From: Pirellula staleyi DSM 6068 | GTDB lineage: Bacteria; Planctomycetota; Planctomycetia; Pirellulales; Pirellulaceae | Assembly: GCA_000025185.1 (NCBI GenBank) | Contig: CP001848.1 | Span: 30,001 to 62,000 of the forward strand | DNA: 32,000 bases | Reading direction: 5' to 3' | Shown: positions 1-32,000 of the stretch, piece after piece | How the letters are laid out: every line of letters starts with the position of its first letter | How positions within the stretch are numbered: the stretch's first letter is position 1 | Notes under the pieces: generated by a model | Databases searched by the model: none | What the model saw: the letters and a program-made list of their open reading frames with translations, nothing else | What the model was told of the DNA's origin: nothing | Translations under genes and position numbers: made by a program

Positions 1-182
1 CCACGGCTCGAGAGACGCCATACCATGCCGAGCATCGGACCACGCAGCACGGGAGACCAGAGCCAGTCGGCCAGCGTAGAAGAACTGCTTGACACTGCCG
101 ATGATGCCACCGTCGGCTTAGCAATCGTGACGGTGTCGTCGGCTGATTTGCACGTGGTAGGTGCCGAGGTGACAATCGACAT
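1..182 (-). CDS. Hypothetical protein, N-terminal fragment; the gene continues off the left edge of the window
   Basis: ATG at 182-180 (minus) sits 6 nt after GAGGAG (cttGAGGAGctgctATG). The frame is open to position 1 (MSIVTSAPTTCKSADDTVTIAKPTVASS...). Codon choice (tcg, acc, acg, gac, ctg, ctc) fits the confidently called genes better than the overlapping + ORF 25..312, which uses many gga/tta/ata/aga/gta codons. The two frames share third-codon positions, so strand assignment stays uncertain. No product recognised. Confidence 0.35.
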   Translation of the reverse strand, partial: MSIVTSAPTTCKSADDTVTIAKPTVASSAVSSSSSTLADWLWSPVLRGPMLGMVWRLSSR

Positions 183-385
183 AGCAGCTCCTCAAGACTT
201 TAATACCCAACTGCGAAAGCTTCAATCGACTGGGGGAGGAGCCGTGGTTTTAAGACAGCAGGAGTGCCGTAGCACCTGCCTTGTATCATCGAGCACAAAC
301 CTGTTGTTCTAGCGTACAATCTGACAAATAAAGCAAAAATTGTCTTTTGAATAGAGTGCCGACTTAAGTCCTCTTCTATCTACAA

Positions 386-434
386 AAAATGGCTTAGGAT
401 CTACTAAGTAGAAGCTAAGCCATTTTAGATTTTT
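386..434. terminator. Long AT-rich hairpin, likely a terminator for the minus-strand lipoprotein gene and possibly bidirectional
   Basis: Arms AAAATGGCTTAGGATCTACT (386-405) and AGTAGAAGCTAAGCCATTTT (407-426) are complementary apart from a 2-nt internal mismatch. The hairpin has an A-run on the 5' side and T-rich sequence (ttagattttt) on the 3' side. It lies about 100 nt downstream of the stop of the 524..1612 (-) gene, inside an AT-rich gap. Confidence 0.55.
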
Positions 435-523
435 AGAGATGGCAAACCTTTACACTCTCAAAGGTATGCCGAGCTGGACCAACATCTGTCACTGAACGGA
501 TCCAAGGACAGATGCAACAGCGA

Positions 524-1612
524 CTAACGCTGATAAGTTCCATAGCTACCGGCTGGATTCTGATCGTACGAGGCGTTCTGTACGCCACTGGTGGTACGAG
601 CGGTGCTGCCAGGACGATAACCGCCGGTCGACGACAAGCTGGCGGGAACGCCAGGCATTGCAGCCGCTGGGTTGGTGCTCATCGTGGGAGCTGGCGAAGT
701 GGCGGTGGCTGGAGCAGCGGCATAGCCGGTCGAGCCATAGCCGGTGTCAGCCGATGGGGCTGGTTCGTACGAGCTGTTGTAGTTTGCTGGGGCCGTAGCG
801 GGCTGAGCATAGGTCTCGGCGGCTGGCTGAGCGTAGCCAGTGGCGGCTGGGGCAGCGGCATAGCCTTCGCTGTAGCCACCTTGGCTGTAACCAGCCTGGT
901 TGTAGCCATCGGCAGCAGGAGCAGCAGCGTAACCGGTGCTTGGATCAGCGGCAGGTGCCATCGAGGTGGGGTAGCCGGCTGGAGCTGGCGAGTAACCACC
1001 CTGTGGCGCTGGTGCTGGAGCATAGCCAGGCTGTTGGTAGTTGTCGTAACCACCGGCTGGCGAAGGATTTTGGTAGGTCGGAGCAGGAGCATAGCCCCCT
1101 GCTGCAGGCTGGGCATAAGGAGCTGCCTGGCCGTACGACTGAGCAGGCGCTGGAGCCTGTGGTGGATAGGTCTGCCAAGCCTGGGCACCCGTTTGAGCCG
1201 GGTTGCTCGTCATGCCGTAAGGGCCAGTCTGATAGCCCGAAGCTGGTGTCGCGGTCCCTGGCGTAGCGCCGTAAGCAGCGGCTGGCTGGGTGGGATAGCC
1301 CGACGTTGGAGCCATCGAATAGCCAGCTGGCTGGGTGGTGGGATAGCCCGGACGAGGTGCAGCGGCAACGCTGGTGCTGCTCGAGGGAACAGCCGTGCTC
1401 GAAGGGGTCGGCACGCTGGTGGGTGGCTTACTGGTGGCCAGGCTCGTTTCCGTTCCCTTGGTGGCCGAGCTCGACGAGCTCCATGGAGTCCAAGGACGCC
1501 ATGCCATCCACGTTGGCTTCTTCCAGCCCCAGCCGGTGCTGCAGCCGGTCGACGAACAAACGAGCACCGCCAACATCACTGCAGCTGCCCACTTGGTACC
1601 CTTGATCCGCAT
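524..1612 (-). CDS. Probable lipoprotein with a Trp-rich segment and a long Tyr/Gly/Pro/Ala/Gln low-complexity region
   Basis: The track ORF 524..1660 starts at a TTG. The first ATG is at 1612, preceded by AAAGGA, and gives MRIKGTKWAAAVMLAVLVCSSTGC, a signal peptide with a lipobox-like Cys. Next comes WGWKKPTWMAWRPWTPW, then about 300 aa almost free of charged residues, with GYAAAPA occurring three times. The hairpin at 386-434 lies downstream. The + strand ORF 512..1732 is an R/W/G-rich antisense shadow. Confidence 0.7.
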   Translation of the reverse strand: MRIKGTKWAAAVMLAVLVCSSTGCSTGWGWKKPTWMAWRPWTPWSSSSSATKGTETSLATSKPPTSVPTPSSTAVPSSSTSVAAAPRPGYPTTQPAGYSMAPTSGYPTQPAAAYGATPGTATPASGYQTGPYGMTSNPAQTGAQAWQTYPPQAPAPAQSYGQAAPYAQPAAGGYAPAPTYQNPSPAGGYDNYQQPGYAPAPAPQGGYSPAPAGYPTSMAPAADPSTGYAAAPAADGYNQAGYSQGGYSEGYAAAPAATGYAQPAAETYAQPATAPANYNSSYEPAPSADTGYGSTGYAAAPATATSPAPTMSTNPAAAMPGVPASLSSTGGYRPGSTARTTSGVQNASYDQNPAGSYGTYQR

Positions 1613-2178
1613 GGCGATAAATCCTTTTATCTGTTGTTGCTTCGGTCGGCCCAGGGGCAAGTTCGCCGGGCATCAGGCCGCAAGCAATCGCGATTCACAA
1701 TTCCAAACTGTCTTGGCGTTCTGCAACTGTAGGCAGCTCGCAAGTGGTGGCACGTTTCGCATCCTTACGAAACACCCATCGCTTGCGCATCGATTCCACT
1801 AAATACTTCATTCGGCCGGTACGATCCGCAACATGCAGTTAAATCGGACAAATTACTCAAGCAGCACGGCCCGAAGTATCGGAACAGTCTTCCAGAAGAC
1901 TGCTAGCACCGCGACTGACTGAAGTACGATCGCCCAAACTGCTTTTGCTCATCGCTGGGTTCTGGCAGGAGCCGAGTGGCGGTCGCTGTCGACCTACAAC
2001 TTCCCCGCAAAAACTCTCCGCGCGGCGGATATTAGGAATGCACGCAGAACGTGTCAACGCCAGAAAAAGGGAAGTCACAAAGTGCCATAATCTAATGGAC
2101 TGCTAGCGTCACAAACTGCTTACTCCGGGACTTTGCAAGCATTTTGGTAGCCAAAGACACTGCGTGACTTAACACCAC

Positions 2179-3327
2179 TTATTTTATGAATGATTCCCAT
2201 TGCTGTGAGAAGACACTCTTAATTCGTCGCTCGTAAACTTCCAGTCGACTGTGTATCAGAGACAGAGACGGAAACCGCCGCTTTTCTAGGTAAATCCAAT
2301 CCATCCAATTTGCTGCACCGAGGATCAAATTACATTTAAAGATCGTCTCGAACCAAATGGGTGGTATCTGTAGTTTTGAGTGCTGAACATAGGTCTTGAC
2401 TCGCTCCGCTATCGGGTTGCGGATCTTTTGAAAATGAAGTTCCAGTAACCTCGCCAAGTCAGCAACTGGGGTATCAATCCGCATTGCTCCAAAATCAATC
2501 ATTCCACTCAGTTTTCCCTTAACAAATAGAAAGTGCTCGGGGCGCGCATCACGGATGACAGGGCGTAAGTCGCTGCTGATTCCCAGGGAACTTTCAATGA
2601 GAGGGCCAAGCGATGGGAGCAGTTCACCAACCAAGCGACATAGCGATGGTACCGTGTTACCAATGAGACTTGGCTGCGACTGACTGCATTCATCAACCGC
2701 TCGTTGGACAAGAATCCAACCACCGTTAGTTAGTTCGAGCCAACGCTTACGTCGCTCAAGAATGGAGGGAGCAATCCCTTGGATGTGCTCGAAACGATCA
2801 CCGGCTACTCGATGAAACTTCGCCAAAGCGAGAATCATCTGGTGCCAAGAATCGCCATACCTCGACCTTGGGTACATTCGAGTACGGCGGCTTGTGCCCT
2901 CATCGCTCTTCAGATTATGGGCGCGATGAGCGAGGAGATCGTGATTTACACCTGGCATCCAAGGCTGAAGCTCCCAAAGATTGGCCGTTTGGCGGACGTA
3001 AGTTGTCCCTCGCGTCGAGCGGAGTGGTGCCGCGACCACATCGAGATGCTCGCGAGCTCTCAGAACCCAGCGGTGGATGTCGAGAAGTCGCGGTTCGGAC
3101 GGATGTTCTTTAGGCCATTGACGGAGGCAATAAGTGGTTGTGGTTACTTCACTTGGAAGCACCAGCACTTTAGCCTGTTGCCCACTTCCAGAGGTAATCG
3201 CGCGGACCTTCCAAATCCTTGCTCCGCTCATGCCTATGGAGGAGGTAAGCTCCTCGGCATCCAGAAAGGGGCCGAAATGGCCGTAGTAGTCGAGTACGCC
3301 TTGAATCTCTGCCGGTAACAAATCCAT
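2179..3327 (-). CDS. Kinase-fold phosphotransferase (APH/CotS/homoserine-kinase-II-like family)
   Basis: Catalytic-loop-like IRDARPEHFLF is followed by GMIDFGAM and DLARLL, which matches the PF01636-type phosphotransferase layout. The longest ORF starts at a TTG (3357). I prefer the ATG at 3327 (MDLLPAEIQ...), which follows CAGGAGGCTGG, a strong SD. An ATG at 3342 is an alternative start. Confidence 0.8.
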   Translation of the reverse strand: MDLLPAEIQGVLDYYGHFGPFLDAEELTSSIGMSGARIWKVRAITSGSGQQAKVLVLPSEVTTTTYCLRQWPKEHPSEPRLLDIHRWVLRAREHLDVVAAPLRSTRGTTYVRQTANLWELQPWMPGVNHDLLAHRAHNLKSDEGTSRRTRMYPRSRYGDSWHQMILALAKFHRVAGDRFEHIQGIAPSILERRKRWLELTNGGWILVQRAVDECSQSQPSLIGNTVPSLCRLVGELLPSLGPLIESSLGISSDLRPVIRDARPEHFLFVKGKLSGMIDFGAMRIDTPVADLARLLELHFQKIRNPIAERVKTYVQHSKLQIPPIWFETIFKCNLILGAANWMDWIYLEKRRFPSLSLIHSRLEVYERRIKSVFSQQWESFIK

Positions 3328-3688
3328 CCAGCCTCCTGGCATTTTCCGCAAACCCAAGAACTATCCGGGGTCTTTGGGGCACTACTGTTAATACGACCGG
3401 TAAACTCGCCGTAGCCCGCCCAGCTGCCTATCCTACCAACAGCCGAGCCCAAATCGGCCTCGCCTAGCGACTTACAACCGCTAAACGTGTGCATCTCGAC
3501 CAGAAATCTGGTAGACAAGGCAATGTGGGCTATATTTTACGAGCCGTATTTCCTCCGTAAGGTCGAAGAAACGGGAGCTGGTTTCCTCCGCAAGCGTTTT
3601 CCGTCGGCTGACTCGTTTCGAATCCGGGTTGGTCCTCGCTCAACTCCCCCCTGCTTTACACTGCTTTTAATACGCAAGAAAGAAGCCT

Positions 3689-6418
3689 ATGAACGTTCGC
3701 CACGGTGTTTTTGCACTCGCAATGGCCTGCGTGATGGCCGTCCCAAGCTCGACTTGGGCCGACGACACGACCACTCCAGCTACGGAAAAGCCTGCAACGG
3801 GCACCATCGCCGCTGAAACCCCAGCGGGTAGTTCGGCTGGCGCTGCGGGTGGCTCGGCCACACCTCAGCCTCCCACCCCTGCTCACGTGGCCCTGCTGAA
3901 AGATGCCAAACCGGTGAGCGGCATGCTCACGATGTACGAAAAGGGAAACAACCTCTACGCCGAACTCGCCGGTGGCGATTACACGTCGGAATACATCGTC
4001 CTGATTTCGATTTCGCGTGGCATCGGTCAGACACCGCTGCTGGGTGGCTTTAGCTGGGGCTTCGGCGACGACTGGATTTGGCAGTTCCGCAAAGTGGGCG
4101 AAAACGTCCACATCGTGCGCCGCAACGTCCGCTTCAAAGCCAACACCGGTTCGCCCGAAGCTCGCGCAGTGCAAAACGCCTACACCGACAGCGTTCTCTT
4201 CAGCCTGCCGATAATCACCAAAGGCCCCAAGGGGGGCGACATGGTCGACCTGACCCAGGTCTTCATGAGCGACTTGCCCCAAATCGGCCAGGTGCTGCAA
4301 GGCTTCATCTTCTCACCACAAAAGTCGTCGATCGCGGAAGCCAAAGGCTTTCCGAACAACATGGAACTCGAGATCGCTGCCACCTACGCTTCGAGCGGTC
4401 AGATGGAAATCGACACCGTTCCCGACAGCCGTGGTGTGACGATCAACGTTCACTACTCGATCAGCAAGATTCCGACGACCGGCTACACACCTCGCTTGGC
4501 CGACGATCGCGTGGGCTACTTCCTCACCGCCGTGAAGGATTTTTCGAGCAAGAGCGACCGCGACCAATTTGTCCGCTACGTGAATCGCTGGAACCTGACG
4601 AAGGCCGATGCCTCGGCGGAAATTTCGCCTCCTCAGCAGCCGATCAAGTTCTGGATCGAGAAGACGGTTCCTTACAAGTTCCGCAAACCGATCTACGACG
4701 GCATTTACGAATGGAACAAGGCGTTTGAAGCTGCCGGCTTTGTGAATGCTCTGATCGTCGATCAGCAGCCCGACAATGCCGAATGGGATCCCGAAGATGT
4801 GAACTACAACACGTTCCGCTGGATCACGTCGAACGCTGGTTTCGCGATGGGCCCATCGCGCGTGAATCCCTACACCGGCCAGATCCTCGACGCCGACATC
4901 ATTTTCGATGCCGACTTCCTCAGCTTCTGGAAGGAAGAGTACGAAAACCTGACTCCCCAAACGATTGCTGAAATGACCGGCGGTGCGCTCGATATCGATT
5001 CGAACATTGCCCCTCGTCAGCGTTCGATCTTCAATCCTCGCGCCACCACCGCTGCGATGGATCAGTGCATGCTCAACCGGGGCATGAGCATGCAGCTCGC
5101 CTTCGGAGCTGCTGCCATTCAAGCCCAAGCCGATCCGAAAATGACCGCCGAGCAGCTGGAAAAATTCATCATGCAGGCGCTCAAAGAAGTGACGATGCAC
5201 GAAGTGGGTCACACCCTCGGCCTGCGTCACAACTTCAAGGCGAGCAAGTGGCTGAGCCTGAAGGAACAGAACGATCCTGAAAAGACGAAGACTGGCATGG
5301 TCGCCTCGGTGATGGACTATAACCCTGCCAACATCGTTCCCAAGGAATGGAAACAAGGGGACTACTTCACCTCGACCCTCGGCCCCTACGACATGTGGGC
5401 CATCGAATACGGCTACAAGCAGCTGAGTGGTGGCACCCTGGGTGAAGTGGCCGAACTCAAGAAGATTGCGGCTCGCAGTGGCGAAAAAGCCCTGCAATAT
5501 GCCACCGATGAAGACACCCGCGGCACCGACCCCGATCCCGACAGCAACCGTTTCGATAACGGTAGCGATCCGATCGAGTTTGCGAAAATGCGTGGTCAAA
5601 TCCTGAAGGAACTCCTCCCTGGCCTCGTTGATCGCACGACCAAAGAAGGGGATGACTATACTCAAGCTCGTCGCACGTTCAACATCCTGGTTTCGCAGTA
5701 TGGTCAGAGCATGTTCTTCCTCAGCCGCTATGTCGGTGGTCTCTCGACCTCGCGTAGCCACAAGGGAGACAAAGATGGCCGGATGCCAGTCGTGCTGGTC
5801 GATGTGAAACTCCAGCGCGATGCTCTGGCGATGCTCGAAGAAGATGTCTTCGGCGCGAAAGAACTCGCCTTCTCCCCTGAACTCTACAACCAGCTCGGCT
5901 GGACCAACTGGAGTCACTGGGGCGTTTCCGAACCAACCCGCAAAGATTTCGGCGTGCACGATTTTGTGCTGCAGTGGCAATCGCGCATGCTCGATCAAAT
6001 GCTCTCGAGCGTGACACTCCGCCGCATGCACGATGCCGAGCTAAAGGCCCCTGCTGATCAGGACGTGCTGACCACGGCCGAACTGCTCGAACGCCTCACC
6101 AAAGCGATCTACAGTGAAGTTGATACGGTGAAGAATGGCGAGTTTACCCCGCGTAAACCGGCCATCAGCAGCATTCGCCGCAACTTGCAGCGCGAGTACC
6201 TGAGCCGCCTCGGCTACCTCGCTATGGGAGACACCGCCGCCCCTGCCGATTGCCAAACGGTGGCTTACGCGCAGCTGACCGACCTCAAAAATCGCGTGAA
6301 GGTGCTGCTCGAATCGAACGACGTGAAACTCGACAGCTACACGCGAGCTCACTTGCTCGAAACGTCGTCGCGGATCGAGAAAATTCTCGACGCTCGGCTC
6401 ACCCTTTCTGCTCCCTAA
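3689..6418 (+). CDS. Secreted zinc-dependent metalloprotease (metzincin-like, DUF5117/DUF4953-type large protease)
   Basis: ATG at 3689. The N-terminal signal-like stretch is VFALAMACVMAVPSSTWA. The motif HEVGHTLGLRHNF (HExxHxxGxxH) is followed by ASVMDYN. The uninterrupted 909-aa ORF has typical codon usage and a hairpin terminator 47 nt after the stop. Confidence 0.93.
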   Translation: MNVRHGVFALAMACVMAVPSSTWADDTTTPATEKPATGTIAAETPAGSSAGAAGGSATPQPPTPAHVALLKDAKPVSGMLTMYEKGNNLYAELAGGDYTSEYIVLISISRGIGQTPLLGGFSWGFGDDWIWQFRKVGENVHIVRRNVRFKANTGSPEARAVQNAYTDSVLFSLPIITKGPKGGDMVDLTQVFMSDLPQIGQVLQGFIFSPQKSSIAEAKGFPNNMELEIAATYASSGQMEIDTVPDSRGVTINVHYSISKIPTTGYTPRLADDRVGYFLTAVKDFSSKSDRDQFVRYVNRWNLTKADASAEISPPQQPIKFWIEKTVPYKFRKPIYDGIYEWNKAFEAAGFVNALIVDQQPDNAEWDPEDVNYNTFRWITSNAGFAMGPSRVNPYTGQILDADIIFDADFLSFWKEEYENLTPQTIAEMTGGALDIDSNIAPRQRSIFNPRATTAAMDQCMLNRGMSMQLAFGAAAIQAQADPKMTAEQLEKFIMQALKEVTMHEVGHTLGLRHNFKASKWLSLKEQNDPEKTKTGMVASVMDYNPANIVPKEWKQGDYFTSTLGPYDMWAIEYGYKQLSGGTLGEVAELKKIAARSGEKALQYATDEDTRGTDPDPDSNRFDNGSDPIEFAKMRGQILKELLPGLVDRTTKEGDDYTQARRTFNILVSQYGQSMFFLSRYVGGLSTSRSHKGDKDGRMPVVLVDVKLQRDALAMLEEDVFGAKELAFSPELYNQLGWTNWSHWGVSEPTRKDFGVHDFVLQWQSRMLDQMLSSVTLRRMHDAELKAPADQDVLTTAELLERLTKAIYSEVDTVKNGEFTPRKPAISSIRRNLQREYLSRLGYLAMGDTAAPADCQTVAYAQLTDLKNRVKVLLESNDVKLDSYTRAHLLETSSRIEKILDARLTLSAP

Positions 6419-6464
6419 AGTTCCTCGGAACTTTCGTCAGCCAGAGACATTCAAAACGAACCAG

Positions 6465-6501
6465 CCGACCTGCGAGCCCCGTGCTTTCAGGTCGGTTTTT
6501 T
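6465..6501 (+). terminator. Rho-independent terminator after the metalloprotease gene
   Basis: Stem CCGACCTG (6465-6472) pairs with CAGGTCGG (6488-6495), followed directly by TTTTTT (6496-6501). Confidence 0.7.
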
Positions 6502-6587
6502 CGTTTCTTGCTCGAACCGCACAGGCGATCGTGGTAAGCTCAGACTGAGTTTGAAGAGCCAGTTTTTCCCTTCCAAGGACATTCACC

Positions 6588-6947
6588 ATGCGCATGGTCG
6601 TAGCACTCGTGCAGCCCACGAAAGTGAAAGCCGTGCAAGAGGCGCTGGCGCGGATTGGGGTCGACCGAATGACCGTTTGCGACGCCCTGGGCTATGGCCA
6701 GCAGATGGGCTCGTCGACAGGCTCCACCGTGAAGGGCTCGTCCCCCGCCGGCGGTCAATTGCACCGCAAAGTGGCCCTGGAAATCGCCGTTAACGAAGAC
6801 TTCCTCGAGAAGACCGTCGACACCATTGCCCGCGTCGCCCGAACCGGCAGCGAAGGGATGGTGGGAGATGGCAAGATTTTTGTCCTGCCGATCGAAGAGA
6901 CGATCCGCCTAAGCGACACCGTTCGCGGCCCCGAAGCGGTTTCGTAA
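6588..6947 (+). CDS. P-II (GlnB/GlnK) family signal-transduction protein, divergent
   Basis: ATG at 6588 with AAGGA 9 nt upstream. It aligns by eye along its whole length with E. coli GlnB (MRMVVALVQPTKVKAVQEAL..GVDRMTV......VGDGKIFVLPIEETIRL..RGPEAV). The T-loop region GYGQQMGSSTGSTVKGSSPAGGQLHRK lacks the uridylylated Tyr. The B-loop carries a small insertion (TGSEGMVGDGKIF). Confidence 0.9.
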   Translation: MRMVVALVQPTKVKAVQEALARIGVDRMTVCDALGYGQQMGSSTGSTVKGSSPAGGQLHRKVALEIAVNEDFLEKTVDTIARVARTGSEGMVGDGKIFVLPIEETIRLSDTVRGPEAVS

Positions 6948-6968
6948 CGCTCGCAGCCAATCGCGTAC

Positions 6969-7481
6969 TTAGAACGCATCTTCCGGAGTGCCGATCTGCC
7001 GGATTACTTCGTACATCGCCGCCGTCGCCGAGCTCGAAAGGTTGAGACTCCGCACCTGCGGACGCATCGGCAGGCGCAATTTAGCGGAGCTAGGAAACTG
7101 GCTCACGATCTCTTCGGGAAGCCCCGCTGACTCGCAGCCAAACAGCAGCACATCTCCCTGCTCGTAAGTCACGTCGCTATAGCGGCTCTGGCCGAACTTC
7201 GTGAAGAGCCAAACCCGCTGCTGCTCGAACGGCTCGGGAATTTTCGCCCGGATTTCGTCGAGGCTGTCGACCGCTTCCCACTCCAGATGCTGCCAGTAGT
7301 CGAGCCCCGCCCGGCGGAGCTGTTTCTCGGAAATATCGAACCCGAGCGGGCGGACGAGCCACAACTTGGCCCCGACAGCCACGCAGCTGCGACCGATGTT
7401 GCCCGTGTTGGGCGGGATCTCCGGATGCCACAAGATGACATGCAACCGGGGGACATATTTCGCGGATACAGTCACGCGCAC
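6969..7481 (-). CDS. trmL: tRNA (cytidine/uridine-2'-O-)-methyltransferase TrmL (SpoU/TrmH family)
   Basis: LHVILWHPEIPPNTGNIGRSCVAVGAKLWLVRPLGF..LRRAGLDYW...LFGCESAGLPEEI...LRLPMRPQVRSLNLSSSATAAMYE matches E. coli TrmL motif for motif. The longest ORF (to 7634) starts at a TTG and would add about 50 non-homologous residues. GTG at 7481 is preceded by TAAGG. TTG at 7445 would give MHVILWHPEIP. The start is therefore uncertain by about 40 nt. Confidence 0.88.
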   Translation of the reverse strand: MRVTVSAKYVPRLHVILWHPEIPPNTGNIGRSCVAVGAKLWLVRPLGFDISEKQLRRAGLDYWQHLEWEAVDSLDEIRAKIPEPFEQQRVWLFTKFGQSRYSDVTYEQGDVLLFGCESAGLPEEIVSQFPSSAKLRLPMRPQVRSLNLSSSATAAMYEVIRQIGTPEDAF

Positions 7482-7659
7482 TCCAGCCTTAACTTGACCC
7501 ACCCCACTTTTTAGGGAACGATCTACACAGTCCTTCAGGATGAATACCTGACGGAGCAGAAGCGTCCGCTGACAACGGCTCGATGATACCAACTTCATCG
7601 CCCCGCGCGCCGAGCCGTTGCGACTCGAAATCAAACTCTCCTACAAAACGTCTAGGTAC

Positions 7660-8397
7660 ATGACGACCAATCCCTACGAGCCACCGGAATCACGTTCTCC
7701 CAAGCCAACGTCGCACGGAATAAGAAGTGCTGAACTGCGACGCACTATAGCGACGTTTGTGATTATGTTTGTCGGACCCTTCGCAGCGATCATTGCTTTC
7801 TTTACCACGTGTTCCGCAGTTCCGAAATCCAGCGGGCTGATGGTCGTATCGTTCGTTCTTTCGAGTCTTGCAGCGGGAGTAGCCTACAGCTTGGCTGTTT
7901 ACTGCACACTACCGAAATACCGTACCCTTGCTCATCGGAGTGTAACTCGCAGTTCAAAGGCGATTCCAAGTTCGGCAAGCGAGAGCGAGCCGATTACTTC
8001 CGCGAAGAACGAGGGGATCGAGCGAACCTGTCCCGTTTGTCGCCGCAAGATGCCTGACAATAGTCGCCACTGCGAAAACTGTTTGTATGTCGAGCCAGCA
8101 GCCAAGTCCCTCTATCTCGAAGAAGCCAAAGATTTATCGAGCGTCGAATTAGCTCCGATCGCACCACAGCCGATGTCACGCACCACGATCATGTTGATGG
8201 CCCCAGTTGTGGCCATCTTTCTAACGTGCCTCGCAACACTTGTTGTGGCGATCTCCATCGAGCTAAGCCTATCGAGTCGCTTTGGCATCGAGACATTTGC
8301 CATCGCAGCCTTGGCAGCAATTGCAACAGTGGCGGTTGGCCTCATCGCCACCATCGTTGTCACCTTGCGATTTTACAAATGGTACGAACGGTCGTAG
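7660..8397 (+). CDS. Uncharacterised 4-TM membrane protein, paralogue E1: NPYEPP tail, internal CxxC-x9-CxxC zinc ribbon, AFFxTC helix
   Basis: The track ORF begins at TTG 7618. ATG at 7660 gives MTTNPYEPPESRS, in parallel with the N-termini of the next two genes. TM helices include FVGPFAAIIAFFTTC and MAPVVAIFLTCLATLVV. The ribbon is CPVCRRKMPDNSRHCENC. The C-terminus is VVTLRFYKWYERS. The next gene starts 18 nt downstream. Confidence 0.75.
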   Translation: MTTNPYEPPESRSPKPTSHGIRSAELRRTIATFVIMFVGPFAAIIAFFTTCSAVPKSSGLMVVSFVLSSLAAGVAYSLAVYCTLPKYRTLAHRSVTRSSKAIPSSASESEPITSAKNEGIERTCPVCRRKMPDNSRHCENCLYVEPAAKSLYLEEAKDLSSVELAPIAPQPMSRTTIMLMAPVVAIFLTCLATLVVAISIELSLSSRFGIETFAIAALAAIATVAVGLIATIVVTLRFYKWYERS

Positions 8398-8415
8398 TCC
8401 CAGGCGAGCGAACCG

Positions 8416-9167
8416 ATGCCCGACCCAACACCTACCAACCCCTATGAGCCGCCACCAATTGCCAAGCGCTACTGCACAGCATGTGGCAGCGTGGTGATGG
8501 GCAATGACGCTAAGTGCCCCCTATGCGGCGAAGCAGAATCGCTACCCACCAACCGCTGCGCTCACTGCCAAACACTCTGGCGCAGCGACTATCCGTACTG
8601 CCTTGGCTGTGGCCGCTCACACACCGGCAACTATACGACCTCCGGGAAACACAATGGCATCAACCCTCAACGTGCGGCTGCAAATGTGATGATTGTGATA
8701 GCTGCCCCCTTCGCTGCATTTCTGGCATTCTTTGCCACATGCGGCTTCGGAAATACGGGCTTCGACGGTGGAGCTGGGCAATTTTTCTGGCGAGTCTTGC
8801 AGCTGCAGCAACCTTTTCCTTAGTAGTCTTCTTGACGATTCGGAATCGAAGAGAGCCCAAGCCTACGACTGTCGAAGCTGTCGTACCTACCTCCCCTAAA
8901 ACCGCAACCAATCCACCGCATCACCCGAACAAGTCGCTCGCGCACTCGCGTGAGATTTCACCGCAAACCTGGATACTTATCGCACCCTTTGGCATCATTC
9001 TATTGACGTGCTTTATTTCGTTTATTGTCCTCGTTACCTTTCTCGACAATCGCCACACCTCGATTCAAACGGCAATAGGCTTAGGATTTCTAGTAGCTTT
9101 GGCCGGAATAGTCATCGCGGTGGTTGTCACCTTGCGACTCCTTCAACGTGACGAGAAGCCTCAATAA
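8416..9167 (+). pseudogene. Paralogue E2 of the NPYEPP/zinc-ribbon membrane family, interrupted by a frameshift (or an assembly error, or recoding)
   Basis: Frame A (8416..8823) encodes MPDPTPTNPYEPP, a double ribbon (CTACG..CPLCG..CAHCQ..CLGCG) and the helix AAPFAAFLAFFATC, then runs into WRVLQLQQPFP*. Frame B, open to 9167, continues with FLASLAAAATFSLVVF ... ILIAPFGIILLTCFISF ... VVTLRLLQRDEKPQ, which mirrors the second half of E1. The switch maps to the T5 run at 8782-8786. One extra T would give a continuous protein of about 250 aa (E1 is 245 aa). Confidence 0.65.
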
Positions 9168-9183
9168 CCTTGCGACTGAATTG

Positions 9184-9495
9184 ATGGCCGACCAACCCAT
9201 GAACCCTTACGAGTCGCCGCCACCACGCGAAGCTCCTGAGCCGATTATCCTAGAGCCGGTGAAAGTCGGGTTGGCTCAGCTGATTGTGATTGCTGCGATG
9301 GTGCTGCTGATGTTTCCGCTGCTTGGCCTGGGATTCGGCCTGTCGCACTTCGCCGCAGGGATGCTGGTCGAGCAGAATGCTTGGCTCGGCGAGGTGCGGC
9401 CACATCCGCTCGTGCTGGTGGCCCCCTTCGTCGTGGTGCTCGCGATTTTTTCGACCTGGATCTGGCTGATGGCCCGCATTGCCAGTGGCAGATAG
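9184..9495 (+). CDS. Uncharacterised 2-TM membrane protein, paralogue E3: NPYESPP tail, no zinc ribbon
   Basis: The track ORF starts at TTG 9124. ATG at 9184 gives MADQPMNPYESPPPREAPEP, followed by two hydrophobic helices. The second is LVLVAPFVVVLAIFSTWIWLMARIA, which has the APF signature. It begins 16 nt after the E2 stop. Confidence 0.65.
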   Translation: MADQPMNPYESPPPREAPEPIILEPVKVGLAQLIVIAAMVLLMFPLLGLGFGLSHFAAGMLVEQNAWLGEVRPHPLVLVAPFVVVLAIFSTWIWLMARIASGR

Positions 9496-9556
9496 GTGCA
9501 GCGATTGCTGGCCGGAGCTCTTGTACCGCACTTGCAAGACGACGACATTAGAGGCC

Positions 9557-9970
9557 ATGAGCACTCCCGATCCTTCCGCCCAGCTTGGCCCTGAAACCAC
9601 CTGCCCAACCTGCGGACTCCAGATCCCCGCCGGGAGCTCGCAGTGCATCGTGTGCGCCTATGCCTCCCCGCGGCAGGTCACCGATGCTGATCTGGCACCG
9701 CATCGCTCCAAACTCTCAGTCGGCCGAGTGATGGGGATCACCGCCATCGTGATCCTGATGCTCCCTGCCTCGGCGATCGCGTTTTTCGCCACCTGCTTTG
9801 CGACGGCTGTTTCGCTCGACGCCACCATTCCGCAAAACGATCCGTTTATCTATCTCACCACTGGTTTGCTGGTGGGATCGGTCTGTGGCATTGCCACGTT
9901 CGTCGGACTCATTTTCTGGATCGTGCGACTCGCTCGTCCGCGCAGTGCGCAGCCAGTTCAAAATCCCTAG
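9557..9970 (+). CDS. Uncharacterised 2-TM membrane protein, paralogue E4: N-terminal CxxC-x9-CxxC ribbon and AFFATC helix
   Basis: The track ORF starts at TTG 9479. ATG at 9557 gives MSTPDPSAQLGPETTCPTCGLQIPAGSSQCIVCAY. The TM helix ILMLPASAIAFFATCFATAV is followed by a second helix ending FWIVRLARPRS. It begins 61 nt after E3. Confidence 0.65.
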   Translation: MSTPDPSAQLGPETTCPTCGLQIPAGSSQCIVCAYASPRQVTDADLAPHRSKLSVGRVMGITAIVILMLPASAIAFFATCFATAVSLDATIPQNDPFIYLTTGLLVGSVCGIATFVGLIFWIVRLARPRSAQPVQNP

Positions 9971-10113
9971 CCAATCGTTCGCGTTCTCTCAGCGGAAGCG
10001 AGAGCCGAAACGGGCCTTCGAAGCATACTAGCGACTGCGGCGCAAATCGGTGTACTCTGTGGGGCCAGCTGTTCACGAATCGTTCGTGCCGATCCCTTGC
10101 AGAAAATGCTTCC

Positions 10114-11304
10114 ATGAGTGCCACTCCCCAGCAGATCGCTAGTTACACCGCCGCGCTCGACTTTGCCGAGAATCAGGTGGCCCAGCTCGTCGAGCGTTAT
10201 CCCAACTATTTCCCGATGTACACGGTGCAAGGCAAGTGGCATCACACCGGCGAACTTTGGACGCACTGGACCGACGGTTTTCTCGGCGGCATGATGTGGC
10301 AGTTTTGCCTGCGCGGGCATGAAGCACGCTGGCGCAAGCAGGCCGAGCGATACTCGAAACTGCTCGAACATCGCAAGCTCGACCGAGCGGTGCACGACCT
10401 TGGATTTTTGTTCCTCAGCACCTACTTGCCGTGGTACGAACTCTCTGGCGAAGCTGCCCTGCGCGACACGCTGCTGATCGCCGGTCAAACCCTCTCGCTC
10501 CGCTTCATGCAGCCGGGCAATTTTCTCCGCAGCTTCGTGGCGCACGATTCGCTGTTCATCGACATCATAATGAACGTGCCGATCATTTTTTATGCGTCGC
10601 TCGAAATGCGCGATCGCGAGCTCGCGCGCATCGCCGCTGCTCACTGCCGCACCACGCGCGACACCATTGTGCGCGCCGATGGAAGTACGGCTCACGAAGG
10701 GATCTTTGATCTCGATACGGGCGAGTTCCTCGAACAAACGACTCATCAAGGTTTGCGCGGCGATAGTGCCTGGGCTCGCGGCCTCGCCTGGTCGCTCTAT
10801 GGCTACGCCAAATGCTATGCCCTCACCGGCTGCGATGAGTACCTGGAAGTCTCCGAGCGGAACGCCGACTACTGGCTCGCGCACTTGCCCGAAGATGGCG
10901 TTTGCTACTGGGATTTTGATGCCGATCTGTCGCAGCCAGCCCCCTGGGGGGCGCAGAAGGAATCGTCGGCGGCGGCAATTGCCGCCAGTGGTCTCATCGA
11001 CCTTTCGCTGCTGACCAAAGACCCGGCGAAGTCGGCTAAATATCTCGCCTGCGCGACAAAAATGCTCGATGCGCTCGTGACTCCCGAGTATCTTGCGAGC
11101 GAGACACCAGGCTGGGAAGGGATCCTAAAACATGGCGTTTATCACACCGCCAAGAACCTGGGGGTCGATGAATCGGTGATGTGGGGCGAGTACTTTTTTG
11201 TCGAAGCGCTCACCAAGATGGTGACTGGCCGACAGCCGCGCCTCGCGCCTGAAAAGCTGGCCGACAACCAGGCGCGCTACGCCGCCATTGCCCCTGCGCT
11301 GTAG
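10114..11304 (+). CDS. Glycoside hydrolase family 88-like unsaturated glucuronyl hydrolase, cytoplasmic (no signal peptide)
   Basis: ATG at 10114. The motifs WTDGFLGGMMWQ, VHDLGFLFLS and SAWARGLAWSLYGY are those I associate with the GH88/UGL alpha6/alpha6-barrel family. The ORF is 396 aa. The antisense ORF 9967..10884 is a shadow. Confidence 0.88.
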   Translation: MSATPQQIASYTAALDFAENQVAQLVERYPNYFPMYTVQGKWHHTGELWTHWTDGFLGGMMWQFCLRGHEARWRKQAERYSKLLEHRKLDRAVHDLGFLFLSTYLPWYELSGEAALRDTLLIAGQTLSLRFMQPGNFLRSFVAHDSLFIDIIMNVPIIFYASLEMRDRELARIAAAHCRTTRDTIVRADGSTAHEGIFDLDTGEFLEQTTHQGLRGDSAWARGLAWSLYGYAKCYALTGCDEYLEVSERNADYWLAHLPEDGVCYWDFDADLSQPAPWGAQKESSAAAIAASGLIDLSLLTKDPAKSAKYLACATKMLDALVTPEYLASETPGWEGILKHGVYHTAKNLGVDESVMWGEYFFVEALTKMVTGRQPRLAPEKLADNQARYAAIAPAL

Positions 11305-11355
11305 TTTTTGTTCCCGATTGGCTCCGATGCGTCCACTCCCTCCCAGGCACTCCCC

Positions 11356-13431
11356 ATGAAATACCTACCGCTGTTTTTCGCCTCGGTGACGCTTGTACTA
11401 ACTCTGTCGCACGCAGTGCTGGCCGATGGTCCGGCCGATAACAAAACGGAAAACGTGCGGCGGATTCCCAAACTGGGGATCGAGCTGACAGCCGAGCAGC
11501 GTGCGAGCGTCGAGCAAGCTCTTGCGCCGATTGACGCTGAACTGGTGAAACTCCGCGCGAGCAAATCTCCGCTGGTGCGCGAACTCCTTCCCGACGTCGA
11601 AATTTTTGCAAAGGCGCTGCGCGACGCGCTGCAGTATCAAGAGTTCTTCGACCCGAAGGATCTCGAGTTCGTTCCAAAGTGCGCCGCCGAAGGACTCGCT
11701 CGCGCTCAGTCGCTTGCCAAAGGCGAAGCACCGTGGACCAAGCAGACAGGGCTTGTGGTGCGCGGCTATCGCTCGACACTCGACGACAGCGTGCAGCCGT
11801 TTGGCATGGTGATCCCCGCCAACTATCCCGAAATTGCGGCGGAAAAAGTGCGCTGCGATGTCTGGCTGCATGGCCGTGGCGAAACGCTCAGCGAACTCAA
11901 TTTTCTGCGCGACCGAACCAGCAACGTCGGACAGATTTCACCAGCCGACACCGTGGTGCTGCATCCTTATGGGCGCTATTGCAACGCCAACAAGTTTGCG
12001 GGGGAGATCGATATTCTCGAGTCGCTGACAGCGGCGAAACGAATGTATCGGATCAACGAGCGGCTCGTCGCGATGCGTGGATTTTCGATGGGTGGCGCTG
12101 GTGCGTGGCAAATGGCGGTCCACTATCCCGATATGTGGTTCGCCGCCAATCCAGGGGCAGGATTTTCAGAAACGCCCGACTTTTTGAAAGTGTTCCAGAA
12201 CGAAACGCTCCAGCCTCGCTGGTGGGAAAAGCAGCTGTGGCAGTGGTATGACTGCACCGTTTGGTCGAGCAATCTGGTGGAGTTGCCGACGATTGCTTAC
12301 AGCGGCGAAATCGACAAACAGAAGCAAGCGGCCGACATTATGGCGATCGCGATGCAGCAGCGGCGTTTGAATCTCGAGCACATCATCGGCCCCCAAACGG
12401 CGCACAGCATTCACCCCGATTCGAAGAAAGAGATCGAAGCGCGTCTAGCGTCGATTGCTTCAGTTCCACGCCCGGCAGCGATGCCCCATCTGCATCTCAC
12501 CACCTACACGCTTCGCTATCCGCAAGTCGACTGGATCCGTATCGAAGGGATGCAAGAGCACTGGACGAAAGGGACGGTGGCCGGACTTGTCTCTGAAGGT
12601 GGCATTCGGATCGATACCACAGGGGTTACCGACCTGGCGATCCATTTCAAAGCCGGAACAGCTCCGATCTACCCACGTGGCAATGTGAAGGTGACGCTCG
12701 ACCAGCAAGAGCTGTTTCTACCTGGCGTGAAGAGCGATCGTAGTTTGTCGGCTGCGTTCTACCTCGATGGAAAAACATGGATGCTGGGGAAACGCGACAC
12801 TGGTAAGCAGCTCCGCAAAAAGCCTGGTCTCCAAGGACCGATCGACGATGCCTTTCTCTCGCGCTTTTTGTTCGTGAAGCCGAGTGGTAAGAGCAAGCAT
12901 GAACTAGTCGAGAAGTGGACGCAGAGTGAACTGGCTCGCGCGATCGAACATTGGCGACGTCACTTCCGTGGCGAAGCGCGGGTGAAACTCGACAGCGAAG
13001 TGACGGCCGAAGATATTGCCGATTCGAACCTCATTCTGTGGGGAGATGCGACGAGCAATTCGCTGATTGCGAAAATCAACGATCGTTTGCCGGTCCGCTA
13101 CAGCGACGACACGATTGTGGCTGGCGAGGCGTCGAAGCCGAGCAATCAACACGCGCTTGTGGCGATCTATCCGAATCCAGAAAACCCCGAGAAGTATGTG
13201 GTGCTCAACAGCAGCTTCACGTTCCGCGACTATGCCTACCTGAACAACGCGCGGCAGGTTCCGATGCTCCCCGACTGGGCGATTGTCGATCTCACAACAC
13301 CTCCAGGTGGTGTCTGGCCGGGGAAGATTGTCGAGGCCAACTTTTTTGACGAAGCGTGGCAACTCAAACCGTATCGCGACGTGAACAGCACCTACGACGA
13401 CTATCAGCCTCTCGCGGTTCCACAGCCGTAA
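11356..13431 (+). CDS. Secreted alpha/beta-hydrolase fold protein (esterase or S9-like peptidase)
   Basis: The track ORF starts at TTG 11308. ATG at 11356 gives a clean signal peptide, MKYLPLFFASVTLVLTLSHAVLADGP. The nucleophile-elbow GxSxG motif appears in RGFSMGGAGAW. The ORF encodes 691 aa. Confidence 0.82.
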   Translation: MKYLPLFFASVTLVLTLSHAVLADGPADNKTENVRRIPKLGIELTAEQRASVEQALAPIDAELVKLRASKSPLVRELLPDVEIFAKALRDALQYQEFFDPKDLEFVPKCAAEGLARAQSLAKGEAPWTKQTGLVVRGYRSTLDDSVQPFGMVIPANYPEIAAEKVRCDVWLHGRGETLSELNFLRDRTSNVGQISPADTVVLHPYGRYCNANKFAGEIDILESLTAAKRMYRINERLVAMRGFSMGGAGAWQMAVHYPDMWFAANPGAGFSETPDFLKVFQNETLQPRWWEKQLWQWYDCTVWSSNLVELPTIAYSGEIDKQKQAADIMAIAMQQRRLNLEHIIGPQTAHSIHPDSKKEIEARLASIASVPRPAAMPHLHLTTYTLRYPQVDWIRIEGMQEHWTKGTVAGLVSEGGIRIDTTGVTDLAIHFKAGTAPIYPRGNVKVTLDQQELFLPGVKSDRSLSAAFYLDGKTWMLGKRDTGKQLRKKPGLQGPIDDAFLSRFLFVKPSGKSKHELVEKWTQSELARAIEHWRRHFRGEARVKLDSEVTAEDIADSNLILWGDATSNSLIAKINDRLPVRYSDDTIVAGEASKPSNQHALVAIYPNPENPEKYVVLNSSFTFRDYAYLNNARQVPMLPDWAIVDLTTPPGGVWPGKIVEANFFDEAWQLKPYRDVNSTYDDYQPLAVPQP

Positions 13432-13498
13432 TCACAAACGCCAGCCCCGTGCACCTGAGCCATTGCATCGGCTGACGGGCTGCTAATGATCTTGCTGA

Positions 13499-14662
13499 TT
13501 AACTACCGAGTAGTTCGGGCCAAAGGGCGTCGCTGATCAGGAGTCCGCGACGCGTGAGACGAAGCCGCTCGCCAGCGATTTCGAGCATCCCCAGGGCCAG
13601 GAATTCTTCGAGCGCGCGGCCGCCGAGCTGCTCGATGCGATAGCCGGTGGCACCCAAAAATTCCCCGCGATGGACGCCGCCGAGTTGCCGGAGTCCAAAC
13701 ACCAAACGCTCGCGCGCCGAGTCCTCGGGGCTCAGCGTTTCGCTCTCGGCGATTGGCGATTCACCTGCTCGCAGCCGCGCAAGGTAGGTGGTCGTGCTCC
13801 GATGATTTACGCTCCGCGTACCGCCGAGAAAACTGGCCGCACCGGGGCCCGCCGCGAAGAACGGCTGATGTCGCCAGTAGGTTTGATTATGCCGGCACGC
13901 GAAGCCGGGGCGGGCAAAATTCGAGACTTCGTAATGCTCGTAGCCGTTTGCGGCAAGCGTATCGATGGCCGTTTCATACATCACTGCTTCGAGCTCTTCG
14001 CCCGCTTTGGTAAGCTCGCCACGCTCGGTTCGCATGAAGAACGGAGTCCCTTTTTCGATGGTCAAACCATACGTCGACACATGCTGCGGCGTGAGAGCAA
14101 TGGCTTGCGCGAGATCGCTCTTCCAGTCGTCGAGTGTTTCACCGGGGGTGCCGAAGATCAGGTCAAGCGAAACGCTCGAAGCAAAACGTTTGCACTCGGC
14201 GACAGCGCGAGCGATTTGCGCGGCATCGTGATCGCGTTCGAGGACCCGCAGCTTCTCGGCGCGAAACGACTGCGCGCCAAGACTCACCCGCGTGACCCCG
14301 TAGCTGGCCAGTACAGCAGCGCGCTCGCGATCGATGTCGGCAGGATTCGCTTCCACCGAAAACTCGGCATCTTCAGCGAGCGGAAACCAGCGCAGCACCA
14401 GTTCGAGCAAACGATCGAGCTCGCGCGGCGGCAAATGCGTCGGTGTACCACCACCCAGGAACAGCGTGTCGACCGCGCGCGAGCGCTCAAGCCACGAGAG
14501 CTCGAGCGCCAAGGCTTCGAGGTAGGAGCCAATCAGGTCATCGCGCCCCGCAATCAACGTAAAGTTGCAGTAACCGCAGCGATGACGACAAAACGGCACA
14601 TGGACATACGCGCTGCGAGGCTGGGGCTCTAGACGATCGACGACAGCGGCTTGAGTGGTCAT
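13499..14662 (-). CDS. hemW: Radical SAM heme chaperone HemW (HemN-like, oxygen-independent coproporphyrinogen oxidase family)
   Basis: YVHVPFCRHRCGYCNF carries the CxxxCxxC radical-SAM cluster motif near the N-terminus. LFLGGGTP and the 387-aa length are typical of HemW. ATG at 14662. It lies 6 nt downstream of the preceding gene. Confidence 0.92.
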   Translation of the reverse strand: MTTQAAVVDRLEPQPRSAYVHVPFCRHRCGYCNFTLIAGRDDLIGSYLEALALELSWLERSRAVDTLFLGGGTPTHLPPRELDRLLELVLRWFPLAEDAEFSVEANPADIDRERAAVLASYGVTRVSLGAQSFRAEKLRVLERDHDAAQIARAVAECKRFASSVSLDLIFGTPGETLDDWKSDLAQAIALTPQHVSTYGLTIEKGTPFFMRTERGELTKAGEELEAVMYETAIDTLAANGYEHYEVSNFARPGFACRHNQTYWRHQPFFAAGPGAASFLGGTRSVNHRSTTTYLARLRAGESPIAESETLSPEDSARERLVFGLRQLGGVHRGEFLGATGYRIEQLGGRALEEFLALGMLEIAGERLRLTRRGLLISDALWPELLGS

Positions 14663-14668
14663 CGTGGG

Positions 14669-15508
14669 TTAGAGCCACAGCTTTAAACGACCACCGAGCA
14701 TGTCTGGCAAAGCCTTCTGCACATAGTGCTTCACTTGCCGATCCTGATAGCGCGTGCTGGCATGCGCGGCGATGATCAGCTCGTTCTTGAAGCGATCCTT
14801 GCGCTCGACGTAGTCATCCAAATGCATGTGCCCATGCTTGTGGATTTTCTCTTTCCGATGCCCCGGAGCCACGAACGTCATCTCGGTGATCAGGATCTTG
14901 GCCTCGTACATCGCCGGGCAATTGTCGAGCCCTTCGGGCGAGCTATCCCCGAGGTAGGCGAGCTGCGGAAATCGTTTTTCTTCCGTCACTTCCATGCCAC
15001 TCAGACGAATGTCGCGAATCTGCTCGCCGCTGAGACCTTGATACTCGTCCTTGAGCTTATTGCGGCGCTGCCACACGACATAGCCGACACTCGGAACGGT
15101 GTGCTTGGTGGCGGAAGCGGTGACAACTAGTTCGCGCGAGAGCTCGATTTCATCCCCCGGCTTTACGCCCCGCAGATCGCACGGTAAGCGGCCCCGATCG
15201 AGTCGACTGAAGACCTTCAGCACCTCTTCGCACAAAGCCCGCGAATGTTCGGGAACGTAGATCAGCGGCGGGTCCATCTTCATCATCCGCCGCCGAGCGA
15301 CGTAGACCGGCAGCGCGGCGATGTGATCGAGATGCGTGTGGGTGACAAACCAGGTGCTCGTCCCCATGAAGTCCCACGGCTGTGCGCCGAGATCGAAGCC
15401 GATCTTCATTTCGGGGATGCGCCAGTACGACTGCACGGCAGCGCGCGAGTAGCCTTCGATCGTGAGATCTTGGTGCTGGATCGAATGAAAAGGAGCGTTG
15501 GCTGTCAT
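14669..15508 (-). CDS. MBL-fold metallo-hydrolase (RNase Z/beta-lactamase superfamily)
   Basis: The HxHxDH motif occurs in [13 protein letters not shown]. The longest ORF (to 15736) overlaps the upstream gene and has an R/G/W-rich junk N-terminus. ATG at 15508 ([15 protein letters not shown]...) lies 77 nt after the upstream stop. Confidence 0.85.
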
Positions 15509-15585
15509 GCGTCGTGCAAAATCTTCAAAGTTCGTCGTGAAACATCCGCGCGCCGCTGTCGTGCGATGCGCGCCAGGGAGACAGG

Positions 15586-16815
15586 TTACTTCGGGGCAGG
15601 CGTGTTCCAGTAAATCTTGACATTGTGCGTCGCGCGACCCACCGCCACGATATCGGCGCGGCCATCGCCATTCAGATCGCCAGTCGCCAAATCTTCGACC
15701 GCCACCCCGCCAGCATCGATGATGGTCCGCTTCCATTTACCGGCAGCAGCGTCGATCGGATCGTAAATACGAACGCCGCAAAGTCGCGTTTCGTTCTGGT
15801 TATCTCGAATACCGATGACGAGCTCTTCGTCGGCATCGTCATCGAGATTCACGCAGCTGACGGCATGTCCCCAGAGGAGTTCGTTATCGAGCACCACGCG
15901 ATTCCAGAGCCAATCGCCGCTGGCTGGCCGCTCGCCGTCGGGCCGCGTATAGACAACGACCTGATTCCCGTGCCAAGGTTCGATGGTGGCGATGTAATCG
16001 CTCGTGGCGAGCTTGCCATGCTTCACTTCGCTCGCCCCTTTGTGCGGCAGCGATGCTTCGTCGCCAATGCCGACGCGCGTATGTTTCCAACCTGTTTTCT
16101 CTTGTTCGAGCAGGTATACCCCTTCACGGCCGACCCACAAGATTTCGGGAAGTGGATCGCCGCTCGCTTCGGTCACATGCAGGTTGTGCGTGACCCGAAG
16201 TTTGTCGCTGATCACCGTCGACTTCCATGGTCCGCCAACGGGATCAGCAGGAATTTTGAACGACAGTAGCTCGACCGTGGTTTGCGAAAAATCGGGACGC
16301 GTGCTCCCTCGACCGAGCAGCGGCGCGACGATCAATTCTTCCTTGCCGTCGCGATCGAGATCGGCAAAGGCCATGCGATGCACGGTGGGAACTTCGCCGA
16401 TGGGATAAACGGTCCACGGATCGTTGATGCTCTTGCCGGACTTGATCCACTGGATTGTTCCACCGGAGTTGGTGTTGAACGGCTTCCAGTCGGCACCGAC
16501 GGCGAAATCGATTTTGCCATCGCCGTCGATATCGCTCGGCGCAAAGCAAACATTATCGGCCTTGGTCTGCTTTTCGATCATGATGTGCTCGGTCCAGGTG
16601 GGATTCTCGAGCCACAAGATCCGCTCTTGATCGACGATGGCGATGTCGAGCTTCTTATCGTCGTTCATATCGATCAGACGAACGGCATATCCGACGCCGA
16701 GCTTGGTCTTGAGTTCTTCCGCTTGAAACGAGGGTTCGGCGGCACTCGTGACACGAAGTGTTGAGAGACAGCTACCGGCCAGCAGAGCGAGGACTAGCGA
16801 GGTGCGAAGTTTCAT
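15586..16815 (-). CDS. Secreted FG-GAP/VCBS-repeat beta-propeller protein
   Basis: ATG at 16815 gives the signal peptide [28 protein letters not shown]; the track start at 16866 is a TTG. Ca-binding-type repeats recur: [67 protein letters not shown]. Confidence 0.85.
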
Positions 16816-16914
16816 CGTGCAAGACTCCGGGAGAGTGGAGAGCGACCGACCAGGAAAAAACAGCAAGCCTCAAGCAATCAAAAAACGGAAGGTGGCGAAA
16901 TCGGTCGACGTGAT

Positions 16915-17520
16915 TTAAGGCTGCACCGGTTTTTTGGCGCAGGCTGCCAGCACATCGTCGGTGATGTCGATCCCCTCTTCGAAGAAGACGATCCGGTTGA
17001 GCGTTTTCATGATTTCAGGAAGAGGCTGCTCGTCGTCGAAGCTGGTGCTTTGCTGGCGAATGACCAGTTTGTAGCCCCGCTCCTTCGCCAGTTTTTTGAC
17101 GACGTCGTCGACTTCGCGAAAGACTCCCAGCAGTACTTTGGCCTCTTGCATTTGGAGGTTGCCGCGCTCTCGGGCCACCATTTGCTGCAGCTCGCCATTG
17201 AGCTTCAGAAACTGCTGCTGCAGTTTCACAAACTCCCCCGATCCGGGCTGGGTTTTACGCAATTGCGACTGCACCGATTCCAGTTCGATCTGCCGAATCT
17301 GAATCGTTTCCTCGAGCTTTTTGGCCTCGGCGCGGAGCGGTTCGAGGCGATCCTGGATTCCGGGAAACTCTTTGATCAGACGATCGACATTCAGCGTCGC
17401 CACGCCGGTGCTGCTTGTCTGGGGAGGCTGAACCTTGGAGTCTGCCTCTTGCGCCAGTGCGATAGAGCCGATGAGCAACAAGCAGCTGCTGGCGGCGAAG
17501 GTGCGAAGGAAAGGATTCAT
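16915..17520 (-). CDS. skp: OmpH/Skp-family periplasmic chaperone
   Basis: ATG at 17520 is preceded by GGAG; the track start at 17523 is a TTG. The signal peptide is MNPFLRTFAASSCLLLIGSIALAQ. The remainder is a roughly 170-aa helical region rich in Q, E, K and L (LEPLRAEAKKLEETIQIRQIELESVQSQLRK...), typical of Skp/OmpH. Confidence 0.82.
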   Translation of the reverse strand: MNPFLRTFAASSCLLLIGSIALAQEADSKVQPPQTSSTGVATLNVDRLIKEFPGIQDRLEPLRAEAKKLEETIQIRQIELESVQSQLRKTQPGSGEFVKLQQQFLKLNGELQQMVARERGNLQMQEAKVLLGVFREVDDVVKKLAKERGYKLVIRQQSTSFDDEQPLPEIMKTLNRIVFFEEGIDITDDVLAACAKKPVQP

Positions 17521-17657
17521 CAAAAAGTTCTCCGGTGGGTGTCGCGCCGGGAAATGACTGCGACAGAGGAGGAAATTGCGGGAGACTCGATTACCTGATC
17601 AACGGCCAGTCACGTTCGTCTCGAAACATCGAGCACTGGTCAACACTTGGGAATGTC

Positions 17658-19658
17658 CTAGGCGCGCTCGTGAATCAATTCACATTCGGGGAGCGATTCG
17701 AGGAACGTACGACCATAAGCCTTCGTTTGCATGCGGGGATCGAGAATCACCACCATCCCCGAATCGCGCGAACTCCGAATCAGCCGACCGAAACCTTGCC
17801 GCAGTTTTATCACCGCTTCAGGCAGTTGGTAATCCCGGAACGGATTACCCCCCGATTCGCGAATCGCTTCCAGGCGGGCTTCGAGCAGCGGCTGATCGGG
17901 AACGCTAAAGGGGAGTTTGGGAATAATGACGTTTTGGAGCGCATCGCCGGGAACATCGACCCCTTGCCAAAAACTGTCGGTTCCCAGCAGCACGCCGCGT
18001 GGATTTTCTTTGAACCGAGCGAGCATTTGAGTCCGTGGCTCGTGGCCTGCCTGGCTGTAGAGGGCGAGGTTGTTTTCAGCGAGAAAACGGGTCAACAGCG
18101 AGGCTGTGCGCTCGAGATGGGCGTAGCTGGTGAACAGGACAAACGCGTGACCATCGGTCCGCTCGATGTAGCGTTTCATCTGCTCGGCGGCAGCGACTTC
18201 AAACTTATCTTTTTCGCTACCAGGGTCGGGGAGTCCGCTGACGAGAATCAGCTGCGCTTGCTCGCGATAGTTGAACGGGCTCCCGACGCGGATGGCGTCG
18301 GATTGCGTCAGACCGATGCGCGATTTGTAGTAGTCGAACGACCCTTTGCCGGTGGCAAGTGTGGCCGACGTGAGGATCACGCTGCGAGTTTTCTCGAACA
18401 GGTGCTCGCGGAGTGCCGGCCCGACATCGATCGGCGCAGCGGAGAGTTCGACGCGCGGCTTACCGGCGCGCGACGCTTGCTGCGAAATCCAGTAGACGCT
18501 TCCTGCCGTGTCTTGCGAAATCCAGTGCGAAATTTCGCCGGAAATCAGCTGTAAACGATCGGCGGCAGAAAGAAAATTTTGACGTTCGGATTCATCGTCG
18601 ATTTGCTCGCCACAGCGGCGCACTTCGCGCGAAAGTTTCAGAAGCGAGGGGCTTAGCAAGTTGTCGACTTGATCGGGCTCGCGAATTCGTCCGTTTTTGT
18701 GGTCGCGCTGCTGAGCCAGTGTCGCGCAGTCGTGAAAAAAGTCATCCGCGCGAAGATAGCACTGCATCACCAGCTGCTGAGCGGTGGTGAGTTTCCGCGA
18801 GACAAGCAAACCCTTGTTCGTACGATCGTTGTAAAGTCGGCTGAGCAGGTATTGAATCTGCCCGCTGGTGATCGAGAGCCCCAGGTGATCGCCAGCCACT
18901 TGCTCGATGGTGTGGGCCTCGTCGAGGATCGCAGCGTCGTAGTCGGGCAGAATGCTTGCGCCGACGCGGCGAAGCGCCAGATCGCTGAAGAACAGCGCGT
19001 GGTTGACCACTAAGATCTGCGCGTGATGCACGCGGCGCCGCGCGCGGTAGTAAAAGCACTCGCTATAGGTGGGGCAGTTGCGTCCCAGACAGTTGCCGCT
19101 GTCGCTCGCCACTTCATCCCACACGGTGCTCTTGGGCTTGATCGTCATGTCGCTCAGCGAGCCGCCACCGGTCTCTTTCGACCAGGCAACAAGGTCGCGC
19201 ACTTGCTCGAATTCTTCCTCGGTGCTGAAGAGGGTTCGGGCGCGCTCGGCCGCATATTGCAGGCGGCGGAGGCTGACATAGTTGCCACGCCCTTTCACCA
19301 GCACGGCGGTGAACTCGCGCGGAATCACACTCCGCAGCAGAGGCAGATCCTTGGCCAGCAGCTGTTCTTGCAAACTGATGGTGTGGGTTGAGATGACGAT
19401 CCGTTTGCGAGGCCCTTCTTCATCCCCTTCGCTAGCCTGCGCATTTTCAGCCTGATCGGAAGTGGCGTGCAAAATGGCTGGGACAAGATAGGCAAAACTC
19501 TTACCAACACCGGTCCCTGCTTCTGCCACCAAATGACGGCCAGCCGCCAAGGCCTTCGCAATGCCGCCCGACAGGTCGAGCTGCTGAGGTCGGTGTTCGT
19601 AGCCTGGAAGTCTGGCGGCGATTCGGCCGGCTGGTCCAAGGATCTCTTCAGGAAGCAT
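17658..19658 (-). CDS. dinG: ATP-dependent DinG/XPD-family (DEAD_2, Fe-S) DNA helicase
   Basis: Walker A is AEAGTGVGKSFAYLVP and the DEAH box is ILDEAHTIE. A Cys cluster (NCLGRNCPTYSECFY) sits in the Fe-S insertion. C-terminal helicase motifs are VLFTSY, GTDSFWQGVD and LRQGFGRLIRS. The ORF is 666 aa with ATG at 19658. Confidence 0.92.
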   Translation of the reverse strand: MLPEEILGPAGRIAARLPGYEHRPQQLDLSGGIAKALAAGRHLVAEAGTGVGKSFAYLVPAILHATSDQAENAQASEGDEEGPRKRIVISTHTISLQEQLLAKDLPLLRSVIPREFTAVLVKGRGNYVSLRRLQYAAERARTLFSTEEEFEQVRDLVAWSKETGGGSLSDMTIKPKSTVWDEVASDSGNCLGRNCPTYSECFYYRARRRVHHAQILVVNHALFFSDLALRRVGASILPDYDAAILDEAHTIEQVAGDHLGLSITSGQIQYLLSRLYNDRTNKGLLVSRKLTTAQQLVMQCYLRADDFFHDCATLAQQRDHKNGRIREPDQVDNLLSPSLLKLSREVRRCGEQIDDESERQNFLSAADRLQLISGEISHWISQDTAGSVYWISQQASRAGKPRVELSAAPIDVGPALREHLFEKTRSVILTSATLATGKGSFDYYKSRIGLTQSDAIRVGSPFNYREQAQLILVSGLPDPGSEKDKFEVAAAEQMKRYIERTDGHAFVLFTSYAHLERTASLLTRFLAENNLALYSQAGHEPRTQMLARFKENPRGVLLGTDSFWQGVDVPGDALQNVIIPKLPFSVPDQPLLEARLEAIRESGGNPFRDYQLPEAVIKLRQGFGRLIRSSRDSGMVVILDPRMQTKAYGRTFLESLPECELIHERA

Positions 19659-19974
19659 TGCGGAAGTGGGACCAGAGAGGAAGTTGCCAGGAAGACGCGG
19701 GACAGCAGTAAGAAAAAAACGTTCTTTTCTTCTTCAAAGATGCACGAGGCTCGAGCGAATTGCCCTCCAAGGCTCGTGGTGGAGGAATGTGGTGGTGGAT
19801 GGCCAGATGTGGTCGAGCGGAATAGGTAAGAGCATAGCGGAAGAAATTGGTTTACGGATGCCCTTTCGCGAGGGGGGAATTAAACTAATGGCGGGCAGAG
19901 TCCTTTGCCAGGTGCGACCGCAAGAGCGGCTGGGGCGAACGACTTGAGGGAACAAGTGGAACGGGTGCGAGCGG

Positions 19975-20262
19975 ATGACGATCGAATTCTCGTGCTTCGA
20001 TTGCGGACAACTCGTCAAAACTCCCGCTTCGGCGGCGGGTAAGAAGGGTCGTTGTCCCCATTGCGGCACCATCGTTCAGATACCGGCTGAAGCTCCCAAG
20101 CCAGCCCCTCCTCCTCCGCCGCCACCTCCACCAGCCCCACCCGCAGCAGCCGTGGCGATTGAGTTTCCCTGCCCCAAGTGCAACGGACTGGTGCGGACTC
20201 CGCTGTCAGCTGCGGGCAAAAAGGGACGCTGCCCCCACTGCACCACAGTGGTGCAGATTCCG
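19975..20262 (+). repeat. Intragenic tandem duplication of the zinc-ribbon module, separated by a poly-proline run
   Basis: Protein-level repeat: aa 1-36 (19975-20082) and aa 60-96 (20152-20262) share the pattern IEFxCxxCxxLVxTPxSAAGKKGRCPHCxTxVQIP. The spacer PKPAPPPPPPPPPAPP is at about 20095-20139. The DNA copies have diverged, so the duplication is old. Confidence 0.75.
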
Positions 20263-21795
20263 GGGACTTCTCCAGCAGCGCTAGCTCCCACCACAGCAGC
20301 TCCTTCAGCTGCGGCTAAAAAGCCGGTGCCAGAGCCCGTGGCTGCGAAGCCGACACCACCGCCACCTGCCAAACCGAAGTTCGACGACGAACTCACGCTG
20401 GCCGACGATCCCGATCATCCGATTACGACCCCAGCCCCCAAGCCAGCCCCTAAGCCGACTCCCGACCCAGCCAAGGGGGTTAAGCCAGCCGCTGCTAAAC
20501 CGGCCACGCAGCCAGCTGCAGCGCAGCCGTCGGCCAAGCCTGCTGCGCCCGCCAAGCCATCAGGGGCTAAGCCGACAGCACCTGCTGCTGCGTCTTCAAC
20601 CAAACCGACCGTGAAGCCCGCAGCTGCCAGTGGTGCGAAACCGGCGGCCACCACCCCGGCAGCGACGAAGCCGGTCGCTAAACCAACCACCCCTGGCAAA
20701 CCTGCTGCGGGGGGCAAAACGATTCCGGTCGCCAAACCGATCGCCGCGCCGGGAGCGAAGGCCCAACAGCCGACCAACGAACAGTTCGACGATCTGCTTC
20801 CACTGGAAGAAGAAGAATCGCTCGAGGATCTTCCTGTTCTCGAAACCAACGACCTCGGTGGGCTAACACCGCTCACCGATCTGGGGCCGATCCCTGGCAC
20901 AGGACTCCCGGCTATCGGCGCGCCGATGCTCCCCGGAGCGAGCACCGGTGGCACCCTGTTCGCCGCGATGCCCCTGGCCGCTGGACAAGCCACGCCGTTT
21001 GGCACCGACCCAGCCGACGCAGGTTTTCTGCTGGCGAGCGATCCGACCCTTGGCTTACCCGCCTTGCCCCCCAATCCCTATGCGTCACCCGGGGTCAGTT
21101 TGCCATCCGCGAGCCCGGGGCTTGGTTCATCGTTTGTCAGTGGCCCCCGAGAACGGACGGGACTTCCGTGGGATATCGAAGTCTCCGCCGCTGCCTACTG
21201 GCAAACAGCCAAGATGCTGGTCTTCAGCCCATCGCAAGGTTTTGCCGTCATGCACCGGACGGGTGGCGTGAGTGGTCCGCTGGGCTACGCGCTCATCGGA
21301 CTCATGATCGGCCCGCTGGGCGCCCTCTTGTTGATCTATCTCTTTATGATGCTGGTGCTCCTTGTCTCCACCGGCAACTTTGAAGCGATGGTGGGGCTCA
21401 CGCTCATCTTTGCAATCTACGGAATATCGACCTCCGCGGGGATGATGGTGAGTGGCTGTATTGGGCTCCTTGTCGGGGCTGGAATCTCGCACCTCTGCTT
21501 GATGCTGGTCGGTGGCGCGACGCGCCCCTACGAAACCACGTTTCGCGTGCTGGCTTACACCAACGGCTCGGTGGCGCTCATCGGATTCATTCCGTTCATT
21601 GGTGCCATCATCCAAATCGTTTTGACGATTGTGCTGCTGATTAATGGCTACGCCTCGGCACACGGCATCAGCGCGGGACGAGCGGCGCTCGCTGTCTTTT
21701 TGCCTTTGATCGTACTGGGAGGATGTATCTTCGTCGGCATTATGATGCTGACAGGTCTCGTCGCCGCATCGGGACCAAACCCCTCCTCGTTTTAA
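19975..21795 (+). CDS. Uncharacterised membrane protein A: two MJ0042-like zinc ribbons, Pro/Ala/Lys-rich linker, NPYASP and GLPW motifs, Yip1-like polytopic C-terminal domain
   Basis: ATG at 19975. IEFSCFDCGQLVKTPASAAGKKGRCPHCGTIVQIP is repeated as IEFPCPKCNGLVRTPLSAAGKKGRCPHCTTVVQIP. A run of nine Pro follows, then a linker of about 160 aa rich in KPA/KPT, then an acidic patch. PPNPYASP is at 21067-21090 and GLPWD at 21160-21174. The C-terminal domain has about 5 TMs and the motifs HLCLMLVGG and TFRVLAYTNGSVA. Confidence 0.8.
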   Translation: MTIEFSCFDCGQLVKTPASAAGKKGRCPHCGTIVQIPAEAPKPAPPPPPPPPPAPPAAAVAIEFPCPKCNGLVRTPLSAAGKKGRCPHCTTVVQIPGTSPAALAPTTAAPSAAAKKPVPEPVAAKPTPPPPAKPKFDDELTLADDPDHPITTPAPKPAPKPTPDPAKGVKPAAAKPATQPAAAQPSAKPAAPAKPSGAKPTAPAAASSTKPTVKPAAASGAKPAATTPAATKPVAKPTTPGKPAAGGKTIPVAKPIAAPGAKAQQPTNEQFDDLLPLEEEESLEDLPVLETNDLGGLTPLTDLGPIPGTGLPAIGAPMLPGASTGGTLFAAMPLAAGQATPFGTDPADAGFLLASDPTLGLPALPPNPYASPGVSLPSASPGLGSSFVSGPRERTGLPWDIEVSAAAYWQTAKMLVFSPSQGFAVMHRTGGVSGPLGYALIGLMIGPLGALLLIYLFMMLVLLVSTGNFEAMVGLTLIFAIYGISTSAGMMVSGCIGLLVGAGISHLCLMLVGGATRPYETTFRVLAYTNGSVALIGFIPFIGAIIQIVLTIVLLINGYASAHGISAGRAALAVFLPLIVLGGCIFVGIMMLTGLVAASGPNPSSF

Positions 21796-22022
21796 GTTCG
21801 AGGAACCCCAAAAACTTAAGCTTTCAACTATCGCGGCGTGCCTAGCGGCCGAGTACAATCCCGACGCTGTAAGGCCGCGCCGAAAACACCCTGCCATGGA
21901 TGAGAAGTCGACTTCAGCTTCCGATCGAGCACCGGTCTCACAGCCAAGGCCTACAGCCCCTCTCCGGCCCGCAGCCTTTTGCTTCCCTTCGATGCACAAC
22001 CTAGCTACTTGGAAATCGCCGG

Positions 22023-23108
22023 ATGGCTATTGAATTTCGTTGCGATCAGTGTGGTCAATTGCTGCGCGTTCCGGATAACACAGCAGGCAAAAGCGCCCGC
22101 TGTCCGAAATGCCAAGCGATGATGACGATTCCCGCGCAGTCGCCTCCAGGCGGTGCTGGCCCAGCAACCGGTCCGGCAACTCCCCCTGCTGCACCTGTTT
22201 CGCAGTTTCCAAGCACACCCACTGGCCCCGTCGACCAGCCGGCACCACTCCCCACGCTCGGAGCCCCCACGAGTTCCAGCCCGTTTGGTTCACCACCAGC
22301 AGGCGGCTCGCTCTTTGAAGGGGCTCCCCTCAGCCCACCCCCGAAGCCAGCCGGCAATCCTTTTGGCGAGGGAGGTATGGGGTCACCTCCGGGTGCCAAC
22401 CCGTTTGGCCAACCGTCCGAAGCCAACCCTTATGCTTCACCACTGAGCATCTACACTCCGCAATCAGGCCAGCAAGGTCTTCCGTGGGAAGTAAAGGGGC
22501 AAAACTTCGGCACCTGGATGGAGACCACAAAGCTGTTCATCTCGGATTCAGCCCGGGCTTTCACCATCATGCATCCACGTGGTGGGATCGGTGGCCCGAT
22601 GGTGTTTGCCCTGCTGGGGATGTCTATCGGTGCCGCTGGTGGTTTGTTTTGGAACTTAGTGATGCTTCTGGGCCTCGGGATTGTTGCAGGAGCCAATGGC
22701 CAAGGCGATGCAGCAGCCCCCCTGGCCATTCAAGCCGTCACCCAAGTGGGCGCTAGCATCATCGGCACGCTGCTGGGAGCCACGCTCGGGCTTTTGTTCC
22801 AGTCGGCCATTATTCACGTATGCTGCATGGTCGTGGGTGGTGGAAAAACGGGTTTCGATGCCACATTTCGCGTCTTGGCCTACTCCAACGGCGCTCTCGC
22901 GTTCCTGCAATGGATTCCGATCGCGGGTGCCTTAGTTCTCGCGATTTGGGTGCTCGTTCTGGTGATCGTTGGCCTGGCCAAAGTGCACGAAATGCATGTC
23001 GGCAAAACGATCCTGGCGGTATTCCTCCCCGTGATCGTCTGCTGTGTTGTCACCCTGGGCATTGTGGCGCTCGCCGGTGGAGCAGGCGTGCTGATGAACG
23101 CACGCTAA
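22023..23108 (+). CDS. Uncharacterised membrane protein B, paralogue of A: one MJ0042-like ribbon, Pro-rich linker with NPF/NPF/NPY triplet, GLPW, Yip1-like domain
   Basis: ATG at 22023 gives MAIEFRCDQCGQLLRVPDNTAGKSARCPKCQAMMTIP. The motifs GNPFG, ANPFG and ANPYASP span 22356-22442. GLPWEV follows. The membrane domain is clearly homologous to A: FTIMHPRGGIGGP, HVCCMVVGG, TFRVLAYSNGALA, ILAVFLPVIV. Confidence 0.8.
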   Translation: MAIEFRCDQCGQLLRVPDNTAGKSARCPKCQAMMTIPAQSPPGGAGPATGPATPPAAPVSQFPSTPTGPVDQPAPLPTLGAPTSSSPFGSPPAGGSLFEGAPLSPPPKPAGNPFGEGGMGSPPGANPFGQPSEANPYASPLSIYTPQSGQQGLPWEVKGQNFGTWMETTKLFISDSARAFTIMHPRGGIGGPMVFALLGMSIGAAGGLFWNLVMLLGLGIVAGANGQGDAAAPLAIQAVTQVGASIIGTLLGATLGLLFQSAIIHVCCMVVGGGKTGFDATFRVLAYSNGALAFLQWIPIAGALVLAIWVLVLVIVGLAKVHEMHVGKTILAVFLPVIVCCVVTLGIVALAGGAGVLMNAR

Positions 23109-23174
23109 CCGCTTCGGAGAGCCTGTTTCTGAGTTAAACCTGCGACCGAAATAAATCTTAGCTTTCCTCTTCTG

Positions 23175-23207
23175 GCACCTCGCGGCCATTGCTGCGAGGT
23201 GCTTTTT
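23175..23207 (+). terminator. Rho-independent terminator after gene B
   Basis: GCACCTCGC (23175-23183) pairs with GCGAGGTGC (23194-23202) across a 10-nt loop, followed by TTTTT (23203-23207). Confidence 0.7.
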
Positions 23208-23302
23208 GCTACGCAAACATGCTCTAGCTTTGGCCTTGCGCTTTCTCTCCAGCGCAGGCTAGCAATCCTTGGCTCCTGCCCCTCGCGACAAGATGCACCG
23301 CG

Positions 23303-24187
23303 ATGAATTCGAGTCCCGCTGGAGAGAATCCCTTTGCCTCCCCGCAGCCGCTGCGCGCCAGCGAGATTGCCAGCGAAGAGCGGGCGACTCATCCCTTTGC
23401 CGATAGCCCCGAGACCCCGGCGGATATCACCATCGAGGCGATTCCACCCGGCTTGCCGTGGAACCATCGGCTGGGGCTCTTTAGCTGGCTGAAGACCGCC
23501 GAGAGGCTGTTCTTCACGCCGCGCAAGGCGATGGAGTCCTATCGCCCAGCCACCTCGCCATGGGGTGCCTATGGCTTTCTTGCTATTGGCCTCCTCCTCT
23601 CGCTCGGACTCACAGCGGCCATCTGCTACCTCGTTTACCACCTGGAATTTGGTTCCTCTTCTCAGCCCCAAGACCAAATCTCTGAACTTCTCGCAGCCTC
23701 TGACAAACAACTGCTCATCAGCACCCTGCAGTCGATGGCTGCGATCACCCTGCTGTTGGTGCTCGTGATCATTCCGCTGCGCGTGCTGTTAACGCACGGG
23801 CTCTTAAAACTGATGGGAACCTGCCGCTTCAGCATGACACGCACGGCGGAAGCGATTTTCCTTTCGCTCGGCGCAGCCCAGCTCGTGAGTTGGACCACGA
23901 AACCCTTACGGTATGTCCTACCGATCATGAAACTCGAGGAGCTCTCACTCCTGCTGAGCGGAGTGGCGGCCGGGCTCTTGCTCTGGCAGTTCTACCGCGA
24001 GATTGTCGGTCTAGCGGTGGTGCAGCGAATCTCGATGCGACGCAGTTTGGTCGTCAATCTGCTGGTGCAAATCATTATCGGCCTCGCGATCTTCGTGGTG
24101 GCTTTAGGGTACATGACCTACATCGATCTGCAGCGCATCTCGGCAGCCTCCGAGACCTTCAATCCATCAGCAGCCCAGCGCCCTTGA
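23303..24187 (+). CDS. Uncharacterised membrane protein C: NPFASP tail, GLPW, divergent Yip1-like polytopic domain, no zinc ribbon
   Basis: ATG at 23303 gives MNSSPAGENPFASPQPL. PPGLPWNHRLGLFSWLKTAERLFF parallels the GLPW-plus-helix entry of A and B. Five or so hydrophobic helices follow. HGLLKLMGTCRFSMTRTAEAIFLSLG aligns loosely with HVCCMVVGGGKTGFDATFRVLAYSNG of B. Confidence 0.7.
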   Translation: MNSSPAGENPFASPQPLRASEIASEERATHPFADSPETPADITIEAIPPGLPWNHRLGLFSWLKTAERLFFTPRKAMESYRPATSPWGAYGFLAIGLLLSLGLTAAICYLVYHLEFGSSSQPQDQISELLAASDKQLLISTLQSMAAITLLLVLVIIPLRVLLTHGLLKLMGTCRFSMTRTAEAIFLSLGAAQLVSWTTKPLRYVLPIMKLEELSLLLSGVAAGLLLWQFYREIVGLAVVQRISMRRSLVVNLLVQIIIGLAIFVVALGYMTYIDLQRISAASETFNPSAAQRP

Positions 24188-24340
24188 TCGCGTATGTTTC
24201 TAATACGTTTTTGCAGCTGCTGGGTCAGACTGGCAGACCCCGGTGCGACCGGCAAATTCGTTACGTTCCGAAATTACTAGCCAGAGCCCCTAGTAAGTGA
24301 TTAAACTACGGACGTTGCAACTTCTCGTCGGGGATTTCTC

Positions 24341-25870
24341 ATGACCATTGTCGCCTGTCCGCGTTGCCGAGATTCCGTTCGGATTCCGGCCCGTGCTTCC
24401 AATACCGCCATCGTCCGCTGCCCACTCTGTGAGGAAGAATTTCCGATCACCGAGGCCTACGGACAGATTCCCGAACTCGAGATCATCTCGGGCGCACTTC
24501 CCACGTCGAGCTACGCAGCCGACGATGCGGGCGAACTCAACGCCTACGCCTCCCCCGAGCCAACGGAATACGCCGTTGCTCCTGCCGGTGACGGCGTGTT
24601 CGGCACCACAGGCCCCAGCGGCTCCACGGCCGTGATGCCTGTGTCGGGCGTGAAGGGGAAGATTCGCAAAAAGAAAGAAAAATCGGCGATCGCCGAAATG
24701 TTCAAAGTGGTGATGGGGGGCGTAGTCGGAATCGGTCTCGCCCTGGTCGTCCTCTGGTGGGGCTTTAAGACCGACCCGATGGGGATCATTCCTTACGTCC
24801 CATCGTGGGCTGCGTTTATTGTTCCACCCGCGATGCGCGCCGCACCCAAGCCCGACAACACCGCCGGCGGCGCGGGAAATCAGCTCGCTCAGAACAATGG
24901 CATCGACACGAGCGGCAGTCCTGTTCCGGTGGTTCCGAACACACCAGCGGGCGGAGGTTTCATGCCCGCTGATCCTGCCAGCGGCAACAATGCCAGTGGC
25001 GGTTCCTTCGGCTCGGCTGCTGGCGAGCTAACACCTCCTACCGAACTCCCCCCCTTCGATCCCTTGGCCAATACCAGCGGCGAAATGGAACTCCCCGATC
25101 TCGGAACTCCGACGATCGAAACACCTCCCGAACTCGGTCCACCCGCCGAACTCCCCGGTCTTGATCCATCGAGCGTCCCCTCAATCGATCCGCCAGCGAC
25201 CGATCCGCTGAACACCGATCCACCGAGCTCGCCCAATCCAGCTCCACTTCCGGGGCTCGATCCGATGCCAACAGAGCCACAGCCTCTTCCCGAAGCCCCC
25301 CCGGGAACGGAACCTGTGATCTACACCGCTGCCGATTTGCTCAGCTCGGTTTCGAAAGCAGCGGAAGCTCGCAACGTCTTTAAGAACGCCGATCCTGCGG
25401 ATCGCGCTGGCCGTCAAGAACTGGCTCGCCAGATGTATGCCTCGGTCGCTGCGACGGCCAAGATCCTTCCGTCACTCAGCCTCGAAGATGCCGACAACGC
25501 CGATGCTGTAACAGCCGTCTCGGATCTCCTCACGTCGATTGCTACCGAAGTGCCCGAGACCGTCGTCGGTTTTCTCGGCCGCGAACGTTACGAAGCAAGC
25601 GAAGGAGATTCGCAAATGCTGGTGGCGGGCGAGGTGATCGACATTCGCGCTGTAGGCAGCATGTTCGAGTGCGTTGTGAAAATGAAGACCAAAGACAATC
25701 TCGAAGTCACGCTTCTCTCGAGCAAAAACCCGCAAGACAAGTGCGCTGTTGGCGACACGGTGATGGTGGTCGGCAGCAAAGTGGTCGACCCCGCCAAGAA
25801 CGTCGGTGGCTATGAAGGCATGGCCCCTAAAGTGGTCACGTGGGACTACGGCGTGAAGATCGCCAAGTAG
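24341..25870 (+). CDS. Uncharacterised single-pass membrane protein D: MJ0042-like ribbon, NAYASP, Lys-rich stop-transfer plus TM, Pro-rich region, C-terminal globular domain
   Basis: ATG at 24341 gives MTIVACPRCRDSVRIPARASNTAIVRCPLCEEEFPI. ELNAYASPEP follows. KGKIRKKKEKS precedes the TM helix VVMGGVVGIGLALVVLWWGF. The Pro-rich stretch spans roughly 24850-25300. The C-terminal region of about 180 aa ends in a beta-rich segment (MLVAGEVIDIRAVGSMFECVVKMKTKDNLEVTLLSS...VMVVGSKVV). A strong terminator lies 52 nt downstream. Confidence 0.75.
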   Translation: MTIVACPRCRDSVRIPARASNTAIVRCPLCEEEFPITEAYGQIPELEIISGALPTSSYAADDAGELNAYASPEPTEYAVAPAGDGVFGTTGPSGSTAVMPVSGVKGKIRKKKEKSAIAEMFKVVMGGVVGIGLALVVLWWGFKTDPMGIIPYVPSWAAFIVPPAMRAAPKPDNTAGGAGNQLAQNNGIDTSGSPVPVVPNTPAGGGFMPADPASGNNASGGSFGSAAGELTPPTELPPFDPLANTSGEMELPDLGTPTIETPPELGPPAELPGLDPSSVPSIDPPATDPLNTDPPSSPNPAPLPGLDPMPTEPQPLPEAPPGTEPVIYTAADLLSSVSKAAEARNVFKNADPADRAGRQELARQMYASVAATAKILPSLSLEDADNADAVTAVSDLLTSIATEVPETVVGFLGRERYEASEGDSQMLVAGEVIDIRAVGSMFECVVKMKTKDNLEVTLLSSKNPQDKCAVGDTVMVVGSKVVDPAKNVGGYEGMAPKVVTWDYGVKIAK

Positions 25871-25921
25871 TTTTTTGCCACTAGCGTCCCCCAGCGCAAC
25901 TGCCAGCGAATTCAAAAATAA

Positions 25922-25968
25922 AGCCTCCGATCGAACTCACTTGGAGTTTGATCGGAGGCTCTTTTTTT
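25922..25968. terminator. Strong bidirectional rho-independent terminator between convergent gene D and the DegT-type aminotransferase
   Basis: A 17-bp stem, AGCCTCCGATCGAACTC (25922-25938) with GAGTTTGATCGGAGGCT (25944-25960), contains one G-U pair and a 5-nt loop. It is followed by T7 (25962-25968) and preceded by an A-rich tract (caaaaataa), so it would work in both directions. Confidence 0.85.
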
Positions 25969-26019
25969 ATGGGGAATCAGTTTGCCTGTTAGCTACTTGG
26001 TCGTGCAGTCTCTTGGCCT

Positions 26020-27282
26020 TTAAGCGGCGTGGCGGGCAGGTCGCTGCAGCAATCGCGCAAGGTGCGAAACGACGGTGAATTGCTCGTCGATCGTCATCTC
26101 GGGGAAGACGGGGAGCGACAAGACTTCGCGAGCAGCGGCTTCGGTCTCTGGCAAACTTCCGGAGGCGTAGCGGAGCGACGCAAAGCACTCTTGCTGATGG
26201 AGTGGCACGGGATAGTAAACTTCGCTACCGACACCGGCGGCGGCCAGGCCAGCCTTTAGCGAGTCGCGACGCTGGCCCTTCACACGAACCGTGTATTGAT
26301 TCCACACATGGGTGCCGGGAACCGTTTGCTTGGGGAGCTCGAGATGCTGATCGAGACCGGCTTCCTTCAGCAGATCGTCGTAGCGTGCGGCATGCGTGGC
26401 GCGATCGCTTGTCCACTGCGCGAGGCGGGTCAGCTTGACCCCTAGCGCGGCGGCTTGAATCGTATCGAGTCGGCTGTTGATCCCCACCACGCGATGATAG
26501 TAGCGCGGGTTCATGCCGTGGGCGGCAAACAAGCGCAAACGCTCGGCGACCGTCGCATCGTTGGTCGTGAGCATCCCACCATCGCCGAGCCCACCCAGGT
26601 TTTTAGTCGGGTAGAAACTCAAGCAACCTGCAATGCCCATCGAGCCTGCTGGCCTGTCGCCGTACGACGCACCAATCGCCTGCGCGGCATCTTCGATGAC
26701 CCACAGGTTCTTGCGTTTCGCAAGGTCGAGAATCGGCTGCATGTCGGCGCACTGGCCGAACAGATGCACAGGAATGATAGCTCGCGTGCGGGGCGTGATC
26801 GCTTCTTCGATACGGGCCGGATCGATGTTGAAGCTGTCGTGATCGATGTCGACGAAGACCGGTTCGGCCCCGAGTCGCCAGGCGGCTGAGGCGGTAGCAA
26901 AAAAGGTGAAGCTCGGCAGGATCACTTCGTCCCCTTCGCCGATGCTGAGTGCTTGCAGCGCAAGCAGCAGCGCGTCGCTTCCCGAGGCACAGCCGATGGC
27001 ATGCTTGGTGCCACTCAGCTTGGCGACGTTGTTTTCGAACTCGGTCACTTCAGGACCGAAGAGAAACCGCCCGCTGTCGATCACTTTAGTGACAGCGGCC
27101 ACAATTTCGTCGCGAATCGGCGCGTTGTTGCGATTCACGTCCAGCAGCGGCACTTTGCCAGTGAGCGCGGGCCCGGTGGTTGCTGGCGTAGCAGGAGTCA
27201 CCGGCGCGATCGGCGGCGTGGGGATCGTGGCGGTGGCAGGAGCGGGTGGAGTGAGCGTGGGCGAAGCAGTACGACTCTTCAT
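26020..27282 (-). CDS. DegT/DnrJ/EryC1/StrS-family PLP-dependent sugar aminotransferase
   Basis: LLDVNRNNAPIRDEIVAAVTKVIDSGRFLFGPEVTEFENNVAKLSGTKHAIGCASGSDALLLAL has the typical family N-terminal layout, followed by SFYPTKNLGGLGDGG, the region of the PLP lysine. The track start at 27312 is a TTG. ATG at 27282 follows AAGGAAG and leaves a Pro/Thr-rich leader of about 43 aa. GTG at 27153 would give a canonical VPLLDV start. Confidence 0.9.
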   Translation of the reverse strand: MKSRTASPTLTPPAPATATIPTPPIAPVTPATPATTGPALTGKVPLLDVNRNNAPIRDEIVAAVTKVIDSGRFLFGPEVTEFENNVAKLSGTKHAIGCASGSDALLLALQALSIGEGDEVILPSFTFFATASAAWRLGAEPVFVDIDHDSFNIDPARIEEAITPRTRAIIPVHLFGQCADMQPILDLAKRKNLWVIEDAAQAIGASYGDRPAGSMGIAGCLSFYPTKNLGGLGDGGMLTTNDATVAERLRLFAAHGMNPRYYHRVVGINSRLDTIQAAALGVKLTRLAQWTSDRATHAARYDDLLKEAGLDQHLELPKQTVPGTHVWNQYTVRVKGQRRDSLKAGLAAAGVGSEVYYPVPLHQQECFASLRYASGSLPETEAAAREVLSLPVFPEMTIDEQFTVVSHLARLLQRPARHAA

Positions 27283-27529
27283 AACCGATTTGCTTCCTTG
27301 CAAACGTGGCAATGATGCTGGGAGCTGCTAGCGAGCAAGCGCGGAGAGTGGCGACTCGAGCTAGCATACCGCCCGGCGTGGGTAGACGCAGCGGGCAAGC
27401 GATTCATCGCGTGGGTCAGACAGGGTTGGATGGTTGGGTAGTTGCTACGAACTCGTAGCGAGTCGAACAGTACGCTTTGCCGCGCCAACGGGTCAATAGC
27501 AACTCGCAGGCCGCGTGCGGCGAGCCGAT

Positions 27530-27619
27530 GGGGCTAGAGGCGAGGGAGGAGGGACAGGAAATAGAGCCGAACAAGACAACGCTACTTGGCAATTCCCCTA
27601 GTCCCTAGCCTCTAGCCCC
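27530..27619. other. 18-bp inverted repeat (one mismatch) spanning the stop codon of the LOG-family gene
   Basis: GGGGCTAGAGGCGAGGGA (27530-27547) and TCCCTAGCCTCTAGCCCC (27602-27619) are reverse complements apart from one position and are 54 nt apart. The right arm encodes the last residues (KGLEARD*) of the minus-strand gene. No U-tract follows on the minus strand, so this is not a classic terminator. Confidence 0.4.
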
Positions 27620-28743
27620 TTTTCCCTTCCATTAATCACATCAATCAGCCGACGCAGACGGCCTTGCTGGTGCCGGTCGAATTGAAAGACGAGCCGTGTG
27701 AGATGGGCGATGGAAGTGTCGTCTTGTTCGGCCGGGAGTGCCCCTTGCTGCTCGAACGTCCCACTTTCGACGATCCCCGCGAAGTCGCGACGAATCTCGG
27801 CCAGTTTCTCGTCCGAAAGTGGCTGCTGAAGTCGCAAGACTAGCTTATCGCCGACATAGCGCATGCTGTGATACACCCGAAAGAAGCCGAGCACTTCGTC
27901 GATCGCTTCCTGGCAATTGTCGGTAACTTTGAAGAGGTAAAAATCATCGGGCGAGATGAGTTTGAGCTTCAGCAGCTCGTCGTGCATGAACCGCTCGAGA
28001 GACTTCCAGTAGGTGCCGCCAGGTGGATCGAGCAGCACCACCGGCACGATATCGCGTTTGCCGGTTTGCAGCAGCGTGATCACTTCCATCGCTTCGTCGA
28101 GCGTGCCGAAACCACCGGGCAAGCAGACCACAGCGTCGCACTCCTTCACCAGCATCAATTTGCGGGTGAAGAAGTATTTCATCATCACCAGCTTTTCGTC
28201 GCCATCGATGATCGGATTGGCCGACTGCTCGAACGGCAGCATGATCCCGAGGCCCATCGAGTTTTCGCGGCCCGCGCCAACATGCCCTGCTTCCATGATG
28301 CCGAACGCCGCGCCGGTCACCACCATCCAGTCGCTCGCAGCGATTGCTTTTCCAAACGCCACAGCTTGCTGATAGGCAGGTTCGTCGGGCTTGGTGCGAG
28401 CCGAGCCGAAGACGGTCGCTTTGCGGCGGCTGCGATAGGGCCCAAACACCTTCAGGGCATAGCGCAGCTCGCGAAGCGTGCGGCTGAGGATTTTTAGATC
28501 CCCGAGCTCACGACCATCGGCCGCCAATTTGTCGGCTGTTTGCTTGATCTGATCGACGAGGTCTTCGACCTGCCAGCGGCGGCGGCGCGAAAGCGGCTCG
28601 CGCGTCGGCTCGGGATCAACCAGTTCGCTCGACGTGGTGCGGAACAGATCGTCGCTCGTGATTTTCGATTCGGCCGGATCGAGCGTCTCGTCCGAATCGC
28701 CCTGCTGATTGCTCTTCGAATCATCCGCAGCCGAGGGACTCAT
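27598..28743 (-). CDS. LOG-family (TIGR00730) Rossmann-fold protein, long PpnN-like form (nucleotide 5'-monophosphate nucleosidase-like)
   Basis: ATG at 28743. VFGSARTKPDEPAYQQAVAFGKAIA, MVVTGAAFGIMEAGHVGA and the signature PGGFGTLDE (PGGxGTxxE) are present. An acidic, probably disordered N-terminal extension of about 80 aa and a C-terminal extension follow the long-form pattern. Confidence 0.88.
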   Translation of the reverse strand: MSPSAADDSKSNQQGDSDETLDPAESKITSDDLFRTTSSELVDPEPTREPLSRRRRWQVEDLVDQIKQTADKLAADGRELGDLKILSRTLRELRYALKVFGPYRSRRKATVFGSARTKPDEPAYQQAVAFGKAIAASDWMVVTGAAFGIMEAGHVGAGRENSMGLGIMLPFEQSANPIIDGDEKLVMMKYFFTRKLMLVKECDAVVCLPGGFGTLDEAMEVITLLQTGKRDIVPVVLLDPPGGTYWKSLERFMHDELLKLKLISPDDFYLFKVTDNCQEAIDEVLGFFRVYHSMRYVGDKLVLRLQQPLSDEKLAEIRRDFAGIVESGTFEQQGALPAEQDDTSIAHLTRLVFQFDRHQQGRLRRLIDVINGREKGLEARD

Positions 28744-28788
28744 AGCACAACACTTCCATGCGAGAGTGGAGAGAAGTTTTGGACTATT

Positions 28789-29208
28789 CTACTCGTTTGC
28801 ATGGGTGATTGCGCGGCGCTCCGAGTCAGGCTGTTCCAGGAAAAGAGCAAGGGCAGATGCGATGGTCGCCCCAATCAACCAGAAAGCGACAAGTGGATGC
28901 CTTAGCCCACCCTGCATTCCGTCGCTGTGACCAATTGCGGAAGCGATCAGTGTTGCTGTCCAAGCCCCTTGCACTAGCAACGACACTATCCAGATGCTGC
29001 GTCGCTGCCAAAGGTTTAGAAAGGTGGCTAAGCGAAGGAAATAGAGTGCCGTTGCCAAATAACCAGGTCCAAAGATCGCAAACGCGAGGAGTGGATCATC
29101 GAGCGGCCCAAAGGCCCAAAACGCTGCACCCAATAGCAGACCCCAACACGATCCGCCAATAGCAAGTACGACAGCAATGGATCGGACGAGGATTGATTTG
29201 AAGGACAT
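28789..29208 (-). CDS. Hypothetical small membrane protein with about four TM helices
   Basis: The track ORF starts at TTG 29250. ATG at 29208 gives MSFKSILVRSIAVVLAIGGSCWGLLLGAAFWAF, followed by further hydrophobic helices. It ends 45 nt upstream of the LOG gene on the same strand. No SD and no family recognised. Confidence 0.5.
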   Translation of the reverse strand: MSFKSILVRSIAVVLAIGGSCWGLLLGAAFWAFGPLDDPLLAFAIFGPGYLATALYFLRLATFLNLWQRRSIWIVSLLVQGAWTATLIASAIGHSDGMQGGLRHPLVAFWLIGATIASALALFLEQPDSERRAITHANE

Positions 29209-29405
29209 ACGATCATCTACATGAAAACAGCGATCATCTCGTCGATTCAATCAAAAAAATGATCGGATCATCGAGAAATAACCGCAGGCCTCATGAAGAT
29301 GGCAACTGACTTTTAGCCGCATCGGCCGAGTTGAGCTTCGCACAACACAGCCACACGATTCAAATGCTCTGATTTCTGCCCACTGGCCTCTAGCTCTGCC
29401 TGCCG

Positions 29406-29729
29406 CTACCCAGCGCGGCGGCCGTACTGCTGCTGATAGGCGAGAAGGACTTCGTACAGATCGCGCGAGATCGTGATTTTGTCGTCGCGGAAATCTTCGA
29501 CCCAGCCTCGGCCCCGACAGAGGGCGTCGATGATGGTGGGGAGCATTTCGCCGAGCGAAAGGGTGACGGTCAGTTGCGGGCCGGTGGGCAAGGCATCGAG
29601 CGCGGGATTTCCGCTGCGAGGACTGGCGGTCGGCTGGCTGGTGGCCGAACCGGTTTCTGAGGGTGAGCTATCAGTTGAGGTGGCCTCGAGTTCGGGGCCA
29701 AAATAGACGCGCAGGCGATTCCGGGCCAT
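29406..29729 (-). CDS. Hypothetical 107-aa protein
   Basis: The longest ORF (to 30002) has an implausible N-terminus. ATG at 29729 is preceded by GGAAGGA and gives MARNRLRVYFGPELEATS, then a Ser/Thr/Pro-rich stretch and a compact C-terminal segment (TVTLSLGEMLPTIIDALCRGRGWVEDFRDDKITISRDLYEVLLAY). No family recognised. Confidence 0.45.
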   Translation of the reverse strand: MARNRLRVYFGPELEATSTDSSPSETGSATSQPTASPRSGNPALDALPTGPQLTVTLSLGEMLPTIIDALCRGRGWVEDFRDDKITISRDLYEVLLAYQQQYGRRAG

Positions 29730-30135
29730 CCAGGATCCTTCCGTGGCAGATAACACAGCGCAAACTTGGTCTTGCGCTCGGGGGGTGGAAACACTCCGGC
29801 CACGAGGCTGCCAACTGGCAGCCACCGATCGTCGCGACAGCCATCGGCCACCTCTTCCCCCTCTACTTCCTGCAAAGTGGGAAAAAATGACGTCAGCCGA
29901 CGTTTTTCGACAAGCCGAGACTTTACCGGGTAGGGCAACGGAATCGGCGGCACGGGATTGTCCGCCGCTGTTATCGAAACAATCGCCAGAGTTCCTTAAC
30001 AAATCCCGCCCGAAGCCCGATTTTCATCCGGATCGTCTTTAGGACTGTGCTAAACAGCGCAAACAAGGCAAAGCAGAGACCTTACGTCAACCCAACTCCA
30101 AGCCCACTCCGCAACCCTCCTCTGCTCCGCAATCC

Positions 30136-30164
30136 TTGACAACCCCGCCTTGCGGCGCTAGATT
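30136..30164 (+). promoter_or_regulatory. Sigma-70-like promoter upstream of tex
   Basis: TTGACA (30136-30141), an exact 17-nt spacer, then TAGATT (30159-30164), located 64 nt upstream of the tex ATG. Whether Planctomycetota sigma-70 promoters follow the E. coli consensus is assumed here, not shown. Confidence 0.5.
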
Positions 30165-30227
30165 GCGCGGCTCGATCAGTCCCGCCGTTGGGCTGACGGT
30201 TTGTGGTTGTGGTTGCTAGAGTTGCGA

Positions 30228-32000
30228 ATGAATCAGCCTCATCGGATCGATCTTGCACTTGTCGCCCGCGATCTCCATCTTCCGGTCGACAAGATCGAAC
30301 GGACGGTGTCGCTGCTCGACGACGGCAACACAGTACCTTTCATCACCCGTTATCGGAAGGATCAAACCGGAGGGCTCGACGAAGAGCAAATCCGTGAGAT
30401 CCAGGACCGTGTAACGAAGCTCCGCATGCTCGCCGAGCGGAAGGCGACGATCCTTAAATCGATCGAATCGCAAGGGAAACTCACGCCTGAACTGGCGGAA
30501 GAGATCCAAGCGGCCCCCACCACCAAGCGTCTGGAAGACCTCTATCTTCCGTTCAAGCCGAAGAAGCAAACCCTGGCCACGGTGGCGCGTCAGCGCGGGC
30601 TCGAACCACTCGCCCGTGAAATCCTCGAAGCCGACGCCGCTGCTACCGATCTGCTGGTCCGCGCCGCTGACTTCGTCTCGCCCGATCGCGAACTCAATTC
30701 AGCCGCCGAAGTGCTGCTGGGTGTCGGTCACCTGCTGGCCGAGCGTTTCAGCGAAAACGCGGAACTGCGTGGTCGACTCCGAAAAATTTTCCAAAAAACT
30801 GGCAAACTTGTCTCGACTAAAATCGAGCCCCCCGCTGCTGGCTCCCCTGAAGCCGCCGCTGCAGCGGTTGCCGCCGAAATTATCGCCGAAACAACCGGTG
30901 AAGAGCCCGCTGCCGACATGGCGAGCGATGCTGCCACCGACATCACGTCGGTCGCTGCGGAAACGCCAGCCCTTCACGACGAACTCGCCGCCCCGAGCGA
31001 AATCGCTTCCGACGCGAGTGACGACGAAGAGGAAGAGGCTGAAGTTGATGCCGAGGCCCCGGCCGATGTGACCAGTGAAGCCGAAACGGAAGCTCCCGCG
31101 ACAGAAGCGGCCGAAACACCCGCCGCCGAAGCAACCACAGAAGCCCCCGCTGCCGACTCTGCCGCAGTCGACATGGCCGCTGCTGCCGGAAGCGTGCTCC
31201 CGACCGGACGCTTGTTCGAGAAGCCAGCCGCTCCGATCGTTGCGCCTGACGTCAAAAAGGCGAAGAAGAAGAAAAAGAAGAAGGTCATCGGCGAGCATGC
31301 CTTCAAAGACTACTACGCCTTCACGGAAGCTGTGGGGCGCATTCCGCCACATCGCATTCTGGCAATCAATCGTGGCGAACGGGCCCGCGCGATTCGCGTC
31401 AAGATCGAAGCCGATCTCGAAGCGATGTACCGCGATGCTGAAGAACTGATCGTTCGCGCCGATCATCCGCACGCCGACTTCCTGCGCGGTGTGCTGCGAG
31501 ATGCGCTCAATCGGCTGATGGTCCCCAGTCTCGAGCGCGAAATTCGCCGCGAGATGACCGACTTCGCCGAGACCCACGCCGTCGATGTCTTCATCCGCAA
31601 TCTGCGCAAGCTCCTGCTGGCTCAGCCAGTGCGTGGCCGCCGAGTTCTCGCCGTCGATCCAGGTTTCAAGAGTGGCTGTAAGCTCGTAGCCCTCGATGAA
31701 TTTGGCAATGTCCTCGGCCACGGCATGATCTATGTCATTGGCAAAGACGATCGTCGCCAGAAGGCCAAGAATCGCCTCGCCGAAATCATCAAGCAATACA
31801 ACGTCTCGGTGATCGCCATCGGCAACGGCACAGGCTGCCGCGAGACCGAACAGCTGGTGGCCGACGTCCTCTCGAACGAAGTCGCTGGGCGCGATTGTGC
31901 CTACGTGATTGTGAACGAAGCAGGCGCGAGCATCTACTCGACAAGCCCGCTCGGTCGCGAAGAACTGCCGCAGTACGACGCCCTGCAGCGTGGCGCGATT
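30228..32000 (+). CDS. tex: Tex-family transcription accessory protein, 5' portion (continues beyond the window), with a large acidic insertion
   Basis: This ORF is absent from the track because it has no stop in the window. I translated 30228-32000 by hand (591 codons, no stop). The sequence LLDDGNTVPFITRYRKDQTGGLDEEQIREI...LEDLYLPFKPKK...GLEPLA matches the Tex N-terminus. Later, VLAVDPGFKSGCKLVALD and VIAIGNGTGCRETEQ mark the YqgF/RuvC-like domain, followed by VNEAGASIYSTS. Confidence 0.93.
   Translation, partial: MNQPHRIDLALVARDLHLPVDKIERTVSLLDDGNTVPFITRYRKDQTGGLDEEQIREIQDRVTKLRMLAERKATILKSIESQGKLTPELAEEIQAAPTTKRLEDLYLPFKPKKQTLATVARQRGLEPLAREILEADAAATDLLVRAADFVSPDRELNSAAEVLLGVGHLLAERFSENAELRGRLRKIFQKTGKLVSTKIEPPAAGSPEAAAAAVAAEIIAETTGEEPAADMASDAATDITSVAAETPALHDELAAPSEIASDASDDEEEEAEVDAEAPADVTSEAETEAPATEAAETPAAEATTEAPAADSAAVDMAAAAGSVLPTGRLFEKPAAPIVAPDVKKAKKKKKKKVIGEHAFKDYYAFTEAVGRIPPHRILAINRGERARAIRVKIEADLEAMYRDAEELIVRADHPHADFLRGVLRDALNRLMVPSLEREIRREMTDFAETHAVDVFIRNLRKLLLAQPVRGRRVLAVDPGFKSGCKLVALDEFGNVLGHGMIYVIGKDDRRQKAKNRLAEIIKQYNVSVIAIGNGTGCRETEQLVADVLSNEVAGRDCAYVIVNEAGASIYSTSPLGREELPQYDALQRGAI

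Follow-up and report, generated by a model that had tools for sequence, protein, structure and literature searches.

A Pirellulaceae-restricted family of membrane hairpin proteins encoded by a tandem array in Pirellula staleyi

Immunity proteins of membrane-targeting effectors and identity determinants of the Proteus IdsE type are small polytopic inner-membrane proteins that fall into deep allelic classes in near-identical strains, vary in copy number and are encoded in tandem arrays. Yeast Sso2 bears double NPY motifs that bind the PH domain of Sec3 (PMC9427108). In LITAF/SIMPLE, the two zinc knuckles are separated by a hydrophobic segment that does not cross the bilayer (PMC5142333), and PspC-type envelope-stress proteins have N-terminal zinc ribbons (PMC11237479). 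Here, we analysed a window of 32,000 nucleotides of Pirellula staleyi DSM 6068 with an array of small genes, E1 to E4 (Psta_0031 to Psta_0035). Together they represent one undescribed protein family that is restricted to the Pirellulaceae; neither this very narrowly distributed family nor the grammar of its modules had been recognised previously.

As in zinc-ribbon transmembrane proteins (Pfam DZR and Zn_Ribbon_1), cytoplasmic CxxC-x10-CxxC ribbons precede the helices of the array proteins and E2 has a double-ribbon layout. UniProt labels Psta_0032 as 'DZANK-type domain-containing' and Psta_0035 as 'Zinc ribbon domain-containing'. However, all scores of the array stay under the gathering thresholds, the LPAAxIAFFxTC hairpin has no model and in half of the family the ribbon is replaced by an NPYxSP peptide. 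E2 matched DZR (PF12773) with 21.6 bits (E 2.5e-4; gathering threshold 27.3 bits; Cys4 units at residues 20-37 and 48-65), E1 was also sub-threshold to this model, and such sub-threshold DZR matches were obtained for six of the 15 family members. Zn_Ribbon_1 (PF13240) gave 18.8 bits with E4 and 13.1 bits with E1 at a cutoff of 25 bits.

Sso2 and the family are alike in being anchored in the membrane with an Asn-Pro-Tyr at the very start of the cytoplasmic N-terminus, and some of the family members (P0012 and P0016) carry two motifs, NPF and NPY. This is an analogy that implies no homology, and the bacterial form is NPYxSP with a conserved Ser/Pro-Pro following. LITAF, too, is a small protein in which a zinc ribbon is joined by a proline-rich motif region at the N-terminus and by a hydrophobic hairpin inserted into the membrane. 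However, LITAF/SIMPLE is defined by the order CxxC - hydrophobic - HxCxxC, whereas both knuckles of the array proteins lie N-terminal to a two-helix hairpin with a basic tail, none follows it and the sequences do not match. A zinc ribbon joined to a small membrane-associated domain is also common to the array and PspC-type proteins, but the array proteins match none of PspC, LiaI-LiaF-TM and Toastrack, and psp and lia genes are absent from the neighbourhood. Finally, the array resembles polymorphic immunity and self-recognition genes in its small polytopic products, deep E1 classes, variable copy number and tandem arrangement. In contrast to these, it has no cognate toxin, effector or secretion genes and no homology to them, and its locus, set among housekeeping genes, has been conserved and passed on vertically.

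Array layout and the shared module

The features of the locus are as follows (window coordinates).

6969-7475, minus strand: TrmL-like SpoU methyltransferase, divergent neighbour of the array; its ORF can be extended to 7634
7560-7659, plus strand: conserved leader 5' of E1, core block at about 7594-7640
7660-8397, plus strand: E1 (Psta_0031), 245 aa, with NPYEPP head, hairpin A, linker with one Cys4 ribbon, hairpin B and VVTLR tail
7669-7686, plus strand: NPYEPP motif of E1; NPYxxP is retained in all three allele classes despite saturated dS
7675-8335, plus strand: hypervariable tract of E1, with 0-77% identity to strain L001 per 60-nt bin and 43-77% where aligned
7744-7908, plus strand: hairpin A of E1 (aa 29-83), signature GPFAAIIAFFTTC with Cys51
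8029-8082, plus strand: Cys4 zinc ribbon of E1 (C124-C141, CPVC-x10-CENC, then LYVEP), in allele class I only
8182-8367, plus strand: hairpin B of E1 (aa 175-236), signature APVVAIFLTC with Cys190
8416-9167, plus strand: E2 (Psta_0032 and Psta_0033), frameshifted, with NPYEPP head, double Cys4 ribbon (8473-8610), hairpin A (signature at 8701-8739), linker, hairpin B and VVTLR tail
8782-8787, plus strand: frameshift site of E2, TTTTTC here, TTTTTCC in L001 and TTTTTTC in L004
9184-9495, plus strand: E3 (Psta_0034), 103 aa, or 98 aa from the ATG at 9199, with NPYESP head and a single hairpin, without ribbon
9557-9970, plus strand: E4 (Psta_0035), 137 aa, with Cys4 ribbon (9602-9655), YASP (9659-9670) and hairpin (9725-9934; PASAIAFFATC with Cys80)

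An earlier reading of the sequence had described four co-directional ORFs, 18, 16 and 61 nt apart and divergent from trmL. Spacing and orientation hold and E1, E3 and E4 are co-directional ORFs, but E2 is split: the continuous ORF assumed before had passed silently through a frameshift. Frame A covers 8416-8823 (135 aa, Psta_0032) and frame B runs to 9167 (Psta_0033, 111 aa with the start called at 8832). The T5C tract at the junction is one base short relative to L001 and L004. The repaired product of 250 aa is identical to the intact protein of L001, and E2 is intact in four other assemblies (P0003, P0021, P0022 and P0023). The reference annotation is hereby corrected, Psta_0032 and Psta_0033 being two halves of one gene. 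Phase variation at this tract was rejected, as the run is just T5.

Most likely, the array genes form one operon. The divergent neighbour matched Pfam SpoU_methylase (1.8e-29) and, as its top NCBIfam match, TrmL (3e-46, under the equivalog cutoff), and it recurs as neighbour in L001, L005, L007, L015 and the JGI contig that bears P0011. Between DSM 6068 and the L005 species, the leader is about 83-90% identical, compared with 73-80% for flanking coding DNA. Its substitutions are spread evenly across the codon positions of the E1 frame, a predicted fold has almost no covariation support and the Rfam scan of the whole window gave no family match for it. The leader is thus probably regulatory or a 5'UTR rather than coding. 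An N-terminal coding extension of E1 into the leader was rejected in view of an in-frame stop at 7570, differing candidate starts in L005 and the lack of third-position bias. Scans for sigma-70 promoters and terminators gave nothing useful. The sole exact DNA repeat within the array has 15 nt and encodes VVTLR, which means that no recent duplication has taken place, and the same scan revealed no recombination-site-like flanks.

The proposed paralogy of the genes was confirmed by blastp (E1-E4 1e-8 over 137 aa, E1-E2 6e-6, E2-E3 3e-4, E2-E4 2e-4, E3-E4 5e-3), and a dense similarity network joins 23 modules across several genomes. The family unit is an inner-membrane helical hairpin of about 100-140 aa with both ends in the cytoplasm. 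N-termini, C-termini and middle loops are rich in clustered K/R, whereas the short loops have almost none; E1 has four hydrophobic helices with a K/R-rich N-terminus, middle loop and C-terminus. Each module opens with a cytoplasmic head, either an NPYxSP peptide or a Cys4 zinc ribbon followed directly by [AL]YxSP, and the YxSP behind the ribbons aligns with NPYxSP. Then come a basic residue, the first helix [LF]PAAxIAFFxTC and an outward loop of 6-26 residues, and the module closes with a K/R tail after a second helix in which small residues are often abundant. All of these features are present in E1 (twice), E2 (twice) and E4, and all but the Cys (TC -> SH) in E3. The Cys of the first helix is invariant in a 15-sequence alignment (A4) but missing in E3 and two L005/L010 paralogues, all outside this alignment; Ala and Phe are nearly invariant in the module alignments. 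Structure prediction with AF2 gave a ribbon (pLDDT ~78) and a helical hairpin (H55-90/H96-126) for E4 at an overall pLDDT of 70.6, and four helices plus a ribbon for E1 with low confidence (pLDDT 55).

Most motifs of the original prediction recur in this grammar. NPYE[PS]P is located within the first 13 residues of E1, E2 and E3, and VVTLR ends the last helices of E1 and E2. The Cys4 ribbons occupy the predicted positions, their spacing being CxxC-x10-CxxC and not x9. The signatures GPFAAIIAFFTTC and APVVAIFLTC in E1, APFAAFLAFFATC and APFGIILLTC in E2 and PASAIAFFATC in E4 are present. The assignment for E3 has to be revised, since APFVVVLAIFS sits in the second helix; an end-to-end alignment with relatives, among them P0014, places the signature in the first helix, MFPLLGLGFGLSH, where TC is replaced by SH.

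Distribution and variation among relatives

A profile search of 1.84 billion representatives recovered only about 14 true members, all of them Pirellulaceae-like, and a genome scan found family matches in Pirellulaceae MAGs only. Metagenome scans with the leader and with the family profile returned nothing, as did, for relevant reports, literature searches with the locus tags and NPYxxP strings. The earlier failure to assign a characterised family is borne out by Pfam, NCBIfam, PADLOC, PHROG and PDB, none of which has a matching family. Across 15 family members no consistent Pfam family emerged. PADLOC-DB yielded no defence match, its lowest E-values (0.028 and 0.14) belonging to unrelated models. 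The membrane module was unmatched in PHROGs, where only the E2 ribbon hit a PHROG of unknown function (5e-5), and INPHARED phages, IMG/VR and plasmids contained no relatives of the family. Foldseek of the AF2 ribbon of E4 against PDB gave only insignificant mini-ribbon matches of the RanBP2/NZF type (E>0.7).

Comparison of the locus confirmed that copy number varies beside conserved neighbours: the trmL-side site holds one, three, four or six genes depending on the relative. More distant Pirellulaceae have a single gene there, one close strain has only three genes at the array and in the related Pirellula species L005 there are six, most of them with a single module; one of these is a stand-alone N-terminal half of E2. 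These counts and the separate E2 half support the earlier idea of fission or fusion with ongoing duplication, and since gene number differs at one and the same locus, fusion, fission and loss are directly visible. The ancestral state was one hairpin gene divergent from trmL, and tandem duplication expanded the set in the P. staleyi lineage. E1 and E2 arose from two copies as fusions with two hairpins each, their ribbons having been inserted at differing points, and E3 plus E4 are the split equivalent of E1. For this last pair, a rough match to E1 had been proposed. E4 does align with the C-terminal half of E1 (1e-8), but the sequence match of E3 to the N-terminal half is weak (E ~0.02). The two genes mirror E1 in architecture, because E3 shares the layout of NPY plus hairpin with that half. 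E4 is the most ancestral-like module, and it best connects the array with P0011 (4e-15), the syntenic gene that occurs in single copy, as well as with P0014 and F6.

Three allele classes of E1 exist among strains that are 98-99% identical. Between the classes, dS is 0.9-1.4 and dN 0.32-0.42 (omega ~0.3), whereas flanking genes show a dS of 0.03-0.06 in the same strains and of 0.85-1.5 between species. The E1 classes have thus diverged as far as neighbouring genes have between species. The hypervariable tract includes an indel of about 160 nt relative to L001 and ends in flanks of 98-100% identity. The ribbon of E1 is missing from the L001 and L007 alleles and resembles those of F2 and F3 in L005. 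Hypervariability of E1 at the strain level had not been noticed in the earlier reading. A diversity-generating retroelement was rejected as its source, as indels occur, all four bases vary and the Pfam-annotated genes in 20 kb around the array include no reverse transcriptase. Classes as old as a species split, within one gene of genomes that are 98-99% identical, amount to a clean natural experiment for testing, in a free-living bacterium, whether a cytoplasmic-membrane protein is subject to balancing or diversifying selection.

The array genes are under purifying selection, with a pN/pS of about 0.05-0.45 for E2-E4 among strains. The E2 head compared with the F1 head of L005 has a dN/dS of 0.11 across species while the hairpin behind it has diverged, and the head is therefore the most constrained part. 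Overall, the hairpin family is an ordinary one of unknown function, and what sets strains apart is the variation in the first gene and in gene number. Allele replacement in E1, gain and loss of genes and the frameshift in E2 together show that the make-up of the set turns over rapidly, which suggests that specificity or dosage is tuned by diversifying selection.

Possible roles of the hairpin proteins

As the best overall explanation we tentatively propose that the hairpins form oligomeric membrane anchors that display docking heads. The hairpins would pack as homo- or hetero-oligomeric bundles, in which E1, E2 and the E3-E4 pair would each be a four-helix unit. Such bundles would expose almost nothing to the periplasm, and the NPYxSP and zinc-ribbon heads would face the cytoplasm. 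There, the heads could serve as short linear docking sites by which a soluble partner is tethered or sequestered; this is our guess from their conservation and by analogy with eukaryotic short linear motifs. If it is true, a peptide of six residues and a ribbon of about 20 residues would provide an experimental handle on the recruitment of proteins to the membranes of Planctomycetes with their unusual organisation. The earlier hint that Cys residues in the membrane helix, together with the zinc ribbons, point to a non-structural role is speculation.

However, the AF2 model of E1 is of low confidence, and the small-xxx-small pattern is seen in no more than about half of the second helices. Nor does a plain scaffold readily account for three E1 classes that are as old as species-level divergence; a role in conflict or recognition fits them more naturally. 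The array could encode polymorphic membrane proteins for immunity, exclusion or self-recognition, directed against a membrane-acting toxin or phage injection or serving kin recognition, with E1 as specificity subunit under negative frequency-dependent selection. We regard this main rival as a serious one, albeit unlikely. It would explain why the classes reach a species-level dS in near-identical strains with each class under purifying selection, and one SRR accession series, probably a single sequencing project, contains runs with class I as well as runs with class III. A copy number of three, four or six with one copy inactivated, an outward loop of hairpin B that varies in length (~12, 18 or 26 residues) and metagenome contigs that break repeatedly within the array also agree with it. 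Still, no toxin, secretion system, mobile element, recombinase or prophage lies near the array; the neighbours are housekeeping genes with synteny kept across genera, and other genera are single-copy at the site. The membrane module has no PADLOC or PHROG match, the family has no relatives in phage, plasmid or viral collections, and the most constrained parts are the cytoplasmic heads rather than the exposed loops. A small oligomeric pore, in which small-residue zippers build a holin-, viroporin- or c-ring-like ring that conducts ions or small solutes with the heads as gates or regulators, appears improbable. Runs of [GAS]xxx[GAS]xxx[GAS] in the second helices of E4, P0014, P0017, E2 and others, the hairpin architecture with short loops and isolated weak Pfam matches to a holin and a 2TM model would suit a pore, but the small-xxx-small pattern occurs in only about half of the second helices, leaving about half of the members without the zipper. 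Moreover, each of the Pfam matches is found in one member only and far below threshold, the alignment has no conserved polar or charged pore-lining residues and the gene context gives no pointer to transport or lysis.

That FFxT-C is the lipobox of a lipoprotein-type signal peptide, with short lipid-anchored or secreted peptides as mature products, is very unlikely, even though an invariant Cys follows small or hydrophobic residues and a basic residue precedes the hydrophobic stretch. Lipoproteins have a signal peptide of about 35 residues or fewer and a lipobox [LVI][ASTVI][GAS]C, which the array proteins lack: position -1 is Thr instead of Gly, Ala or Ser, 46-109 residues that include folded zinc ribbons separate the Cys from the N-terminus, the motif repeats internally in E1 and E2 (Cys190 and Cys200) and in E4 and hairpin B of E1 the hydrophobic helix runs 7-10 residues beyond the Cys. 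Hardly any probability remains for E1 and E2 as diverged members of a known four-helix family (SUR7/PalI, claudin or tetraspanin-like) or for the hairpin as a Yip1 fragment. E1 did match Pfam SUR7, a four-helix domain of fungal type (E 4.6e-6, 26.9 bits; PF06687 is precomputed for Psta_0031), and E4 matched Yip1 weakly (PF04893; 15.6 bits, E 0.015; cutoff 28.6 bits). However, the SUR7 score lies under the gathering cutoff of 29.6 bits, covers one hairpin only (profile positions 106-165 of 201) and was obtained for one of the four four-helix members, hhalign of the module profile against the Yip1 domains of the window gave a probability of 0.15%, and the 15 members agree on no Pfam family. SUR7 membership and a relation to Yip1 are thereby largely refuted. 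It is just as implausible that the ORFs are non-functional or decaying lineage-specific sequence. The frameshift of E2 in the reference genome and the tiny size of the family might point to decay, but purifying selection acts on the genes, other genera share the synteny and the signature residues, and E2 is intact elsewhere. Should none of these readings be true, the locus would be another lineage-specific family of unknown function, as is common in the phylum.

Returning to the docking heads, we may speculate that NPYxSP and the mini zinc ribbons constitute a bacterial docking code of short linear motifs, resembling eukaryotic NPY/NPF, on the cytoplasmic face of planctomycete membranes. Hairpins and Yip1 proteins would have this code in common, and the array would supply polymorphic receptors for one soluble reader, with E1 alleles under balancing selection that predates the species split; taken as a whole, this extension is a long shot. 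The main proposal itself already draws on the Yip1-domain proteins 10 kb downstream of the array: they bear the same kinds of heads, so the reader of the heads is probably shared. Like the array proteins, they have an N-terminal Cys4 ribbon and NP[YF]xxP directly before the membrane domain (19975-23108), but this domain is a five-helix Yip1 domain (PF04893, 1e-11) unrelated to the hairpin. They belong to a cluster of four genes (19975-25870), three with zinc ribbons and two with a Yip1 domain. In the six-frame translation of the window NP[YF]xxP occurs seven times versus 0.35 expected from shuffles, a 20-fold enrichment, and four of the seven motifs are found in three genes of this cluster.

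Gene models and module grammar of the array

Psta_0031 of Pirellula staleyi DSM 6068 (6.2 Mb replicon) is E1 at 100% identity, the first gene of a tandem array of small membrane-protein genes (E1-E4) lying divergent from a trmL-like SpoU methylase gene. The coordinates originally given for E1, E3 and E4 and the spacers of 18, 16 and 61 nt were confirmed.

Genes of the array (Psta_0032 to Psta_0035 by exact-sequence look-up)
7660-8397, plus strand: E1, Psta_0031, 245 aa
ending at 8823, plus strand: E2 frame A, Psta_0032, 135 aa
plus strand: E2 frame B, C-terminal part, Psta_0033, 111 aa
9184-9495, plus strand: E3, Psta_0034, 103 aa
9557-9970, plus strand: E4, Psta_0035, 137 aa

The array had been described correctly in outline, but three corrections are needed. 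E2, read as a single ORF, is split across two frames in the DSM 6068 sequence: the first, with its stop at 8823, encodes NPYEPP, two ribbons and APFAAFLAFFATC, and the -1 frame encodes the second helix, APFGIILLTC and VVTLR. The split is a single-base deletion in the TTTTTC tract at 8782-8787 that yields the annotated Psta_0032 and Psta_0033. Restoring one base in this tract gives a 250-aa E2 identical to the intact gene in a closely related assembly, and an intact 250-aa E2 is present in four other assemblies. Because the remaining gene is nearly unchanged relative to the related locus L001 (one synonymous change outside the frameshift), the lesion is either an error of the reference sequence or a very recent inactivation. 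The other two corrections concern motifs. The ribbons are CxxC-x10-CxxC and not x9, and the signature assigned to E3 at APFVVVLAIFS is a look-alike in its second helix; end-to-end alignment with P0014, a remote family protein, places the E3 signature in the first helix MFPLLGLGFGLSH, with SH in place of TC.

That the four genes are modular paralogues was borne out by pairwise blastp and a module network. E1 109-233 matches E4 2-123 (1e-8) and E1 matches E2 in the C-terminal parts (6e-6); E2 matches E4 (2e-4) and E3 (3e-4), and E3 matches E4 (5e-3). With the modules of related loci included, almost every module matches several others, E4 being the hub. Module alignments define a unit of head, basic residue, first helix, short loop, second helix and K/R tail. 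The Cys of the first helix, [LF]PAAxIAFFxTC, is kept in 15 of 15 aligned sequences, alongside a nearly invariant Ala and a nearly invariant Phe. Just past the second knuckle of the ribbon, C-[AL]-Y-x-S/E-P (E4, E1, P0011 and the genes F4 and F6 of a separate Pirellula species) aligns with N-P-Y-x-S-P of the ribbon-less heads; a YxSP core is therefore common to both head types.

A new family expanded at a fixed locus

The array belongs to a new, small protein family built from this module, with strongly constrained heads, which has expanded at a fixed locus and turns over rapidly. The view that it falls into no characterised family was upheld. Pfam and NCBIfam returned no match at curated threshold for family members, the sole models recurring across members being sub-threshold zinc ribbons; PADLOC and PHROGs gave no relevant match. 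The family profile against all PDB sequences gave compositional or generic ribbon matches only, and Foldseek against the PDB insignificant RanBP2/NZF-type mini-ribbon matches only. SUR7 was rejected for E1 (26.9 bits vs a cutoff of 29.6, covering a single hairpin, in one of four four-helix members), as was Yip1 for E4 (a weak match; 0.15% in profile-profile comparison). For E1-E4, two likenesses are analogies only: eukaryotic N-terminal NPY motifs, which have a PH domain as binding partner (PMC9427108), and LITAF-type proteins, in which a proline-rich motif region accompanies a ribbon and a hairpin (PMC5142333).

In word-indexed searches, E1, E2 and a module profile found the P. staleyi group only. 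When 1.84 billion cluster representatives were searched exhaustively with an HMM, 16 proteins passed E<=1e-3, of which two are spurious repeat proteins. The true remote members (P0011, P0012 and P0014-P0017) have 94-149 aa and carry an NPYxSP head (some NPF plus NPY) or a single ribbon, followed by [LV]PAAxxxFFxTC. Scanning one genome per prokaryotic species added two loci, both in Pirellulaceae MAGs; scans of JGI metagenomes and of viral contigs, phages and plasmids gave no hits. On L010, a planctomycete-like TARA marine contig, members of 110 aa (355-687) and 138 aa (837-1253, with both NPF and NPY motifs) are adjacent, so tandem pairs exist beyond Pirellula. P0015, on a JGI 3300071358 contig, lies in a series of six short genes (61-120 aa), all in one direction and without Pfam matches, which may represent a further tandem array of this family from another organism.

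The block metalloprotease / P-II / trmL (minus strand) / array (plus strand) / GH88 is conserved, and the number of family genes beside trmL differs among relatives.

Family genes beside trmL
JGI contig with P0011, distant relative: one ribbon-plus-hairpin gene
L015, Pirellulaceae MAG: one
L007: three
DSM 6068, L001 and L004: four
L005, species-level relative (flanks 73-80% identical): six, co-directional

The L005 array (10001-12677) begins with the N-terminal half of E2 standing alone (83% identity across the head). Its other genes are single ribbon-plus-hairpin modules, one of which (11478-11777) is cut to a ribbon and a single helix. The family gene at 10622-11050 (142 aa) of L005 is missing from public gene calls. 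In L007, E2 is absent and the E3 N-terminus is substituted. Such arrangements are direct evidence of duplication, fusion, fission and loss at the trmL locus. The counts of one, three, four or six genes support the fission/fusion idea of the original prediction, and the comparative data likewise support its wider interpretation of modular paralogues outside known families. DNA repeats inside the array are negligible, and the P. staleyi paralogues are therefore old. Array-internal contig ends occur in metagenome assemblies (starts of L004 and L017, ends of L008 and L009), as would happen if differences between co-occurring strains at this place interrupted the assembly.

Among strains, E2-E4 show pS of 0.005-0.07 and pN of 0-0.013. 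Between the E2 head and the head of F1 from L005, dS is 0.69 and dN 0.073 (dN/dS 0.11); constraint within E2 is strongest in the head, and the following hairpin has diverged far more.

Topology and heads shared with a second cluster

Hydropathy indicates four helices each in E1 and E2 and two each in E3 and E4. Lys/Arg are enriched in N-terminal regions, long middle linkers and C-terminal tails and nearly lacking in the short loops, which by the positive-inside rule places heads, ribbons and tails in the cytoplasm. The hairpins are probably N-in/C-in, and by the same rule the outward-facing part would comprise just 6-26 residues per hairpin. The AF2 model of E4 consists of a small ribbon and a helical hairpin (H55-90/H96-126; mean pLDDT 70.6), and that of E1 has the same elements at low confidence (pLDDT 55).

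In six-frame translation of the window, NP[YF]xxP occurs seven times; shuffled sequences give an expectation of 0.35, and none of 300 shuffles exceeded 3. All seven motifs lie in real plus-strand genes, four of them in a second cluster.

19975-25870, plus strand: second cluster, four co-directional genes of 606, 361, 294 and 509 aa

Three of its four proteins start with a Cys4 zinc ribbon. Genes 1 to 3 carry NPF/NPY-x-x-P sites (21073, 22398, 22425 and 23327), then 'GLPW' and a multi-helix membrane domain, and a Pro/Ala-rich linker precedes the motifs in genes 1 and 2. This domain is Yip1 (PF04893, ~1e-11) in two genes and is unrelated to the E1-E4 hairpin in profile-profile comparison. Array-type heads thus behave as portable modules on different membrane anchors. 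The local GC peak (0.654) and strong skews at 20001-21000 coincide with the linker of the 606-aa Yip1 protein, a low-complexity stretch rich in Pro/Ala.

Allele classes of E1 and candidate roles

The most interesting feature of the array is the allele classes of E1. The window is 98-99% identical to L001 along 18 kb except at 7675-8335 within E1, where identity per 60-nt bin is 0-77% (43-77% in aligned parts) with an indel of ~160 nt.

Classes of E1
Class I: 245 aa, ribbon present; DSM 6068, L004
Class II: 196 aa; L001
Class III: 193 aa; L007, L008, L009

Class I proteins are ~98% identical to each other. Among classes, dS is 0.9-1.4 and dN 0.32-0.42 (omega ~0.3); flanking genes have dS of 0.03-0.06 in the same strains and, when P. 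staleyi is compared with the L005 species, dS of 0.85-1.5 and dN of 0.08-0.15. The E1 classes are therefore as old as the species split, and their proteins more diverged than neighbouring orthologues between species. NPYxxP, the two signature helices and the VTLR tail are retained in every class. Both class I and class III are found in runs of a single SRR accession series that probably stems from one sequencing project. Among the Pfam-annotated genes in 20 kb around the array there is no mobile element, reverse transcriptase or recombinase. The classes may reflect balancing selection, import from another lineage or differential loss of old paralogues.

We tentatively propose that the hairpins pack as four-helix units (E1; E2; E3 with E4) or larger bundles, which would present their NPYxSP and ribbon heads on the cytoplasmic membrane face; there the heads could dock a soluble partner shared with Yip1-type proteins. 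As a whole, this model has somewhat less than an even chance of being correct. The main rival, which we consider rather unlikely, is a role in conflict or recognition in which E1 would be the polymorphic specificity subunit. It accounts better for the E1 classes than docking does. Toxin genes, secretion systems and mobile elements are all lacking from the context, and the protein parts under the strongest constraint are cytoplasmic. Readings of the array as a pore, lipoproteins, a known family or junk are less likely.

Upstream of E1, the leader at 7560-7659 (core ~7594-7640) is ~83-90% identical to that of the L005 species, whereas adjacent coding DNA reaches only 73-80%. Its substitutions lack third-position bias in the E1 frame, it has no Rfam match and its predicted fold lacks covariation support. 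The leader may be a regulatory element common to the divergent trmL and E1 promoters.

In the class II allele (L001, ~10410-10465), hairpin B has an internal tandem duplication, PIFIDLTL / PIFIDLIL, in its outward loop, which is thereby lengthened to ~26 residues.

Follow-up and report, generated by a model that had tools for sequence, protein, structure and literature searches.

Two clusters of membrane protein genes in the window

The 32 kb window (the whole stretch of DNA analysed) carries two clusters of membrane protein genes, E1-E4 and A-D, all on the forward strand (Table 1); their neighbours are housekeeping genes. A hexapeptide, N[PA][YF][AE][SP]P, had been reported in seven of the eight encoded proteins in a preliminary description. 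All seven strings were found to be exact in letters and coordinates, and a six-frame search of the window with this expression gave no further match.

The loop that joins TM2 to TM3 in E1 contains a zinc ribbon (about 8023-8082); residues 122-141 there give weak DZR/Zn_Ribbon Pfam matches. Only one real homologue of E1, P0144, was found among 1.84 billion representatives; it begins MTTNPYKSP, and both proteins begin MTTNPY despite 48% identity, the NPYEPP of E1 being kept as NPYKSP. A frameshift near 8750-8790 divides E2 into overlapping ORFs (8416-8823 and 8514-9167), and the post-motif region of E2 groups with that of E1 in BLAST clustering. A counterpart of E2 is absent from the related contig L205, where the orthologue of E3 has the N-terminus MPAPTPINPYESP and the CAYASP of E4 is identical. 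The Cys of CAYASP is the last zinc ligand of E4. The TM region of E4 has a sole detected relative (L075:9404-9745), in which NPYKAP lies ~13 residues before the aligned TM block, with the same spacing as in E4.

In the second cluster, A has zinc ribbons at about 19990-20088 and 20158-20262, followed by an extended linker rich in Pro, Ala and Lys (20311-20739), the motif and a Yip1 domain. B is laid out as a zinc ribbon (about 22032-22130), a disordered linker, two NPF copies followed by NPY, and Yip1. The gene order DinG-A-B is conserved. A Pfam search with C gave no match, and its post-motif region falls into the Yip1 cluster by BLAST. D has a zinc finger, an acidic tail, a single TM segment, a spacer rich in Pro and, at the C-terminus, a domain that Pfam does not name.

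Table 1. Genes and motif elements of the two clusters (window coordinates).
Feature	Position	Strand	Description
E1	7660..8397	+	245 aa, 4-TM; ORF and translation
E1 motif NPYEPP	7669..7686	+	residues 4-9; regex match
E2	8416..9167	+	E1 paralogue; N-terminal motif; double zinc ribbon (about 8473-8613)
E2 motif NPYEPP	8437..8454	+	regex match
E3	9184..9495	+	103 aa, 2-TM, without zinc ribbon
E3 motif NPYESP	9202..9219	+	residues 7-12; regex match
E4	9560..9970	+	136 aa, 2-TM; N-terminal zinc ribbon (about 9602-9661)
E4 CAYASP	9653..9670	+	degenerate motif at equivalent position
A	19975..21795	+	606 aa; Yip1 domain about 21217-21735, Pfam 43.9 bits (cut-off 28.6)
A motif NPYASP	21073..21090	+	24 residues before conserved GLPW, start of Yip1 domain
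B	22023..23108	+	361 aa; Yip1 domain from GLPWE at 22476, Pfam 45.1 bits
B NPFGEG	22356..22373	+	first upstream NPF copy; P113, F114 at least 90% conserved in family alignment
B NPFGQP	22398..22415	+	second upstream NPF copy
B motif NPYASP	22425..22442	+	regex match
C	23303..24187	+	294-aa membrane protein without zinc ribbon; divergent Yip1-like domain, GLPW at 23450
C motif NPFASP	23327..23344	+	regex match
D	24341..25870	+	509 aa; zinc finger about 24353-24448
D NAYASP	24539..24556	+	doubtful motif member

The motif is not a product of tail composition

Pro-rich tails could yield NPY-like strings by themselves, with the expression tuned to them. Shuffling of nucleotides gave 0.017 expected matches per window against 7 observed, and shuffling of residues within proteins gave 0.003 expected proteins with a match, again against 7. 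As the expression was fitted after the fact, tests independent of it were added. NPYASP occurs in 10 copies in 1.17 Mb of related genomes, compared with a mean of 0.01 for the 359 other orderings of the same residues. When instances were conditioned on NPY alone, the +3 position was Pro in 99% of 116 distinct instances. The window copies use different synonymous codons, which indicates selection on the peptide and not on the DNA.

The post hoc construction of the expression, the lack of conservation of the D string, the clearly chance matches in soluble proteins (several to NA[YF]..P and NPFGDP, and those to NPYQ[AS]P) and a null tripeptide test of low power in random metagenome tails speak for composition. 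The permutation and shuffle controls, the Pro at +3, the near-invariance in orthologues at ~40% identity and the placement before the first TM segment speak against it, and as a general explanation it is very improbable. For E1-E3, A, B and C, chance is ruled out by the shuffles, permutations and orthologue conservation, as the preliminary description had expected; the motif is not matched in frequency by random Pro-rich sequence. D alone may be a chance occurrence, so that six of the seven proteins appear to carry genuine sites.

Conservation of the motif in relatives

In the B family (33 sequences, 30-49% identity), no substitution of P136 occurs and N135, Y137, A138 and P140 each reach 90% conservation or more, within roughly 100 residues of linker that are otherwise unalignable. 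NPYx[SAPT]P is present in 64 of the 66 B relatives without GYF, and 51 of these have at least one NPF upstream of NPY; none of 13 GYF_2+Yip1 relatives has the motif. NP[YF]x[SAPT]P is found in 20 of 24 RDD-family proteins. NPYx[SA]P is nearly invariant within unalignable linkers of both B-type and RDD-type relatives at ~40% identity, and the motif is under purifying selection.

E1, E3, A, B and C keep the motif, in position and sequence, in their counterparts from sister genomes; the family of D does not. For A, the sister genome and L003 have NPYSSP and L008 has NPYASS, and the A motif is lost or degenerate in L001, L004 and L009. The sister genome has two C-like genes, one with NPYSSQ and the other with NPFEAP and NPFGDT, and five of five genes of its A-D cluster retain an NP[YF] or NAY core. 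NAYASP of D is matched only by NAYQSP in the 66%-identity sister protein and is missing from 32 other homologues; this recurrence in a single close relative makes D a doubtful member. The D family conserves instead [DE]Y[RK]L[AS]GG (EYAVAP in D, 24566-24583), and also a KKKEKS patch (24668-24685). Loss from some A-type orthologues, and failure to become fixed in the D family, show that the motif is dispensable in some contexts, a point against the docking reading proposed below.

In the samples examined, the motif is concentrated in Pirellulales-like genomes. That NPYxxP tails might be widespread in bacteria had been suggested earlier, and a metagenome scan hints at a wider distribution: in arbitrary metagenome DNA, NPYQ[AS]P shows about five-fold enrichment in pre-TM tails, and one carrier is from Frigoribacterium, an actinobacterium. 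This evidence from outside Pirellulales is thin and partly explicable by composition, and three proteobacterial RDD proteins lack the motif.

The motif precedes unrelated membrane domains

The motif lies N-terminal to the first TM segment in 33 of 35 ORFs, against a background of 39% membrane proteins (p = 1e-11). Within the window, the gap from the motif to the first predicted TM segment is 20-78 residues. P/G/S/A/Q/N/T/E account for 58-70% of the tails, and the K/R bias is consistent with a cytoplasmic N-terminus in seven of eight proteins. In two independent families (B-type and RDD-type), AlphaFold2 scored the motif at pLDDT <50 and folded the flanking domains, although these disorder calls come from single chains with shallow alignments and are compatible with weak intrachain binding. 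For B, pLDDT was ~80 in the ribbon, 45-60 over residues 41-150 and >90 from residue 151. The TM gaps, K/R bias and pLDDT values agree with the placement first proposed, in a cytoplasmic, disordered segment before the first TM or membrane domain; the motif probably faces the cytoplasm.

At least nine BLAST-unrelated membrane modules follow the motif, among them Yip1, RDD, DUF975/UPF0259 and DUF4190; its presence is independent of the membrane-domain family. A zinc ribbon is often found upstream, yet it is dispensable, since ribbon-free proteins also carry the motif. The conserved island, predicted disorder, unrelated modules, pre-TM placement and retention in orthologues are the behaviour of a short linear motif, and support a true motif of this kind over a compositional by-product.

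A shared order is followed by the tails: none to three NPF[GA][DE] elements, one NPY[AQ][SA]P (in fuller form [SP][LV]NPY[AQ][SA]P), 12-30 residues, and the membrane domain. The elements are spaced by ~16 residues (median 16), and the last NP[FY] is NPY in all 79 proteins with two or more. Such regular spacing of several aromatic elements in low-complexity tails could also reflect stickers without a specific receptor, the Pro/Gly/Ala/Ser-rich spacers allowing weak self-association of tails, or association with the membrane surface, into patches. The tandem arrays of paralogous motif genes fit this idea, as do the actinobacterial-type carriers L200 and L185, whose P/Q/G/Y-rich tails contain four or five NPY/PY copies. 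Stickers should, however, tolerate many contexts. Among the 116 instances collected, by contrast, the frequencies of N, P and the Pro at +3 reach or approach 100%; the NPF-then-NPY order is fixed, and many carriers (E1, E3, P0101) have a single copy. This explanation is thus quite unlikely.

FtsH degrades membrane proteins starting at their cytoplasmic tails, as known from work on YccA and SecY. The motif could accordingly be a turnover or quality-control tag marking the tail for a membrane protease or adaptor, such as an FtsH entry site, and setting abundance. One metagenome carrier is a Bax1-I/YccA protein (JGI name 'FtsH-binding integral membrane protein'), and the distance from motif to membrane domain stays short whatever precedes the motif. 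However, FtsH initiation is said to depend on tail length, not sequence, multicopy arrays of fixed order are atypical of degrons, and the data connect the motif with no protease; a tag of this type is distinctly improbable.

A proposed multivalent docking motif

The preferred reading, to which we assign a probability of about one half, is that the NPF/NPY elements are multivalent docking motifs on disordered cytoplasmic tails of small inner-membrane proteins. Each element would be an Asn-Pro turn displaying one aromatic side chain, and the distal NPF[GA][DE] copies together with the proximal NPY would act as an array near the folded membrane domain. The array would most likely bind a common soluble or peripheral partner with low affinity and in a multivalent manner; this partner may be encoded elsewhere in the genome and may recruit, cluster or regulate otherwise unrelated membrane proteins. 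On this reading, the motif would bind a protein in trans. Asx-Pro-aromatic docking peptides are established in the NPF-EH, NPFx(1,2)D-Sla1, NPF-POLE2 and NPY-I-BAR pairs (PMC2199253, PMC12808100, PMC7145657, PMC3591105). A further precedent is bacterial: in the Myxococcus membrane protein GltJ, which has a ZnR-linker module, a linker motif recruits a partner (PMC11135422). Of the docking peptide for a common partner originally proposed, the short linear motif stands, but the partner was not found: the neighbours of the arrays include neither a recurring soluble family nor a candidate gene. A literature search returned no paper describing the motif and none connecting NPF/EH with planctomycetes.

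The ligand could instead be close at hand. In the ZnR-linker-GYF module of GltJ, the ZnR binds an 18-residue linker motif, which is also bound by MglA-GTP (PMC11135422). By analogy, the zinc ribbon or GYF_2 of the same or a neighbouring protein may bind the NPF/NPY linker motif, in an autoinhibited or oligomeric state opened by a second ligand. A ribbon lies upstream of the motif in 27 of 30 motif proteins from the loci, a figure inflated because the loci were fetched by a zinc ribbon pattern. In the window, this holds for A, B, D, E2 and E4 (that of E1 being in the TM2-TM3 loop), and both clusters combine ribbon-bearing and ribbon-free proteins. L014:4856-5548 encodes ZnR, GYF_2, NPYLSP and DUF4190 in one chain; GYF_2 and ZnR+NPF/NPY modules are alternatives in Yip1 proteins, and ZnR-GYF modules are present in planctomycetes, with ligands unknown according to the authors (PMC11135422). 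Against such a switch, the motif stands without a ribbon in E3, C and P0101 and in every one of about ten credible metagenome carriers, the same ribbon occurs on motif-free membrane proteins of Phycisphaerae, Kuenenia and Fuerstiella, AlphaFold2 places nothing onto the ribbon in two families, and the similarity of the B ribbon to GltJ ZnR (7zok) is non-significant (E = 0.4). The switch therefore seems unlikely.

Comparison with known systems

Eukaryotic Yip1/Yif1 proteins function in ER-Golgi traffic. A and B score above the Pfam threshold for this family (PF04893), and C is a divergent relative. The motif does not belong to the Yip1 domain as such: it stands before at least eight other modules, GYF_2+Yip1 relatives are without it, and no Rab-like partner is implied. 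Yip1 homologues of archaea and bacteria are also found in cassettes, together with further small membrane proteins (PMC5898192).

Eukaryotic NPF is read by EH domains (Eps15, EHD, Pan1), and the endocytic signal NPFx(1,2)D by Sla1 SHD1 (PMC2199253, PMC12370899). The planctomycete motif shares the Asn-Pro-Phe core, the disordered cytosolic location, several copies, an acidic residue that often comes next (53 of 105 NPF copies read NPFGD, NPFGE or NPFAD) and its presence on membrane-associated proteins, the Yip1 family included. NPFGD and NPFAD (38 of 105) fit the Sla1 signal literally. It differs in belonging to a bacterial proteome, in which no EH or SHD1 domain is known, and its best-conserved element, NPYx[SA]P, is not an EH ligand class; none of the data point to vesicle traffic.

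GltJ and these proteins have in common a four-Cys zinc ribbon at the N-terminus, a discrete motif within a long flexible linker and a membrane domain, an architecture reported to be common in planctomycetes; L014 has ZnR, GYF_2, NPY and TM. The GltJ linker motif (L86-L103) is likened to NPF/NPY by description, not by sequence. Unlike GltJ, the window proteins have no GYF domain and the NPY motif is also found without a ribbon; the MglA/AglZ link is absent outside Myxococcales, according to the GltJ authors (PMC11135422).

In the E. coli effector Tir, an NPY tripeptide (ELM LIG_IBAR_NPY_1) is bound by the I-BAR/IMD of IRSp53/IRTKS (PMC7145657, PMC3591105). When the cores are compared, flanks aside, both have N-P-Y with an unphosphorylated Tyr, in the disordered cytoplasmic tail of a protein inserted in the membrane. 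The receptor of Tir is a host protein, and we know of no bacterial I-BAR. The planctomycete motif further differs in requiring the +3 Pro (99%) and in lying N-terminal to the membrane domain. The reader of the Tir NPY is itself a protein working at the membrane.

Organization of the motif-bearing gene arrays

Two plus-strand arrays of four genes each, E1-E4 and A-D, are present in the window (see table). Upstream of the E array are a P-II gene and a divergent SpoU methylase gene, and the second array has a divergent DinG-type helicase on one side and a convergent DegT aminotransferase on the other; the intervening and flanking genes are unrelated housekeeping genes. In Pfam searches the Yip1 domain (PF04893) was identified in A and B, with 43.9 and 45.1 bits respectively (gathering cut-off 28.6). 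This threshold was not reached by any other array protein of the window, C giving no Pfam match at all, and the membrane part of C was grouped with the Yip1 cluster by BLAST. The membrane domains of E1-E4 and D are unnamed. An N-terminal four-Cys zinc ribbon is present in B, D, E2 and E4 and in two copies in A, and that of E1 lies within a loop. Apart from generic ribbons, no NCBIfam model matched the array proteins.

Features of the two arrays and of related loci
Feature	Position	Strand	Description
Met-zincin gene	3689-6418	+	DUF5117 and DUF4953, 909 aa
E1	7660-8397	+	E array gene
E2	8416-9167	+	E array gene; frameshift near 8750-8790 gives overlapping ORFs 8416-8823 and 8514-9167
E3	9184-9495	+	E array gene
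E4	9560-9970	+	E array gene
E4 element	9653-9670		CAYASP
DinG-type helicase	17658-19658	-	Divergent to A-B
A-B pair	19975-23108	+	Yip1 genes
A	19975-21795	+	Second array; Yip1 by Pfam
A linker	20311-20739		Residues 113-255
A [GE]LTPL copy	20863-20874		Residues 297-300
B	22023-23108	+	Second array; Yip1 by Pfam
B distal NPF copies	22356; 22398		NPF core
C	23303-24187	+	Second array; membrane part Yip1-like by BLAST
C NPF copy	23327		NPF core
D	24341-25870	+	Second array; membrane domain without a name
D [DE]Y[RK]L[AS]GG	24566-24583		About 10 residues past NAYASP position
D basic patch	24668-24685		KKKEKS type, just ahead of the single TM
Loci with divergent DinG/A-B pair	L001, L003, L004, L006, L048, L081		Related loci
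Other A-type linkers with [GE]LTPL	L008:9647-11188; L001:2353-4683; L009:950-2530		Related loci
Motif-bearing 20-mer			GANPFGQPSEANPYASPLSI

The divergent pairing of the helicase gene with the A-B Yip1 genes is kept in several Pirellulaceae genomes, and OmpH and FG-GAP genes lie farther upstream of the pair in closer relatives. No functional link between DinG and the Yip1 pair was evident. The linker of A is a low-complexity stretch of about 140 residues, rich in Pro, Ala and Lys with KPAA/AKP-type repeats, and coincides with the highest local GC content in the window (0.62). A second repeated element of A-type linkers, [GE]LTPL, is present once in the window and in four GLTPLG copies in L008, and may be another linear motif. 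E2 is a paralogue of E1; it may be a decaying recent duplicate, or a sequencing error may lie behind its frameshift. In the related contig L205 the array consists of P-II, SpoU, E1-like, E3-like and E4-like genes with E2 absent, and the E3-like gene shows an E2-like N-terminus. The Met-zincin upstream is an ordinary protein with no relation to the motif, and a 67%-identical copy is found at the edge of locus L025.

Occurrence and position of the motif

All seven strings listed in the preliminary description were recovered exactly at their places, and they are the sole matches to its regular expression in the six frames of the window. The expectation from shuffles was 0.017 matches per window and 0.003 for the proteins, as against seven observed. 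In 80 related loci (1.17 Mb) NPYASP occurred 10 times vs 0.01 for permutations of the same residues. The controls thus gave far fewer matches than observed, and a chance origin of the motif is rejected except for D. As the motif copies use different codons, conservation acts on the peptide; a repeat at the DNA level or an RNA element is ruled out by the same variation. Translational stalling at poly-proline was also rejected, since Pro-Pro is absent from NPYASP, the most frequent form.

The motif was described as lying in a cytoplasmic tail shortly before the membrane domain. In all eight window proteins, E4 being counted with its CAYASP element, it lies 19-78 residues ahead of the first predicted TM, within tails made up to 58-70% of P/G/S/A/Q/N/T/E. 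In seven of the eight, the distribution of K/R is consistent with a cytoplasmic N-terminus. In the sole detectable relative of E4, NPYKAP stands equally far from the aligned membrane region. AlphaFold2 modeling of B (33 sequences) gave pLDDT values of about 80 for the ribbon, above 90 for the Yip1 domain and below 50 for residues 132-149. For the RDD protein P0084 (16 sequences), values were about 35 over residues 39-87, a stretch that includes NPFADM and NPYQSP. The models predict that the motif resides in an intrinsically disordered region.

Conservation of the motif in homologues

To be genuine, the motif was expected to be conserved in orthologues. In an alignment of 33 B-family sequences with 30-49% identity, the only columns of residues 38-149 conserved at 90% or more were P113, F114, N135, P136, Y137, A138 and P140. 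P136 is invariant, and it is embedded in a linker of about 100 residues that cannot be aligned. NPYx[SAPT]P was present in 64 of the 66 B relatives without a GYF domain, and 51 of the 66 have at least one upstream NPF. The RDD family was found through a match sharing the N-terminal module only; 20 of its 24 members carry NP[YF]x[SAPT]P ahead of the RDD domain, and in ribbon-less members the motif is at the extreme N-terminus, e.g. MTSESENPYQAPRAEV. For E1 the 1.84 billion representatives yielded a single homologue, which shares 48% identity and begins with MTTNPYKSP. On the contig of this homologue, L205, the E3-like protein carries MPAPTPINPYESP and the E4-like protein CAYASP. A sister genome keeps the order DinG, A, B, C1, C2, D, DegT, with NPYSSP in A, NPFGE...NPYAHS in B, NPYSSQ and NPFEAP plus NPFGDT in C1 and C2, and NAYQSP in D; the NP[YF] core is retained here and the trailing residues drift.

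Conservation therefore stood for B, the RDD family, the E array and the sister cluster, and did not for some A-type orthologues, from which the motif is lost, or for D. As no counterpart of NAYASP exists in 32 of the 33 D homologues, this site is doubtful. The sites counted as genuine are those of E1, E2, E3, A, B and C, and E4 is degenerate. Other elements of the D family are conserved, namely [DE]Y[RK]L[AS]GG and a KKKEKS-type basic patch (see table). The C-terminal domain of D, about 150 residues long, has no name in Pfam or NCBIfam.

Anatomy of the motif

The profile was compiled from 116 distinct instances selected on NPY only. After NPY, position +1 is A in 69% and Q in 12%, position +2 is S in 75%, A in 12% and P in 6%, and position +3 is P in 99%; before NPY, L or V occupies position -1 in 43% and S or P position -2 in 56%. 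Of 105 NPF copies, 67 continue with GD, GE, AG or AD. The order of the elements is fixed: wherever a protein has at least two NP[FY] copies (79 proteins), the membrane-proximal copy is always NPY. The elements have a median spacing of 16 residues, and the NPY element precedes the folded membrane domain by 12-30 residues (e.g. GLPWE at residue 152 of B, or the 'LASR' box of RDD proteins). As in short linear motifs, a conserved island is found within a fast-evolving, unalignable segment and recurs on unrelated proteins. The regions after the motif fall into at least nine clusters unrelated by BLAST, including Yip1, DUF4190, DUF975/UPF0259 and several unnamed ones, with RDD among the modules that have Pfam names. 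Overall, this bacterial short linear motif is real and conserved, its elements follow a clear order, and it is apparently undescribed.

Distribution in related genomes and beyond planctomycetes

The 80 loci, mainly from Pirellulaceae metagenome-assembled genomes, were fetched with the ribbon of B and are thus biased toward ribbon proteins. NPYx[SAPT]P was found in 35 of their 6,562 six-frame ORFs. Of the 35, 33 have a TM downstream and none upstream, against a membrane-protein background of 39% (p = 1e-11). Motif genes occur in tandem arrays here also, and the DinG-A-B synteny is seen in at least four loci. In Phycisphaerae, Kuenenia and Fuerstiella the same ribbon is found on membrane proteins that lack the motif, so that ribbon and motif are separable. 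Within this ribbon-biased sample, carriage of the motif is characteristic of Pirellulales-type genomes.

To look further, 120 arbitrary NPYQ[AS]P sites were taken from metagenome contigs, with GC-biased codons for this variant only, and the scan is thus biased to GC-rich organisms and one form of the motif. Fourteen of the 120 lie just ahead of the first TM vs 1.6% of random positions (p = 1e-8), although about four of the 14 look spurious; with coding-frame matches only, 10 of 29 are pre-TM vs 7%. None of these carriers has a ribbon, and the motif is mostly a few residues from the start codon. They include Bax1-I/YccA, rhomboid, DUF7847, DUF4190 and DUF454 proteins, one being from Frigoribacterium (Actinomycetota). 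Actinobacterial tails are rich in P, Q and Y, and composition may contribute to the excess. A test of NPY against its permutations in random metagenome tails was underpowered, with three matches, all in one protein. The matches of the RDD homology search are almost all planctomycete-like, and the motif was absent from three proteobacterial RDD proteins (plasmid/chromid; Pseudoalteromonas, Vibrio, Neisseria). The wider spread allowed for in the preliminary description thus agrees with the pre-TM excess and is weakened by these RDD proteins, the spurious sites and composition; overall, occurrence beyond planctomycetes is suggested. N-termini with NPYAPP or NPYQAP may be common in Gammaproteobacteria and are left out of the argument. 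One rhomboid protease ORF (L173) has an N-terminal tail of about 170 residues rich in N, Q, P and Y, with NPYLRP, NPYIKN and NPYQSP ahead of the first TM.

A proposed docking motif and its alternatives

The motif was proposed to be a docking peptide for a common partner. The observations agree with an often multivalent docking motif, borne by a flexible tail close to the membrane and read in trans, and we give this reading about an even chance (roughly 0.5). The tail would display NPF and NPY elements, often several, near the membrane, and a reader protein would bind them in trans. As for the partner, no candidate is encoded near the arrays; the neighbourhood search returned only common synteny (DinG, OmpH and others) and further ribbon proteins. 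Alternatively, the tails might self-associate in the manner of stickers, or might act as an entry tag for a protease, e.g. FtsH.

A different possibility is that the linker motif is the ligand of the ribbon or of a GYF_2 domain, for which the ZnR-linker-GYF switch of Myxococcus GltJ is the model (PMC11135422). The L014 protein, laid out as ZnR, GYF_2, NPYLSP and DUF4190, speaks for such a switch, as does the complementarity of motif and GYF_2 in the Yip1 family, where the motif is present in none of 13 GYF_2 relatives vs the 64 of 66 others. Against it, some carriers have no ribbon, some ribbons come without the motif, and intra-chain docking was absent from the AlphaFold2 models of B and the RDD protein, where weak fast-exchange contacts like those of GltJ would likely escape prediction. 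In one Yip1 lineage among the B relatives (P0042-P0056), GYF_2 and a linker of about 25 residues take the place of the ribbon, the long linker and the NPF/NPY module.

Planctomycetes are a phylum known for complex membrane invaginations. Short linear motifs are a main wiring principle in eukaryotic cells, and few are defined for bacterial housekeeping proteins. Here, one sharply defined peptide of fixed order tags the cytoplasmic tails of many DUF-type membrane proteins (Yip1, RDD, DUF975, DUF4190 and orphans), and a 10-residue peptide offers a concrete bait for what they share. Its core is the Asn-Pro-aromatic turn that endocytic and membrane-bending proteins of eukaryotes read, so that identifying the reader would settle a testable question and decide between an adaptor-type organisation of planctomycete membrane proteins and a mundane use such as turnover or clustering. 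As a long shot, NPF-NPF-NPY arrays could be the cargo/adaptor code of a bacterial membrane-organising hub, in which the turns are recognised by a protein of Pirellulales, whether EH-like, BAR-like or of a new fold, that sorts or clusters Yip1, RDD, DUF975, DUF4190 and orphan membrane proteins. Such a hub, if true, would stand beside the NPF/EH and NPY/I-BAR systems of eukaryotes as their counterpart, of independent or very old origin.

Comparison with known motif classes

To our knowledge no bacterial I-BAR domain has been described. In the full-text literature search, no paper contained the motif strings in such a context, nor did any connect NPF/EH with planctomycetes. In four described systems, Asn-Pro-aromatic turns are read as NPF by EH domains, as NPFx(1,2)D by Sla1 (PMC2199253), as NPF by POLE2 (PMC12808100) and as the NPY of Tir by I-BAR domains (PMC7145657, PMC3591105). 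For the EH-ligand class, an N-P-F core is seen in the distal copies of B and C, and the conserved proximal element is N-P-Y, which departs from the EH consensus. In the NPFx(1,2)D ligand of Sla1 SHD1, Asp stands at +2 or +3 after NPF; among 105 NPF copies in relatives, 27 are NPFGD and 11 NPFAD, and the window copies NPFGEG, NPFGQP and NPFASP have no Asp. The N-P-Y tripeptide of LIG_IBAR_NPY_1 is also present, in a predicted disordered cytosolic tail. Membership in the NPF-EH, NPFx(1,2)D, NPF-POLE2 and NPY-I-BAR classes, each defined by its receptor, is not claimed. The spacing of NPxY (PTB) and PPxY (WW) ligands is not matched, the Tyr here immediately following Pro, with mostly L/V at -1 and S/P at -2.

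With the ZnR-linker-GYF module of GltJ, the N-terminal four-Cys ribbon and flexible linker are shared by A, B, D and E2, but E1 (ribbon in a loop), E3 and C do not match this layout. GYF and GYF_2 are absent from all eight window proteins and present in L014 and the GYF_2-Yip1 relatives. The PDB search gave no evidence of a specific kinship of the B ribbon with the GltJ ZnR (7zok, E = 0.4), YebS/PqiA and RNA-polymerase ribbons scoring higher. In planctomycetes, NPF/NPY is a candidate linker ligand that would refine the recently described ZnR-linker(-GYF) modules.

What the first reader, a model, noticed from the sequence alone, without database searches (positions are those of the whole stretch)
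19975..25870. Cluster of four uncharacterised membrane proteins combining MJ0042-like zinc ribbons, NPY/NPF motifs, a GLPW motif and a Yip1-like polytopic domain
Genes A (606 aa), B (361 aa), C (294 aa) and D (509 aa) are co-directional with gaps of 227, 194 and 153 nt.

- A, B and D open with the same ribbon type, hydrophobic-x-CxxC-x(14-18)-CPxC-x(4-5)-IP. It resembles the MJ0042-family finger (TIGR02098, zinc_ribbon_4/5) that I know from Myxococcus.
- A has the ribbon twice.
- A, B and C then share N-P-[YF]-A-S-P, a G-L-P-W-[DEN] motif 12-40 residues later, and a membrane domain of about 5 TMs. That domain is clearly homologous between A and B (F.[VI]MH..GG..GP; H[LV]C.M[LV]VGG; TFRVLAY[ST]NG; LAVFLP[LV]IV) and looks Yip1-like (PF04893).
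- D swaps the polytopic domain for a single TM plus an extracytoplasmic Pro-rich stalk and a globular domain.

The predicted arrangement is a cytoplasmic Zn ribbon tethered by very long flexible linkers to an integral membrane module. This suggests a membrane-anchored recruitment or scaffolding set. I know of no described function for this combination.
Basis: partly seen in the sequence, partly recalled or inferred. Interest (0 to 1): 0.75.

Follow-up and report, generated by a model that had tools for sequence, protein, structure and literature searches.

The report
Zinc-ribbon-tethered Yip1 membrane protein genes
Four neighbouring Pirellula staleyi genes encode three Yip1-family membrane proteins and an unrelated single-pass protein, most carrying a conserved cytoplasmic zinc ribbon on a floppy tether; only the first two genes are a conserved pair and the function is unknown.

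Summary
In detail: all ORFs, gaps, ribbons and NP[YF]/GLPW motifs are where stated. The window is Pirellula staleyi DSM 6068 (ADB14740-ADB14743). RefSeq already names A, B and C "YIP1 family protein"; D (Psta_0046) is "hypothetical".

- A and B pass Pfam's Yip1 threshold. C is a divergent ribbon-less paralogue (hhalign 99.2 %).
- GLPW[DE] is the ordered N-terminal cap of this Yip1 subfamily, not a separate module.
- The ribbon cysteines are invariant, and the ribbon is the best-conserved segment. A, B and D miss the MJ0042/Zn_ribbon_4/5 thresholds.
- D belongs to a separate family: remotely related ribbon, one TM, Pro-rich stalk, then a confidently modelled helical + OB-fold domain.
- The four-gene cluster exists only within the genus. 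Across Pirellulales only A(double ribbon)-B(single ribbon) recurs, often 1-90 nt apart and divergent from a DinG-like helicase.
- The same ribbon heads DUF4190, DUF975, GYF_2, protease and rhomboid proteins across Planctomycetota. It is tightly coupled to a juxtamembrane NPYASP motif.

Best reading: an A-B membrane pair with tethered cytoplasmic interaction modules, analogous to the GltJ ZnR-linker switch. The ligands are unknown. This is a modest new variant of a known kind.

The parts
19975..21795 (+). Gene A (606 aa; ADB14740.1 / WP_012909005.1, 'YIP1 family protein'). It has two ribbons, a roughly 265-residue Ala/Pro-rich disordered tether and a Yip1 membrane module.
   Evidence: ORF. Pfam Yip1 43.9 bits against a cut-off of 28.6. 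Exact match to P. staleyi DSM 6068. Linker composition is 22 % Ala and 20 % Pro. All 9 orthologues found also have a double ribbon.
19975..20082 (+). A, first C4 zinc ribbon (residues 1-36; C7, C10, C27, C30).
20152..20262 (+). A, second C4 zinc ribbon (residues 60-96; C66, C69, C86, C89).
21073..21090 (+). A, NPYASP linear motif (residues 367-372).
21160..21792 (+). A, GLPWD cap plus the Yip1 membrane module (residues 396-606).
22023..23108 (+). Gene B (361 aa; ADB14741.1 / WP_012909006.1, 'YIP1 family protein'). It has a single ribbon, a Pro/Gly-rich tether and a Yip1 module.
   Evidence: The AF2 model has mean pLDDT 80.7.
22023..22136 (+). B, C4 zinc ribbon (residues 1-38). It is modelled as four beta-strands with pLDDT 83-90, and shows 73 % mean identity across homologues.
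22425..22442 (+). B, NPYASP motif (residues 135-140). NPF motifs precede it at residues 112 and 126. The region is disordered in the model.
22476..23105 (+). B, GLPWE cap, three short helices and five long TM helices (residues 152-361), together forming the Yip1 module.
   Evidence: pLDDT is above 90 from residue 151 onward. Pfam Yip1 45.1 bits.
23174..23203 (+). Terminator-like hairpin after B (13-bp stem with 9 G-C pairs, followed by a T run).
   Evidence: No comparable hairpin lies between A and B.
23303..24187 (+). Gene C (294 aa; Psta_0045). It is a ribbon-less, fast-evolving Yip1-like paralogue with NPFASP (residues 9-14) and GLPW (residues 50-53).
   Evidence: hhalign against the A/B family gives 99.2 %, E = 2.6e-19. 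It has no Pfam hit. Only near-identical relatives were found, plus two marginal hits among 1.8 billion representatives.
24341..25870 (+). Gene D (509 aa; Psta_0046, 'hypothetical protein'). Its parts are a ribbon with a conserved helix (residues 1-50), a linker, a basic patch, a TM (residues 120-138), a Pro-rich stalk (about residues 160-320) and a four-helix + OB-fold domain (about residues 330-509).
   Evidence: The model has pLDDT 94.7 and pTM 0.88. Foldseek matches to OB folds reach E = 7e-5.
25922..25960 (+). Strong terminator-like hairpin after D (17-bp stem followed by a T run).
17658..19658 (-). DinG-like helicase, transcribed divergently from A. It is a conserved neighbour of the ribbon-Yip1 genes in Pirellulales.
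   Evidence: Pfam Helicase_C_2, DEAD_2 and DEAD. Adjacent to ribbon-Yip1 genes in L003, L005, L007, L008, L010, L025, L062, L084 and L089.

Best explanation
A and B are a conserved, probably co-transcribed pair of paralogous Yip1-family inner-membrane proteins, with the N-terminus in the cytoplasm and five TM helices.

Each protein carries one (B) or two (A) C4 zinc ribbons on its cytoplasmic side. The ribbons sit at the end of a 100-270-residue disordered Pro/Ala/Gly-rich tether. The tether ends in short conserved linear motifs (NPF, NPYASP) just before the folded GLPWE cap of the membrane module.

The ribbon plus NPY motif is a portable cytoplasmic interaction module. Planctomycetota attach it to many unrelated small membrane proteins.

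Most likely mechanism (inferred by analogy, not shown):
- A and B form a hetero-oligomeric membrane scaffold, as the paralogues Yip1p and Yif1p do in yeast.
- Their tethered ribbons capture a cytoplasmic partner, or bind the linker motif in cis or in trans. This would give a switchable or multivalent tether like the ZnR-linker switch of Myxococcus GltJ.

C is a lineage-specific paralogue that lost the ribbon. D is a separate family: a remotely related ribbon, one TM and a periplasmic helical + OB-fold domain. D lies next to A, B and C only in Pirellula and is probably not part of the same machine.

Shown: domain identities, order and disorder, conservation, synteny, and the coupling of motif and ribbon. 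Inferred: topology, heteromer formation, ribbon-motif or ribbon-partner binding, and any cellular role.
For: Yip1 identity:
- Pfam scores are above the gathering cut-off for A and B.
- C is homologous by hhalign at 99.2 %.
- RefSeq names A, B and C YIP1 family proteins.

Architecture: the AF2 model of B has an ordered ribbon, a disordered stretch at residues 40-150, and order from GLPWE onward with five long helices.

Conservation:
- The cysteines are invariant in 35 B-type and 32 D-type sequences.
- The ribbon is the most conserved segment: 73 % against 36 % for the TM region in B, and 53 % against 23-33 % for the extracytoplasmic domains in D.

A-B pair:
- Double-ribbon A-type and single-ribbon B-type genes are adjacent in 9 further loci: L005, L006, L007, L008, L009, L012, L013, L015 and L084.
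- Gaps are mostly 1-90 nt where they can be read.
- Terminator-like hairpins lie after B and after D, but not between A and B.

Portable module:
- The same ribbon heads DUF4190 (21 proteins), Yip1 (16), GYF_2 (14), DUF975 (7), HtrA-like proteases and a rhomboid.
- NP[YF] is found in 60 of 89 linkers against 3.7 expected, with consensus NPYASP at a median of 33 residues before TM1.
- Of 34 strict NPY motifs followed by a TM in 1.25 Mb, 31 have a ribbon upstream in the same ORF.
- The ribbon-less GYF_2-Yip1 relatives lack NPY.

Precedents:
- GltJ's ZnR binds its own linker and is released by a ligand, and ZnR or GYF modules with membrane modules are noted as common in planctomycetes (PMC11135422).
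- Yip1p forms a complex with Yif1p and Yos1p, and archaeal Yip1 genes sit in cassettes with fast-evolving small membrane proteins (PMC5898192).
- The GltJ ZnR is among the top two PDB sequence matches of the ribbon profile (E = 0.0065).
Against: - No interaction has been shown, and no candidate partner is encoded nearby.
- The AF2 monomer model leaves NPYASP at pLDDT below 50, so it predicts no intramolecular docking.
- The A/B proteins lack the GYF domain that belongs to the GltJ switch.
- Similarity of the ribbon to GltJ's ZnR is sub-significant and no better than to RPA12 or RpoP ribbons.
- NP[YF] is missing in 4 of 10 A-type orthologues.
- The A-B gap in Pirellula is 227 nt, which is long for an operon.
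- High ribbon conservation could simply reflect the structural demands of a 35-residue zinc knuckle.
- Loci were retrieved with ribbon-derived patterns, so the co-occurrence statistics are conditioned on the ribbon being present.
Confidence: 0.45

Rival explanations
1. This is an accidental neighbourhood. A, B and C are tandem duplicates of a generic Yip1 membrane protein. D is an unrelated gene that happens to lie downstream. The shared ribbon reflects only the phylum-wide habit of putting this small domain on membrane proteins. There is no joint function, and the ribbon is merely a structural or membrane-proximal cap.
For: - C and D are absent next to A and B outside the genus.
- D homologues have unrelated neighbours.
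- A terminator-like hairpin separates B from C.
- The ribbon is promiscuous.
- Similar cytoplasmic ribbons occur in PqiA/YebS transporters.
Against: - The A-type/B-type pair is retained as neighbours across Pirellulales, with distinct orthologous ribbon subtypes and tight spacing.
- The ribbon is more conserved than the membrane domain.
- The ribbon is tightly coupled to the NPYASP motif. This is hard to explain for a passive cap.
Confidence: 0.3
2. These are YknW-like accessory subunits. The Yip1 proteins would modulate the assembly of a membrane transporter or envelope complex, as Bacillus YknW does for YknXYZ.
For: - There are weak NCBIfam YknW_fam hits: A E = 0.033, B E = 0.001, and relatives down to 6.5e-9.
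- YknW is the only bacterial Yip1 protein with a described role (PMC4887032).
Against: - Scores of 13.7-18.6 bits are far below the curated cut-off of 110.
- No ABC transporter, membrane-fusion protein or permease genes lie in the window or in the related loci.
- YknW has no ribbon or tether.
Confidence: 0.1
3. This is eukaryote-like membrane trafficking. Yip1 proteins carrying NPF/NPxY-type sorting motifs would recruit a small GTPase or coat or adaptor proteins to remodel the invaginated planctomycete membrane.
For: - Eukaryotic Yip1p acts in Rab-dependent vesicle formation (PMC5898192).
- From my own knowledge, not tested here: NPF and NPxY are endocytic adaptor motifs in eukaryotes.
- GltJ's linker binds the Ras-like GTPase MglA.
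Against: - The NPY motif tracks the ribbon, not Yip1. It occurs equally on DUF4190, DUF975 and RDD proteins.
- No GTPase, EH/PTB-like or coat gene lies in the neighbourhood.
- The Yip1 family (COG2881/pfam04893) is also represented in other bacteria and in archaea (PMC5898192).
- Outside Myxococcales, ZnR-GYF proteins do not correlate with mglAB.
Confidence: 0.05

Closest known systems
Yip1 family (Pfam PF04893; yeast Yip1p/Yif1p, Bacillus YknW, archaeal arCOG02054)
   Same: - A and B pass the Pfam threshold, and C is a remote homologue.
- They have five TM helices with an N-terminal cytoplasmic extension.
- Paralogues occur together, like Yip1p-Yif1p.
- They are accompanied by fast-evolving small membrane paralogues, as in the archaeal cassettes.
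   Different: - They have N-terminal C4 zinc ribbon(s) on a long disordered tether with NPF/NPYASP motifs.
- They have the GLPWE cap signature.
- There is no Rab-like or transporter partner in the neighbourhood.
- No solved structure matches the membrane module.
Myxococcus xanthus GltJ (AgmX) N-terminal ZnR-linker-GYF switch (PDB 7zok; PMC11135422)
   Same: - An N-terminal roughly 40-residue C4 zinc ribbon, a flexible linker holding a short binding motif, then a membrane anchor.
- The ribbon profile matches the GltJ ZnR weakly (E = 0.0065).
- 14 of the 90 related planctomycete ribbon proteins also carry GYF_2.
   Different: - A, B and D have no GYF domain.
- The membrane part is a polytopic Yip1 module (or, in D, a single TM plus an OB fold), not a GltJ-type single TM with a periplasmic domain.
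- The candidate linker motif is NPYASP.
- No MglA/MglB/AglZ context is evident.
MJ0042-type zinc finger (TIGR02098; Pfam Zn_ribbon_4 PF13717 and Zn_ribbon_5 PF13719)
   Same: - Two CxxC knuckles spaced by 16-17 residues at the extreme N-terminus of a larger protein.
- Some relatives reach these models: Zn_ribbon_4 in 23 of 90 and TIGR02098 in 10 of 90.
   Different: - A, B and D themselves score well below the curated cut-offs.
- They are equally close to RpoP, FmdB, PqiA and LysW ribbons.
- They have a distinctive signature: M-x-I-E-F-x-C-x-x-C-x-x-x-L-R-V-P-D-x-x-A-G-K-x-A-R-C-P-x-C.
OB-fold domains (anticodon-binding OB of Lys/Asp-tRNA synthetases, Stn1/RPA32), compared with the D C-terminal domain
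   Same: A five-stranded beta-barrel matched by Foldseek at E = 7e-5 to 1e-3 with probability 1.0.
   Different: - Identity is only 10-20 %, and only the barrel half of the model aligns (TM score normalised to the query 0.30-0.38).
- The barrel is preceded by a four-helix unit that has no match.
- It is predicted to be periplasmic, so nucleic-acid binding is unlikely.

Membership tests
Yip1 (PF04893) | The Pfam HMM score reaches the gathering cut-off (28.6 bits). | tested here: met
   A scores 43.9 bits and B 45.1 bits. C has no Pfam hit, but the C family versus the A/B family by hhalign gives 99.2 %, E = 2.6e-19. The C-like gene in L084 scores 19.1 bits, E = 1.2e-3.
Yip1 (PF04893) | A polytopic core of about five TM helices behind a cytoplasmic N-terminal region. 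| tested here: met
   The AF2 model of B has five long helices at residues 190-360 with pLDDT above 90. The hydropathy scans agree. The topology itself is inferred.
Yip1 (PF04893) | Interaction with Rab/Ypt GTPases or a paralogous Yif1-like partner (the eukaryotic functional definition). | not testable with these tools
   Only genomic adjacency of the A and B paralogues is available.
MJ0042-type zinc finger (TIGR02098 / Zn_ribbon_4 / Zn_ribbon_5) | The HMM score reaches the curated cut-off. | tested here: not met
   Zn_ribbon_4: B 17.6 bits and D 12.5 bits against a cut-off of 30.3. Zn_ribbon_5: A 13.4 bits and B 12.9 bits against 29.3. TIGR02098 is not listed for A, B or D at E <= 1. Among 90 related ribbons, 10 hit TIGR02098 at E <= 0.01 and 23 hit Zn_ribbon_4 at E <= 1e-3.
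MJ0042-type zinc finger (TIGR02098 / Zn_ribbon_4 / Zn_ribbon_5) | Two CxxC pairs about 15-20 residues apart that form a zinc ribbon. | tested here: met
   Spacing is 16 residues in A and B and 17 in D. The cysteines are invariant. B is modelled with a four-strand ribbon.
GltJ-type ZnR-linker(-GYF) switch | An N-terminal ZnR, then a disordered linker, then a membrane anchor. | tested here: met
   B has an ordered ribbon, a linker with pLDDT around 50, and then the membrane module. D has a ribbon, a linker and a TM.
GltJ-type ZnR-linker(-GYF) switch | A GYF domain after the linker. | tested here: not met
   A, B, C and D have no GYF_2 hit. GYF_2 is present in 14 of the 90 other ribbon proteins.
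GltJ-type ZnR-linker(-GYF) switch | The ZnR binds a motif in its own linker, and a ligand competes for it. | tested here: inconclusive
   The ribbon and the NPYASP motif co-occur strongly. However, the monomer model leaves the motif disordered, and no complex prediction or binding assay was possible.
YknW family (NF052650) | The NCBIfam equivalog score reaches 110 bits, and the gene is associated with an ABC transporter or membrane-fusion protein. | tested here: not met
   Scores are 13.7 bits (A) and 18.6 bits (B). There are no transporter genes in the neighbourhood.
OB fold (D C-terminal domain) | A five-stranded closed beta-barrel matching known OB domains. | tested here: met
   The model has pLDDT 94.7. 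Foldseek against the PDB finds the OB domains of LysRS/AspRS, Stn1 and RPA32 at E = 7e-5 to 1e-3 with probability 1.0. Ligand specificity was not testable.

The most novel reading that the evidence does not exclude
The N-terminal ribbon (MxIEFxCxxCxxxLRVPDxxAGKxARCPxC) and the juxtamembrane NPYASP motif together form a Planctomycetota-wide two-part cytoplasmic 'address' or switch module. It is shared by at least eight unrelated membrane-protein families: Yip1, DUF4190, DUF975, RDD, rhomboid, HtrA-like proteases, thioredoxin-like proteins and GYF-containing proteins. Through ribbon-motif binding in cis or in trans, or through one common unknown receptor, it would cluster, localise or gate a whole class of membrane proteins. 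The conserved A-B Yip1 pair would be a core member.
Probability: 0.2. Interest if true: 0.7.

Novelty: new variant of a known kind. Interest (0 to 1): 0.38.

Why it matters
Bacterial Yip1-family proteins, and the small DUF4190, DUF975 and RDD membrane proteins, are abundant and almost entirely uncharacterised.

This analysis shows that in Planctomycetota they share a highly conserved tethered zinc ribbon that is tightly coupled to one short linear motif. That gives a concrete and testable handle on their function: does the ribbon bind the peptide, and what is the ribbon's partner?

The organism is cultured (P. staleyi DSM 6068). The work also extends the GltJ 'ZnR-linker switch' concept beyond Myxococcus.

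There is a practical point as well. Public gene calls frequently cut off the ribbon, so domain surveys based on those calls will undercount this architecture.

On its own the locus reveals no new pathway or mechanism.

Tried and rejected
- RNA elements: Rfam and tRNA scans of the window found nothing.
- MJ0042 membership: tested and not met for A, B and D.
- C as an independent novel family: rejected, because profile-profile comparison shows it is a divergent Yip1 paralogue.
- Ribbon-less NPY-bearing Yip1 proteins as counter-examples: P0116 turned out to have a ribbon behind a miscalled GTG start. P0117 lies on a 1-kb contig and cannot be judged.
- Four-gene operon: rejected on synteny and on the hairpin after B.
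- YknW-like transporter accessory: no transporter context.
- Sigma-70 promoter scan: no sites, which is uninformative for this phylum.
- Literature: searches for the NPYASP-type motif, for DUF4190/Yip1/RDD combinations and for the Psta locus tags gave nothing specific.
- Frameshift suspicion for ORFs 8416-8823 and 8514-9167: not resolved.

Full report
**1. What is there.**

The window carries four co-directional ORFs exactly as described:

| Gene | Coordinates | Length |
|---|---|---|
| A | 19975-21795 | 606 aa |
| B | 22023-23108 | 361 aa |
| C | 23303-24187 | 294 aa |
| D | 24341-25870 | 509 aa |

The gaps between them are 227, 194 and 153 nt.

All four products are exact matches to Pirellula staleyi DSM 6068 proteins ADB14740.1 to ADB14743.1. 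C carries locus tag Psta_0045 and D carries Psta_0046. RefSeq already names A, B and C 'YIP1 family protein', and D is 'hypothetical protein'.

A near-identical MAG (GCA_002483025.1) annotates A as 394 aa and B as 243 aa, which cuts off the ribbons. The long forms are correct: 33 homologues align from Met1 through the ribbon.

**2. Domains of A, B and C.**

- Pfam Yip1 (PF04893) scores 43.9 bits for A and 45.1 bits for B, against a gathering cut-off of 28.6.
- A and B are clear paralogues (BLASTP E = 2e-34).
- C has no Pfam or NCBIfam hit and matches A and B only weakly in pairwise comparison.
- A profile of C and its three relatives aligns to the A/B family with 99.2 % probability (E = 2.6e-19). 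The alignment runs from the GLPW segment through the last TM helix.
- C is fast-evolving. The word-indexed search found one 96 % relative. The exhaustive HMMER scan of 1.8 billion representatives added only two hits at E = 1e-4.

An AlphaFold2 model of B was built from 35 sequences (mean pLDDT 80.7):
- The four-strand ribbon at residues 1-38 is ordered (pLDDT 83-90).
- The linker at residues 40-150 is disordered (pLDDT about 50 or lower), including NPF and NPYASP.
- From G152-L-P-W-E onward the model is confident (pLDDT above 90): three short helices and then five long TM helices.

GLPW[DE] is also present in GYF_2-Yip1 relatives that have no ribbon (P0042, P0045, P0055). It is therefore the N-terminal cap of this Yip1 subfamily and not a free-standing motif.

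No solved structure resembles the membrane module.

**3. The ribbon.**

- The four cysteines, G22 and R26-C-P are invariant in 35 B-type sequences. The cysteines, G22 and P28 are also invariant in 90 ribbon-bearing ORFs from 79 loci in Planctomycetota species-representative genomes.
- It is the most conserved part of B: 73 % mean identity, against 36 % for the TM region.
- A, B and D score below every curated zinc-ribbon threshold. TIGR02098 (MJ0042) is not hit at all.
- Among the 90 relatives, 23 reach Zn_ribbon_4 at E <= 1e-3 and 10 reach TIGR02098 at E <= 0.01. However, 48 resemble RpoP and 30 resemble FmdB.
- A ribbon profile searched against PDB sequences gives only marginal hits. The top two are RPA12 (E = 0.005) and the ZnR of Myxococcus GltJ/AgmX, PDB 7zok (E = 0.0065).
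- The resemblance to MJ0042 is therefore real but generic, and membership is not established.
- D's ribbon is related only at profile level (93 %, E = 2.9e-7). It carries its own conserved helix, EEYxLAEALxxLPPALIV.

**4. D.**

D has 34 full-length homologues, all unnamed. The conserved parts are the ribbon plus helix, a basic patch (RPKRKEKS), one TM, a WW...DP...PWIVP segment, a variable Pro-rich stalk and a C-terminal domain.

The basic patch on the N-terminal side of the TM implies that the ribbon is cytoplasmic and the C-terminal domain extracytoplasmic. This follows from the positive-inside rule and is an inference.

The C-terminal 192 residues model with pLDDT 94.7 and pTM 0.88 as four helices followed by a beta-barrel. 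Foldseek matches the barrel to OB folds of Lys/Asp-tRNA synthetases and of Stn1/RPA32. These matches have E = 7e-5 to 1e-3, 10-20 % identity and TM scores (normalised to the query) of 0.30-0.38. The helical half has no match.

**5. Synteny.**

I ran tblastn of the window proteins against 83 fetched loci and catalogued the ORFs.

- The A-type (double ribbon) and B-type (single ribbon) genes are neighbours in L005, L006, L007, L008, L009, L012, L013, L015 and L084.
- Where the gaps can be read they are mostly 1-90 nt.
- In L003, L005, L007, L008, L010, L084 and L089 a ribbon-Yip1 gene is divergent from the same DinG-like helicase. The OmpH gene lies beyond the helicase where the locus extends that far.
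- C and D gave no hit in any locus except the closest relative, L084 (D 66 % identical). There the order is A, B, two C-like genes, D.
- D homologues at 30-35 % identity sit among unrelated genes.
- In the window, strong terminator-like hairpins follow B (23174-23203) and D (25922-25960). None lies between A and B or between C and D.

The conserved unit is therefore A-B, and the four-gene cluster is specific to Pirellula. It does not affect the A-B pair or the conservation of the ribbon.

**6. A wider pattern.**

The same ribbon heads many different Planctomycetota membrane proteins:
- DUF4190 (21 of 90), Yip1 (16), GYF_2-containing proteins (14) and DUF975 (7)
- HtrA-like proteases (4) and a rhomboid
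- an RDD protein, P0077

These genes often occur in tandem arrays.

NP[YF] occurs in the linker of 60 of 89 of these proteins, against 3.7 expected from shuffled linkers. The consensus is N-P-Y-A-S-P, at a median of 33 residues before the first TM.

In 1.25 Mb of fetched DNA the strict motif NPY[AEQS][SPA]P followed by a TM occurs 34 times. In 31 cases a ribbon lies upstream in the same ORF. The other three are the window's own genes at 7.6-9.5 kb, and two of those carry ribbons downstream of the motif.

One apparent ribbon-less exception, P0116, proved to be a miscalled start.

Ribbon and NPY motif thus behave as one two-part cytoplasmic module. One caveat applies: the loci were retrieved with ribbon-derived patterns.

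**7. Mechanism.**

No function has been shown for any of these proteins. There are three useful precedents.

- **GltJ of M. xanthus.** An N-terminal ZnR on a flexible linker binds a motif in that linker. MglA-GTP releases it, and the freed ZnR then recruits MglB. The authors note that ZnR or GYF modules followed by membrane modules are common in planctomycetes, with unknown ligands (PMC11135422).
- **Yeast Yip1p.** It works in a complex with its paralogue Yif1p and the small protein Yos1p. Archaeal Yip1 genes sit in cassettes with fast-evolving small membrane proteins (PMC5898192).
- **Bacillus YknW.** It modulates the assembly of a transporter complex (PMC4887032).

I therefore favour this model. 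A and B form a paralogous membrane pair. Their tethered ribbons and NPY motifs mediate switchable or multivalent cytoplasmic interactions, either ribbon to motif (in cis or in trans) or ribbon to an unknown partner.

Several points count against a simple cis-docking picture:
- The monomer model leaves the motif disordered.
- A and B have no GYF domain.
- NP[YF] is missing in 4 of 10 A orthologues.

Rivals are listed separately: accidental neighbourhood, a YknW-like accessory role, and eukaryote-like trafficking.

**8. Verdict.**

Yip1 identity, the ribbon, the tether and D's architecture hold. The four-gene unit and MJ0042 membership do not.
- Much of this is already in public annotation or in the literature as a general architecture.
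- The new points are the conserved A(double)-B(single) ribbon-Yip1 pair, the ribbon-NPYASP coupling across families, the assignment of GLPWE as the Yip1 cap, and the helical + OB fold of the D family.
- I rate it a new variant of a known kind, of moderate interest.

Noticed in passing
L002:8235-9419 and L002:10001-10732 (GCA_002483025.1); L089:3747-4664: Public gene calls cut off the N-terminal zinc ribbon. A is called at 394 aa and B at 243 aa in the MAG. P0116 is called at 272 aa, although a GTG 99 nt upstream encodes a complete ribbon. Surveys based on called proteins will undercount this architecture.
   Followed up: yes
window 7618-9970 (+): This is a run of small membrane-protein ORFs. 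Three of them open with NPYE[PS]P, and several carry other (DZR-like) zinc ribbons. The products of 7660-8397 and 9479-9970 are weakly homologous (tblastn E = 1.7e-7). ORFs 8416-8823 and 8514-9167 overlap in different frames, which may indicate a frameshift or a miscall.
   Followed up: partly
window 16915-19658 (-); L003, L005, L007, L008, L010, L025, L062, L084, L089: A DinG-like helicase is transcribed divergently from a ribbon-bearing membrane-protein gene in many Pirellulales genomes, down to 55 % helicase identity. An OmpH/Skp-like gene lies beyond the helicase in most of them. The reason for this conserved arrangement is unknown.
   Followed up: partly
L036:8993-11707; also L021, L024, L046, L076: These loci hold tandem arrays of two or three paralogous ribbon + NPY + 2-TM genes, probably DUF4190-type. 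Ribbon-bearing membrane proteins therefore tend to duplicate locally.
   Followed up: partly
L073:10001-12463, L075:10001-12556, L078:2578-5031, L079:10001-12568: The same ribbon heads proteins of about 820-855 aa with a single TM and a trypsin/HtrA-like protease domain. Other fusions include a rhomboid, thioredoxin-like domains and Peptidase_S9.
   Followed up: no
window 20001-21000: Composition is anomalous here: GC 0.654, GC skew -0.171 and AT skew +0.208. This corresponds to the Ala/Pro/Thr/Lys-rich low-complexity tether of A. The length of A orthologues varies from 386 to 747 aa, so tether length seems unconstrained.
   Followed up: partly
window 24539-24556 (D residues 67-72): D contains N-A-Y-A-S-P in its cytoplasmic linker, a near-copy of the NPYASP motif. 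The closest homologue has NAYQSP, and more distant D homologues lack it.
   Followed up: no
window 3689-6418 (+): A 909-aa protein with DUF5117 and DUF4953 (Met-zincin) domains (E = 1.9e-80). It is unrelated to the finding.
   Followed up: no
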